Positions 1 through 64,000 of a stretch of 64,000 nt of DNA are shown piece after piece. The translations under genes and the position numbers were made by a program. The notes under the pieces were generated by a model. That model did no database searches, was not told the origin of the DNA, and saw only the letters and a program-made list of their open reading frames with translations. Source of the DNA: Perkinsus chesapeaki ATCC PRA-425 (Eukaryota; Protista; Perkinsozoa); the NCBI GenBank assembly GCA_013115145.1, contig JAAPAO010000044.1:1-64000 (forward strand), written 5' to 3'. Within the stretch, counting starts at the first letter, position 1; each line of letters opens with the position of its first letter.

Positions 1-230
1 GGTGGTGGTAATGCTGAGTCAAGTTATACCGGCTTCTCCACGGATAGGCTAAGGCCTCCCGTGGGCCCTTCACTATAGGAAGGTCTGGAAGACTTCCCGA
101 AGAGGTGGCGGCAGAGAAAGATAGGATACTAGAGATCCGGAGAAGAGAGTCTGCTGCTAAATTCCGGAATCTTATGGGTGGGAAGAGTATTCACCCGCTT
201 GATAAGATCAATGGTGGCTTCGAAAAATAG
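1..230 (+). CDS. 3' end of an upstream gene, hypothetical protein (last exon ...RSGRLPEEVAAEKDRILEIRRRESAAKFRNLMGGKSIHPLDKINGGFEK*)
   Basis: Hand translation: open frame after an AG acceptor near 78, ending TAG 228-230. The 5' part is outside the window. Confidence 0.45.
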
Positions 231-853
231 CGCCACCTCAAAGTGTACCGCGGACCTTAAATTTAGGGGCACGTACTCTAAACCGCCTGAGCTGGGGAGC
301 TAAACGACCGCTTGACTCTACGATCGTTCAGAGTTCCAGCGAAGTGCGAGCGCGAACCGGCAGATTGCCGCCTTACTCTTCGATGGAAGGGCGTAGGCAT
401 CCCCCCCGTCCAGTAAATCTATACATACTCTCAGCCCGAATGCTTTGACTGGTCATCTTACCCAAAACCGACCTATTCGAGTCACGAAGGGCCCAGGATC
501 TCCACAACGAGTAGCACGCATGCACATCCGCTGCGCACGTGCAATGAGCGGTGCAGTGACTGCACTGCAGTGTCGTAGTGCTGCACCCGAGTCCAGTGTC
601 TGTGAACTGAATCCGAGTGTGACTGTAAGCGTATCTCATCCTTGCTCTATCACAGTCCATGTTGCCATTTCGCGTAGCCTAGGGCTTGTTACATTGGGTA
701 TCTAATGTGCACTGCACATCCAGCTAGATGGCACTGTGCATTGGCACACAAGACAGTTTGTTGAGATATCAGATTCCTCCGAGTCATCAGCACATGCCAT
801 AAAGGGGACATCAATAACTTACTATCGCAATCTCAGATTTTCCCTTCCCTAGG

Positions 854-1877
854 ATGTCTCCATCCCAGAGGCCAAGTCCACAATTCCTATTTGCGTTAGC
901 GTTATTCCTTCTCCCCACAGCGACACTGGGCCTTAGTCGCCGGTCCGCTGTATCAGGCCTTGTACTAGCCTATCTTGTCTACTTCTTGGATGGATCACAA
1001 TATAAACCCTGGTGCAAGTAGGAGCATGACTTGGGATATATTCCATATTCTATTTCGCAGATTCTGGCCTACTTTCTACGAGTTATTCAAGTGGTACCAC
1101 TTTAAGAATATCCGCAGTTTCGCTGGAAAGGTCGAGACAGTATTTGTTGATAAAGATGCCCTAGTCAAGCACGCCAAGATCATCTACTCCATTCACCCTC
1201 ATGGTGTCATGTCAATGTGCCATCCCCACATGTTCTTCACCGTTCCTCACAAAACTTGCAAGCTGGCCGCTTCAGCGTGCTACAAGATCCCTTTAATGAG
1301 AGAAGCTTATCTCTGGTCTGGCATGATCGACGCTGGTCGCCCAACTTGTATGAAAGCTCTCGAGCAAGGTTACAGCCTCACATTGGTCCTCGGAGGAACT
1401 CGCGAACAACTCATATCGTATTCTCCAACTCACGACACAGCCCTCTGTAAATCACGGAAGGGTTTTGTCAAGCTCGCCAGAGACGCCGGTCGAGTGCCCA
1501 TCGTGCCCTGTTACGGTTTCGGCGAATCGATCGCCTACGGTGAGAGCGTTCAGTCATTTCCCGAGAGAACTTCTTTTTCAGAGACAAGCAACTTCCTTCT
1601 ATCATTTCGTCGCTGGTTGCAGCGTCGCTTTGGCATCGGCTGGGCAATAGCTAAATCATGGAGACCGAAACCCGTGAAGGACTTTGCTGTTGTGATAGGC
1701 GCCCCAATCGTATGGGATGACAATGACACAGTGGAGACAATGCACGCGAAGTAGTCTATCGTTGATGTAGGGCTGCGCGCAGGTTCAAGTAGGTACATAG
1801 CTGCCCTTAAAGATTTGTTTTACGATCACCGTGGGCGATACCCTGAGTATGCCGAACGTGAGCTCATCATAAAGTGA
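854..1877 (+). CDS. DGAT2: DGAT2/MGAT-family diacylglycerol acyltransferase, with an apparent 1-nt frameshift near 1000-1010
   Basis: Motifs IHPHG, LVLGGTRE, RKGFVKLA and PIVPCYGFGE in ORF 975-1754. Intron 1751-1792 (GT..AG) adds the terminal exon KYIAALKDLFYDH...IIK* (TGA 1875-1877). The hydrophobic N-terminus from ATG 854 is in a different frame. Confidence 0.85.
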
Positions 1878-2510
1878 GATGAGGTCATTGACGTTCCCTT
1901 CACTTTTGTAGTGTTTCAAGCACTTTCCAGTCTCACCCACGACTGATCCGTCAGCCTTTCCTTGCTGAAGTCCTATTGTACATTTTTTAAAGCTTCATCA
2001 TGAGTAAGAGTGTTGCGTCTATCAGCTATTGATCGTTAGAGTGATTAGGTCTGGCCAATGTGACATTAGTAATGTATATCGGAAAATAGAGAGTAATGCA
2101 AGGACTGTAGAACTATACTTTCGACTAACTCGCCTCGAGTGATGTAACTTCCTCACCCACTTGACTCATTCCTTCACATTTAAATAGAGCCCTCTCACTT
2201 ACGTCAGACTGTAAGTACTCGAAATGATGACGAAGCGAACAATGTGCGATGCTTCAAGCATCAGCAGCATCAAGCATCAGCTTTAAGCAGAGTTATCGTA
2301 TGCATCATGCTCTGAAACCCACTATAAACACGAGACCACCAAAGAAGGGTTGAAAAAGCACTACAAGTGCATGCGTAAAATAGTTGTCAGCTAGGGTTAA
2401 ATCGATCAATACAAAGCAGCTGCAAGCACCTCCTCGATAAAGAACAACTGTGGCATATTAAAGTTGCCACAGTGAAGTGGGGGTGAAAAACTAAGTAGGA
2501 TAGACCATCT

Positions 2511-3616
2511 TTAAGCAAGCTTCGCGATACCGACCATCTTCTTGTCCACCTGAAACTCGAAATAATTACCAAACAACACCGAACCCGGCAACGTCCAGTT
2601 TCCGTCCGGAGAGGTGTACATCAACAAGTAGCAGCGTGCTTGGGCTCTTGCAACATAGCTCATTTGTTGGATGGCAAGGGGGACCTCCTGGCTTAGAGAG
2701 GATAGCATAAACGACAAAGTGGGGAGTGAGTATCGAAAATCACACTCAAACGTATATACCTTATGCATCGCATCATAATCAAACTCAATTTCCCTTCCAG
2801 CAGACTTCGAGGCTCTCTGTTGGATGCTGTTGACAAGTTCGATCAGCTTCGTTTGAGGGACAACAATACCATTCGTTCCTGTGTCAAGAAATGTCGGACT
2901 ACCAACACCAAATTTTGACCCGCCTTCTACGTGAACAGCGCTCAGCTGCACTGTCCAAGGGCACGTTGCAATTGCCGGAACGAGCCGCAGTGGCTTAACA
3001 TAGAGAGATTGATCACCACCTCCGAAAAGCAGCTCTCCTATGCAAGCCGAAGATGGCGGGATTCTTGGACGCAAATATAAGGCAAAGACGTTATCCATGA
3101 TTGGCTTTGGAGAACGGGCTATAAGCTGTTCCATGAGCGAGGGATATTTCTCATCTTGACAGTCTGCAAGGCCGAGAACGGGCATTGGTGTCCTCTTTTC
3201 AGGAGGAGGATCAGATTCGAAAATGAGATCGAAAGCAATGTTGTCAAAGAGCTGACTTCCAACACCTGTCGTCCCTTCATGTCTGAATATACCGAGTGAG
3301 CTACCGTCTCTGAACTTGATCTTCTTAGGATAAGTGGGGTTGCAAGGCTCAAGGCACTCATAACACTTGAAGAGGATCTTTTCACAAGCACCAATACCCA
3401 TAGCCTTCTCGTAGGCGGTCTTCCAAAGGAAAAGCAGGTAAGGGGAGCCTGTGTCAACTATTCATTGTCAGCGTGGACAGTCGCATAGAGTCCAAATCCA
3501 GGTGATGCAATATCCCTAATAAAGCCGAACTGAATCTCCTGTCGTAGAATGTTGCCGGCGGCAACCAGCTTTAAAGACAAGCCGATCGCCAAAGTGGTAA
3601 CAAAGAAGGTAGACAT
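2511..3616 (-). pseudogene. A1 (pepsin-like) aspartyl protease with signal peptide, broken just before the first catalytic DTG
   Basis: ATG 3616 gives MSTFFVTTLAIGLSLKLVAAG...LYATVHADNE* (TAG 3460-3458). IVDTGS (DTG 3455-3447) and FLDTGT are in a different frame that runs to 2511. GELLFGG and C-terminal WTLPGSVLFGNYFEF motifs are present. Confidence 0.8.
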
Positions 3617-4319
3617 TGTTCTGCAAACATCTCGTGGATGATATCAGAGGACAGCAGTAATGTCGGCTGTACTGCTTGTCCATAAGCAGTATAGCCGACA
3701 TTCACACAGACGAACGCATACCGAGAAAATGGCTCAACAAAGCTTTCCTCTCATCCCCCTTCTTTCGCAAGGGGAATTAGCTATGCACGCATGCACAGTG
3801 GAGCGTACATAATGATTTATTATCGGCTATGTGGTCTTGAAAATCATCGCCGATCTAGTATTGTGTGATACAGGTAGTGCTACAACGGCGGTACTGTTAT
3901 CTGCAACTTTCGTCGAGCAGACTTCTCTGAAGATAATCCACCCACCCCCAAGAGGAGCTCTATCACCAGTGCTACGAATTAAGGGAGCTAACTGGGTTCT
4001 TGCGTGCATGCGTTGATGCCTGCGTGCAGATATACGAATACACGCTCTATGATAGTATACCCTTGTCCTGGGTTCAGCAGCAGCTCCGATGCCGCGAGCT
4101 AGTCATTCTCAGATCACTGGTGAAACACAAGTTGCTAAAGGGAATTGTGAGGATTAGGTATACCGCAACTACTTCGATGCATGGTGAGAGCAGATCGGCT
4201 GGCTCGCACCCCGCGATATTGAAGATATACGATCTGATATTGAGACGCAGAATTGATCTTCCCTTCGCTGTTGTACAGTACGAGTCCCTGTGATGCGGAA
4301 TTCCCACTGAATGGCTGAT

Positions 4320-4576
4320 AGCTATACTCTTTTTGAGCCGTCTTGCTTATGGCTATACTCTTATTGAACCGTCTTGCTTATGGCTATACTCTTATTGAAC
4401 CGTCTTNNNNNNNNNNNNNNNNNNNNNNNNNNNNNNNNNNNNNNNNNNNNNNNNNNNNNNNNNNNNNNNNNNNNNNNNNNNNNNNNNNNNNNNNNNNNNN
4501 NNNNACTCTTATTGAACCGTCTTGCTTATGGCTATACTCTTATTGAGCCGTCTTGCTTATGGCTATACTCTTATTG
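4320..4576. repeat. 31-bp minisatellite (GGCTATACTCTTATTGA[A/G]CCGTCTTGCTTAT) spanning a 98-N gap
   Basis: Units are read directly on both sides of the gap at 4407-4504. True copy number is unknown. Confidence 0.95.
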
Positions 4577-4971
4577 AATTTGGTATAAACTATACCGTAT
4601 AATACCACCAACTCTTGTGCGTTCCTTCACAGCCGTATATGCTGGAAAATGACCGCCCACCGCGTCCTTGACTCTTGCAGTGTTCGAGTGTTTGAATCAC
4701 TTGTCCGGAGATTATTACCCTCTATGAGCAATTGATAAGTGTAGTCGGTGGGTATCGACTATACCGTAGGACTACTGCCCACTGGATTCTACCACCCGGA
4801 CGATGAGGCAAATAATATAATCGCTCTTAAGAGCTACTTCCTCGAGTAGTCTAATTTCCTTAATCCACTACTCCAGAAGGAATGCATTTGATATTTCCTC
4901 TGTCTGAGAACATTTTCACAGCTTAATTGTATCTCCGCATAAGGAACACTTTTCAATCCTCGGGGATCGCA

Positions 4972-6445
4972 CTATCCAGTGTAACTTAAAAGGTATTTAC
5001 AACAACCCAAGAACCCCAATGACCGAACAACAGTTTTTAACATCACAACATGATAGTAATCACTCAGCTGCCGCACCATAACTATCAGACTTCGGCCCGT
5101 CATCAAACTCGAACCCGTCCCAGTCTCCTCCCGCAGTCGCAGTCCCTCTCGCCTGGCGTTTGGCAAACACGTTCAAGTTACCTTGAAAAAAACAAACTAC
5201 TTCATGGCCGTCTACGCAAGACCTTACCAACAGATGCATTCACCTTCACCGCAGCCCGACTTAATGTCGCTCCAGGAGCAGCCAAGAACCTCCCAAGAGC
5301 GACCGTTAGGCCTTCCTCCCATGCAGCAACTCCGATGAGGCTCAGGACAACAACTATAAGAAGGAGAGCTAGTAGGCTCAAGGGAGATGTGGATTGAGGC
5401 ATTGACGTATCGGCACTTCCCCGCACTGAAGCAGTCATATGTAAGCCTTGGCCAAATAAAGGTGCTACCTCGAGGCAGTGCAGATTCCTGGCTGCCTCCC
5501 TTCATCACAGTGGTGACCTATAAGACGATACCATCTCCTACAGAGGATCATTCATCTTACCCCTTTGCTGTTCTTGGCCATATCAATGACAACTTTCGTT
5601 GCTCTAATGGACTCCTTGCAAAGGGCCCCCATCTCCTTCCCTTTGTCGAGTTGTTCGCTAAGGCAGGCCAGTACGCCCCTAAAGCCACGTCACCTCAATC
5701 AGGGGGTAAAGTGACCACTAAACTCATACCGCTCCATTGTTTCATCTGTGCTGCAATACTGTGAGATCGACAGTGAACAAACGAACGGCAGAGACTTCTC
5801 GACGGTTTTGACGCACGTCTGTGAAACCTCTTGCGCTCGAAGCCCCAGACAGTGGAGCCTGCAAAGACTACTCTAGTTCAGAGTGAACCTTTACGGTACC
5901 TCGATTTCTGCATCCCTATTGTGATCTCATCTTTCCCTTTGCTCGGGTCTTTCGGGCACAGCCGAGCAACGTCCTTCTCACAAGGGTCGTCTAGTGGTGG
6001 ACCGTTTTTCACTAGCAACTTCTTCAGAAAATGCGGCTCGTTGAGACCGAAACCCTGACAGACCGTTTGTTGACCGAGCCGACTTCACGTGACTTACCGG
6101 AGGACCAAAGCCACCGCCCCCGCCGCCTGGTGGGGTTAAATCGTTAAGAATGCTGTCGAGTAACGAGTCCATAATGCCGTCTCCAGGTGCCATAGACCCA
6201 TGAACCGGGAACAACTTATTGATGTCATCTAGCGGTATGGGCGAGGATGCGTGGGGGTCGAGTGGTGACGACCCCCGATTGCCTAGAATATCTCCAAGAG
6301 GTATGAACTGCAGGAGAATACGGATTTGGCTATTACGAACAAATCGTTTCTTCTCACCCTGACATGGACTCCTGTACCCTCGGTTAGCCACGTCACCGCC
6401 GTTACGCTTAGCAGGATCCTTTGATGGTGCCCCATATGTAACCAA
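4972..6445 (-). CDS. Multi-exon hypothetical protein with a probable transmembrane segment
   Basis: Same-strand ORF pieces 5978-6445, 5202-5438 (LLALLLIVVVLSLIGV) and 4972-5166. Exon structure not resolved. Confidence 0.35.
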
Positions 6446-7024
6446 CTAATACTACTGGGAATATAATGTAACGTACTGTCAAGTGTTGCCTAGCAGCTGC
6501 GAATACGATCAAGCATTATGATTCCTAGTCTTCGACATGTACTCCTTTTTAATGCCTATCTTACAGGTAGTAAGCACCACTGAGAAGATTGGCTACGGAA
6601 GACTGCTAGGACAATCTTTTCGAATACGTTGAAGTTAGTGCGAGGCAGACAACCTTCCCTTGGTGTAGACCAGTAGATTTACTAAACCATTCATACTATC
6701 TCCTTCATGGCTCTAAAAGTGAGCATCGCGTATCTTGAAAAGTCTAACTACACTCATCGGCCACTGCAACATGCCTCCGGCTAGCAAGCGTATGAAAGAA
6801 TTGACTACGTAGTTCCTAGCACATTGAAGTTATCGCCACGATCACCGCGCGGATCGTTGCCGATTGGATGCGCGGAAAAGTGCGGAGAAATGTAGCTTCC
6901 AGGGATCGATCCTGGGACGTCCTATCGCATGTCTAACATCCTAACCAACTAAGCTGCTAAGATCAAAATAGGCTAAAAGGTGCTTAGCGGAGCGAAGCAG
7001 AATCTTCTTTTTTCTCAGCTATTC

Positions 7025-9877
7025 ATGTCGCCCTCCTGTGTTACTGCGGCTGTGATGATGATGTTTATATTGCTAGACACATAAGCAGTTGATAGATAAA
7101 ATAGTAATGATACACGAACAGACTTATGGCGAATAATTCTATTAAAACGGTGTTCAAAAATCAGGATATTTCCGAGGTTGATTCGATATCCCCTGTTTTC
7201 AGGAGTATAAAACCGTTTGTCTTTTACGAAGCTCGGCGTCGCGTCTTCCCGTATGACCTTGCCTAAGAAGCCTTCCTCGGTTTCAACCTACGCCCTCGCG
7301 AGCGCTCTATTCACCACAGCATGTGTCGCCTTTGCCATTATTCCGGTCTACGCTTACGACATGAAGAATTCGGTTATCTTTCCTAGAATGGTAAGATTTA
7401 TTGCTCGACTTAATCTGATTGTTCTTCTTTTAGATGGTTGGTGCTGTTGTATCACAAGGAGCCATAATGGACATCCGTGGTGGTACCATGTTCACCATTA
7501 AAGGTCTGATAACCATTATTATGGCATTCGGAATCGGCGAGGCAATGTTCCAGATCGTCTTGGCCGTATGTGAAGCTCTCAACGCCCCTTACTCTCGTAT
7601 TTGGGCAACTGTTGTGACCTATCCCTTCAGTCTCTTCTTTGCGCTTGGGACTCCTACATCAAGGTGCAAGCTTGGTGACTATATAATGCCTAATGTAGCC
7701 TCTGCCTTTGTTTACATACCCACCTCCCTTTACTTTGAAGAGGCTGCTCAAGAGACACTAGTGGCCTTCGTCATGGCTATCTATGCCTTCTTCATTCCGA
7801 TAGTATTCCTAGCCCTCTTAAAGGCCACTGGACTCCTCATCACCAACGGACCACCGCCCATGGTCAGATTTGCCTGTGATGCTGCTGCCTTCAACGGCCT
7901 ATTAAATGACTACTTTGTCAGTGCTGGCACACACAAAGAGGTTCTCGATGCCGCTGAGAAACACTTCAATGACATTTGCGTCGAACTCGCTAAGAGCCCT
8001 CTTCCTCCAGAAGTTGCTACTATCCTCTTCCACATGTCGGGTGAGCTCTTTGCCCTTCACGAAAGTCTGGTGGAAATCGGTGATTTCGAGCCTGCTATTG
8101 TGGAGAAGATGTGGAAGCCGATCGCTGGTGATCTCATGGAGCTCAGAAGCAACGTTGATTTAGTCCTCCGTCAAACTGCTGAGGGGAACACAGATGAAGA
8201 CGGCCAGCTGTCGCAGAAGCTCAGGGATTGTGAAGCCAACTTGCTTCGGTCATTGGACGACATTGGCATGAATGTGGCCAGTAACTGCGACGCTGATGAA
8301 GCTCCCGAAGCCTCTGAAGTGGTTCGCTTCCATTACGCCACCGGATCTTTAGTTTACTTTGCTTATCTTGTTGAGAAGTACAGAGTGGCAACTCAGGCGA
8401 TGCTGAAGGCACATGAGGGAGAGAATGAGGTGAGCTCTGAAATATCTTGTCGTACAACCTCCATTTGTATCTTACTCAGCTCTATCCCTATCTTCATCCT
8501 TTCTCCACTGCCTGGAACGCTGCCAAGGCCTGGTGGAAGAAGCCTCTATTTGCGGATCTTGAAGACAAGGCAGATCTCCGTCGTCGTCTGAAGTTCCCCG
8601 TCCGCTACAGCATTGCTCTCTTCTGCGTGGTCCTGCCACTATCAGCCTGGGCCAAGTTCAGCGAGAACGTCAGGATGCATTGTTTCTGGTCCGTGGTGCC
8701 AATCTATATGTGTTTCCTACCAACCCCTGGCGCGTCTCTCCTCAAGGGTACTCGTCGTGCTGCAGGGACCATTCTCGGTGCTGCCTGCTCTCTGATCTGC
8801 ATTGTGGCCAATCCTTTGGACAGGGCGGCCCTTTTGCTAGAGTTGCTTATCTTCAGTTTCCTCGGCAGACTTGGACGTGTCGCTGTGCCTTGGATCGACT
8901 ATGCTGGTTTCGTCTTCCCTCTTACCTTCACGGTGGTTGGATTCGGTTCACTACTAATCCCTGGCTCCCTCAGCTTTATGCTCTACAATGCATGTTGGCG
9001 TATCGTCTTTACACTGTGTGGTGTGACGCTAGCTCTTCTTGGAAGCATACTTTTCTTTCCAGAGTTCGCCTGCGATAAGCTTCGCCGTGCATCTGGCAGG
9101 ATTATTAAGGAGGTCGCTGACCAGATCGACCATCAGCTCAAGCTCGTTGCCGCGTGCGAGCCCGGTGATGATGTTAGCGTAACCGAGGAGGAGCTCACTG
9201 CAGGTGTCAGAGACCTTGGCTTGAAGGTTTATGAATCGATCGCTCATAGAGCGAATCTTATGGCCGATGCTCGGGCCGAGATCGCTGTCTTCAGCCCCTT
9301 CACCAAGCTCTTGGACGTCAATCGAAGGGTTATGATGGAGCAGCATCTCATCACCGAGCTATTGCGCAACGCTTTGGTGCTGAGCAGTTCCTTGGGCTCT
9401 GCTGCTCCCTATCTCAGTGACCCTGCCGCTCGTGTGGCGATGGAACCCCTTTTGAAGGCCATAGAGGGCTTGCAGGAGGCAATGAGCAAGTCCGCTGAAG
9501 CGATGTCCCAGGAGATCTCCTCTGCTGGCAAGGACCGCGTCCAGCCTGTTATTGACAACGTTAATGTCCAGCTACAGCAGTGCACTGACATCATGGTCGA
9601 GGTGCGTAACAAGTATCTGGCTGATCTTATGGCTGGTAAAGGAGATCTTAGACAGCTTAAGAGAGAGAGCGGCTTCAGGATTTATCATACCATTTATGCT
9701 TTAACGGCATTCGCTGAGAAGTGGAATACACTTGAGGGTGGTCTCCTTGGTCGACAGATGCCAGTTGAGGGTGCTGATGTAGCATATGAAGTTGAGATGG
9801 ATAATATGGAAACGAAGGAAACCCGTGCGAGAACGCAATCTCTCAACTTGAGGAAGAACAAGTCAGCTCCAATGTAG
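7025..9877 (+). CDS. ALMT / FUSC-like (aromatic acid exporter) multipass membrane transporter
   Basis: Introns 7391-7433 and 8430-8479 join ORFs 7217, 7434 and 8447 in frame. Family motifs FWSVVPIYMCFLPTPGASLLKGTRRAAGTILGA, YAGFVFPLT and WRIVFTLCGV..ALLGSILFFPEFA. Start codon tentative. Confidence 0.8.
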
Positions 9878-10577
9878 AGGCGGTTGCTGTGGCAGACGCT
9901 GTTCAGTCCTGCATCGACCCTATCGACATTTCTCCCTCTTTGAGGGGAAATCTGCCAATCTGAACTGCTTAATGACGGCTCTGATGGTTACTCTATTTGA
10001 GCTAGTCTATACTGTTGTTAGTGGAGTAAAATACTCAATTCCTGTTGCTGTTGTTCTTCTTCTATATACTACCAGCACTTACTACTACCGCTGCAGCTGC
10101 AGCCACCGCCGCTGAGTTCTGGCGCTGTGGCAGCAGAGGCAGCAGCATCGCAGGTAAATTTACAAACGTGTTGTTAAACTAATGCGACGTTGTCATAAGA
10201 TTCTTCTGCACTTCTATGTATCCTTTCTGACACCCTCTCAATCATCGGGTTTCTAGACCACTCATCATAATTATTGTGTTAACCATATTACTAACAAAAC
10301 TAAATCTAGTGATGGAGATTCCCGCCGCCAATTTACACTAATGCTATTGCAGAACCACTATATGAGCATAGACACACACCCATGTTCGCAACATAAGCTC
10401 AAAAGGAGACCCGGGAGAGGAGGGTGGGTCAAAAACGCGGTAGAAAACAACCTAATATGAGATGCACTCACTGATGCCCCGAATCTCGAAGCACCGTATC
10501 TTTCTGCAATTGCATGCCCAGCGCACTAGGATTGTGTCGCGCGCGCACGTGACGTGCTGTCCGTGCACGCGTGCCGC

Positions 10578-11167
10578 CTATTGACGAACGCAACTAAACT
10601 TGTCTACTTCGTAAACCTCACCTATTAGTATATTTGGAATCCGTACGAGGACCCCATAGAATGGTTTATATGGATTCCAGTATGAAGTTGCGTCCTCCAC
10701 CTTGAGTAGAGGCTCTACTGTAGAGGTATCCTCGGTGACGGTATCAAGAAGAAGATTCGGGACACACACGGATGGGCTACGTGTAGCAATTTGCTACTCG
10801 CTTTTGCTACTCGCAAAAGTCTTAATCGTTGACTCGTCTTTGAACCAAAGACTTCGGTTATGCCATGGAGCAGTTGTTTGTACTCATCAAGGCCGATTCG
10901 ACCAGAATAGTAAAGTTAGGTGCGAAACACAATAACCTTACACTTCGACGAAGCAAAAAAAACGGAGCGACTTCGTCTTTTTACAGTCGCTCTCAGAGCC
11001 AGTCGCTCCGCGAGCGAGGAGTAGCGCCCTGAGCAAAGTCCGTATCTTGAGGCTGCTTTGAACGGTCCACTCTGAATATTAGGCTTCACGAACACCGTTT
11101 CAACTCCACGGTGTTCAACACTGATGGTAAAGCTGCACGTTACAAGTAGACGCAGTAAGATATCCAA
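10578..11167 (-). CDS. Short spliced hypothetical protein
   Basis: ORFs 10916-11167 and 10578-10769 on the same strand with a hydrophobic N-terminus. No family recognised. Confidence 0.35.
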
Positions 11168-11540
11168 CGAAAATGAATTTCCTTTCGATTATATTCAATT
11201 TTCACTGTAATACTATGATAGTATAAGCTGAAGTCACCAGGATCCATCTAATGGATGCCTTATGCTACACTAACTCACACAGTGTCTGGAATCGAGAAGT
11301 ACACTGGCTTGTCTACACGGCTTATTCAGTGCCTCGTTGAAGGTATGAGTCATTACCGTTCCTGATCCGATGTCTATGTTACCCGATATATAATACTATA
11401 TTATATTATTGATACACATTGTATATCACTTATTCGTCCTCCAAGTATTCACGTAACTTCCGCAACTATGAGCAACTCAAAATGAATGCTTACGAGATGA
11501 AATGAGTTGTATAAACTTCCAGTTTGAGCTACCAAGCAAG

Positions 11541-12833
11541 CTAGTCGGATTCGTCGGCAGAATCCCACTCACCAGTGTCCGACCCTAAAGGTTCTATAAC
11601 GTCAACATCGTCATCTTCTTCCGGCCCCTCCCATGCAGTATCATACTGCATGCCTTTTATATACGCAACTTTTCCAATCACTTCTGATACGGCGACCACG
11701 CTACCCCTCAGAGTTGTGAAGAGACGGTCAACTATCCAGTTGAAGTGCCTTTTAAAAACTATGCGGCCTCCGTCATTGCCAATCTCGACAACCTCTAGTG
11801 TAGTTGCGTTTTCGCCATCTTTGGCGGTTCTGCACACCATTGATGGAGTTAGCATCGTAATTGGTGTAGAGGCTTCGAATGGCAGCTTAATAACCGATAC
11901 AGAGTTTAGGGGACCAAGGTTGACGTTGACAAGTCTATCACCGGAGCAAAAGGCAATACAAAGAGTATTAGTTACCAAGCCGCGGCTCAGGAAGAAGTCG
12001 GCGAGATTCTCTGAGATTTCAGAACTGGACTTCCAAACAACCGTGGCGGAGTACTGGCAGTTATCATCGCATAGATCTGTTCGCCAAACACATAAATGAT
12101 CATCCGTTACTCCCGCAATATAAAGGCTCTCTTCGAGCCAGCGTATGTGAGGACATCTCAGACCTGCTGGTATATCGCCGACCTTGCCATTCTTGTATTC
12201 CTTACTGAAATAAGGCAAGTCGATACCTTCGCAATTGATCACTGTAGTAGTTGGATCAAATGCATACACCATCTTTCTGCCATCACCGTAGTAAAAGCAT
12301 TGGTAAGGATCTTCCTTCGGACCGGGAAATCCTCGGCCAAAGCCTCCACCCAGGTGGTTCGTGAGCTGGAAGGAGTTACCATAAGACTGTGAAACAATAG
12401 CACCGAATGCTTCTCCGCGACTAACAAATGCGTACTGCAGGCGACCACCACCACAGTATGCTGGTCGCTCAATGATTGATCGTAAAGCTCTTCGGTATGG
12501 CCAGAGATACTGAATAATATCTTCAGCTAGATATGGCAGGGTTCCTTCAACAGCATGAAGTTGATAAAGTTTGTCGATTAATGCCGTATAAAGAGACAGG
12601 CGTTCTAGCCTGTCGAGTGTGGTTAATGATCCTGTCATGGTTGGTGTGGTAAAAACGGAGCGAGTGTTACTGATCCACAACAGTACACCCATCATTCTCA
12701 CAACGAGTATAATAAGACAATAATAGAAGAATATTGAAAAATAAAATATAGACAGAGCCACCAGAGGGCTACGCTGGAATGTACGTTCACAGATTCTGGT
12801 CCTTCCCTCAGTTGAGTTTGGAAATTTACACAT
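11541..12833 (-). CDS. Lineage-expanded hypothetical protein with a degenerate F-box-like segment and beta-rich C-terminus
   Basis: 430-codon ORF containing LPYLAEDIIQYLW followed by beta-strand-like repeats and an acidic tail. The true start is probably internal (about 12638). Confidence 0.55.
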   Translation of the reverse strand: MCKFPNSTEGRTRICERTFQRSPLVALSIFYFSIFFYYCLIILVVRMMGVLLWISNTRSVFTTPTMTGSLTTLDRLERLSLYTALIDKLYQLHAVEGTLPYLAEDIIQYLWPYRRALRSIIERPAYCGGGRLQYAFVSRGEAFGAIVSQSYGNSFQLTNHLGGGFGRGFPGPKEDPYQCFYYGDGRKMVYAFDPTTTVINCEGIDLPYFSKEYKNGKVGDIPAGLRCPHIRWLEESLYIAGVTDDHLCVWRTDLCDDNCQYSATVVWKSSSEISENLADFFLSRGLVTNTLCIAFCSGDRLVNVNLGPLNSVSVIKLPFEASTPITMLTPSMVCRTAKDGENATTLEVVEIGNDGGRIVFKRHFNWIVDRLFTTLRGSVVAVSEVIGKVAYIKGMQYDTAWEGPEEDDDVDVIEPLGSDTGEWDSADESD

Positions 12834-13096
12834 CCAAAAGCCCCGCGGATTATCAAGTTTAAGATTTCAAGTCGGTCCGAATTTCATAAATTTCACTGGA
12901 AAACGGAGCTGCTGACTGAGAACTTTTCGGCTAGTACGTGCGGGCCTCTACTGGGCGAAGAAATGGTAGAAAAAACAGGACGAAAACCGTATCCCTCAGC
13001 GTTCAGCCAATCTCCCTCCCACAATCATGTATTGATGAAGTCAAAATGCATAATAATTATTATCAGAAACAAGCACCGTGCCATGCTAGCATTCCC

Positions 13097-16000
13097 TTAA
13101 TATCGAGGTTTGACAATATCCTGCGTGTTTGGCACTTCAAGTGATTGTCCAACCCATCTGCCGCCAGCTGTCCTTCGTAAACCTTTAAATCCCGATTGTG
13201 TGTCGGTTGGGAAGAGCCAGTGACTGACGTTGGTGTAGTAATGAGGACGTCCTCTAGGCTGCAGCCGAGAACTAAGAATGAGTAGACTTATCAAACATGT
13301 CGATATCAGCATTCTCTTTTGCAAAGATGCATAGAGATAGTATTATCGATGAAAATGCTCTATGAATATAGAGCTAAGTCCTTCTAAATATGCGCTATTT
13401 ACCAACCAGAACTTGGCGATATTCTTGTCAACTCCTCACCTTGTATCCTCTCCTATATCCGGTGCAGCTCCAGTCTTCTTTCGTACCATCAATGGTGGGG
13501 GAATATTAACCTTCTGTGATCGCCAAGTCCACGGCATTATATTCACACGCCAATGGTCGGCACGGTTACGTATCACACCCGAATACTTCTTGAATTTATA
13601 TCTGATCGAAAACAATTGTCTCCCCCAAGTATAACAAAATCGTGCTCTACCCAATACCAAACGATAAGCGTGTATGGACGCAAGTCTTGGAAGGACATTT
13701 GCGGTCCACGCAATTTCGCACCGGTCGACGAGGCACTAGTCGAGAAATTTTCAGAGTGAAGGCTTGCTGTGTCGTCCCAGTGTCAGCTTACGACAGTGAA
13801 TGTTATCATATACTCTCACATGCCGCCTCTTGCCACCGTGTCGCCGCTCAAGAAGATATTTTGCAAACTCCGATCGGCTTCACAAACCCCCCAGATCACC
13901 CTCAAGTGACGACAACATACCCCCGAAGTCATTCCAGCAGCGAATCTCCTACTTGTCCCGTTTCCTGGTTAAATTAAGCTCGTGCATATCATGCATCATT
14001 ATAAGCCTCCTCGTCAGTCTCCCTTGATGGACTGCTGCCGGCTCAACTTGTTTATCCGGGAAAGTACGCTCTGCAACCTGATACGAGCACTGAATTGGTC
14101 CATTTAATAATCCTTTCATTCGCTTAAAGCGGCAACGCTGCAAAGCTGTGCTCCCATGACAGACTATACAGGCGGAAGGAGCTTTCTCATCTACACAGCT
14201 TCCTAATCCAGCGTCACTCGATTGAGGAATGCAAGCAGCCAACGATGCTTTATCGATTCGGCGCCTTGCGGAAAGAGAGGGAGTCATTTATTGATATTCT
14301 ATTCGAGTATTTTTCGCATAGGTTGGTTTAGTGCCCAAGCGCCGCGCATCATCGATTGGCAGACAAAAGCCGAAGCCGGAGTTCCATAAAGATATCTTCC
14401 CAAAATCTTCCGAGTGCGTAACCCTCCTTCCAGTTGAACTGGAACGACATTGCTGATCCCTCAGAACATCATCCAGAGCCAATAAATCACCAAACTGCCC
14501 GACAATAAGATCCATATCATTACCATAAGAAGGCTGTCCCTCATCATATCCACCACACTATCATCAATATCAACAAGAGTTATGTTCTGTAAAGTATAGT
14601 TAGCACCACTTGTTCTATCTCGACACAAAATGGCGTCAAATGCCTCCTCCGCCATAATCATTGTTGGACCTATCAACGTTTCTATTAACCGTTGCATTAT
14701 ATCGTCGCACTGGCAAGAGACTATTTCAAAATAACAGCAGCAACTCCGGTTTCGTCATTTGCCCAAGATGCCAAATAATTCTTTCTTGCCTATCGGAGGC
14801 ACTAATCGGTTATTCATTCTGGAACAGATCGGTGGAGTGAAATATTTCACAGAAACGAAAACAATTGAACCTTTTCCGAGAAATATACATCGACCTTTAA
14901 TAGAGCTTTATGATTGTACAATGATCCAAGAAATACCATGTCCCCAGAGCGAGAAGATACGATAGATACCATTTCATGATGATGCTTCTACTACGGCCCT
15001 ACGGTGACGAAACTTTCATCATCATCACCATCACCCCTATTACCCATTGACCCTTTATGGTCTGCATAACCAAAGATGCCCCTGCCAAGGTGAGGGATAG
15101 CAACCGACCTTATCTCCGCATGCGACGATACGTAGTCCAACGCCGATCGAATAGCATATCTAAACCGTCGCTCAGCATCGGTGCTCGAGCCTTGCCAGAA
15201 ATATGGCATAACCACAAAGAAGACCGCAGCTACATTACTGATACCTGAAAGAAGACAACCTAACCAACCCGACTCGGCAAAATACGAAATATATCAGACC
15301 CAGTTTGAGAGTGAAGAATTTCTGGAATCTCACGACAGAGTCATTCGTAGCGCACAGATACTTGCACTCCCATCAACGTATACAGCCCGACGCAATAAAA
15401 TAGAACATTTCGTATTTTTCGATTTCTCACTCAACATTAATTATATACTGTAAATCAGACAGGACGAGATCGAGACCTTCCAACACCGACGGACGAGTTT
15501 ACGTGGTTTGCTGCAGGCTTCCATGAGGGCATTTCCAGGGCTCATTATTGGTCGAAGGGCAAAGACAGAAATTAAAGGTCCCATCGATACTTCATTTCCC
15601 ATAGTCCACCCAAGTGATGACCGCAATGTCAGACTACAAGCTACTACCATGTGCCGGAGCCGGTATAACAGTGCCAACTGGCAGACCGGAATTGAAGTTA
15701 GCCTTTACTGTTGGTCCGAGATCCGGAGGCTCGATCTGTTCACGAAGGGATTGGTCAGATCGGACAAAGCCGAAGACATCCTTGATTAGATCTCGGCCAC
15801 CTGAAGCAGACCAGCAACTTGCACGAAGATGATTCCCTCAAATGTGTTAACTTCAATCCACATCTTCGTACTTAATCGAATTCATTATTTTTCTAACTTT
15901 GCCGTACTGCATTGTCATTGTGAATTCCTATGATCCTTCGATTAGCTCTCACTTCTCCACCGTCCCACCCAACCCCGTCCGGCTCCATTACTACCCCTCT

Positions 16001-16734
16001 CCAAAGCCTCCAAAGGCAGCCCTCGATAAGGCATGATGTTCGGTGACATCGGCAATATCAGACAATCTCCTTGCCAGTCAAATATACTACCGTGATGGAC
16101 CGTTATGCTGCCAAACTAAAAAACTAAAATAATTGTCCATTGAGATTAGCGTCCGTACCGGTTCCACCGGTACGTTGCAGACAGTTCCTCGATACGTGGG
16201 TTTAATTAGCTCCTCCAAATTCCTAAGGCCTTCGTCGTCCTCCTCCGCCCATTGCTCCGTTCTAGTGTCATCTTGCCGCTGAGTCTTCTGCTTGTGTGGT
16301 GAGGAATAACGAAACTTTGTTTGTATCCGCAGTGACGGGGTTCTGCGGAGGAAAAGTTGGTATGGAATGAGACCGATTCCACCCCCTTCCAGTAGAGCGG
16401 GAGAACAATCCCGATTCGATCCTATTGTGTCCGAATTGAACCATCACGCTCGAATGCAGGTTGTCAAAACTACTACAGCTTAATCTAGAGCCTAAGACAG
16501 CCCGTCCAACTACGAACCCCTGACTTGCCACTATTACTACCTCAATTGTTTGTCAACCATCCATATCTGTTTATCAGCTTCATTAGCAGCTTGCAGCTCC
16601 GTCATCCATTGGTTATGTTGGTGTAATGCTAGATTACGTGCCTTGCTCTTTTGCTTACCAAGCCATGATAGTGATCGGGTCTGCACTAGGATCGACCGAT
16701 GATAGGCGATGCCAGACCCATGATAAGATAGCAT
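13097..16734 (-). CDS. Multi-exon macro-domain (Appr-1-p processing-like) protein with a long C-terminal extension
   Basis: Exons translate to ITVHHGSIFDWQGDCLILPMSPN (about 16030-16100), GLPVGTVIPAPAHG (about 15650-15690) and AIRSALDY..IRSVAIPHLGRGIFGY (15050-15160), matching the macro-fold motif order. Terminal exon ends PRY* at 13097. Confidence 0.72.
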
Positions 16735-16877
16735 TTATTGGCAAGCTGCCGATAATGGAAACCAAAACAACAGCACTCTTCAAATTCGCTCAAGAACAGC
16801 AGCTGGTTTCGTTCCACGTGGTCACGCTGTACTGCTGCGTGAGACTAACACGGAGCGTAGAACATTAACCGAGAAAT

Positions 16878-17906
16878 CTAGTTATACTTGAATGAGATGA
16901 TGAAAACACTCGTCGCCGAACGCCTGATGATCTTAAGAATCTGACCCCTCGAATCACCACTCATCGAGTGAATATCCTCCACGCTTCCTGGGCACAGCGA
17001 GGCAAGCTTTAACTCGGACGTGGGTGGAAAAGTGTTGGCTCTCTCCCGGTGGATGCAAATCAAATCATCACAAAGTCGAGTGAAGGTGGCACGCAGTACA
17101 TCTTTGAAACCCTCAAGGTCGAGGCGAGTCTGCTTGATGAGAGAACCTGTCTCAGATAACGAGATAATATAATGTGACATGGAAGACAAGATATCGACTT
17201 CATATTGTCCATTGTCAGGATTCATTCGAACATCAAACGCTTTAGGCATATCCCTGCCGAGGATAACAGACCCATTGTGCGCCTTACTAAATGCACCGTA
17301 GGAAACATCGATCCAATTCAGAGTGAACTTTTCTCCACAAAAGAGAACGAAGATAAACCTGTGACACTTTTTAACAGCAACAACGGGATGATGACGAGCT
17401 GCCTTCCATCGCAGGACGATCTTCTCATAACCATCATCTTCATTCACGTCGAGAGGTATCTTTAGAATTCGGAGCAGATGCTTGAACTCACAGTACGATA
17501 CCGCAAAAAAACAATCGTCGCAAGAATCTGCAACGAAGAACGTAGTACCGGTATAAGTGTTGTCGTCACCATGGGAAGGCACTATTTTCCTACTGACAGG
17601 ACTACCCGTCGACGTCCAAAGATTCACCTTGTACCCCACAGAGATGCGCTCAGCAATCGCCATACCATGCTTGACAGTTACGCAACCCCAGTCGCCCCAG
17701 CCGGTTGGGTGATTCGCGATGAGAGGCTTGTCTGACTGCTCCAGGACAGTGAGACTCACGAACTGAACGACTATTCGCCTGAGCTCTTCGGGGACAGCCG
17801 TTTTGTGTTCGTCGAAGGATCTGGAGAGACGCTTCAAACACATCAATCCAGCAAAAGGAATCCTCAACATCGCCAAAGTAACATTGGCGTACTCTGGGCA
17901 GTCCAT
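16878..17906 (-). CDS. Lineage-expanded hypothetical protein with a degenerate F-box-like segment and beta-rich C-terminus
   Basis: 342-codon intronless ORF. VPEELRRIVVQF resembles the F-box helix 1 pattern LPxEl..I. Confidence 0.55.
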   Translation of the reverse strand: MDCPEYANVTLAMLRIPFAGLMCLKRLSRSFDEHKTAVPEELRRIVVQFVSLTVLEQSDKPLIANHPTGWGDWGCVTVKHGMAIAERISVGYKVNLWTSTGSPVSRKIVPSHGDDNTYTGTTFFVADSCDDCFFAVSYCEFKHLLRILKIPLDVNEDDGYEKIVLRWKAARHHPVVAVKKCHRFIFVLFCGEKFTLNWIDVSYGAFSKAHNGSVILGRDMPKAFDVRMNPDNGQYEVDILSSMSHYIISLSETGSLIKQTRLDLEGFKDVLRATFTRLCDDLICIHRERANTFPPTSELKLASLCPGSVEDIHSMSGDSRGQILKIIRRSATSVFIISFKYN

Positions 17907-17978
17907 AAAATGGATAAAAACAACAAAGACATTCAGCGCGGATCAACGCGACACATGGAGTGGGAGCCAATAATCATA

Positions 17979-19742
17979 TCACATGCATTCTGAATCATGC
18001 CCACTAAAGACACCATCGAGCGCCCCATGGTAAAACTGAGCAGCCGCCAGTTGGACTACTTCCCGCACATATTTGCAAACCCCCCTCGCTGCATCCTCGA
18101 CCCTTCGTGTGTCTTTGGCAATCGCTATCATCTCGGAAATCGAACCAAAGCGTATGAGATTCGGGTACCGACTGAACTCACTAGCCTCGTAAGCTCTGAC
18201 GAACCCATAGATATCATTTTGACCTTCGATAAAGATACCAGAAAGGTTAGAAAACGCTTTGGGCTTGAAGATGTCTTGCATCTCGTTGAAGGCCAATGTT
18301 CCCCTCAACACCTCCACTGCCAGCTCGGTCGTCGGGACGAGGACCGGCAGACACATCGCGTACAACTCGTACAGAGACCGCTTGCTGGTGTTATCCGGAA
18401 AAAGCACCACAATAGGCCTCTCAGATGCCAGCCGTTGGTATGATACCCTCTCCGAGCTGTCATGCTGAAGTATCTTAAGTCGACCCGCGAGATCAGCTTG
18501 CTCGAACAACTTGCTCATCATGCTCGAAAACAACGCTCCTTGGTTGCACGCTGCAAACCATCTCGGCCGAAAAACAATGATTCCCTCCAGACCTGTTCTT
18601 GGATTCTCCACATCGGCGCCGGGGCCGGTATAAAATGCAACACTCGGTACCGAACTGCTGGACACGTTCAGCAGTCGACTCATGGCGTCACTTAGACTGC
18701 TGCCGACTTCGCCGTATACGACATTCTGTGGCCGACTTTTCACAAATTCCAACACGGCAGCTTCATCCTCTTCAAGAATCCCAAAGGTCATCGGGCCGCC
18801 GCTAACCGCCAGTATCGCACTATTATTGAAGGCTCGCCACACAGCCAGTGCGATGCCTGCAGATCTCGTGGCGATTACCAGATCCCACTGGACGTTCCTA
18901 GGCAGACAGCTTTGGAGCTTTGAAGAGAGCTCTTCGACAGTGACACCACCATCGCCAGATATTCCTTCTCGACGCCGGTGATTTTGGGATACGAATTTGC
19001 CCATGACTCGATTGCAAGGATCCTCACAGTCCTGTAAGTTCCCATCGCAGTACGCATAATGACCGTGATAATCGAAATTGAATTTTCTATCTGGAAACAG
19101 TGCCGCAATAGCGCTGGTCACTTCCGTCGATAAACTCAAATGCTCCCCGACAACCAGCACATTTGCACTGCTGCCTAGAGCCTTACCCCGCCCATGAATA
19201 GGCGAAGGAGTGGTATAGGTAAGGTCGGGATACTCTGAATCGGATCTCTGATAGTGTTCCAGTCTACCATCGGCGGTCGAGACAATAAAGTCGATATATG
19301 GGAAAGTATCCCAATTATTTGTCTCCTTGAAAAAGCCCACCTCTCGAACGTACTGATACTTTAACAACGTCGGTAAAATACCAGGATACTCACCGAGGTC
19401 GAACAAAAGCCAAACCGCCGCTGTAAAGAAACCCAATACGCACCCCACAGATTCGAAGGGGATATTCAAGCTGGTTGAATCACTGTGGGCTAGGTGGAGG
19501 TAGAAGATACGCAAAGTTGGTAGAAGATCCCTTTCGAACGCCCCGCCTTGTGTGAGATCTGTCGAGAGACTCGACACATACGAGGTGTTTACAAGATCAG
19601 GATGACTGTAGTAGTCTTTTATCAGAGTAGATAGATGCCGCCACCGAGGATCGAACCCGGGACCGTTGCATTCCAAGAAGTCCTGTAAAGTTATTTCCGA
19701 CGCCATCGCTGATATAGGAATCAAAAGGAGCGCCGGTACCAT
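17979..19742 (-). CDS. 587-aa intronless hypothetical protein, possibly glycosyltransferase-like, with a hydrophobic N-terminus
   Basis: Long ORF from ATG 19742. C-terminal SLYELYAMCLPVLVPT recalls the GT-B E-A-x-x-x-G-x-P-V motif. Function is inference. Confidence 0.6.
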   Translation of the reverse strand: MVPALLLIPISAMASEITLQDFLECNGPGFDPRWRHLSTLIKDYYSHPDLVNTSYVSSLSTDLTQGGAFERDLLPTLRIFYLHLAHSDSTSLNIPFESVGCVLGFFTAAVWLLFDLGEYPGILPTLLKYQYVREVGFFKETNNWDTFPYIDFIVSTADGRLEHYQRSDSEYPDLTYTTPSPIHGRGKALGSSANVLVVGEHLSLSTEVTSAIAALFPDRKFNFDYHGHYAYCDGNLQDCEDPCNRVMGKFVSQNHRRREGISGDGGVTVEELSSKLQSCLPRNVQWDLVIATRSAGIALAVWRAFNNSAILAVSGGPMTFGILEEDEAAVLEFVKSRPQNVVYGEVGSSLSDAMSRLLNVSSSSVPSVAFYTGPGADVENPRTGLEGIIVFRPRWFAACNQGALFSSMMSKLFEQADLAGRLKILQHDSSERVSYQRLASERPIVVLFPDNTSKRSLYELYAMCLPVLVPTTELAVEVLRGTLAFNEMQDIFKPKAFSNLSGIFIEGQNDIYGFVRAYEASEFSRYPNLIRFGSISEMIAIAKDTRRVEDAARGVCKYVREVVQLAAAQFYHGALDGVFSGHDSECM

Positions 19743-20112
19743 CTGTGAACGAACAACTTGCTAGCGGGATCGAATAACGGAGATAAGCAGGTTTTAGAAA
19801 TAGATAAAATTCAATGTAGGAAAATCAGGAAAGTCTGCAAGGTCATCGAGTCAACCTAGATTGAATCTTAACTGAGGTCAACAAACAAGGTCCGGGCAAG
19901 ATACGTCAGTTCATTCAAACATGTCAATGGCGTCGGAGAATGTCTTCATCCGGTCTCATCCAGTCTCGCACGAGATAATCATCATAACCGTTGTCAAAGT
20001 AATCATGTCTCATCAGTGCTGCTGCACCCTCTTGGGGATAGGTGTAATTAGTAGCACTGAAGAAGATCTGAGAGGGGCCACAATCAGATAGTCGGCAACC
20101 CACGAGATGGTC

Positions 20113-21300
20113 CTACTCGACCAGTGGGAGCTGCGGCCATCTCCTCTCCCTCAAAGTTAGTAGGCTTAACACGAAGCATGTATCTGATACCCATGTAGTT
20201 GAGCTAGGTGTAAGACACAGTAATGTGTCATTCGATACTGCGCGGGGGAACATATTGGGCTTTAGGGCCTCATAGCCATCAGCATTACACTCGGGGATAG
20301 GGGGTGCTCCCAGTGATATCTTCAACTTTTTACCGTAAGTAACAGATTTAGACGACTATTTGCATTCTGTTAACTGCGGCCACTTGACCAGAAATTGTCC
20401 GACTCACTTGTGCATCTCCAACGGTGGTGGGCATATCTTATGGAACTGCACCCAAGCTGCTGGCTTATCCTCAAGGTCATTCTTAAAAATGAACTCGTCG
20501 TGTTGATGGTTCACTGGGTCTATCCTTGGTAATCGGTGGAATCTAGGTGGCAATGATGTCTGATGGTTGATCACAACGGTGTGACGTACACGTCCTTAAT
20601 GGCTTCAACTCCCGTGTGGGGTTTGGGTATTTTATAGTAAGCATCCCAGAGAGCCTAACTTGATGGGGACAATTTGCACAATGAATGCAATAAGACCTTT
20701 GGATGGGGATGATGGGATGGCGTGAGGTCGAGGAGCTGTACATGGAGCCTTGTGTACCTTTAAAGATTCTCATTTTTACAACTCTGATACGGCAGATTGG
20801 AATATCCATTGTACTTCATCAGTCAGAGCTTATCAAAGCTCTTTGGGAAGGTAACCAAATTTAAGGAAGCTTCCCTACATGAAGTTGTCCTATATACGTA
20901 TGCGGATGATTTAACACTTGAATTGAAGAGCATTTTACGTGGGTAACATTTTCGGAGCAAAATCACACAAGTCTCACAGTGAGAATGCTCGCCCGATCCC
21001 TTACCCAAGCCATTTAGGATCTCTTGCTATGATGGTAGGATGCATCCAGCCTTTGGTGACCCAATGGTCATGACCGTGGCATGTCCAATGGTCTTCAAAC
21101 CAAGGCAAGGAGATATTAGGACAGGATACGCCTTCCTGACAGGAGCCATCAACCTTATCTGTATCGTAGATGGTACCTCGTAGATCGGTCGAGATATATG
21201 TATACCACTCCTCAGTAGTGAATCATGCAAAGGAGGAACACCACCGGTAACCATGGAGGGACACAAAAGAATGCCAAGGCGAGCGCGTGAATCAGCGCAA
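20113..21300 (-). pseudogene. Fragmented, Trp/His-rich coding remnant
   Basis: Protein-like segments EWYTYISTDLRG...WVTKGWMHPTIIARDPKWLG and LWDAYYKIPKPH...DVYV / TVVINHQ...CPPPLEMHK. The latter two are offset by an extra AC dinucleotide near 20580, and stops lie between segments. Confidence 0.35.
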
Positions 21301-21454
21301 GATTCGCTGACAAGTTAGCTGGGTACGTTCTTGAATCTATCCGTGAAGCTGATTTGAGCAATACTGAATCTAGACATCAACTATGACTAGATTTCGGGCT
21401 TCCTTACTACACAGGTTGTCGGAATTCGCTCATCCGTGAAAGATTCTCCTACTG

Positions 21455-23117
21455 TTGGAATCAACTAAGACTCCACAATCAGCCATTACTTCGACAATGC
21501 CACACCATTGGGATAAATCTTATTATTATTCGATTAAGGAACCCTACTATTATAGCGATAGAAAACAGCAGCTCGGCAACAACCCATCAAAGATACTCCC
21601 TAATAGCAACCATGCATCTGTTGGTGAGCTCGGTTCAATTGCCCTGTTAATAACTCCTTCGATAGCCCAGACCAACGCCTCTGATGGCGTCAATCGTTCT
21701 GGCTCCAACTGCAGTACGTATCCGAGTGAGTTCTCAGAGTCTTCCATCGACGAAAGCAAATTGTGGACAGACCACCCGGAGAGAAATGTGACCTCGGTGG
21801 GGCTCAGGCTGAGTTGCCATTGTATAGCCCCCTCTGTCTTTCTTAGAGCGAGGAGATATCTCTTAAAGCCATTTCTGATAGACTTGAGAGGCTTGAAGTA
21901 GCAACATACACTCTTACACTCGTGTGCACCTTTCATCAGACTGCAGTCGCCAGGATTCAAGAGACTATTGAAGAGAGAATCGGTCACGGAAACGCCAGAC
22001 CTTCCAATGTGACACCCGACCAGGAGCAGTGCCCGCCCAGCGGGTACACTTGCAATCAGGTAGATGTAACGATGTGAATGAACTGCAGCGATATCTTTTC
22101 CTCGAGCTCTTTTGTCTATTTAGACACGATTTGAAAGCTTTATTCTGAAGGCGGTGAAGGATAACGTGGAGACGGGTTAGCCTGATGATTGGAATTACTT
22201 TTGGTGGTTACTTGGTTCGTCTCAGGGTCTGGAGATGTCATAGAGGAGCTGCAAGAGTTCACTTATAAGTTGGCGCAGAACCAGATCGACCTTATCGGTG
22301 ACATGGTAACTTGAACGATGCGTGCGTGGTGAACTGTCTTCATCAGCTACAGCAAACGCTCCTTCAAGCAGTGGCTATTGCCGCTGCCAATCCCTTAAAG
22401 GGGCCATCCGTAGACGACAGCCTTGAAAAGTGACATTGCGTATTAGATCTGCTCCGATTAATCATCAGGTTACACCACCACACCGACGCCCATCCATTCA
22501 CAACGTCAGCGTTGTCGAAGCATACGAACACCGTGGCTTCACTTTGCCGATCTACCGGCAATCCACCAGTATGTGAATCTTTGGCAAGCTCGACTTAGTG
22601 CTAATTTGATTCAGCAATCGCGGAGGATGGCAACCATTGGCCTGCCGCATAGGGCTGTATCTAACCTACCTTCCGAAATAACCCCAATAAGAGAAGGTCA
22701 GTTACCTTCCTATCACTCGATATATAGTAGAGGGAATATGTTGATATTAAGAAATTGCTCAACATTAAAAATCGATCGATCACTAAAAATCTGTCACCGA
22801 AGTCGGGTCCAGGCAACTGGATATATCACTACTGGAATTCACTTGATCATTTTCAGAGAACTATGTCAGATATCTCTAGTGCCCGACGACTTGTTGGCAT
22901 CATTAATGCCACCAGCATGAAGTCTGCACTCGTTAATAACAACCACACCGCTGTCGTGGCCAGTACGAGCGATCTCGCTCAAGTAGACTCTCCGACGATC
23001 GGCGTTCAGACACCAGCAATACCAACACCAGTGGACGCTCGACAGTCACTTGGCAATATAACGCAGACGAACGTTCCCGCTGCGGCGGCCTTTCTTGTGA
23101 GCCTGTCTAATGTCTGA
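21455..23117 (+). CDS. Multi-exon hypothetical helical/coiled-coil protein
   Basis: Exon-like segments SEEISLKAISDRLERLEV, VIEELQEFTYKLAQNQIDLIGDM and ORF 22755-23117, separated by short GT..AG spacers. Ends not resolved. Confidence 0.35.
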
Positions 23118-23879
23118 CGTTCTCCGACGCTTGTCGTTCATCAGGCAGCAGGGTAAGGGACTTTTTCAACATTGGTATCCCCAATTGCGCAACCATCAAC
23201 GCCTCCGATGATATTGGTGAGCTCCGATTAGGTTGCCAATTTTTGTACCACATTCTCAGTTATCGATTGCGATGTTCTGGCCGAAGCAGGCGTTCGCTAC
23301 TCCAGTCAAATCTTCAAAATAGGTTCGGCTGGTCACCCTCTTCTCGCTTTAATTGAACTTGTGTCAGTGTCACTTCTTGAAGACTTCATCTCTGCCGAGC
23401 AAGCTGGCAAAGCTTTCAACATGTGTCAGAATTGGCAACGAGTTCTCGGCGACATAGCGGCGGGCGTCACAGACACTACTCCTCCTCCTCCCAATAGGGC
23501 ATCACGAAATTGATCATCTGCATTAAACGTTACGTACACACACGGAAGATTGTGAATATCTATTTGCACCGCTCCGTCTATTTAATGGGTATTTAATCTG
23601 TTACTCATTTCTGCATGGAATTCGTACCTTACGGTTCGCTATGTTTCTCCCATGCCCGGCAGTTTAGTTCACAGTGACAAAGCTAGAGTGATCGCTGGTG
23701 GCCTTGCCAGCACGAAGCAAAGAAATGCAAACGTGATGCAGAGAATCTGCTAAGGTCCAAAAGCCATTGCTGGTGTTCATAAAATCGAATAAGTCTTGTA
23801 ATGCACACTAGGTCCACGCGAGCTCTGTACCAACCTTAATGGGTGCAAACTACATCCTATCGAGATAGCTGCAGCAAGA

Positions 23880-23901
23880 CTTTTTGTCAAAAAGTTTTTG
23901 A
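23880..23901. other. Perfect 22-bp hAT-type excision scar (inferred TSD CTTTTTGA)
   Basis: CTTTTTG + TCAAAAAG + TTTTTGA = 8-mer minus last base + reverse complement + 8-mer minus first base. Confidence 0.75.
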
Positions 23902-24175
23902 CCGAATGGAGGATAATCTTCATATATGGAGATAGGTTTGAGATGTGACAATCGTCGAACGCCTTGTATCGTTAAGAATGCTGAAAACCTCTTAGTAGTC
24001 AAGGCTCATCCAGCACATTAGAATGCACTAGGTAAACGATTTGACTCACCATGCCACAGCACACTGAAGACCACATTCGAACTGGTATGCGAATACAGAG
24101 GGACTGTCCTATAGAGCAGCTTGTATTTGGAAGACCAACGTCAACTTGTGGTGGGTCGTATAAAATCTTTCGACA

Positions 24176-24778
24176 GTGTCACACAGAGCGAACAAGTTGC
24201 CTCCAATGGCCGGTGTATTAGGTAATGAACGCATAGCATCTCTTAAGAGATACGTTATGGCCCTCGACAATCTGATGCCTCACACTCAAGTCCAATCGCA
24301 AACTCCGTCTGTGACTACTGTATTAGCAGCTTGCATGGTTGTTGTCAATGAGCAACTCAGGTCGCTCCTCAGTGCGAACGATTGCTTGGTCGGTCAGCCA
24401 AGCCGGAGTTCTCCTTTGCTGTACTGGAGAGTATCAAAAAGGACTGTTTTCTGCAGTGTGCATATCGCAACTACCTCACCGGAACATGTACGCTCAATAA
24501 CATCTGTAAAGGTAAGAAAATACATTCTAGCACTTGCCTTGTGCCGCCGCGCGCTGGAGAATAGGGTGCATATTAGTGATTACAAAAAGCTTAGTTTCCC
24601 TCTTGGCCGCGAAGAGCGGATGCCTCTGTCCTCAATCATGCTAAGGTGTTCAGATAAGGATTTCTTCTTTGTCGACACTCGAGAGCGGGAAGAGACCAGA
24701 GTGATGCTCAAGATGCACGAGGTCACCGAGGATCCTTACCTATTCCTATGCACACCAATGATGCACCGTACGAACTGA
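24176..24778 (+). CDS. Hypothetical protein (200 codons)
   Basis: ORF length only. No motif recognised. Confidence 0.35.
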   Translation: MSHRANKLPPMAGVLGNERIASLKRYVMALDNLMPHTQVQSQTPSVTTVLAACMVVVNEQLRSLLSANDCLVGQPSRSSPLLYWRVSKRTVFCSVHIATTSPEHVRSITSVKVRKYILALALCRRALENRVHISDYKKLSFPLGREERMPLSSIMLRCSDKDFFFVDTREREETRVMLKMHEVTEDPYLFLCTPMMHRTN

Positions 24779-27370
24779 CAAGCTCTGCGCGCTGTACTTC
24801 GCTATCATGACTATCAAGAGAAAACACAACTCCCAAGCCGTCTTCGGATCTTGTCGTCCTTCATACACTAGAGGAATAGGTCCAAGGAACGGTACTTTCC
24901 ACAGATTCGTCCAGCCGTGACACAACCGCCCCGTGTTCCGACTTTGAATGGGTCTGCGAAACTCAGGTACTTGGTGGTTCCACTCGGCTTTCAATTGTGA
25001 GAATGATAGACTATTCGACAGCCAAGATGAGCATGTTAAGTGCCTTGATGAGCTCAGGGAGAGTGCCATTATGAACAACGTGACAATTTTATAATCTGCT
25101 GTGAACGAGATGCTCTCCGCAGATTCCCGATGGTGGAACTGCTGGCCTACAGCGCTCTATGGCTGGCAGTTACTCCCCTCTACTGTTTATGCCATGCATT
25201 GTTCTCGTAGCTATCATTGGCGACGATGTAGTGCTGCTGCTGGTAGCGACGCTTTTATCGGTGGGACCAACCCGTCCGCATTACCCATCAACGTGTCAGG
25301 TGTTCCTACTGTGGATATCACGTTTTTGTAACCACTATCATAAGTATCTTCACGAGCGCCACTATTCCATCTTGCTTCGAGCTCTCTTTGCTTTCTGGTT
25401 GGCATTCCGAGTCTTACAAACTGGGCCAGCGGATCAAGGTAGATTACCCACAAACTACTGTATTCATGCGTGTCGTGCTACTTGTACTAATGTATATCAT
25501 CATCAGTATTAAGGAGCAAAGTCTTAGCCCTTTGAATAATGATCTACCTTGTCGCTGTTAATCTGTAGAGTAGTCTCACATGAGGCGCTTGTGGTTGATG
25601 AGTGCTCAATGCCTTGTCCAGGATTTCATCCTCGACAATGTTTCCGATGATGGTTCCTTTTGCAGATAACTGGACCTTGACATCTATGTCGCGTACCATA
25701 TCATGTGTTTTAATGGTAACAATACTCGACTTAAGCTCATTTCAAGTACTGCTGTTTTCCTTCCAGATACTCGATTTTATTTTCGGCGACGTCATGGGTG
25801 CATTTAATATTCACAAACGAGGCGTTAAGTTTGAGATTCTCAAGAGGCTTCCGGTGAGGGAGCCGACCGTTGATTACTGTCAGGCTGGGGGACGCGTTTC
25901 GTAAATGAGATGCCCTGGGCACATAAGTAGCATCTGATGATGGAAGGGTCTCTTCCAGAAGAACTCCATCATCATTCAGGCTGAGTGCATAACATGCAGA
26001 ATTCCCAGTATATAAATAATATAATAAACCGTCGAATGTAATCGGCACTTTGCGAAGATACATTCTGTTTCAGGGACGACTATACGTCTGCCGCGAAGTT
26101 ATCACATGGCCGAAGGACAATCAACGAGCATCAACGGATCGTGAATTCAGCTGTGTAGATGACGCTATTGTCGCGGGTACTGTTGTTTCTTATAAGTGCT
26201 AACTTAGGGAGCCGTCATTGGCCAAGACATCTATCGTGATTATGCAGTGAAGCAAAGAAAAGACATAAAGCTGTTGTGCGATGTTCAAGGTTAAGGTGCA
26301 ATATGTCCTTTAGGAGAACTTATTTCAGGTATGATTTGCTGGTTGCAACCTATCACTAGACACGATCTGCATGCGCTGATGTACTGTGGTGATGTACCTT
26401 TACCCATTCCAGTGTATTCTACAGCGACTTTCAATGTCGAACTTCAGCTTGCTACAGTAGGTTTACAGTAGGCTACGGTAGTACTCAACATATCAGGATT
26501 CAACGGCAAGGATTGATGCGTACGGCAAAGCGCGACGTCGAGCTGTGAAGTGAAGTACACATTACACATCAGGATACGCCTTGTATGCTAGGGCATGTGT
26601 TGCGTTGGCTATTCAATTCTCAATGTCAACCGTGAGCCAGCCGTTTCGGGCCAGGACTCAAGGCTGAGTCGGGCGAATATCTTGCAAAAGTTCGATGCTT
26701 GCAAATTGTTGTGCCAAAGATTCTGATCACCGCTTCAAGGACTCCCAGGTTCCCGCGAAATCTTATATATGTCTCACATATAGGCATGCTCATGAAGAGC
26801 AGTTGATCGCGAAGTATCCTATATGCAATCGAAATGATCTTGTCTTGTGTAGAACAGGATTATCTTGCGCTTGCGGTTCGTGGAGTTCGCACCCCTCCAA
26901 TTCGTGCATTTACTGCCGCAGTGTACCCGCGCTCCGGGAGAACTTGGGGATTCTCCCGTCCAGCTTATGCTATCCTGGCTTGACCAATGAGAACAAGACG
27001 TCCTGGAATAGTCTTATACCTTGTTCTCATGTGAGGTTTACCAAATCCAGGCCACAACATAGACCTGGGTTATGTCTCACGCCATCCTAGATTGACACTG
27101 CGCACAACAAAACATCTCCTGTATTATACAGTCTGTATAGTGCGATGAGCGCATAAGACTGACAAGTATGTCCCAAGTTTGAGAGACAAACTAGAATCGG
27201 TAGTAAATACCGACCCTTCTATGAGTTAATATATGAGATTATGAGGTGTGACTTGTAGCTTTATCCTTATGATAGCCCAAAATTAGCCAGACCAAGATGG
27301 CAACCCATCTAACATACCAACCAAAAGCTAGTTAACGGTGTGCACACATACACCGATGCAGTAACCTCCT

Positions 27371-27933
27371 TCAGAGCATTCCTAAATAACAGAAAGATAT
27401 GTACGGGATTCTGAAGCTGCTTACACTATCAGAAGAACACTTCACTCCGCAGAAGTTCAACGCGTCGAAACATTCCGCCTCGCCGCTGGGGGGCTGAGGG
27501 CAGTCACTTGCGTTTTCGCAACCCACTGTACAGAGAGCGCCTGCGAGTTTACTCGTTTCGTTATCCTGAGAAAGTGAGTGTCTGAGTAACACCTATAGAT
27601 AGTTTTCTCACAGTAACAGTGACGAGGTGACTGGGCTGCTCGCAGAAGCAATTCTCGTCATTCTCACAACTCCCGGTTGGCTTCTTGTAGACGTCACCTG
27701 AATACGGCATAGATTTCACAATGTCAGTTGAGGGTACCATAGTCAGTAGTAAGATGTCTGGATAGGGAATACCTGGAAGTATCAGGCTCAAAGCAGATCC
27801 AAACTGCTGGCATAATAACCAACTATTAGTCGCACGGTAGATCGTACATGTGTCCTTCGGAGTCGCTGATGAGCTTTACTGCAATGGTGCAGCTGAAAGC
27901 CGCGATGAGCAGAACGATGTGAATGAGTTGCAT
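27371..27933 (-). CDS. Small secreted cysteine-rich protein
   Basis: ATG 27933 gives signal-peptide-like MQLIHIVLLIAAFSCTIAV. Downstream exons have YKKPTGSCENDENCFC and LCTVGCENASDCPQPPSGEAECFDALNFCGVKCSSDS, with regular Cys spacing. Confidence 0.65.
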
Positions 27934-28415
27934 ACTGATGCTTTCCCAATTCTTGAAGAGAGTAGCAGATCTTTTAAGCTGATTCGCGTTTAAAAAGCTT
28001 ATTCAGCTGAGGGGAGCTATGTATAGCTATTAAAACCGAGCATGCGGGAGTCACCGACTCGTAAAGTGTCTGCCTCCAGCTGTATAGCGTGACAGAATTA
28101 ACTCGATCGAGCAGTGCTCAGCGCTCAAACAGTGTTATTGCTGGAGCGACTTGTCGAAAGCCGAAGCAGCAAAGGGAAGCCATGTTTTACAACATTGTTA
28201 TGAGGTAACGCCGCGTACGCGTTCTACTTATGTAAATAATTCTGTTTGCTAGGCTCGGCGTGTGGAAGGATGGCCGAAGCTCGAGAACTATACGGCTGGC
28301 AATGGTTCAGTTTGAACTTCAGAATCTGAGGATGAGCGAAACATGCAACATTGCATCGCAAGATGAAGGTCACCAAGAAACAAGGCGACGCCAGGAGACG
28401 TCAAGTGCTAAGCTT

Positions 28416-28437
28416 TTTCTCTAAGAGAAATTCTCTT
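28416..28437. other. Perfect 22-bp hAT-type excision scar (inferred TSD TTTCTCTT)
   Basis: TTTCTCT + AAGAGAAA + TTCTCTT. Confidence 0.7.
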
Positions 28438-30128
28438 CATTATCTCATCGAAAGTAGACTTTCTCTTCGCAAGAAGGCTGAGAATTCAGAGAATGTACTT
28501 GTGCAAAAATGAACAAGTTTCCTTCGGTCCGATGTATGGCCAAAAATGCTTCTATACAGCTACTTTTTCTGCTCATAACGAATTGCACGCTCAAGCTTGG
28601 ATGCACTGTTGACTCCCGCGCAGCGACGCCACGAAAATGTTAAGGCGAGTAACTATTGTGCTGACAAAGCAGATGCGGAGTCCCTCACGTCGTTATATGC
28701 TTGCTCTTCGTGAGAATGTAGTGATTGGCACAAATTTGTCTTGGTCTCGAATATTTTCGGGATTGTTGCTGGAGGATCAGCGAATGCGCGTCGCGGAGCC
28801 AGGATATACGTTGAAAGGGGTTGCGGAGCCACGATGCATATGTCCAGGCGAGTTACCCTAAGATCTCAGCTAGTTGAGCCTCGAGGCATCTCCCATCGAT
28901 GACTTGAGGCAATGCATCATGGGTATCCGATCAGGTTTGGTTGTTTGAACTCTCAGCAGACCAGCAGAAAACTATGTATCACGGAGCTCCAGCAGGCAGT
29001 GAGCAGCTTCGCCCAGAGTTGTCGGTCCGACAGAGAGGAATCTTCTCAGGTCACCAGTGAGTAGGTAGATCTTTATATTACCAAACAGGTTTTCGAATTC
29101 GACCCTCTACCTTTGCAAAAGAAATCAAGGGAGGCCTGACGTGGTCCACAGCGACGCCGGAGATTTTGTTGGCTGTGTAGTTCAGTGAGTAGTCGCCAAC
29201 CCGAGTTCAAAACTTATTCTAATCCTTGCCATCATGACTCACATTTTGTGAGACATGAGAGCTTCCTGTTGGGAAGCACCTATACTCCCGCGCTGCCCCA
29301 CCAACAGCTTGGAACTCCGTTACTTGAGCCAAAACTGTTGGTTAACACGTGACGCACGTGCTTTTTTTACTTTCCGGCACTTCAATACGAAGGATTATCG
29401 TAGAAACGCGAATTGACTTATATGTCCTCTATTGGAAGTGGCGCGTCAGACGTGTGAGACTTGAAGAAATGCTGAGTGTCGACTCGCTCTAAGCGAGTCG
29501 CGAAGGCTGCTAGAGCAAGTATCCGAGCATCGCGAAGCTATTCACAAACCTTCATCCGTCCAGCTGAGCAGTACCTGTTTTGCATTTTAAATCATCGCAG
29601 AACGCATTAAGTTGATGGTACCAATACTCAAGCATCCTGATACCCGTCGACTTCAGAAGTTCCGAAGTATCCTCCAAGTCACCACAAAGTCCCTTTTTCA
29701 CGCGTGGCGCTATTAAAAAGAATCCGTCGCGTAATCGCGTCTCCATGCAAGTCAAGCTGTGAAAGCTTTGCAGGGCATCCTCTGTAGCCGAAGCGCCTAT
29801 CGTTTTATCATTGTATCTTCATGGTATATCATCTTGATCATAGGAAGGCTTCGATGGGATGAATGTAAATTCAGTTATTAGTATGTCAATCATTGAGATC
29901 ATCGCTCTGCTAACGAGCATCTTCCTCAAGGTATCATCACTCGATCCGCTAGATGGGAGGGTCTTCTTCGTGAGGGATATTTCGACTCATACTTTGGCGA
30001 TCATTATTGCATTCTCGCAAGTATCAGGAGTGCCCTATGCATGTTCAACATGCATGATGCATAATGCATCCAGTACCATCCTAAGTCCATGGCAGTAGAT
30101 TATGAGGACTATTCTGTATATCTACCTG

Positions 30129-30317
30129 TGCTGTGATATCAATGTGCCACAGTGGTTCTGTCTTGACTGGGGTAGTTATATGCGTATAGCATCTGCGCCA
30201 TAGTGATCGATTTAACTGTAGCTCACTATTGTACGCACGCACTGGTAGTGCTCTTTCCACCCCCTCTTTGGTGGCCTCGTGTTCCCAGTGAGCTGGACGG
30301 TTGCTATAAACATTACA
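30129..30317 (+). repeat. 5' LTR (189 bp)
   Basis: Identical to 34615-34803 except one G/T (catagtGatcg vs catagtTatcg). Confidence 0.97.
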
Positions 30318-30319
30318 TC

Positions 30320-30340
30320 TGGTGCCCAGACCCAGGATCG
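30320..30340 (+). promoter_or_regulatory. Primer-binding site complementary to a tRNA 3' end (Phe-like)
   Basis: TGGTGCCCAGACCCAGGATCG, 2 nt after the LTR. Its reverse complement CGATCCTGGGTCTGGGCA-CCA has tRNA T-arm/acceptor register and resembles eukaryotic tRNA-Phe ends. Isoacceptor is inference. Confidence 0.85.
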
Positions 30341-30342
30341 GC

Positions 30343-31211
30343 ATGCCGTTCAAGCTCGAATCTGTATTAGAGCCCTATGCTGGTGGGGATGAAGACTTTG
30401 CGCTTTGGTTGCGTGAGTTCGAGACCGTGGCCGAGGCCTCGAAATGGTCTGCTAAGCAAAAGTCGCACTATATTGTCTTACTTACAAAAGGCTCTGCTAA
30501 GGACATCGCGAGGGAGGCCCTCGATGAGGTTGACAGCGATTCTGCCGTGGCTTATGCTCACGTTGTCAAAGCTTTGGATAGCGCCTACTCGCTCAAGACA
30601 CAAGATGCCTGGTACCTGCTGACCCATAGGCAGTGGCATAAGGAGGACACTGTTGACGGAGTCCTTGCTGAGTTTAGGCGTTACCTTAAAGTCCTTGCCA
30701 TCTCCAACTCTGTGGCTAACGAGAACATTCTGAGGGAGAGTCTCTTGGCGGCCCTCCCGGAGGAAGTGAGAAAAGCCATCCGTATGTTCGAGGAGAATGG
30801 GCGACAGCTGCCATTAGCCGATGTTGTGGTTAAAGCAAGAGCTCAGCTTAAAACCCACAAGTTCGACAAAGATTTGGCTGCTGCTGCTGTTACTATATTA
30901 TTACCTAATATTGTTACCCAATATTGTTACCTATGTAAGACAACTGGGCATACAGCTATCGATTGTGCCCAGCGAGGTGTGGGGTCTTCTACAACCTCCA
31001 AAGGTGACGAGCGAGTCGCTCGGAGCGACCTAGAGGCAAAGGCAAGGGTAAAGGCAAGGAGCGAGGAAAAGGTCCACGTTGTTATGCCTGTCAAAAGTAT
31101 GGCCATATTGCTCGAGATTGCAAAGTTAAGTCAGGGAAAGCGGGTGCAGCAGTTGATCAGGATTTTGGGCCGGCAGGGCAACCGACGGGCGAGGTTGTTC
31201 TGCACATGTAA
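30343..31211 (+). CDS. gag: Retrotransposon gag with two CCHC zinc knuckles, split by an internal frameshift
   Basis: ATG 30343. Knuckle 1 CYLCKTTGHTAIDC is in the start frame. RGKGKGKGK...CYACQKYGHIARDC is in the -1 frame, which ends at TAA 31209-31211. Confidence 0.85.
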
Positions 31212-34200
31212 GACGCCCCTACCTGCTTTGCAAGTTCAATGGCGAGGAGCACGCCATTGGGGTTGACACCGGTGCTGACTATTCCCTGCTATCTGCGTCC
31301 TTTGCAACGTGCCTAGGTATCGCGGTGCAACGAGATTGTCCTGATGTGGTCCTTCATATGATGGACAGCGTTGGTGTGATGACAACAAGTGGTCAGGCTG
31401 AATTGGATATCAATTATCTGGCGAAAGATGGTTGGGTAGGTGTAAAGCATACATGCTATGTGGTGGATCGACTTGCATTTGGTCCCTTGGTCCTTGGTGC
31501 CGACTCTGCCTCTCTCTATTGTCAAGGTATGTCATGGGATAAAAATGGTCTCATCAAGGTGGCTGCTGCTGTATGTGAACCCTCTGAAAATGTCCAAATA
31601 TATGATTTGCCTGATACACCCGGGGTGCGTGTTCTAGAGCACTCTGATGGTACCGTTGAACTCATCAGCAATGACTTTATACTGGTTAAGGGCCGCGGTG
31701 ACCTTCAGTTTACCTGCAAATGGATTTGGCGTGGAGGAGAACCACCAGGGACATTCTTCAAGGCCAATAGAGGTGACTACAACCCCAAGTTAACCCCTAA
31801 AGAGGAGGAGCACCTTGCTGTTGAAACCGCTAAACTGGTTGACAATGGGTGGATTAAACGGTACCACGGTGAGGTGAAGAACATATTACCATGGGTACTT
31901 GTACCCCAACCCCATAAGCTATCAACTCCTCTTCGCATGTGCTTAGATTTCCGAGCACTGAATCGCCACATCGTGAGTGAGCCCATTCGCGATATAGTAA
32001 ACTGTGTGGATTCTCTCCACCAGTGGCGTTCCATAAGGCGGGGCTACACGCTAGATGTTACGAAATGTTATTACTGCATAAAAATGTGTGAGAGTCTGTG
32101 GCCATATTTATGCGTCATGATTGGTGGTGACATCTACACAATGGTGGTTTTGGGATTCGGTGTCAGCATTGCGCCAAAAGTGGCAACAACAGTTATCCGG
32201 TGGTTATTACTAAAAGTACCATACCCTGTATCAGCATACCTTGATGATGTGGTCATCGAGGAGGCTGATCCCAATGCTGTTATCACTACTACATCGAGTG
32301 CGGAGGTCCAGACTGATCCCCCATGTGTAGTTGTCGTTAGGGAAGCTCTGTGCAAAGGCGGTATGAAGTGCAAGCCCACAGTAGTGATAGGTGCTGATAA
32401 CAGTAGAGTCTTAGGGTTGAGTCTCCATGAGCATGCTGGAGAAATATTCTGGACGAGAAGAGAAGATCAGTCGTTGGAGATCGACCTAACGGTGGGACAG
32501 TCCATATCTAAACGTGAAGTTGCAGCATGGTGCGGTAAACTTACTGCATTGGTCCCCATTGCTGGTTGGTTGAGGCCTCATGTAAGTACAATCCTCAGAA
32601 CCCTCAGTGCTACGAAATGGGATAGCATGGTCGATGAGTGTCATCTTGACCTGGTACATTATGTCCAAAATAAAGTGGAGAATGAGGGCGACCCAGCTCA
32701 TGGTGTCTGGTTTTGTCCACGAGCGTCAGATGCTAGGGTATGGCATGTACATTCTGATGCGAGTGGTATAGCCCAAGGGGCTACTTTATCTTATGAGAAA
32801 GAGAATGGCGAGCTTGTGGTAGTTCGTGATGCTGCGTGGTTGCTGGACCGACGTGGAGCCCTACGACACATAAATGTTAATGAGTTATGTGCGGCGACTC
32901 GTGCTCTTGCGTGGGCTGCTCCATTCATTGCGGTAGTCTACCTGCATGTAGATATCGAATGCGTTCGCAACTGGATCGAACGTTTCCAGGAAGGCCAAAA
33001 TGTGCGGCGTGGTGGCCTGTCTACTACTATAGTTGGTCGTCGTCTCCAAGCAATCTATGACATTGCGGAACCGTTCAACTCTTTCAAAATCTGTCGTGTA
33101 ACCTCTGCTCAAAATCCTAGTGATCCCCTGAGCAGACTTGATGACAGATTTCTAGCTCTCATGGATTCTATTATTTGTGATACATCCTCCGGTATCGACG
33201 TTGAGGCAGACCTGAATGTGCACGCAGGCGCGGCTCTCAACCTCCCAATATTAGATGATGAGATGTTTCTGAATCTCGCGGAGGTGGTAGAAGGCCAGTA
33301 TGATGATGATGACCTGTTCAAAATCCGGAGAGCTTTGCGCTTGGGAAGGTTGCTTCCTGAAGGTATTGCTCTAGACTTACAACAGGTTTATTATGAGCTA
33401 GAGATTGATGAGTATGACGTGCTGAGGCGCAAGTATGTGGCGCCGTACCAGGGAAAGGAAATATGTGTTCCTGTGGTCCCGGAAGCACTTAAGGTCGAGC
33501 TTATCCATTCGGTCCATGGGCTTCTCTGCCATGTGGGTCAAAGGCGAACCTTAGAGGCAATTACTAGTATTGCATGGTTTCCTAACATCCTTGACCAAAC
33601 TGCTGAATGGTTACAAAAATGTGATGTATGTAGCAGACGTGCTCGACCGTTAATCATCAAGCATGATATTGGCCTTTTCAGTCCCAATGTTCTCTTGGAA
33701 GCTACGCCATTTTCGGTCGTGAGTGCTGACATTGTTTATCTCCCAAAGCCTTACCTCAGTCAGCAATGTGCAGTCAGTCGATTTGCATGTCTCATCGAGC
33801 TGGAGGGCGAGGATGCAGGTCGCATTACTGATGCCTTCGAAGCTTCTTGGAAGATTTTGGGCAAGAGACCTAGTATTCTTCTGACTGACAATCAAAGCAG
33901 TTTCTTGAGTTGTGATTTACCTGGTGTAGCTCGAGTCTATACACCCCCTAGGTCAAGCCAATCTAATGGTATGGTAGAATCTTTACATCGCACGGTACGG
34001 ATGTGGATGAGATCGATTATGGCTGATGATGCCGAGCTCCATGTGAGCAAGGCAGTCATTAAGGTTATGAAGGCTTACAACAACACCGTGCATAGTGTGA
34101 CTGGTCGTATTCCGGCTGATATGATGAAGCTGCAAGCCACTGATGTGGAATGGCAACGCTTGGTTGATAAGTCTGTCCGCGACGCGCAGAATAAGCTTAA

Positions 34201-34522
34201 TAACTGCACCCACCATGATCTATACCCTGGGGCAGTTGTTCGACTGCGCGCTGTGAATAAGTATGACAAGATCATCACGAAGACTATGGATATGCCCTTT
34301 AGTGGGCGACGCTGGCGAGTCGTTGGATTTGTTAGCAGTTCCAAAGGATTGGTTACTGATGTCGATGATGATTATTATAGTCTTTTCAGGAAAGCCAAGA
34401 TTGTAAGCAACCGTGAGACAAAAATTGTGCATGTCTCTAGGCTGATACGCTGCGATCCTGGTGAAGTCGATGTGTTAGATTTGAGAAGAGCTATGCGTAG
34501 AATAGCTAGAGCTGATGATTGA
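31157..34522 (+). CDS. pol: Retrotransposon pol (protease, RT, RNase H, HHCC + DDE integrase)
   Basis: Frame open from 31157. VDTGA (DTG 31265-31273), MCLDFRALN, YLDD (32237-32248), HSDASG / INVNEL / NPSDPLSR, H..H..CDVC, SADIV / TDNQ / SNGMVES. Confidence 0.95.
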   Translation, partial: SGFWAGRATDGRGCSAHVRRPYLLCKFNGEEHAIGVDTGADYSLLSASFATCLGIAVQRDCPDVVLHMMDSVGVMTTSGQAELDINYLAKDGWVGVKHTCYVVDRLAFGPLVLGADSASLYCQGMSWDKNGLIKVAAAVCEPSENVQIYDLPDTPGVRVLEHSDGTVELISNDFILVKGRGDLQFTCKWIWRGGEPPGTFFKANRGDYNPKLTPKEEEHLAVETAKLVDNGWIKRYHGEVKNILPWVLVPQPHKLSTPLRMCLDFRALNRHIVSEPIRDIVNCVDSLHQWRSIRRGYTLDVTKCYYCIKMCESLWPYLCVMIGGDIYTMVVLGFGVSIAPKVATTVIRWLLLKVPYPVSAYLDDVVIEEADPNAVITTTSSAEVQTDPPCVVVVREALCKGGMKCKPTVVIGADNSRVLGLSLHEHAGEIFWTRREDQSLEIDLTVGQSISKREVAAWCGKLTALVPIAGWLRPHVSTILRTLSATKWDSMVDECHLDLVHYVQNKVENEGDPAHGVWFCPRASDARVWHVHSDASGIAQGATLSYEKENGELVVVRDAAWLLDRRGALRHINVNELCAATRALAWAAPFIAVVYLHVDIECVRNWIERFQEGQNVRRGGLSTTIVGRRLQAIYDIAEPFNSFKICRVTSAQNPSDPLSRLDDRFLALMDSIICDTSSGIDVEADLNVHAGAALNLPILDDEMFLNLAEVVEGQYDDDDLFKIRRALRLGRLLPEGIALDLQQVYYELEIDEYDVLRRKYVAPYQGKEICVPVVPEALKVELIHSVHGLLCHVGQRRTLEAITSIAWFPNILDQTAEWLQKCDVCSRRARPLIIKHDIGLFSPNVLLEATPFSVVSADIVYLPKPYLSQQCAVSRFACLIELEGEDAGRITDAFEASWKILGKRPSILLTDNQSSFLSCDLPGVARVYTPPRSSQSNGMVESLHRTVRMWMRSIMADDAELHVSKAVIKVMKAYNNTVHSVTGRIPADMMKLQATDVEWQRLVDKSVRDAQNKLNNCTHHDLYPGAVVRLRAVNKYDKIITKTMDMPFSGRRWRVVGFVSSSKGLVTDVDDDYYSLFRKAKIVSNRETKIVHVSRLIRCDPGEVDVLDLRRAMRRIARADD

Positions 34523-34600
34523 GATTAGCTCAGAGTTGTGATAGTAGACTTATTTGTATTGTCTGCGATTCACCTTTAATCTTGTGATTCATTCCTTTGT

Positions 34601-34614
34601 GGCAGAAGGGCGGA
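34601..34614 (+). promoter_or_regulatory. Polypurine tract
   Basis: GGCAGAAGGGCGGA directly abuts the 3' LTR. Confidence 0.75.
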
Positions 34615-34803
34615 TGCTGTGATATCAATGTGCCACAGTGGTTCTGTCTTGACTGGGGTAGTTATATGCGTATAGCATCTGCGCCATAGTTATCGATTTA
34701 ACTGTAGCTCACTATTGTACGCACGCACTGGTAGTGCTCTTTCCACCCCCTCTTTGGTGGCCTCGTGTTCCCAGTGAGCTGGACGGTTGCTATAAACATT
34801 ACA
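34615..34803 (+). repeat. 3' LTR (189 bp)
   Basis: Direct repeat of 30129-30317, followed by TSD ACCTG. Confidence 0.97.
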
Positions 34804-35722
34804 ACCTGAGATACGCCGTACTGCTTATATTCCCCGGAAACTGGTCAAATCCAAGCTTTCACTTCCAAGCCAAGTAACTTGTGCTTCCCCAAGCATCTAT
34901 GTATTTCCCAAGCACCTATGTTAATCCATGCACTGCGGTGCAGTGTTTGGATTAACCATGTTATTGCTAGGTACATGGTAAAAGCCAAGTAAGTAGGAGC
35001 TGCACTCTTCTGTGTAGAATGTGTAGTTAGTTACTCCTTGTTAGTAACGCAATGCACTTGAGTATTATGCTAGAAACAGTCACGAATCTTGACCGCACTG
35101 GTGACCTAGATAAGAGCAGATTTTGCTCGCATAAGCACGGCTCACACCTCACGAATTGACCCTCGCTGATAGTGCTTCGTGCCCCGGATTTTCATCTCGT
35201 GAGCATATTGAAGGATATCAATTGGTTCTGGTCGTTGTAGGAAGTGTTGAGGGCTTGAACATTTCATGGATGTAATCACCTGTGTTAAAAACACAGATCT
35301 TCTGTTTCACCAAATTTGCGGATCCTCGCTGCAAACTTCGAAATGTCAAGTCTGCGCCGTTTAGCCAGGATGATCACAAGTGAGACCAGTCGTAACAGTG
35401 ACTTACTTGGGTTCCTACGAGTCCTTCAGCCGTCAGAGCAATATTAGGGTGTCCATACTTGTTGACATCCAGAGTATTACGCAAGTACTCTGCGCCACGA
35501 ACACCCTTCTCTTCCGCGGCCATTATGAGTGCCTCGGAAAGGCACTTATATATACTAATGTAATTAATGCATTGGTACTGTTTTGGAGTTCATATACTCA
35601 GTAATTGCGGAGAAATGAAAGATACAAGGTTTCGCCTATCAAAAATGCACGGTCTGTACTGTCCGTTGGTGTAAAATGCCGCCTGACTGCTCAACATTGT
35701 CGGAACTCATTATGAAACCGAT

Positions 35723-35744
35723 ACTGTTAGTAACAGTCTGTTAC
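35723..35744. other. Perfect 22-bp hAT-type excision scar (inferred TSD ACTGTTAC)
   Basis: ACTGTTA + GTAACAGT + CTGTTAC. Confidence 0.8.
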
Positions 35745-36294
35745 CGTACTAGTGCAATATAAGAGACGGAAAATGACGATGATCAGGGGAGAGTCTCCCC
35801 GGGAGACTTCCCCGCCACATCACGTCACGAGAAGCGCCAGCGATGCGGTCACCGGCGTGTCAAGGTATAGGGGGTTGTGAACGATACCAAGTGTAGTCGT
35901 TGAAGGTATAACTTGTAGAAAACGCAAATCAGAACCTTGCACCTAATACGCACTTGTACCGGGACAAGAAGCGTCAAGTTAATACGAATAAAAACGTATA
36001 CTTACGTCGTATACCTACGTACACGATCTGTGCACTTATACGAGTATATTGCAGCACCTAAGCTATAGCTAGCCTAGCACAGCTCAGCCACAAGATACGT
36101 TACTCAAAGTCGTCACAATAATTGTCTACTTAATTCGGGCCAACGGTTTTCTAGGCGCGTGACGGAGTGTGGCGCGTGACGAACGAATGCATCCCACAAC
36201 AGGCGTGCGCATAGCGCGCATGGCGTGCGCCACCGATAACAGTTGGGCTGGCGCGAAGGTAGAATTTATGTCGTTTGACCTGCCGATATTTAAA

Positions 36295-36885
36295 TTACAA
36301 TTGAGAGTAATCTCCAACGGGGAGGCCTGGATCGCACCAGTGTATCCCCCTCTCCAAGGTCCGCAGCGGACCGTCCGCTTGATGGTCCTTCAAGTTCTTT
36401 GAGAAGTGAAAATAGGCTATTTTAAATAGCAACGAGCTGAAAATATACCAAGTATACCAGCAGCTTCCTGAATATAAGTGACCATTTCGCACACCAGGTA
36501 AATAGGTTTTACAGGCTCGAAGAGCTCCTTGGTGAGCGTCATGAACACACAGATTTATGACATGAATCATGTCACATGATGCCATTGCGATGTCATTGAC
36601 ATCGCTCAGCGTCCTCTCCCCATCTGTTAAAACTTGAACGAGCACATCTAGATGTCCCAGCAAGTGATAGTATATCTCGTAGCACTCTTCGTCAATAATC
36701 GCCAAAAGAAAAGGTACAAACGTGTGCCTGTGTTCATGCTCACGGCTAGGCCTGAAGCGACCATCCAAGCCTTGGATTCCAAGGCAGGTTAAGCCAAATT
36801 GTTTCTGAACAACAGCTCGTCTCCTGTCACCTCGAGTCTCGAAAGACATGAGAAACCAGCTAAACTCCCAATAACCCTCATGCAA
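36295..36885 (-). mobile_element. MULE (Mutator-like) transposase-domain remnant
   Basis: HTFVPFLLAIIDEECYEIYYHLL...VLTDGERTL...INLCVH follows the MULE core pattern (P-hhh-A-hh-x-E..Y..hh / hTD.e..L / C..H region). The first catalytic D and TIRs were not found. Confidence 0.45.
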
Positions 36886-36925
36886 ACATTACTTTCATCT
36901 GTTTGATAATGATAGAGAATTTGTG

Positions 36926-37089
36926 AAGGTACACTCAAGGTGTACACTGATAAAGGATTTGTAAAGGTACGCTCGAGGTGTACGCTGATAAAGAATTTTA
37001 AAAGTACACTCAAGGTGTACACTGTTACAGAACTCTAAAGGTACACTGGAGGTGTACACTGAGAAGAACTTTTCAAGGTGCACTCGAGG
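36926..37089. repeat. Degenerate 37-38-bp tandem repeat, about 4.5 copies
   Basis: Units start at 36926, 36964, 37001, 37038 and 37075. Consensus AAGGTACACTCAAGGTGTACACTGATAAAGAATTT. Confidence 0.9.
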
Positions 37090-38078
37090 CTTATCTGCCC
37101 ACTGCAAAGTAAACCAAGTAAATCAAAACAAAAATTTGCAAGACACACCATACACAACCAGCCTGACTTCACATCTCTATAACCTGGTAGGTTGAACCTA
37201 CATTATATTGTCAGTGAAAATTCCTACATGTTAAATCCTAAACCCGTCGCAGTCTAGACTCTAGACTGCGACTGTCGCAGACACTAGCTTCTCTAGACTC
37301 TAGAGAATAGCCAACGACTCACGTGGTTGGTTGCCAGACACTGGTGTAAAGCTGGGGATGTACTGCAACTGAAATGCTAAACAGCAAAACCGGGAACTTG
37401 GGCATCGCTCTACACGCCCAACCAAATGTCATCGCTCCACCAAATTTCTCGCGCGTGCCCGTGTAGCCTCTGGCTACAGTAGCCACTACGCTCATCAACT
37501 CACAACTTTTTGGGCCACTTACCTGGATTTGTATCGCTTGGGGGGAATACGGTTGGTCGGAGCATCAAAAAGGAAGTGACGAACACTATTTGAAAAATAG
37601 AATTTATGGCTGCCATAAATTGTTGCCGCAATGAGAAACGAATATTGAGGAGGTCTGGCGTAATATAGAGACTTTCATATGATATGATATGATATGAATC
37701 ATATCAGCATGTACTTTCTTGTAATATTAAGGACTTCTTCTAAGCCAGGTGAGCGGCTCACTTGAGCCACATAGAAACATCAATGATCCGCGTATTACTT
37801 ACCGATTCGTCGTATTGCGGCGCTCGAGACCATGCCATGTTCGTGCAAGCCTCGCACTGCAAAGTGCAAGAAAAGCTCAAAAATGAATCTTTCACCCACC
37901 ATTCGAAGTTGTGTGCCCCTTTCACAGGCAGCGAAGACCTTGGGAAGTTCCCAAGGGCTAATTAGCGTCTGAAGGGGGCCTCAAATTGAGGCCGCCTTCA
38001 GACGGTTATATATTGGTAGCCGATTACTCCCCACCTAACGCAACCCCTTCAGCCATGGACGGAAACAGTTGAACATGT

Positions 38079-41000
38079 TTACTTCTGATGGTCGATGGTT
38101 GCTGCGAGAACATTCTTAATAACTTGCGGTAGCTTCCTCAAATCCTTCACTGTCGTCGCTTTACCTGAATTAGACAGGCTTCACCAACGCTTCGCGGAGG
38201 TCCGTAAAACACCTCTGGAAATTGATTGGCATAACACGTCTGCCTGATCATCGAAAGATGCTATGAAAAATACGTGGGAATGAACTTGGTCGGGTGCCCT
38301 ATTCAACGCCGCATCCATCTGTTTAGGACTGATATCGTATCTAAGGGATACGAGCTTATAAATACGATACAACTCATCTCTACCGTTCACCTGTCCAAGT
38401 TTGCATCGCTGAAAGCCATTAGTAACTTCTCATCAGCAGGGCCGGCGTTCACCAATCGATCCGTTGCAAGCTGAATGGCTTCAAGCGTGGAATCACCGGG
38501 GCTGCAGTACTGTGCGTGGGCACACATTTCCTGAAGTTGCAGGTTTTTGTTAATAACTTATCGATTATCTTGAGCAACGTATCTCACCTGTATAACTCTG
38601 TACTTTTCCTTCTCATTCTTTGGGGGTTTCTCAAAGTCAACAAGCCTGATAGCCGGCCCATCACCACTATGTCCACGAATCTCATAGAGGAAGCGATCTT
38701 CAAAGCCATTGAGGGCTTCAAGCAAGAGTACAGCAATCTCGGTCATGCGCTTTAGACGCCCATCAACACCATTAAAGCGGTACCTGCCAAATGATGCGCC
38801 ATCTCGACATGTAGATTCTCAAAGAACTAAAGCTAGGCACGATTCGTGCCAGCATGTGAGACGGCACGAAAGGATAAGGCCACTTACATGCTGGCACTGA
38901 CGTCCAATACAATAGACAGTCGTTTTGGCAAAATCTGCGGCTCTCCGACTTTGGGCTCTTGTAGAGCCCTACGGCGATAGACACGTTTGTCACCGGCAAG
39001 GGCGTCGACCAACCTGTTGTAACTGGACTTGGAAATTGCAGATTTGTTTCATATTCACTTGTTTTCATCCAGTTCACCCTCACTCCCCGCTAGCCACTTT
39101 CTTTCTCTCAAACGACTATCAGAGTTGTGCAGCACTCGTCGAAGCTGTTGTATTTCATCACCAACACCGTTCATCTGGAAATATCTCAAGCTGAGGAGAC
39201 GACATCCGTTTTACCAATTGAGTGTATCGTTGCCAATCTGCGCTGGACATTTTAATTTCCTCAAGTCTCTTCCTCAGTGCTTCTTGACCCATCTTTCGAG
39301 CAGCTTCGGCAGCCTCTGGAGATATACTGGCCTTTACTTCGTCACTTACCTATAACGACAAAAATATGTTTTCAAGAAGAGCCAAGGTGTACAGTGCCGG
39401 AAGAATTGCCTGCTACCCTCACCCGGACCTGAAGCTTCCACATCAAATTGATCCAGAGAGTGCTTTAACGCCCGGAAGTCCAAAAACGGAATTTCCTCTT
39501 GAGCATGTGTACGCAAACCCATGCATTTGTTCAAATATTGTTGATATACCTGGTGCACCGGATGCCCTTTGTCCAATCTGTACGGCCCTCCAACTCCGCC
39601 GAGGCCAGCCGTATCAGCACCACCGGTGCCACCAGCATAGGTGTTACCACCGACGTGTGGTGCATTATCTGGGTTGCGAAGATATCAACATCATATCTGC
39701 CTTATCATGGCCACTACCTTCTTTGCCGTGCTTTGGCTCACCGCTGGCTGTCTTGTGATCTTCTCTTGTAGGAAGGCTCCTCAAATGACGGTACTCCTTC
39801 TCTGCAAGCTCAAGCTGGCTGCGCATTATCTGCAATAGGAGATGACGATCCGTTTATTTGTCGACTCGATAACTGTGCGCCCCAGACGATCCACTTACCT
39901 CGAGTAAGTCTACCCACCCGTCGGTGTAGATGACTAATATCTTGCCATTATCTCCAATCTCTCTTATGAGCTCTACTGGAAAATCACGAAGCGGCAAGCG
40001 TCGAACCTGAACCACACTGTGGTGAGGGCCAGTACTCGCCATACGATCCTACAGATGCTGGCTCCACCGTATCGACAATCTCGAGCTGACCTAATCTATA
40101 GTTTATCAGGGTACCACTACGTCCGATAATCGAGCACTGGCTGAAGCCGCCCCGAGTGCCTCCTCCACCGGGGCACACCCAGACGCTTTGGTCGGGTTGG
40201 ATTCGATAGAAGTAGGAATGCTCTAGATTTTCCCTTTGGTAGACATTATTGGCAAAGTCGTATGCGAGCGGCGGTGCCATAGGAAAGTGTACGATGGAGA
40301 TGACGCCTCCTTCAAGCTTCAGGCCATCACCACGGGCATTCGACAGCAATACGGTTTTGCTCCCCGAAGCGATGTTAGTGATTTGACCAATCTGGTCAGC
40401 TGACCTCAGAATGAGGCGAACGGCTGGAGGGTTTGCTGTCACATCTACCTCGTAGACCTCCTTGCTGCCCACAAAGCTCAACGTGGAGGAAGATGCATCT
40501 TTATCGGCAATAGCAACGAAGAGGTCCGCATGTGGACCAAACAATCGATGGACGACACCTCGAGAGCTGGCAGCCGACTCGGGCAATTCGACCAAGATTC
40601 CAGCTGTAGGATGCCACACGTAGACCTTGTGGTTGACCATCACCACCTGGGGCTTCCCTCTAGACCTTGCCGACTGGCCGTTAAGGCTCACGTCCGCCCC
40701 ACTGTTGGTGGTATTCCTCCATCTCATAGCACTGATACCGAGGGACCGACAGCTGCATTCCCAGTTGTTGGTGTCAACTGTGTAGAGGCGCATACCGTCG
40801 GTCATGGAATCGCATAGGATATTCACTTGACCAGGGGAGGCTACCGCATCAACAATTTCCTCTTGGCGAGGGTACCTGAGAATCACTGTGTCAATAAACT
40901 TCACCGAGATGAGCTCAATTCCCTAACCCGATCAATGGGAGTTGTAGAGATGCCGCCTTTTCTGTGAAGGCCCCCACGGAGCGCGGTTGTTCAAGCGACT

Positions 41001-44000
41001 TCAGCGGTGAGTTCATCGATGGCTCCATAATAATGGTTCGGCTCTCGGCCTTAAGCCATGGGCCTGAGGGCTAGAGTGAGCAAGATGAGCAAACGGTCTA
41101 GTCAACACCTGGCGTTTGCTGGTGATGCTTAGTAATCTGAACTGACCCGACTGGACGGAGTGGAGGGAGAAGTTCGGCCTCCTAAATCCAAGGAATTGAT
41201 TCGGCACTCATTTGAAGAAGAGATTATTCAATGGTACTATACAGAACCAGAGTAACATCCAAGACAGGGATCAAGATGAGGCTCATTGCAAATGTCTATC
41301 CGAGAGTGTGTAGTGGGCGAGACCCTCTCGCCCTCCCAGAGCCTGAAGCCAAGAGGCTAAGGGCCCTACCTGTAATAGGACAGCTGCCGATGAATCGGTA
41401 AAACCATCAAGTATGGCTTTAGATGGGAAACCATGGCGTTCGAGAACCCTGCGGATGTGATTCAAGGCCGTAGTATCCCACCTACACAACAGAAGACTTA
41501 ACAGACGCTATAACATAGAAAGATTTAATCTTACCTCTCGAACGCCAGAACGCCCTGCAGCGCCTCATCTGAGCGTCCAAAGTGCTCCATGTGTCTGATG
41601 GTAAATTGTCAGTAACCTCCCCTTTAGGCGGTTACCGTGCACTCGCTAGCAGCTCCCGAGTTGAGAAGGGATAGGAAAGTAGGCCATCCATAGTGAGTTG
41701 GCGGAGGTCGCCGAACACCGACACCAACTGGGACAGCACTCCCATGGGAACCTACGAGGGAAGGAGGAGCAGTTTTGGTTGTGAATAAAAAGTAGAGGGC
41801 AGGCTCACTTTTGGGGCGACGGAGCGAACTAGCTCGAGTTCTGAGTTCTTATCGGGGTTGTCCAAAAGAAAGACCGAGAACACATCACCGCACTCCCGGA
41901 AGAAGTCGTTGCCGAGGAACGGGAAGCCGGGCCGATTGCTGAGGAGAAGAGAAATCTTAGAACGACCGGCCAGCTTGGAGTGTTACCAGAGGACAACACA
42001 CTTGAAGTGTGGGTGGATAGGCATGCTTAGGCCCTGCCCACCAAGGATTCGACCATCAGGCAGATTCAAATAACCGTCCTCGAGCAACGATTTGAGGAGG
42101 ATAACCACCTCGAGAGGGGCCTTGTCCGCTTCGTCGAGGACAATCCAGCGCCCTAAAGACAAAGAGAATTAGAGGGCCTTTCTCAAGCCAGCATGCCTTC
42201 GATTGCTGCTTTAACTAAGGGAGACTCCTTCCAGGTGATGGCACCATCTTCGAGCTCAGGAATGCAGGTCAATGATCCCACGGTACTGTCGCGATGAAGC
42301 TGCATATAGTACCTGAAAACCATAGTCAGACTTAAGCGCTCCGAAAGCGAATGAGAGGTTTGAGTGCAGGTCCAGCTATGGAGTTCAGAGTTCAGGGCCG
42401 CGTAGAAGTGTTCAAGATGTACGGGAATAGAGCTCGAGGTTATTTATAGAAACGTAGGGAACGTGGAAGTCACTCGCGCTCCATACGTGGGCCCTGATTT
42501 ATTATATTTTTTGTGAGTAGCACGGAGTGCATGTGTCCTAAGTTAGGACTCCTAACTCCAGTGGAGCTAGTTCGCATGCGACAGAGCTGGGAAGTGCACT
42601 ATCTCTCTCTGTCTACCAACCCAATCCGCCATGCTTCTTGAGTGATGGCTTAGGCGTTGAACCTTTCATTCATTTATGGTCAGTGAAAGCCGCACACCGG
42701 AGGTATTTGGCAGCGGGCAAACTGAGTGGGTGGTGTGCTGTTTGGAGCCTCTCTCACCTCTCCACCCCCAGCAGCTCCATGTAATAGTCGATGACTTTAT
42801 TCTTCCCGACACCTTGAGGCCCCACTATCAATAAATGTCGTTCACCACGCAGAAATCTGAATAAGACTGGACCTTCATCAGCAGTATGGTGACTTACAGA
42901 TCGGCATGAATTTCCGACATAAATCTTTTATGTGAAGGAATAGGCACAAAGCTGTCACGAACATGAGGGACCTGACTTCACCAATTACCAACACTCGCCT
43001 ATAGCACCTACCAACTCAGGCCGAGAGCCTTCAGCTCTCGTAGAGTACTTCGGTGCCTCAATGCCGGAAATAACCACAGAGCCGCCGAGCTCAGACAGCT
43101 AGCATGAGACCATTCGCAATAAGCCACTTGGCGTAAGCTCCGTTACAGTGACTTCATCGCTAGAGCTTCGGCTTGCATTTGCGCTGAGTGCGGCTTCTAT
43201 GAAGGCTTTCGGGAGAGCATCGCGCTCTACGGCGGGGACAAGATCGAGGAGTAGCTGTCGCCACATCACCGATGCTATGAGCTCATTTGAAGGCGATTCT
43301 CCAGAGCAACTGCATAGGTAGGCAAAGAGCATTCACCAGAGAGAGTCATGAAGTGTTACTTTTTGGCGATTCTAAGGAGCCTTCTCAAGGTGAAAGGAGG
43401 TATCCCTTGACAGCCATCTACTGCTGTTTTAAATGACAACAGAGACGAGAGAAAAGCTGAAACATCTGTAGGTTCGAGAACTAACCAGAGGAACACTCCT
43501 CGAGGGAATCTAGCTTACCTGATCCATTGTATTTAGCCGACAGTATCTCGGTTGCGAACCCATCGTTCATGACATGGAATGAGAATAACCCCATTACCTA
43601 TGAATCGGTTTATTCTTGATTGCTGTATTATTAAGATACCTCTGAGGTTAGCCATGGGTTACCTTGAGTAGGTGGATTGGCTATGGCGATGATGCGGAAG
43701 TTCGGGTGTACATGGACAACTTCAGGCCCCTGAAGGATTACATTTCTGTGCATCTGGGAGGAACTGACTAACGCCCGATTAGTTCAGCTGGATAGAATGT
43801 CTGCCTACGGAGCAGATGGTCGTAGGTTCGAATCCTGCATCGGGTATTTCACACAAGCACTTGCTTCATTGTCACCAACGTTCTCATAACGGCTTGTCCC
43901 TCCCGGAGCGATATGTCGTTGAACAATACCAGTGCAATGCATCACCACTTTTTGAGACTCAAACATTGCTCGTGTGTCGATATTTCACATTCGTGAATAT

Positions 44001-46293
44001 TCAACATCACCCTTACCGTATCATCATCATCAATGTCCATCTGATCATCATCAGTTAATACAAGTCCCTTCCCTCTCGTATCCGAGTTCTGTAATGGACA
44101 TTGCCTATCAGCTATCAGCGGCCCCAATGCACATAGAACGTCCGATGGTACACGATGCAGCCCATCCAGTATGAGTAACTAAAGCCCTTCAACTGCCGCT
44201 CTACTAAATCATCATCACCAACTTTCCCTTCTATCGCCGCCCTCACAGCAGCGCTGGGCAACCATACCGATGCACCGCTGGACAGATCGGTAGCTCGACG
44301 CTGAAGGAGGTCTCGGGCGGATATGTCTTGATAGAGAAACAGCGTTTCGGTGTGAGCCGGAGACAAGTTTAAGGTCCGCATGAAATACCTATGAGAACTT
44401 TGTTATAGGAGAGATTAATCGACTTCCTGTTCTCCCAGAGATTCAGATACACTCTAATTTGCTTCAGTGATGTTTTCAAGTTTTGTGCAGCTCTCTCGGA
44501 GGCCCTGTGCGTGCTACGTCAAGTTTTCATAGTTTGGATTGGGCGGATTCGGTTTGGGAGCAAGTGTCCGCGAGACTTCCTACTGCATCGTCCTTGTCTT
44601 TCCACAACCGGAGGGACCGACAATACACACATCGAGACCATTCCGCCAATCGATGGCAAGATTCTCAAGCATAGTCTTCACAGCCGGTGTCGACACAAAA
44701 CCTGTCTCCTGAAGTCATACCGATTTAGTTAGCATTTCGAAACTCAGATCGGACTTTGTCAATTTGTGTAGAGCCTCCTCCTGTTGTAGTACTTTGAGAT
44801 ATACCCAAACTGCTTAGGATAGATTCCACTCCTCTCTTTGGATCCTCGTTTGTAAACAACATCCAAGGATACACCCTGAGCAAGAAAATACATTTCCGTA
44901 GTAGCGAATCTATGTTTATGCATGTTGCTCCGGATCAAACAAAAATTCAAGCCCATCGGACTTTGACTCGGAATTGAGGTGTAGATCAGTGGAAGCTGGA
45001 TTGATTACCAAGGTGTGCAGCTTCAGAGCTGAGCTCACTCATTCTCGCATATCCTCAGTACGCGTAATACCGCAACATTCAACACAAAAGCCCTGAGACT
45101 AGCCTTCTTCCCATGACATGCCCGATGATGATCGGCTTAGCGTTTTCAAATAGTTTATTAACCGTCGCTACCTGGCAATGGCCTGGTGAAGGTCACTCGT
45201 GGCTGAGTAGATCTTTTCGAGGTTGACCACGGCATCACTTGGCATCAAAGGCAGCTCTGACGCCTCACCAATAGCATCCACAAAATCGCGGAGCGATGCG
45301 TTCTCCCCCTAAATATCTGCACTGAGCTTGGATACTTTATTGGTACAAACCTCATTCCCAATTGGTGAACCTCCGACTACTCGACCTTGAAAACGGCTCC
45401 TAAAATGCCATAACGAGTCGCCTGCGCTTCTAATTCATTTCCTTACCGAAGCGGCGGGTCCAAAGTGTGGCCGACACAGGGCGGCACTGGCAGACCGAGA
45501 GCAATAACGATGAAGTTGGGCGAAACTCTTACGAGGTTACGAGAAGCAACCTGTGGGGTGGTACACGCCTTCCAGCAAAATTTCTCGCTGACCTCGGCCT
45601 TGCCTAGGCTCGTGACGAGCCGGTCGTACTTTGTATGATTCAGCAGACATCTGCCATCGTCGAGAACCTTTGAGAAAATTGCTTCCTAATTCACTCCACT
45701 CGATGACCCACCATTTCTCTATTCTCCAATAAGTTGTTAATTGTTGGTAAAACATTTCGTTCAGCCTTTTCTATTCCGTCCAAGATGAGTACCCTTCCCA
45801 TGACAGCAGCCCGAACAACAGCAGAGTCGACGTAAAGAGTCTGCCTGCCAATAGGACCCCCTCCCGTATTTACAATCGCTCACCTGGCCGGACACGCCAA
45901 TCTCTCGCCTTTGTCGGAGGTCGGCCTCAACCGTATCCCGTGTTATCACCAGAAGCTCAGGCTGGAGCCCCTCGGTAACACAGAAATGATACGCCTACAA
46001 ATAATTTTGTGGCGCAGTGAAGATATCCAGCAGCTCGCTAACCAGTCTTCTTCTCGTCGATCCTGGATTCCCTATTAAAAACATATCTTGCCTCAAAGCG
46101 TACTTCTGCCGCATCCACTTCAAATGCCCTTCAAAAACCGTTTCAAAAGTGGCATCTCCCGAGACTATCTGAAAAAGCTCCAAACTCCCAGCAAGAACTC
46201 GCGGCTCACTTTAGGAACGATCCCCCTCCCCAAAGCCGACGGAGGCCGCCTTCCAACATGGGAGGCCACCGAGTTCAATCGCCGCCCTGCCAT
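38079..46293 (-). CDS. VWA8: VWA8 (multi-AAA+ ATPase with C-terminal von Willebrand A domain), many exons
   Basis: HLKWMRQKYALRQDMFLIGNPG, SRDTVEADLRQRREI, LYQDISARDLLQRR, HPNFRIIAIANPP, MQLHRDSTV, VLDEADKAP, NRPGFPFLGNDFF, PHVGGNTYAGGTGGADTAGLGGVGGPYRLDKGH, VLDVSASM, YEIRGHSGDG. ATG 46293 with a transit-peptide-like start; TAA at 38081-38079. Confidence 0.92.
42535..42556. other. Perfect 22-bp hAT-type excision scar (inferred TSD GTCCTAAC) in a VWA8 intron
   Basis: GTCCTAA + GTTAGGAC + TCCTAAC, inside the 445-nt intron 42313-42757. Confidence 0.8.
43773..43846 (+). tRNA. tRNA-Arg(ACG), intronless
   Basis: Cloverleaf: acceptor GCCCGAT/ATCGGGT+A, D stem GTTC/GAAT, anticodon stem TCTGC/GCAGA with loop CT-ACG-GA, T arm GTAGG-TTCGAAT-CCTGC. 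Confidence 0.95.
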
Positions 46294-46620
46294 GGTGAAT
46301 TTAACTGCATGATGTAAATTGACAACTTAACTCAATGTAGCCAAGATACCTCCTCGGGAAACACTCAACAATCTTCTTCTTCAATGGCTTTGTCTTAGTC
46401 GACTACCGCCAATCGGAATAGTAATAGGCGAAGGAAACCAGATGAAGGAGGAGGAGGAGGAATGGTCACAATAATTGTAACGGTTATTGTTGTTATTGAA
46501 GAAAGTCCACAAGTACATCGAATACGACGATGTCGTCGATGAAGCTTCTAAACAGTTAGACACTGTCATCAATGATAACAACGACGACGAAGCTGCTGCT
46601 CATTCTTATTGTTGTTGCTC

Positions 46621-47758
46621 TTAAAACACCAACTCAGCATCCTTCTTAACGTCATCGAAGGCAGTACCAGCAGCAGCGGGCTGCTCCTCGTTACCAACGG
46701 CCATAGCGAGAACGCCAGCTTCTGAACAAACGACAACAAACTGATAGAAAAAACGGTTTTCAGAGCACCTACCGCCGCCTTCCCTGGCTCTATCAGCCTT
46801 CTCCTTCTCCATCTTTTCCTTCTTCTTCTCGACAATCTTCTTAACTCTGATGATGAATGACAAATCGGAAATGATTGAGTCTGCCTTTCAATCTTACCTG
46901 AAGAACTCCTCACGCTCCTGCTCATCCATAGCCTGCTCGATGAATTTAATAATCTTCTCAATACGAGGGATGACGACATACTCCAAGGCATTCACACGAC
47001 GACTGGAAAAACATCACCATACTGGGAGGAGCAGGAGAAGAAGAAGCTTACGATGTCATCTTGATCTCCTCATCCAATGTGATGAAGGATGTTTGGAGAG
47101 AGGCCATCTTGACAAGCTGATAGAAAAACCGTAAAATAAATTACTGCAGGACCAAGGAGTTCTTACGAGTTCAAGGACCTCAGCGTGCTGCATTCTGCAG
47201 GTTTGAATAACTTGTCCACCTTGACCGGCACCAAGACTCATCATAGGGCCCTACAAAATAGCAGGCAGTAAGCGGCGGTAATGAAGAGGGAGGAGGAGTG
47301 AAGTTACATCTAGTGTGGAATCCCTTTGTAGCTCGAATGTTGGAAGGAATACACCGGCAACATTATCAGCGGAGACTTTCAAAGTGACACTAAAACAAGA
47401 TTAATAGAATAGGTTATTCTTCTAGTGTCTTTTTCTTACCTAGGCTTCTTGACTCGCTGAATAACAGTCTGAACGAAATCGCTATCACCGGCCCATCTAG
47501 CCTTAGCGATTGAGAAAGAGCAATCGGCCATGCTGTCACCAACTGCCTTCTTGGTCTGAGATAGTAACAAGTGAGCAGTAGTACTGGAGTCCGCTGGTTA
47601 TCGCTTACATCGACGATCTCCTTGAGCATCTGAGAGAATCTGCTCTTAAGGGCATCACGCTTCTTCTTAAGCAGACTGTGACCCTTCTTGGCACCGACAC
47701 CCTTGGCCTTAAAGGTCTGCAAGGTCATACGGTTCGCAGGGGGCATCTGCTGAGACAT
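46621..47758 (-). CDS. ATP6V1D: V-type proton ATPase V1 subunit D
   Basis: [72 protein letters not shown]. Confidence 0.95.
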
Positions 47759-48029
47759 CTTGAGAACTGGTTAAACCGGAAAAAACTTCTGATGAAAAAA
47801 TTTCATACACCCTGATTCAACCTTACTGGTATCTTGCACGGGTAACCTAAAGATACTTTCCTAAGTCCTGATAATTCTCTAGATCCATTTGAGCTGTAGC
47901 ACAAGAGCAAGTGCGCTTCAAACCAGGATTAAGCTCGCTACAGCGAATCTAATCACCACCAGTCGAATAGGGGACTATAACCAATCGACACAGAAATCAA
48001 ACGACAAAGTCGAGAGCAATAGATTCCAG

Positions 48030-48252
48030 TAGGCACTGTTCAGATAATTGGGCAAAATATCCAGGGTCAACATGTAAAGGTTCTGACACCTCTAGCCATG
48101 CGGGGCCCCAGAAGTTCCAAGGCCTCAGCGCAGAAAGCGCAGCAAAAGCCGTGAAGGAATTGCAAGATTTCGAGTGTTCAGCTTTCTGTCTTAGCCTGCC
48201 ATTATGAATGCACCCGGGTTCGAATCCCACCACCGGCATTTCATAGCTTTTT
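48030..48252 (+). ncRNA. Candidate Pol III-type structured RNA or tRNA-derived fragment
   Basis: B-box GGTTCGAATCC 48217-48227 in a tRNA 3'-half-like end (CCCACCACCGGCA, to 48238), T5 at 48248-48252, and a CGC-AGAAA-GCG hairpin flanked by CAG/AGCA at 48121-48150. No pairing tRNA 5' half found. Confidence 0.25.
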
Positions 48253-48751
48253 ATATTTAGATCACTTACTAGGCAACCGAGGGAAGAGTTGAGCTAAAAT
48301 GCCGAACGAAAGTGATACAGGGCAATCGGATAGGGGGACTTCGGCTCTCACAGCTCCGTCGCTTGAATCGAATATGCAGTCCGATTTTATATACGGCTTT
48401 TGGGTTCGTGAAAGGGTATCTTGAGGTTGATGCTAGGTTTATGAGTATGATGTTAGTTGTTTATGGTGAATAAGCCCCTATCGGGTACTGTCCTTAGAAT
48501 GAGTAACCTTAAGCTGCCATTAGCACCATCAGTATCAATCTTCAATGGTGGTCTAAGCACAGTAGCCACAACTACTCCTGGTTCACCTAGGAAATCTGGA
48601 GGCTCGTCACCTAGGAAAGGAGGATGTAACCAGCGATTCTGGCTTGGATAATTCATACCACATTTCCTCAGCATCGCCTCGTCGTAGGGCCGCTCCCGGT
48701 AAAGCCCCTGTTGTTGCGCCAGTGGCCGGATATGACCCCATTCACACTATA

Positions 48752-50364
48752 ATGGCCACCAAACCTGTGGCCTCTAAGTAGTCAACTTGCGGAGATTCTA
48801 GAAGATATTTTTGAGGTTAGATTGTCGCTAGATGAGCGAGTCGCCAAATGTATGGCTGTTGCAAATTACGGCGGTGAGATCATCCAAGAGGAAGAGGTTA
48901 GAAAGCTGTTCGGTAAAATATCTTTCCGTTTCAACCTTCTTTACGCATCTTCCTTAGAGGCTAAAGCCAATCCTATCTGCTACGATGGTTTCGAACCAAG
49001 CGGCCGGATGCACATTGCTCAGGGAATTCTCAAGGCCATCAATGTCAACAGGTATCGCTAAGGTTCGCACTCCGACCTCGAAAATATCTTTTAGGTTGAC
49101 CTCTGCCGGCTGCGTATTTGTTTTCTGGGTAGCTGACTGGTTTGGTCTGCTTAACAACAAAATGGGTGGCGATCTTGAAAAGATCAAGAAGGTGAAACGG
49201 AAAGATTCTTCGGAGGTTGATTGGATGCCTCCTGTCAGGTCGGCCAGTATTTTGTTGAAGTGTGGAAGGCCGCAGGTATGGACATGAGTAACGTCCGTTT
49301 CCTTCGGGCCAGCGAGGAAATCAACAAGGTAGCTTATTGGCTCCACCTACTTGACAAAATATAATCTATAGAACCCCCAAGACTACTGGCTACGTGTTAT
49401 GAACATAGCCCGAGCAAACAGCATTTCCAGAGTCAAGCGATGCGGTCAAATTATGGGACGCTCTGAGGGGGATGATCAACCTAGTGCTCAGATTCTGTAA
49501 GATATGATAGTTTTGTGGCGCGTGACGGTTATTTGTAAGGTACCCGTGTATGCAATGCAGCGATATATTCTATCTCCACGCTGATATCTGCCAGCTCGGT
49601 ATGGATCAGAGAAAGGTGAACATGCTAGCCAGAGAGTACATGGATAAGCCAGAGGCTTCTAAGGACAAACAAAGGATGTAGAGGGGGGAGGTCAAGTTGA
49701 CCTTGAAAGAATCTTTGCTGATTTAGGCAAGGCCGAAAGCCTATTATCGTGTCACACGCGATGGTCCCTGGTCTCTTGGAGGGACAGGAGAAGATGTCCA
49801 AGGTAAATTTCGTGGCGCGCGGTCATAAGTTATTTACTTGTTCACTCAGTCTAATCCTGACTCTGCTATTTTCATGGAGGACTCTGAGGCTGATGTTAAG
49901 CGCAAGATCAAGAAGGCCTACTGTCCTCCCAATCAGCTCGAGGGCAATCCTTGTGCCACCTACGTCAAGGTACCACAGGGATTCACCGAGACTCGGTGGT
50001 GAGGGTGGTGGTGTTGTTGTAGATGTTGGTGTTCCCTTATATGGGCAAGTTTGAGGTCCAAAGGAAGGAGGCTAATGGCGGTGATGTGTAAGTGGAGAGC
50101 TACGAGAATATTGGGTTACAAAATCTGACAGAACCTTCAAAACTGTTGAGGAGTTTGAGGAGGCCTACTCTCATGGTCAGCTACATCCTGGCGATCTTAA
50201 GGCAGCTCTTGCCAGGTAAAGGGGATGATGAATGCTTTATGATGATTATACCGCTTATCAGATGCCTTAATGAAATGATTGAACCTGTTCGTCGGCACTT
50301 CGAGACGGATCCCGAGGCTAAGGCATTACTTGCTGAGATTAAAACTTATAAGGTTACCAAGTAG
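48752..50364 (+). CDS. YARS: Tyrosyl-tRNA synthetase, cytosolic (archaeal/plant/alveolate type)
   Basis: CYDGFEPSGRMHIAQG (HIGH-like), FWVADWF, YPCMQCSDIF, CQLGMDQRKVNMLAREY, GLLEGQEKMSK (KMSKS), LHPGDLK. ATG 48752, TAG 50362-50364. Confidence 0.96.
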
Positions 50365-50905
50365 AGAGAGACGCACCAACAACTACTTTACGAAGTTTCT
50401 CGAGTTGATGATTTCAGTCGGTGGTCGAGTAGATCAATTGGAATGGGTGGGTATGGATCCTTAGGGGAGCAGTTGCAGGCGGGAGGGGGTATCCTGGCTA
50501 TATATGATAGTAGATGGCTTCGGAAGTACTTCCGCGTATAGAATGCAAATATGCCTCCTCGGATTGGCGTTTCGGACGAGCGTCAGGGAAAAGAGTAATA
50601 TAGGGTGATGAAATGGTCTCTTCTGGGACCTTGCAGTATGGATATATCTCCTATCAAAACTAGTATTATACCTGTGCGATAGGAACGTTTCTTGAGCCTC
50701 GCTCCTACAGTACCCGCCATCTGAAGACAGTTGAACTTTCAACGGGCCTCATGCATTCAATTTTCAGAGTTTTCACTTGAAGTTTCAAATATAAAGGTTT
50801 TGGGGTATGGTGAGTACATTAGTGGGGTGAATGAAACCGTTTCTAAAACAACGGTAGCTATTGGTAGTTGCTGTTGTTGTTGGTGTCCTCTTATGTCGCC
50901 AACTA

Positions 50906-53622
50906 ATGCCATACGGGAGTAAACTTTATGATGGTCATGATATAGATAGGATACGACGATCCAGTGTCAGCTCGCCGACTAGGGGATATGGTAGTCAATG
51001 GGGCAGTAGTCAAGTGTCAGTGAATCCTATTACAGGGGAAGTAAGGGGAGAGTGTATGGTATCATAATAATAAACCCTTATTAGATTGTCCGGTATGGAG
51101 AAGTGTCCCGTAGTGGCCCACTGAGCAGTCGGATATCATCTCGAGAGGCGCGCAGGGTAGGAAGCTGCGGCAATGGATATGTGGGGTTTTCGTAATAATA
51201 ATTATAAGTTTCCTTTGTTGTACATTACCCGAAGCTTCAGTATTATCGGGGCTATCGAAAAGAATTGAAAAATCGAAGTGGGAAAGTTTTGGGACCAGTT
51301 TACTTGATCAAATCTCGGATATCTGCGTTGGCGTTTTCGTGGGCAATGCCAAATTGGCATTGAGTGCCCTTTATTTATTTTCCTTGCCAGCTTCGGGAGG
51401 ATGAAAAGGCTACATCGAAGGAGCTGTACAGACGGGAGCTTCTCAGCCAAATAGCGGGCGGCAGCAAGCAGGATGCGTATAGGGATCATCCTAGCGGACT
51501 CCGTGCCTCACCGAAGCATCACCTGCCAGGGGCGTTTTTAAAATCCCGTTATGGCGTGCCTGGTGTGAAGGGACCGATGAGGAGGTATTTGGAGCGCTTG
51601 TTGCTGGATGGAGAGGAGGCGGCTGGGCCTGTGCCTCTAGGAAGAACGCCGAGTCGGCGGCGCCGGCGACGGTCTGTTGAAGGGGAGCAGTATTCTCCGG
51701 TGATGGTTGAGGAGCCGATAGTAGCAAGTATTAGGAGTTCTGGGGGAAGGGGCTCACCGAAGAAATGGAATGACAATGCAGATGAAGTCAGAAGGGTGTC
51801 ACCGAGTAGAAGATACGCTGCTGAGCTTGAAGCACAAGTGGCTGAAAAAAAGGAAAGGGAGAGACGGGAGAAGGAAAGAGAGGCAGTGCGGGATAGGATA
51901 TTGGAGGAAAGAATACGGAAGGATGCTGAGTAAGAAGTCAGGTAGTTGGAGTCATTGATAAAGGGCTTTACCCTACGGCGACTTGAGTGTTGAGTATAGA
52001 AAGGTTACTATCCTTCCTATGGGCTTTTTCCAGGAACCTATGTGCTGTGGAATTAAAGTGTGTATACTTCCACGGTAGGAAGTCTTGGCAACTCTAGAAG
52101 AACATATTCCCATGAGGCTGCATGATTTACTTCTATCCCGGCCGCGACCGTAATTGGCTTCTTTGATTCAGGCGTGATGCTTCAGGAGTGTCAAGCGGGA
52201 GGATTGCTGGACGTAGGATTGTTGGCGACCCATTCGAAGGCATTTCCGAGGTAACAGTCGAGCTGGAGCTGCTGCTTTGGTCGAATGGAATTAGTGGCAG
52301 AGCAACGTGGAGCATGTGTTACCTCCCGATACTAGTAGAAGTCGGGCAAGCAGCAAGAGACACCAACAGCGTCGTCATCTTATCGATATCGATGCGGAGT
52401 GGGCCGACTGGTACACCAAGCATCCGGAGATCAACAAGAGGAATGGTACTGAATAGGGAGATGAATTTTGGGGCGCGCGGGGAGATCTACAAGTGATCTC
52501 AGGTGACGGCAAGCCCAAAGAGAAAGTGGATAAGCCCGTCACGGTTGTTCGAGAGGGTGTTCCTCGTAGTGGTAGGAGTGCGGGAGACGAGGTTGTGTAT
52601 ATGAGAAGGGACGATGAAGCACAAACGAAGAGTGGTGTAGAGAACAACTGTAATGTAGCGGAGGACACTATAACGGGGCAGTTGGGGAACCGATGGCAGC
52701 AGAAGTTGCCAACGTTTAGAGAATTGGAAGGGCGGCGAAGCGAGTGGGCGATGGAAAGAGTTTGTGAAGATGATTGTGAGGAATTGGTTATGGATAGATT
52801 GAAGGATGAGATGGATATATTGAAGAAGGACATGGAGGTGTGTCTCGCTGGAAATCTTTCGGTAGTTCTGGAATATCAGGCAGCTAGTGTGATAGTCTTA
52901 TATTTCGGTTCGACTCGAAGAATTTAGAAATCTTTGGGGCCTTCGGTCAGCTTGGGAAATGGTGACGCCGTCACCAACGTACGAAGGGGAGTTCGTTGAG
53001 GGAGGGTCGGTTGTTACCGATCTGAATTGCTGTATTAGCTTACAGGATACGAAGGCCATATTAGGCGTCATTGTCGGGCGGGCCTGTATTGCGAACCTCA
53101 CAGGTGTGGGGAGGTCGACATCTGGCTTTATCGTACCAATACGGGGAGTTCGACTGATTGCCTTGGTATTTTCAGGCCAATCGGCGACGGCTGGATGAAG
53201 AGATATATCGAATAAACTCCTCGAGGCTGCTGCCATGTAGATCAGATCTTATCGAAAGATCCTCGCCGAGATGGTGTGGCATGACTAGGAGCGGTAGAGC
53301 GGATCAACACTCTGGGGAAGGGGAGGAGGAGGAAAGGTCTTTGGACTCGTGGAGTGATGGCGAGACAGTTGTTAATGACCGCGCGCCGTCAAATTGTGGG
53401 TCGAATGTTGGCCTGGAAGATACTATAGTGAGTGAGTCGGCCCCGGCAGATCTGGAGAACTCCCAATTCGAGGAGGTCGATGAAGCTGTCGAGGTCACTG
53501 ATGGGTTTGAAAAGTGGAATGAAGATGTGGGATCAGAGGGCGGAGGGAGGAGGGGTAGCAGGCAGATGAAGGTCCACTCGCCTGCTAAGTACTTTTCGCC
53601 GGACAAGATGGATGTATATTAG
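50906..53622 (+). CDS. Multi-exon charged coiled-coil hypothetical protein
   Basis: Exons such as YRRELLSQI and YAAELEAQVAEKKERERREKERE, plus low-complexity ORFs 52493-52927 and 53158-53622. May be one or two genes. Confidence 0.5.
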
Positions 53623-53759
53623 ATTGGAGCGTCATGTTCAATCATGACCTATGCATTCACGTTGCTTTTACAACTTGTGCTTCATTTGTGTTGGTGTGTT
53701 TTCAAACGGTAAGATTGTCGGATTTATTACACCTCATCAGCTATGTTCGAATGATCGTT

Positions 53760-56215
53760 CGATGTCGTCGGCCGCTGCTCTGTGGGCCGTCAGCATCACA
53801 GCGAGGGTTGGATGCCACTTCGGCTGTGATTCACTCGACAGGTGAGCTCGTGCGGATGTGTTTTGAGGGGGGTGGGGGTGGTATAAATAATGTGTTGGAC
53901 AGTAAATACAGATATAAGGCTCTCGTCGACATAAATTTTCATACTGCTATTTAAGTTGCCTTTATTTCTCGCCAAGTGTATTGCATATGGGACATCATCG
54001 CGGAGAGATGCCGAGATTTGTGGGAGGATCATCACTATCGCAATAGCTTTTTTCAACTTCTCATTCATGGATCTGACACATGCGTGCCGATCGATGTAAC
54101 AATTTCCTAAGAGTCTTTCGAAAATGGGCTGGATAGGTCGGGAAAGCGACATTCATCATGTACAATTTGCTCAAGCGTCGAAGTTGCCGTAATTCAGATG
54201 ATTCTGGCGGCACCTTCTCCACCGCATCTCGGTTTGCTGCCCTGCAACGAGCGTATGCTGACAACCATTCCGAGTGGATATATCAGCTCAACACTCGAAC
54301 ACCATATCATCTTTGGAAAGGACCAGGAGTTATATTTACCCCAACTGGCTTCCAGATGCGACTGCCGAGGTTCCAGGATTGGTAGGCTACGGTTATGCGC
54401 ATGCGTGCGAAAAGATACGCGTAGGTACTTTATGGAGGGTGAGAGTATCTTTGAGAATGGTAAAGAACTTGAAGTGGAAATTTCGGGAACAGGCGACCCG
54501 ACATGGTCTGTGAACAGGAGTAAGGTTTGCATCGCTCCGCTAGAGAGTGTTGCATGTTTTCGGATTTTTAGGTTACAAGGAGCGGTCGAGCGTTAACATC
54601 CTGGCAGCAACTAATGCCAATTCGAGGATGTTTTGGCTTTACATGAGTGCTGCCAAAGCCTTTAATATCGACGTTGGATCATCACAGCTAACACTTCCTA
54701 ATATGCGGCTTATACTGGGGCATCCGAAGACAGCTTTGAGGTCACTTGGGATAGTTGGGGCGCATGAAAAAGTCGGAGATCTCGGTATTGTGTGAGTTTT
54801 TGTGCTGATTGTGAGGTGTGCAGAACTCACAGAACCTGATTGGCACCATATTGCTCACGGAAAGGAATGGTCTTGGAAGCTTCGAGTTGTTGATTTGAGG
54901 GGTTTTGTGGATGATGGTTATTGACTATCTTTCTTAGGCTACTACAACCGGAGCTAGCTCATAAAGTTCGGCGAGTTTATTTTCACCATTTGGATGCTGG
55001 AGCGGTTAGTCGGCACAGGCCTGTAAATATGACATCGACTCTGATGAATACAGTATATGATGTTTTGAGGTGAGGACTCCTCACTGAGCCTCCTGGAGGC
55101 TCCTCACTGAGGAGGCGGGTTATTGATCATTTACGAACCCAGTCTTGGTAATGTTATTTTCGCTAATACCTGGTATCTCCTGGTGAGTGTTTTTCTTCTT
55201 ATTAACCCAAAAGTATATGCTTCATAGAAGCATGCGTTTACACACGGATGGGTAGCAACAGCAGCAGTGCCGAATGTCCCCTAGAACTGAAACGAATGCC
55301 CACTTTGAGCTGCCGCTCGGCCTATTGGTCTCTACAAAGGGAATTGTATGCGTCTGTTGGACATGGCCTATAGTGTGGTTTCATCAGAGCTTAGTGTTTG
55401 AACAACCTGTTTGATGTCGAGGTCTCGGAAGAATCGTGAGAATCATCGCCCTAAATCCAACTTCTAAGCTCTGCCAAACTCGAGCCATGGGGGGTGATAT
55501 GGTATCCTATTTAGGGAAGGCGAGGGTGAGTTCCATGTGGTGACCGATAATGAAGGATTTATGCACAAAATAGTGGCGATAATGCACGAGAAAAGGTCGG
55601 CTAGGGTGGCGGTCTGCCTTGAGGCAAATGACCGAAGGGTTCCTATACCACTCGCTGCTCTGTGCTCTCGGCCAGAGATGCTCTTGTGTCTGAGTTGATG
55701 TAGTCTATTGCACTCTTTTTCCTGTGTTTCAGTGACAAGTTTGAAGCAGGATATGAGTATCCATTTTACGGTGCAACGGAAAAGGACACTCGGAGGCTGC
55801 CGGAGACTTGTGAGTGGATTTTAGGGGACAGTTTGTGTGTAATTCTGTGTAATAGGATTTAGGCATGTACAATGTGTTAATTCTGATCGATAGTTATAGT
55901 GAAATGGTCGATCGATATCAACTGTGTGTATACGGTATACCATTGAACTTTGAGATCTCAAACCACCCTACGGTAACCTGAATAGTATTCGGCCACACAG
56001 TAGAAGTGTCAGGTCCACAATACTTAACGAGAAGTGTTTACTCTGGTGGGTTGCCAGGACTCATGCCCGAGAATGAAAAGCGAGCTCGAACTGAATCTAG
56101 AAGATATCTTCTGGATGCGGAGATAATTATAGACAGAGGCAGCGATAAAGGGAAGGTTAGACTGTGGAAGGATAAGGAGGATGCAGTGGATGTTTATAAA
56201 GGGAATCAAAGGTAG
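53760..56215 (+). CDS. Multi-exon hypothetical protein
   Basis: Protein-like exons separated by 40-70 nt GT..AG introns (e.g. intron 55070-55142 between ...NTVYDVL and SLGNVIFANT). Ends tentative. Confidence 0.45.
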
Positions 56216-57126
56216 TAGAGTTACGGCGGATGATGAACGTGAAATAAATTCCATGAAATATCATTCAGTGAAACCCGAATTTTATTGGAATTCGGCGCCG
56301 GGAGGTTTCGGTGTTATTTTTATCCTTCTGGACGGAATTTTCGGAGATAGGAAATTTTAGTGGTTCTCGAATGTCGATAAAATATTGGTACTCTGACGGG
56401 CCTCACTTTGTTGAGGGTTAGTTGTCAGTTCGAGATGGGGAGACAATTCTTTGTGTTGGGGTGACGCGCCGCCGCTCCATGGGAAACCTGCGTTTGGTCG
56501 TCTGTTGGTCCCGGATGGGGGGCATGCTTGGGTTACTTAGCGGAATGTGAGCGCGGGCAGACCGATTGCGTTGGGCGCTTCACCAGACGGATCCCAAAGT
56601 GTCGCTTTTTTCGTATTTAATTTTTACTGGTGCTGCGCCACTGGCGCAGGTTGTGATTCGCGGGAAGGCGTTCAAGTTGGTATTCTCGCGCGCCAGGAAA
56701 TGTTAAAGTTTCTTAGAGTTGGGATATGGGGTGATAGAAGTCCTGAAATAAGTAGAATTACGACGATGACCTCGGCACTAGAGTTGTGAATTCTTCCGGG
56801 TGCGCAAAGATATGGTTTTAAGGTATCACGCTGTTTGGTTGAAGCGGGTGAATCATTTACCAAATTGGAGATGGACAGGTTGGACCGTTAAGCTAGGCAA
56901 CGAACGTCGACAGTTGTTGGAAGGCAAACAGACCGCGCTTGATCGGAAGCTGGCGAGATTGAGAATTGAGAATGGTCGGGCTGATAAAGCCTAAGACTCA
57001 TGCATGTTTCTTGAGATGGTTTCTGTGGATGATGTGATGCGTTATGATTGTGTTATTATGCTTGATTCATTTGTTAATAGGATTGTCGCCTCCTGTTTTG
57101 GTGCAGTTTATCATCATCTTGTTATT

Positions 57127-57660
57127 ATGGGGTTCCTGGACGCCTACACACCAATACCCTTTGAGAAGGCCAGGAAGGTTCATGAAGTAAGTGTCCTGGG
57201 GGTTAACTTGGAATGTTATATCAAATACGAATAGTCCAACAATCGACCTTTGGAGGTCAAAACTAATCTTCGTAATTTGCCTCCGTTGAATGGGATCTAT
57301 GCAACTTGTTGTATGTCATATATAAAATGATAATGAGGGCTCAGTTTGCTATTTGTTTGGTACTGCTGCTGCTGTTGCTCAGATGGAGATTCTCGGTGCC
57401 TGGTTCGATCAGAGGTTGTAGGTTGGTTATTGTATATGGTGTGTTAGGTGGTTAAAAGTTCAGCAATCGAGCAGCTTATCAACAACTGGCAGAGATCAAA
57501 GCAATGGACTAAGCCGTTGTGTAAACTGAAATGGGGAGATGAGGTGCCGATGGGAGGAATTGAACCTGGGTCGTCAGTAGGGAAGAACATTACTTCTCGA
57601 TAGAGCCTCCTTGCTTATTCAAATAAGCTTCATTCTTTGTACTATCTCCATTTGACTATA

Positions 57661-57720
<60 letters not shown>

Positions 57721-60700
57721 GTATTATGCTAATCTCGGAGAAGGCATGGACTTTCGCTCCATGTCACCTGGGGTACGCTGCGTATTATACCCACTTCCCC
57801 GGTGGCGGCGGCCTTCAACTGAAGATGTATGTGTTAAATGATGCATCTCTATTGAATAGATTCGATCCTTTGGTTATAGATTATATATTTACTGTTGGTA
57901 GTACTAGGATCTGACCTTGATGTTGCAACAGTGTTGATATTTCAGATGGAATACATGCTGGTTCGTATGGCTGAGGGAGAGCCACCAAAACCATATTACA
58001 AAGCAGATGAACTCATTTCCATTTTGAAGAAGGGAACTGGCGATATTTGGAGGCCAGAGTAAGGAGGAATCTTTTGTTTTATGAGATGCATGGTTAACCT
58101 TGAGATACGCTTCTTACATGGTCGAAGCAGTATCCGATCCCGCGTTGGATCTTGTCCAGCCAGATTTCTCTGCCACAGTTTTCCGCAGTCTTCGTGACCG
58201 CCGACGACTAATCCAAGAAGTCTTGCCTGATGGCGTCGAGCTCGCCAGCGTTGCCGCCTTCCCTACCTTGGGAGCTTCCTACACTCACGAAGGGGAAGCC
58301 CTTGGGGGGAAGGCATCCAAGAGCATTATGGTGCCGGAGAGCGTTATCACGCCTCATGCGAGGTTTCAAACTCTGACTAGAAGTGTCAGGAAACGTAAAG
58401 GAGCTAAGGTAAGAAGGAGGGAGGCTACTGATAGAGACGCTCTTGCTTTTGGCAAAGCTCAGTTTGACTTAATTATTATCATTTTTCGGCGGAGCGGAGC
58501 TTTTTCCTTTTGATAATGTATAAGAGGTGGATTTTATAGAAGTATGGTATGCGGATTACATTAAATACAATATAGATAATATTGTAATTAGATTACCTAT
58601 CGATATTATAATAACATATAAATACGATGTGATAAAATCAAAATATAAGTCTAATTTACAGGATCTCACCTATCAATGCCGCCGCCGTCGCAGAGCTGGA
58701 AATCTTTTTTTTATTAGCTTTTATTGAAGCTTTAGAGCCCCTAGTGGGGAACGTGGCTATAAGTGAAATGATGATGCTAGTTGTTGTTGTTTTGAAATAG
58801 AGTGTTATCAGGTTTGTATATCGGCTCCACTTTATAAAGACAAGAATACTTCTGAATGGGGTAGTGTGGAGTATGATGCAGATTTGTCGCCATGGGAAGT
58901 ACAGCAAAAAGCTGGAAATGATATGAACCCATTGAAGGGAAGGATCTATATGGATGCTACCGTTTTTGGGTTCGGTCAGAGCTGCCTCCAGGTGAGCGGT
59001 AATTGGGAACGAATAGCAATCGCCGGAATTGTTGTCCTAGAATCTATCGTATATCTTCATGTGTACATCTTGGAAGCGCGGGAAATAGTGAAACGGTTGA
59101 TCGATTTGTCATGTTGTCGAATTTGGATATGTCGATAACCGGTGAAGGTCTGATTATCCGATCTGAAGTATCGATTAAGATATTATTTGTTGTGCGTTGT
59201 GGATGTCAAACAGAAACACGGTGTAGTTCTATACTGTTGAGCTTCTGTTTAGCACTCCAGATAGTACGATATATTGCATCGTACTGTTGAACTCCGATTA
59301 TTCTCGAGCGAAGTGTCACATGCTCAACATGCATTATTTCATATACCACCAATTTTCATTACCTCCGCTAATGATATCATTCCACAACAGGCGGTAGTGA
59401 TGAGGAAGCTTGGAAATATCTGTATTATATAATGCTTCAAGGTCGTTGGAGTTTCATAATCAAATTCACCTCGACAGTGCTGTTCCGAGTGAGACGAACT
59501 TTCAGGCGCAGAATTTCCCTGGTTGGCTATTCCCGTGTATTCAGGCTACTTTCGAAGCAGCTAGCTTGGACACTGCAAGAGCTCTTCATGACCAGTTCTG
59601 TGTGGTAGCACCATTGTTCATGGCCTTGGCCGCAGCAGCGCCATTTCAGAGAGGTAGAGGAGGAGTTGCTCTTGTTTTGCATTATCAGCTTTATTGTCAG
59701 GTTTAGTGTCGGATTATGATGTCCGTTATCAGTTATTAAATCAATGTGTTGATGATAGAACTGTTGATGAAGCCACAAGGGGGAGTGATGTGTATAAGCA
59801 ACAAGGAAGGATGCCTGAGGTCGTACACAGGTAAGCAGTTACAGTAGATGCGCTATACCGAGTAACTGAAAGATCAATCGCAGCTCGCCCTCTGTAGGGC
59901 AGGTGCCATTCCACGACCACCAGCTTATGCGTCTTGCCTAGTCCACTTGTACTCAACCGACTCCGCGCATAAACCAGCGGACAAAAATTGTCCGCCTTTC
60001 TCTTCTACCTGGCATCTCCTTCTTGGGGCTGTAGGATGTGGTTTTTCTGGGTAGACTTCAAGATTTGCAACAACTTGGATGTTGCAGTTGACAGTGCTCT
60101 TTGTTCGTTACCAGGGTACGTCATGCGAATACGAGACTTCCAGGTCATCGGAGTCTGAATCATTTGAAATATCAGTCGTCTGCTTAGCGCCAGTGTTCTG
60201 ATCAAACTACCTTGCACGGACTTCAACTATTGAATATCGTCCTTGAACTATTTTCCCATTTTTCCATCAGTTTCTCTCTGTTATCAGGTATGTAAGTAGA
60301 TGTGCTGAAGCTGTTAAGATGTCGGACTTGCCCGTTGAGCATCGTTCTGATCAAAAACTAAGGTTACTCGAAGCCGGTATGGATGAGCCTTTGGCGGACT
60401 TCATGGCCTATTGCTTCTACCGGTACGTACCAACTTTCCGTCTGATCATGCTCGGTATATCACTTATCCTCTTTCCTCGCCGTCGGGATATATCTCTATG
60501 AATAGGCTCGCTGTTGCTGGTTGCTATATCTATGTTTCAACATGCCATTCCTAAGTACAAAGCAGATCTAGGAACTCAGTATTTTGCGAGACGTACGGAT
60601 TAATTGTACCGTATGATAACATTCTTATGAATCAGTAGTAATAGCGATCATTCAAGTGTGGGAGGTTGTTGTTGTTGTTGATCCCAATGAAAAATGTGTA

Positions 60701-61894
60701 GTCGAAGAAAGCAGAATGGGCTACCTTATCAAGACAGATTCTTTCCTTTATTTCAGTGATCCGATGATTGTATTCCAAGAGCGGATTGACCTCGACAACA
60801 GTGTCTCCACGGAGCACTTCGAAGGCATGTACTCTACTCTCTGGCCGATCGTAAGTCACTGGTCCTTTCACCGCGGTGGCATTCTACGGTCCTATTGATT
60901 CAGGTTCGTCTGAAGCCACCTCCGCCAGCTCAAGATGCTATTCATTGGCGAGTCGAGATGCGAACTCCGGATGTTCAATTGAGCGATTTTGAAAATGCCG
61001 CGTTTGTTACTGTTACCGCCCTGCTCGCTCGAGCCATTCAAAGACGAGCAACTAGCGCAGATTGCTGTGCCGGTGGGCAGGTAGGAACTGCTTGAGTTGG
61101 TGGGAATGATTTCAAAAGTTTCCAGTCCGAAATTGAAGAAGTCTTAAATCGAATTGGAGTTCTTGTAAAGCGATGTGTTTTCAGGTATCTGAGTTAATTC
61201 CGATTTCACTGTTACTCGATAATATGCGTCGCGCGCACCGAAATGACGCTGTTAGAAAGCAGAAATTCTGGTGGAGTTTCAGAGGGGATATTCAAGAACG
61301 GACCATGGAGGAAATTTGGTAAGTAAAAGTACAACTGCAAATAACAAGGTTCATACCACTTGTTGCTGCTTTCCCCTCGACTCTATCGTATTTCCTATCG
61401 TGTCTCTATTATACTATTTCCCTTTACTATCTCTTCATCGAGCTTTTTCTCGAGGAACATATTTTCGTTCTGAGCTACTGCTACTCGAAAAGCAGTGCAT
61501 TTCCATCTCAGGTGCGTTCCTGGGGGTCTGTTGGACGTTTGCCGTAGCGAGCTGTCCAAGGGCTTCTCGGGCGCCCCCTGTTGTGGTTCGGTCGGTGGCG
61601 GTGATAGCACACGCGCCGCAGCGGCCAACGCTGAACGATTTATAGACTTTTTGGAAGCAAGAATAAAGGGAAAGGTGGGAACGCGTTTCGTCACGCGCCG
61701 CGAAATTATTTTTTCAGGTCATCACTGGTGCCCAGTTTTTGAGGAACAGATTGTTTGTGTCCAAGAATTATCATGACGATTCTGTCATCGGGCCCGAGGC
61801 TGCGAGAGAGATAATGGAGCTCTGTGTGAAGATGGGCAACACTGAAACAGTCGAAGAGCTCCGACGCATCGCACCAGAAATGTTTGTATATTAA
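57127..61894 (+). CDS. GCLC: Glutamate-cysteine ligase catalytic subunit (gamma-glutamylcysteine synthetase)
   Basis: MGFLDAYTP start, LKWGDE|MEYML, WRPEYASYMVEA, IYMDATVFGFGQSCLQ|ATFEA, VRLKPPP...WRVEMRTPDVQLSDFENAAF. TAA 61892-61894. Confidence 0.95.
57661..57720. repeat. (ACT)20 microsatellite inside a GCLC intron
   Basis: Perfect 60-bp trinucleotide run. Confidence 0.98.
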
Positions 61895-62042
61895 CTTGAG
61901 TGTCGATCTGTACATAATAACACTACCCCCATCTTTTCCCTCATCAGTGAGAACTATATTACTCCCGCTTTTACTGCTAAAGCTGATGATGCCAGTAGAC
62001 TACTGGCAGTAATACTGGTATCATCACTGGTCTAGTCCCCGT

Positions 62043-62378
62043 ATTACTCCTGTGACCAGTACAACAGCTACTACTACTANNNNNNNNNNNNNNNNNNNNN
62101 NNNNNNNNNNNNNNNNNNNNNNNNNNNNNNNNNNNNNNNNNNNNNNNNNNNNNNNNNNNNNNNNNNNNNNNNNNNNNTATTAGTACTCCTGTGACCAGTA
62201 CAACAGCTACTACTATTAGTACTCCTGTGACCAGTACAACAGCTACTACTATTAGTACTCCTGTGACCAGTACAACAGCTACTACTACTATTAGTACTCC
62301 TGTGATCAGTACAACAGCTACTACGACTATTAGTACTCCTGTGACCAGTACAACAGCTACTACTACTATTAGTACTAC
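62043..62378. repeat. 36/39-bp ACT-rich minisatellite spanning a 98-N gap
   Basis: Unit ATTAGTACTCCTGTGACCAGTACAACAGCTACTACT(ACT). The Thr-rich frame has an upstream TAA (62010-62012) and no ATG before the gap. Confidence 0.92.
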
Positions 62379-62428
62379 TCTATCTGATGCACCAGCTATA
62401 TACTTCTCATTTTTCATCGTCTTAGTTT

Positions 62429-64000
62429 ATGTCAACGGTTCGCTGTATTGCCGCCGCTGATCACTTCATCGCATTAGCGAGGATACTTGTGTGTTGCGTT
62501 GGAGTTACACGACCCTTCGGTAGTGATGATCCTACGGTTAACAGTTTAAATGAATTTCAATTCTGATGCTCCCCAATACAGGGCAACATTCGTGTCTTTT
62601 CACACATCCAACTTTGTCACTCGGTACACTCTGACCATCTCACCGGCGAACGCCCCGTTCAAATGGCAGATTGTCAGACGATACTCGGAGTTCTTGGAGC
62701 TGCGACAGATGCTGACTCTTGCCCACCCACTGCAAGTGCCGAAGATTGCTTTCCCTGAAAAGATCCTGTTTGCGTCGATGGCACCTGACCGCATTCTCAC
62801 TGACCGTGCACTGGCTTTGACCAATTGGTTGAATGAGATTCTCACTGTGGTTGAGCCGGACCCGATGTCTGTTGCTCTGAGGCAATTTCTAAATTTATTC
62901 CAACCATGCAAATCGCTTCCACCTGACATGACAATCGGGCTTGATAACAGTCCAGTAGGGCCGCCTGTCCGCAGCTGCGATGGCAGAACGCTCTTGGTAC
63001 AACCATTGCCTGTTTATGTCTTCTCCTTCCTCCAGACGAGAGATGCCTCAAAGCTCGCTATGGTGTGCAAAGGCTTCTGGCGCGCCTCTAGCGATCCACT
63101 GCTATGGTCCAGCACTGGACTTGAGTTCTCCTGCCCTGATCTTGAGCGTCGACAGCAAGGCCTTATACGAATACTCTACAGAGCAGCCTCGACACTTCCC
63201 GAGTTGGTGCTCAATATAAGGTTTAATGGAACTCCTAGGATGCGCCAGTCCTTGCCCATGAGCATGCACTTTAATCATCTTACTAGCTTGTGCATGCGTA
63301 CAAGAGACAGTGCGTCCTACCAACTTTTCTGCGAAGTATTGGACAGTGTGTGCTCCTCCGACTATATGCCACTGCGCACGCTAAATCTCACCGGTCCTAT
63401 CGATCTGGACTGCCTCCGTCCAATTGATGAAGTTGCTAAGCAGCTCATCAGTCTTCGTTTGACGTGGATAGATAGTCCTCGGCTGGGGTTCGTGGACTTG
63501 CCTGAAGAGGTATGCTTTACTATCGAGGATCTCCTCGAGAAGTCGGTATCATTGCGGTCCCTGGCCATGTTAGCTGAAGATGAGACCAGGCTTCGACGAA
63601 CAGCTTTTAGCGACCTAATAGCAGTTGTGGTGAAGCTTCCTCTGTTGGATTCTTTCGAGTGCGATTTTGTCGATGACGACCAGCTTATGAATGCACTGTC
63701 TCTACCGCAGGCATCCTTGAGGCCGATCGTAATGCATATGACCGGACTCAGAGCGGCGCCTAATATCCGAGTCAACGCCTTCGCTCAGTTGCTTACTAAG
63801 CTGAACTCGAATTTGATATCACTTCACTTGGAGGAGTTTCAGAATCCCACTCAACGGTGGATGTTCCAAGGCGTTATTTCCCCGCCTATTTACACCATCA
63901 GTGACAGTGTACACTTCTCCCATTTGACTGACCTCACTCTCACTGCTGTCGCACCGTTGGCAACACCGGGCCTGGCAGCCTTGGTCGAGGCCACATCGGA
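62429..64000 (+). CDS. PX-domain + F-box + LRR-like protein, 3' end outside window
   Basis: Exon from 62582 is open to the window end. PX: WQIVRRYSEFLELRQML..P..FPEKILF...RALALTNWLNEIL. F-box: LPVYVFSFLQTRDASKLAMVCKGFWRASSDPLLW. Then LRTLNLTG / LISLRLT / LISLHLEE / LTDLTLT repeats. First exon tentative. Confidence 0.8.

Follow-up and report, generated by a model that had tools for sequence, protein, structure and literature searches.

A stereotyped 22-bp scar in Perkinsus chesapeaki DNA, probably the footprint of an excising cut-and-paste transposon with 8-bp target duplications

The hAT element Hermes reportedly forms a hairpin on the flanking DNA, its first nick lying one base into the flank, a result credited to Zhou et al. 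2004. Ac/Ds footprints from plants, S. cerevisiae and C. albicans contain palindromic P nucleotides in which the central base is the complement of the nucleotide adjoining the element; both copies of the 8-bp duplication are affected, arms in yeast can be as long as 20 nt, and microhomology takes part in the joining (PMC5873905). Hermes makes 8-bp duplications as well, with a preference for nTnnnnAn (PMC10368747). For Muta1, a flank hairpin of 43+43 nt has been demonstrated, the duplications are of 8-10 bp (usually 9), and more than 90% of the excisions in yeast are precise (PMC5499845). In rice, comparative genomics shows the excision scars of DNA transposons as a class of indels (PMC4423477). 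We found no published description of scars such as those reported here; our literature search also returned no report of hAT in Perkinsus and nothing relevant on Perkinsus footprints or end-joining genes.

The sequence studied here is the first 64 kb of contig JAAPAO010000044 of Perkinsus chesapeaki, a parasite of clams, and this whole stretch of 64,000 nucleotides is what we call the window. An initial annotation had pointed to eleven places at which an 8-base site X has become the site, the inverted site and the site again, following the formula X1-7 + revcomp(X1-8) + X2-8. All eleven are as it described them (23880, 28416, 35723 and 42535 perfect; 551, 27118 and 61992 with one mismatch), and six further perfect sites, at 31008, 35786, 36358, 36409, 36559 and 36763, had been missed. 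Our analysis confirms that the 22-bp pattern is real and stronger than first described. With majority-rule scoring, the window holds 10, 6, 11 and 13 sites at 0, 1, 2 and 3 mismatches, against 0, 0, 0.6 and 6.8 in shuffles scored the same way, and beyond the sites with 0-2 mismatches there are four further copies with extra internal letters. Decay is graded over the 10, 6 and 11 scars at 0, 1 and 2 mismatches, and the sequence of X is different at every site. The density in the window is about 1 per 2.4 kb with this scoring, so that the first estimate of more than one per 6 kb was too low; in intergenic DNA of Perkinsus, more than one scar per kb is reached. The perfect and one-mismatch scars, and nine of those with two mismatches, are given below.

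23880-23901, perfect scar, X=CTTTTTGA, intergenic
28416-28437, perfect scar, X=TTTCTCTT, intergenic
31008-31029, perfect scar, X=CGAGCGAC, within the gag of an LTR retroelement, taking gag from frame 0 to frame 2
35723-35744, perfect scar, X=ACTGTTAC
35786-35807, perfect scar, X=GGGGAGAC
36358-36379, perfect scar, X=GGTCCGCT
36409-36430, perfect scar, X=AAAATAGC
36559-36580, perfect scar, X=GACATGAT
36763-36784, perfect scar, X=ATCCAAGG
42535-42556, perfect scar, X=GTCCTAAC, in an intron-like part of the AAA_5 gene
551-572, one-mismatch scar, X=GTGCAGTC
4582-4603, one-mismatch scar, X=GGTATAAT, directly after a 31-bp tandem array
10705-10726, one-mismatch scar, X=AGTAGAGC, intergenic
27118-27139, one-mismatch scar, X=CCTGTATA, intergenic
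30049-30070, one-mismatch scar, X=CATGCATC, just upstream of the 5' LTR
61992-62013, one-mismatch scar, X=CCAGTAGT
2055-2076, decayed scar, two mismatches, one of the 11 such sites set against 0.6 in shuffles
10837-10858, decayed scar, two mismatches
11203-11224, decayed scar, two mismatches
37180-37201, decayed scar, two mismatches
37843-37864, decayed scar, two mismatches
45607-45628, decayed scar, two mismatches
51339-51360, decayed scar, two mismatches
51646-51667, decayed scar, two mismatches
56627-56648, decayed scar, two mismatches

The excess belongs to a single geometry. When the form X1..X(L-1)+rc(X1..XL)+X2..XL was scanned for L=4-12, only L=8 stood out, with 10 exact copies in the window against 0 in 20 order-2 Markov shuffles, and the same scan gave zero exact copies at L=7 and at L=9-12. 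Over a grid of middle lengths 5-12 and offsets 0-3, an excess was found only at middle 8 with offset 1, all other geometries, offsets 0, 2 and 3 included, being at chance level. Counted with minimal constraints, a spacer of 8 occurs 38 times against 2.5 expected; spacers of 2-7 under the same constraints are at chance level, and the short footprints typical of hAT elsewhere show no excess, a point against the hAT-type explanation given below. A target-duplication length of 8 is the only one enriched in the L scan, the grid and the spacer test, and the specificity for length 8 and offset 1, over other lengths and over shuffles, is what had been predicted from the first sites. Plain tandem 8-mer duplications show no excess.

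The positions of the scars relative to genes involve three larger features.

30129-34803, plus strand, LTR retroelement, its 189-bp LTRs sharing 99.5% identity
34804-38078, intergenic spacer of 3.3 kb in which scars number at least 11 and isolated odd palindromes at least 8
38079 to beyond 44522, minus strand, AAA_5 gene

Within the stretch 7979-44522, 17 of 19 scars are intergenic, though intergenic DNA makes up 28% of it. A restriction to introns and intergenic DNA had been proposed, and it holds for host genes, but the scar at 31008 lies within the CDS of the retroelement gag. The gag of P. marinus aligns upstream of this scar in frame 0 and downstream in frame 2, and taking out 14 bp at the scar rejoins the two frames. 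Since the LTRs are 99.5% identical, this scar is dated as recent. The annotated gag-pol protein is translated across it in the wrong frame. We found no paralogous copies of the LTR element of the window; its nearest relative, in P. marinus, is 73% identical, and the P. marinus copies are 100% identical and free of scars. The scar at 30049, just outside the element, adjoins an odd palindrome with arms of 9 at 30037. In the spacer at 34804-38078 the local density of at least 11 scars is very high, which we count against the explanation that we favor below. The possibility that this spacer is a decayed transposase gene was rejected, as removing the scars restores no ORF.

The scars are shown to be derived 14-bp insertions and are found across the genus. 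Five scars of P. olseni (L002 at 10462, 18134 and 18421; L015 at 565 and 19736) align with exact gaps of 14 bp in a second haplotype. This haplotype is about 93% identical to the scarred one and carries at these places the single 8-mer rather than the 22-mer, as expected of empty sites in the initial annotation. Of the 23 indels of at least 8 bp between L002 and L008, 6 measure 14 bp, the modal length. Haplotypes differ by about 1 scar per 200-400 point differences, a ratio that fits low and long-lasting activity, and the "very active" hAT family first envisaged is not required. Scars occur in three species, P. chesapeaki, P. olseni and P. marinus, in Illumina and (for P. marinus) Sanger assemblies, and are identical in L002 and L003, which are independent isolates. 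Proteins of P. chesapeaki and P. olseni are only 60% identical, and non-coding DNA is therefore unalignable between these two species.

It could be argued that the 22-mers are an artefact of assembly, library preparation or sequencing, given a draft assembly in which gaps are present. The window contains two.

4407-4504, assembly gap within a 31-bp tandem array, outside all scars
62080-62177, second assembly gap, within a 36/39-bp tandem array, outside all scars

The 31-bp array continues on either side of the first gap (4314-4406 and 4505-4578, with one common unit); at both gaps the two flanks come from the same array, and the gaps hide copy number alone. The scars nearest to them, at 4582 and 61992, are not in contact with a gap, nor is any other. 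The presence of scars in the Sanger assembly of P. marinus and in P. olseni speaks against an assembly artefact, and such an origin is further contradicted by the occurrence in three species, the identical scars of L002 and L003, the graded decay, the frameshift in a real ORF and the polymorphism between haplotypes; we consider it exceedingly improbable. Next to no weight can be given to the view that selection keeps the palindromes for a function, for instance as hairpin signals. Their concentration in intergenic DNA would suit such motifs, but their sequence differs from site to site, and the scars are polymorphic and decaying, with one of them breaking an ORF.

In our judgment, the 22-mers are probably excision footprints of a cut-and-paste element that makes 8-bp duplications and leaves flank hairpins offset by one base, a hAT-type element being the most likely agent. 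What we infer is how the hairpins form, that repair proceeds by annealing and, from geometry alone, which superfamily is involved. A transposon would insert at an 8-bp site X, duplicate it and later excise, the transposase nicking one base into the flank at each end. The freed 3'-OH would attack the opposite strand and seal the flank as a hairpin, the tip of which would be the complement of the element-adjacent base. Host nucleases may then cut the hairpins 3' of the tip, leaving 3' overhangs with inverted copies of the duplicated site. Because both flanks end in the same 8-mer, the two overhangs would be complementary in register, and their annealing and fill-in would yield X1-7 + revcomp(X) + X2-8, so that the site ends up 14 bp longer; the 22-mer would always be produced once both overhangs together reach at least 9 bases. 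In-register annealing of opened hairpins would account for the stereotypy of the scars. Where annealing fails, both palindromes would be expected to stay side by side, with or without filler. The annealing step, which explains the stereotypy, and the isolated odd palindromes described below were absent from the initial annotation. To our knowledge, only hAT elements combine an 8-bp duplication with a hairpin offset by one base, and a hAT-type element is therefore the most likely agent. The target preference has the same direction as in hAT, and it is weak: T at X2 or A at X7 is found in 36 of 92 cases (39%, against a background of 26%; p=0.003), and both are present in only 6 of 46 sites. To that extent the sites lean toward the nTnnnnAn preference of Ac-type elements that had been suggested.

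Four compound sites bear on how the breaks are repaired.

37246-37305, compound footprint with two alternative readings
37462-37485, canonical scar lengthened by 2 letters, a TC added at the first apex, X=TGTAGCCA
37674-37705, canonical scar with two extra GATAT units, X=TTCATATC
55070-55114, canonical scar lengthened internally by 23 letters, a third odd palindrome among them, X=GTGAGGAG

Each of them is a canonical skeleton with extra letters; alternatively, compound sites can be taken as two un-annealed odd palindromes, the outer arms of which rebuild one 8-mer. At the first, the canonical reading covers 37246-37281, with X=GTCGCAGA, a 12-nt filler and 2 nt, and the other covers 37252-37305, where two long odd palindromes (arms of 13 and 9) rebuild X=GTCTAGAG. 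The compound sites that had been recorded at 37252, 37462, 37674 and 55070 are present, but they are not simple nested events: nested canonical events were rejected after iterative 22-to-8 collapse and forward simulation with 2-3 events failed to reproduce them. Filler copied from nearby is present in some of these sites.

Odd palindromes, those with a single base at the centre, show an enrichment of their own (33 against 2.9 at arm 7; 12 against 0.8 at arm 8), which even palindromes in the same count do not. No duplicated-site partner adjoins 42 of the 46 isolated odd palindromes, and the excision model explains these only loosely. A|T stands beside the centre in 22 of 46, the same as the target bias of the scars, and their outer edges carry no motif, which gives no sign of cryptic transposon ends. 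A polymorphic 26-bp insertion at L014 14379, where X is single in two other haplotypes, is made up, in order, of X1-7, the left palindrome (12 nt), one further nucleotide, the right palindrome (7 nt) and X2-8. Seven un-annealed two-palindrome footprints were found, against 0 in shuffles, and in this variant both palindrome centres are complements. The full inverted duplication (+14 bp) accounts for about 80% of recognisable footprints. An origin with no transposon, whether by template switching during replication, by fold-back synthesis or by templated repair of random breaks in the manner of polymerase theta, could draw on the copied filler of the compound sites and on alternative end joining, which yields templated inverted insertions. 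Such processes, however, give no reason for a lock to exactly 8 bases with a one-base offset; they need microhomology, which random 8-mers do not offer, and they predict no T2/A7 bias. We hold this origin to be very unlikely.

The search for the element itself covered the window and about 230 kb of other Perkinsus loci (about 290 kb), in which there is no convincing copy of a TIR element with an 8-bp duplication; this sample is less than 1% of a genome, so the absence is weak evidence and rare elements are possible. No hAT transposase domain, whether the RNase-H-like DDE core, the C-terminal dimerisation domain or the BED finger that often goes with them, was found with Pfam among about 40 ORFs of the window and other loci, which contain retroelement and host domains only, nor in the Pfam annotation of all called genes at 15 loci. 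Scans for filled sites (an 8-bp repeat with a TIR of 6-10 bases) gave matches at chance level only, and five haplotype alignments contain no filled allele, that is, no insertion of at least 25 bp with an 8-bp duplication. One weak candidate copy in P. marinus, L005 18835-22666, looks like chance. The hAT reading of the initial annotation is strongly supported as regards excision with an 8-bp duplication and a one-base hairpin, but these approximately 290 kb provide no hAT transposase, TIR or filled allele.

With hAT itself not found in that sample, the same mechanism might be operated by another superfamily with 8-bp duplications, namely Merlin/IS1595-like, Zisupton, Novosib, P or an 8-bp MULE, which we regard as unlikely. 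Footprints of P elements retain TIR remnants, which the variable middle of the scar rules out. We know of no documented flank hairpins for Merlin, Zisupton or Novosib, and of no documented one-base offset for Merlin. P. marinus does have two Merlin-like transposase ORFs, which are conserved and lack recognisable TIRs and duplications, and the 8-9-bp duplications of Merlin are compatible with the length of 8 (PMC8101967). MULEs also form a flank hairpin (PMC5499845), but we read the 43+43-nt hairpin of Muta1 as having no offset, and the no-offset geometries (24-mer, 27-mer) are absent from the window, where a MULE-type footprint (middle 8-11, offset 0) has zero matches and a Transib/RAG-type footprint (middle 5, offset 0) has 0 against 0.1 in shuffles. 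Both the offset of one base and the T2/A7 bias are characteristic of hAT (PMC5873905, PMC10368747).

The many scars and the lack of elements in about 290 kb would also suit a domesticated hAT-like host nuclease or an extinct element, with no conventional resident transposon family. The yeast Kat1 is a domesticated hairpin-forming hAT transposase (cited in PMC10368747), and the P. marinus transposase ORFs are conserved without TIRs (PMC8101967). However, a scar requires X on each flank and hence a prior insertion with target duplication, for which an element-free cut at one 8-mer is insufficient, and perfect and polymorphic scars argue for ongoing events as opposed to an extinct agent; such a source appears decidedly improbable. 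A more speculative proposal, to which we give a small chance, is that hairpinned breaks in Perkinsus are repaired almost only by in-register annealing, and that a rare or host-retained hAT-like transposase, possibly domesticated, writes +14-bp mutations genome-wide. If so, classical end joining or tip-proximal hairpin opening, for example, could be missing; these +14-bp mutations would accumulate like a clock and identify themselves, would be more frequent than any other class of long indel, and would steadily add to the intergenic DNA of the genus.

If the scars are excision footprints, as we favor, they would form a self-annotating record that gives the exact former site, the target sequence and, from decay, a rough age, and the element need not be seen. 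Perkinsus species are parasites of oysters and clams, and the scars, as the modal long indel between haplotypes, are usable as strain or haplotype markers. They are also a source of annotation errors, as in the wrong frame of gag-pol. That repair gives nearly the same product each time indicates an unusual balance between break-repair pathways in the Perkinsus lineage, which is relevant to genome editing in P. marinus and to myzozoan genome evolution. A simple back-reference pattern can reveal hairpin-type transposon activity in any genome.

Compared with known systems, the V(D)J coding joints of RAG and Transib share hairpinned coding or flank ends that are opened off-centre to give palindromic additions, but they have neither a one-base offset nor an 8-bp duplication, and their geometries are absent in the window. 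Muta1 and other MULEs share the hairpin and a long duplication, while the 24-mer and 27-mer that they predict are unseen in the window. Hermes differs in that the target bias is weaker in Perkinsus, whose sampled DNA yielded neither a Hermes-like protein nor a TIR. Rice has abundant elements, few hAT events and footprints of diverse kinds, with deletions and filler, whereas in Perkinsus one stereotyped scar is dominant and the elements are unseen. The likeness to Ac/Ds lies in palindromes on both 8-bp copies, with a central base that is the complement of the one beside the element. Ac/Ds footprints are, however, heterogeneous and mostly short, in contrast to the one +14-bp product that makes up about 80% in Perkinsus with short ones unenriched, and they have been seen at reporter loci, whereas the Perkinsus scars are a genome-wide class, both fixed and polymorphic.

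Perkinsus chesapeaki is a perkinsozoan alveolate that parasitises clams (PMC11513098), and its contig JAAPAO010000044.1 (GCA_013115145.1) is 107,349 bp long, with window coordinates identical to contig coordinates. We confirm the 22-base scar, in which bases 1–7 of an 8-base site X are followed by the reverse complement of X and then by bases 2–8, for a net gain of 14 bp. A scan of the window with the pattern X1..X(L-1) + revcomp(X1..XL) + X2..XL, for L from 4 to 12, gave 10 exact scars at L = 8, compared with 0 in 20 order-2 Markov shuffles, and zero exact matches at L = 6, 7, and 9–12. On a grid of middle lengths 5–12 and offsets 0–3, the sole enriched cell was middle 8 with offset 1. The structure is present at every place where the initial annotation reported it, but six perfect sites were absent from that list:

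31008, 35786, 36358, 36409, 36559, 36763: additional perfect scars

When each 22-mer is scored by the minimum number of changes required to fit the pattern, the window holds 10, 6, 11, and 13 sites at 0, 1, 2, and 3 changes (0, 0, 0.6, and 6.8 in shuffles), a graded decay with about 27 recognisable scars in the 64 kb. A relaxed test, requiring only a 6-base direct repeat and two complementary junction bases with spacers of 0–24, was applied to the window and nine other loci; spacer 8 alone was in excess (38 vs 2.5 expected), and the short footprints usual for hAT elements (spacers 2–7) stood at chance level in these 10 sequences. Neither of the two N runs in the window is touched by a scar. 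Since each gap is enclosed by a single array, only the copy number of the array is missing, and the gap sizes given in the assembly are nominal for both:

4314–4578: array with a 31-bp unit, which flanks gap 4407–4504 on both sides (blocks 4314–4406 and 4505–4578)
62042–62398: array with 36/39-bp units, containing gap 62080–62177

Comparison of P. olseni assemblies, in which haplotypes of the same loci are 91–97% identical, shows that the scars are the derived state, with 14 bp inserted at a single 8-mer. Five scars are exact 14-bp gaps in the other haplotype, which keeps a single X:

L002 10462: polymorphic scar, X = CTCGCAAG
L002 18134: polymorphic scar, X = CTCGACGG
L002 18421: polymorphic scar, X = GAACTGGA
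L015 565: polymorphic scar, X = GTCCCCAC
L015 19736: polymorphic scar, X = GTCCAACC

Older, decayed scars are common to both haplotypes. Between the P. olseni loci L002 and L008, 14 bp is the commonest long indel (6 of 23 indels of at least 8 bp). New scars between haplotype pairs arise at roughly one per 200–400 point differences, so the “very active” family envisaged initially is unnecessary; few elements, rare excision, and a long time would suffice. Two other P. olseni insertions are of separate kinds. A 240-bp insertion at 15192–15431 of L013 (JABAHT010000015), with long poly-G/poly-C runs around a 10-N gap, is missing from other haplotypes and is probably an assembly artefact. A 281-bp insertion (L013 5800 / L014 2778), carried by two haplotypes and missing in a third, is flanked by a 5-bp duplication, AATAT, and may be a solo LTR or some other element.

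Scars of identical structure are present at P. olseni loci, where identical ones are common to assemblies of two isolates. They also occur in P. marinus ATCC 50983, where 126 kb of the Sanger assembly contains 11 perfect scars and another 6 with one mismatch. They are thus genus-wide, and assembly artefact is ruled out. In P. marinus GG685288 (L005), a degenerate retroelement-like region at 13428–18200, with a DUF7047 ORF at 14442–14882, carries six scars in 1 kb (15195–16221) and a 20-arm palindrome at 13643; this dead coding DNA is a second hot spot for scars. The gene-dense 22-kb P. marinus loci L011 (GG680342) and L012 (GG676416) have no scars at two or fewer mismatches; being syntenic and 94–97% identical, these two scaffolds of one assembly are either haplotigs or the outcome of a recent duplication. 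One copy of an interspersed repeat carries a 256-bp insertion (L005 21206–21461 vs L007 2723–2741) between imperfect direct repeats of some 15 bp, and part of the insert recurs at L005 7691–7775; this small segment, mobile or duplicated, is unclassified and other than the 8-bp-duplication type.

Within 7979–44522, for which gene calls were available, 17 of 19 scars are intergenic, although intergenic DNA makes up 28% of that stretch. The 3.3-kb spacer 34804–38078 holds at least 11, and deleting them recovered no ORF; a degenerate tandem repeat (36910–37089, unit about 38–43 bp, copies 81% identical) lies inside this spacer. One of the remaining two, at 42535, falls in an ORF-poor, intron-like section of an AAA_5 gene, and the other interrupts a retroelement gag:

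30129–34803: LTR retroelement, LTRs of 189 bp and 99.5% identical, scar 31008 in gag

P. marinus gag residues 1–212 match frame 0 as far as the scar (70% identity), and residues 224–267, comprising the C-terminus with the second CCHC knuckle, match frame 2 past it (75%); deleting 14 bases fuses the two frames. The deposited product P0005 (1375 aa) continues in the wrong frame beyond the scar, without the true gag C-terminus and its second zinc knuckle. The element is young and apparently single-copy among the sequences compared. A 4.6-kb P. marinus LTR retroelement occurs as four copies at unrelated loci (L004–L007, 8817–13446), none with scars; their 100% identity suggests very recent amplification.

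The 22-mer resolves into two overlapping 15-base palindromes centred on the complements of X8 and X1, as expected if an X-flanked element leaves via flank hairpins formed one base in. Ac/Ds footprints likewise involve hairpins one base into the flank (PMC5873905). An element between two X copies would excise, each flank being closed as such a hairpin. Opening 3' of the tip would leave overhangs that end in revcomp(X) on the top strand and in X on the bottom strand; these overhangs would pair perfectly and in register, and fill-in would give X1–7, revcomp(X), X2–8 on the top strand. Any pair of openings with combined overhangs of at least 9 bases would yield the identical product, which would explain the stereotypy of the scars. 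Failed annealing would leave both palindromes, predicting a second footprint class.

This class exists. At L014 14379, a 26-bp insertion at X = GCGAGCGG (single in two other haplotypes) reads X1–7, a 12-base left palindrome that continues into the flank on that side, a single additional base, a right palindrome of 7 bases, and X2–8. A general scan for pairs of odd palindromes with outer arms that together restore one 8-mer found 26 canonical pairs, plus 7 in which the centres lie 17–39 apart; shuffles gave none. The two-palindrome cases explain the long perfect palindromes seen in P. marinus, with arms of 15 and 20, as well as three of the four compound sites (37252, 37462, 37674, 55070). The compound sites are real structures, but nesting of canonical events was tested and not borne out: all four are a canonical skeleton plus extra letters or filler, one filler piece being a copy of sequence 39 bases off.

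Odd palindromes with a one-base centre are also abundant in the window (33, 12, and 6 with arms of 7, 8, and 9, vs 2.9, 0.8, and 0.2 expected), and isolated ones have arms of 7–13. Perfect examples, among further ones, are:

705, 2248, 3551, 10783, 11632, 14428, 30037, 36587, 37601, 37938, 37977, 38836, 41997, 49689, 49984, 52960

That at 11632 is an in-frame 21-mer within a called CDS, and that at 37977 has an 18-base arm if one mismatch is allowed. Among the 46 palindromes outside scars in all sequences, only 4 adjoin a duplicated-site remnant. A|T stands beside the centre in 22 of the 46, a feature that links these palindromes to the hairpin ends behind the scars; they are perhaps one-sided footprints whose other X copy was resected. 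Those in aligned haplotype regions are present in all haplotypes compared.

An 8-bp duplication and a one-base offset together are hAT properties. The no-offset geometries of RAG/Transib (5 bp) and MULEs (8–11 bp) were absent from the window grid scan, and the hairpin of the MULE Muta1 is 43+43 nt (PMC5499845). Across 46 distinct scars, T2 or A7 occurs in 36 of 92 cases (26% background, p = 0.003) and pyrimidines are favoured at position 3 of X; the T2/A7 bias is alike in direction to the nTnnnnAn preference of Hermes (PMC10368747), but weak. Weighing against hAT membership is the missing element: hAT, MULE, and Merlin domains were found in none of about 40 ORFs or the called genes of 15 loci, about 290 kb of Perkinsus DNA held no convincing TIR element with an 8-bp duplication, and indels of at least 25 bp in five haplotype alignments included no filled allele. 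We found no published report of hAT in Perkinsus. The main rival is the Merlin family, whose duplications are 8–9 bp long; P. marinus retains two Merlin-like transposase ORFs, both lacking TIRs (PMC8101967). Separately, a 7.3-kb segment (48788–56124), overlapping strong positive GC skew at 50–58 kb, has a perfect 9-bp direct repeat, TGCGGAGAT, at both ends and inverted termini matching at 11 of 12 positions; its ORFs have no Pfam match, and its boundary repeats may be chance, the right terminus itself being a near-palindrome. We regard the excision-footprint reading as strongly supported and the hAT assignment as probable but unproven.

At reporter loci, palindromic footprints of hAT elements are textbook knowledge (PMC5873905, PMC3499496), and rice has been surveyed for footprints across its genome (PMC4423477). 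We found no prior description in the literature of one dominant stereotyped +14-bp product, fixed and polymorphic genus-wide. Known hAT footprints are mostly short and varied, whereas in Perkinsus one uniform product prevails, at a density above one per kb in intergenic DNA.
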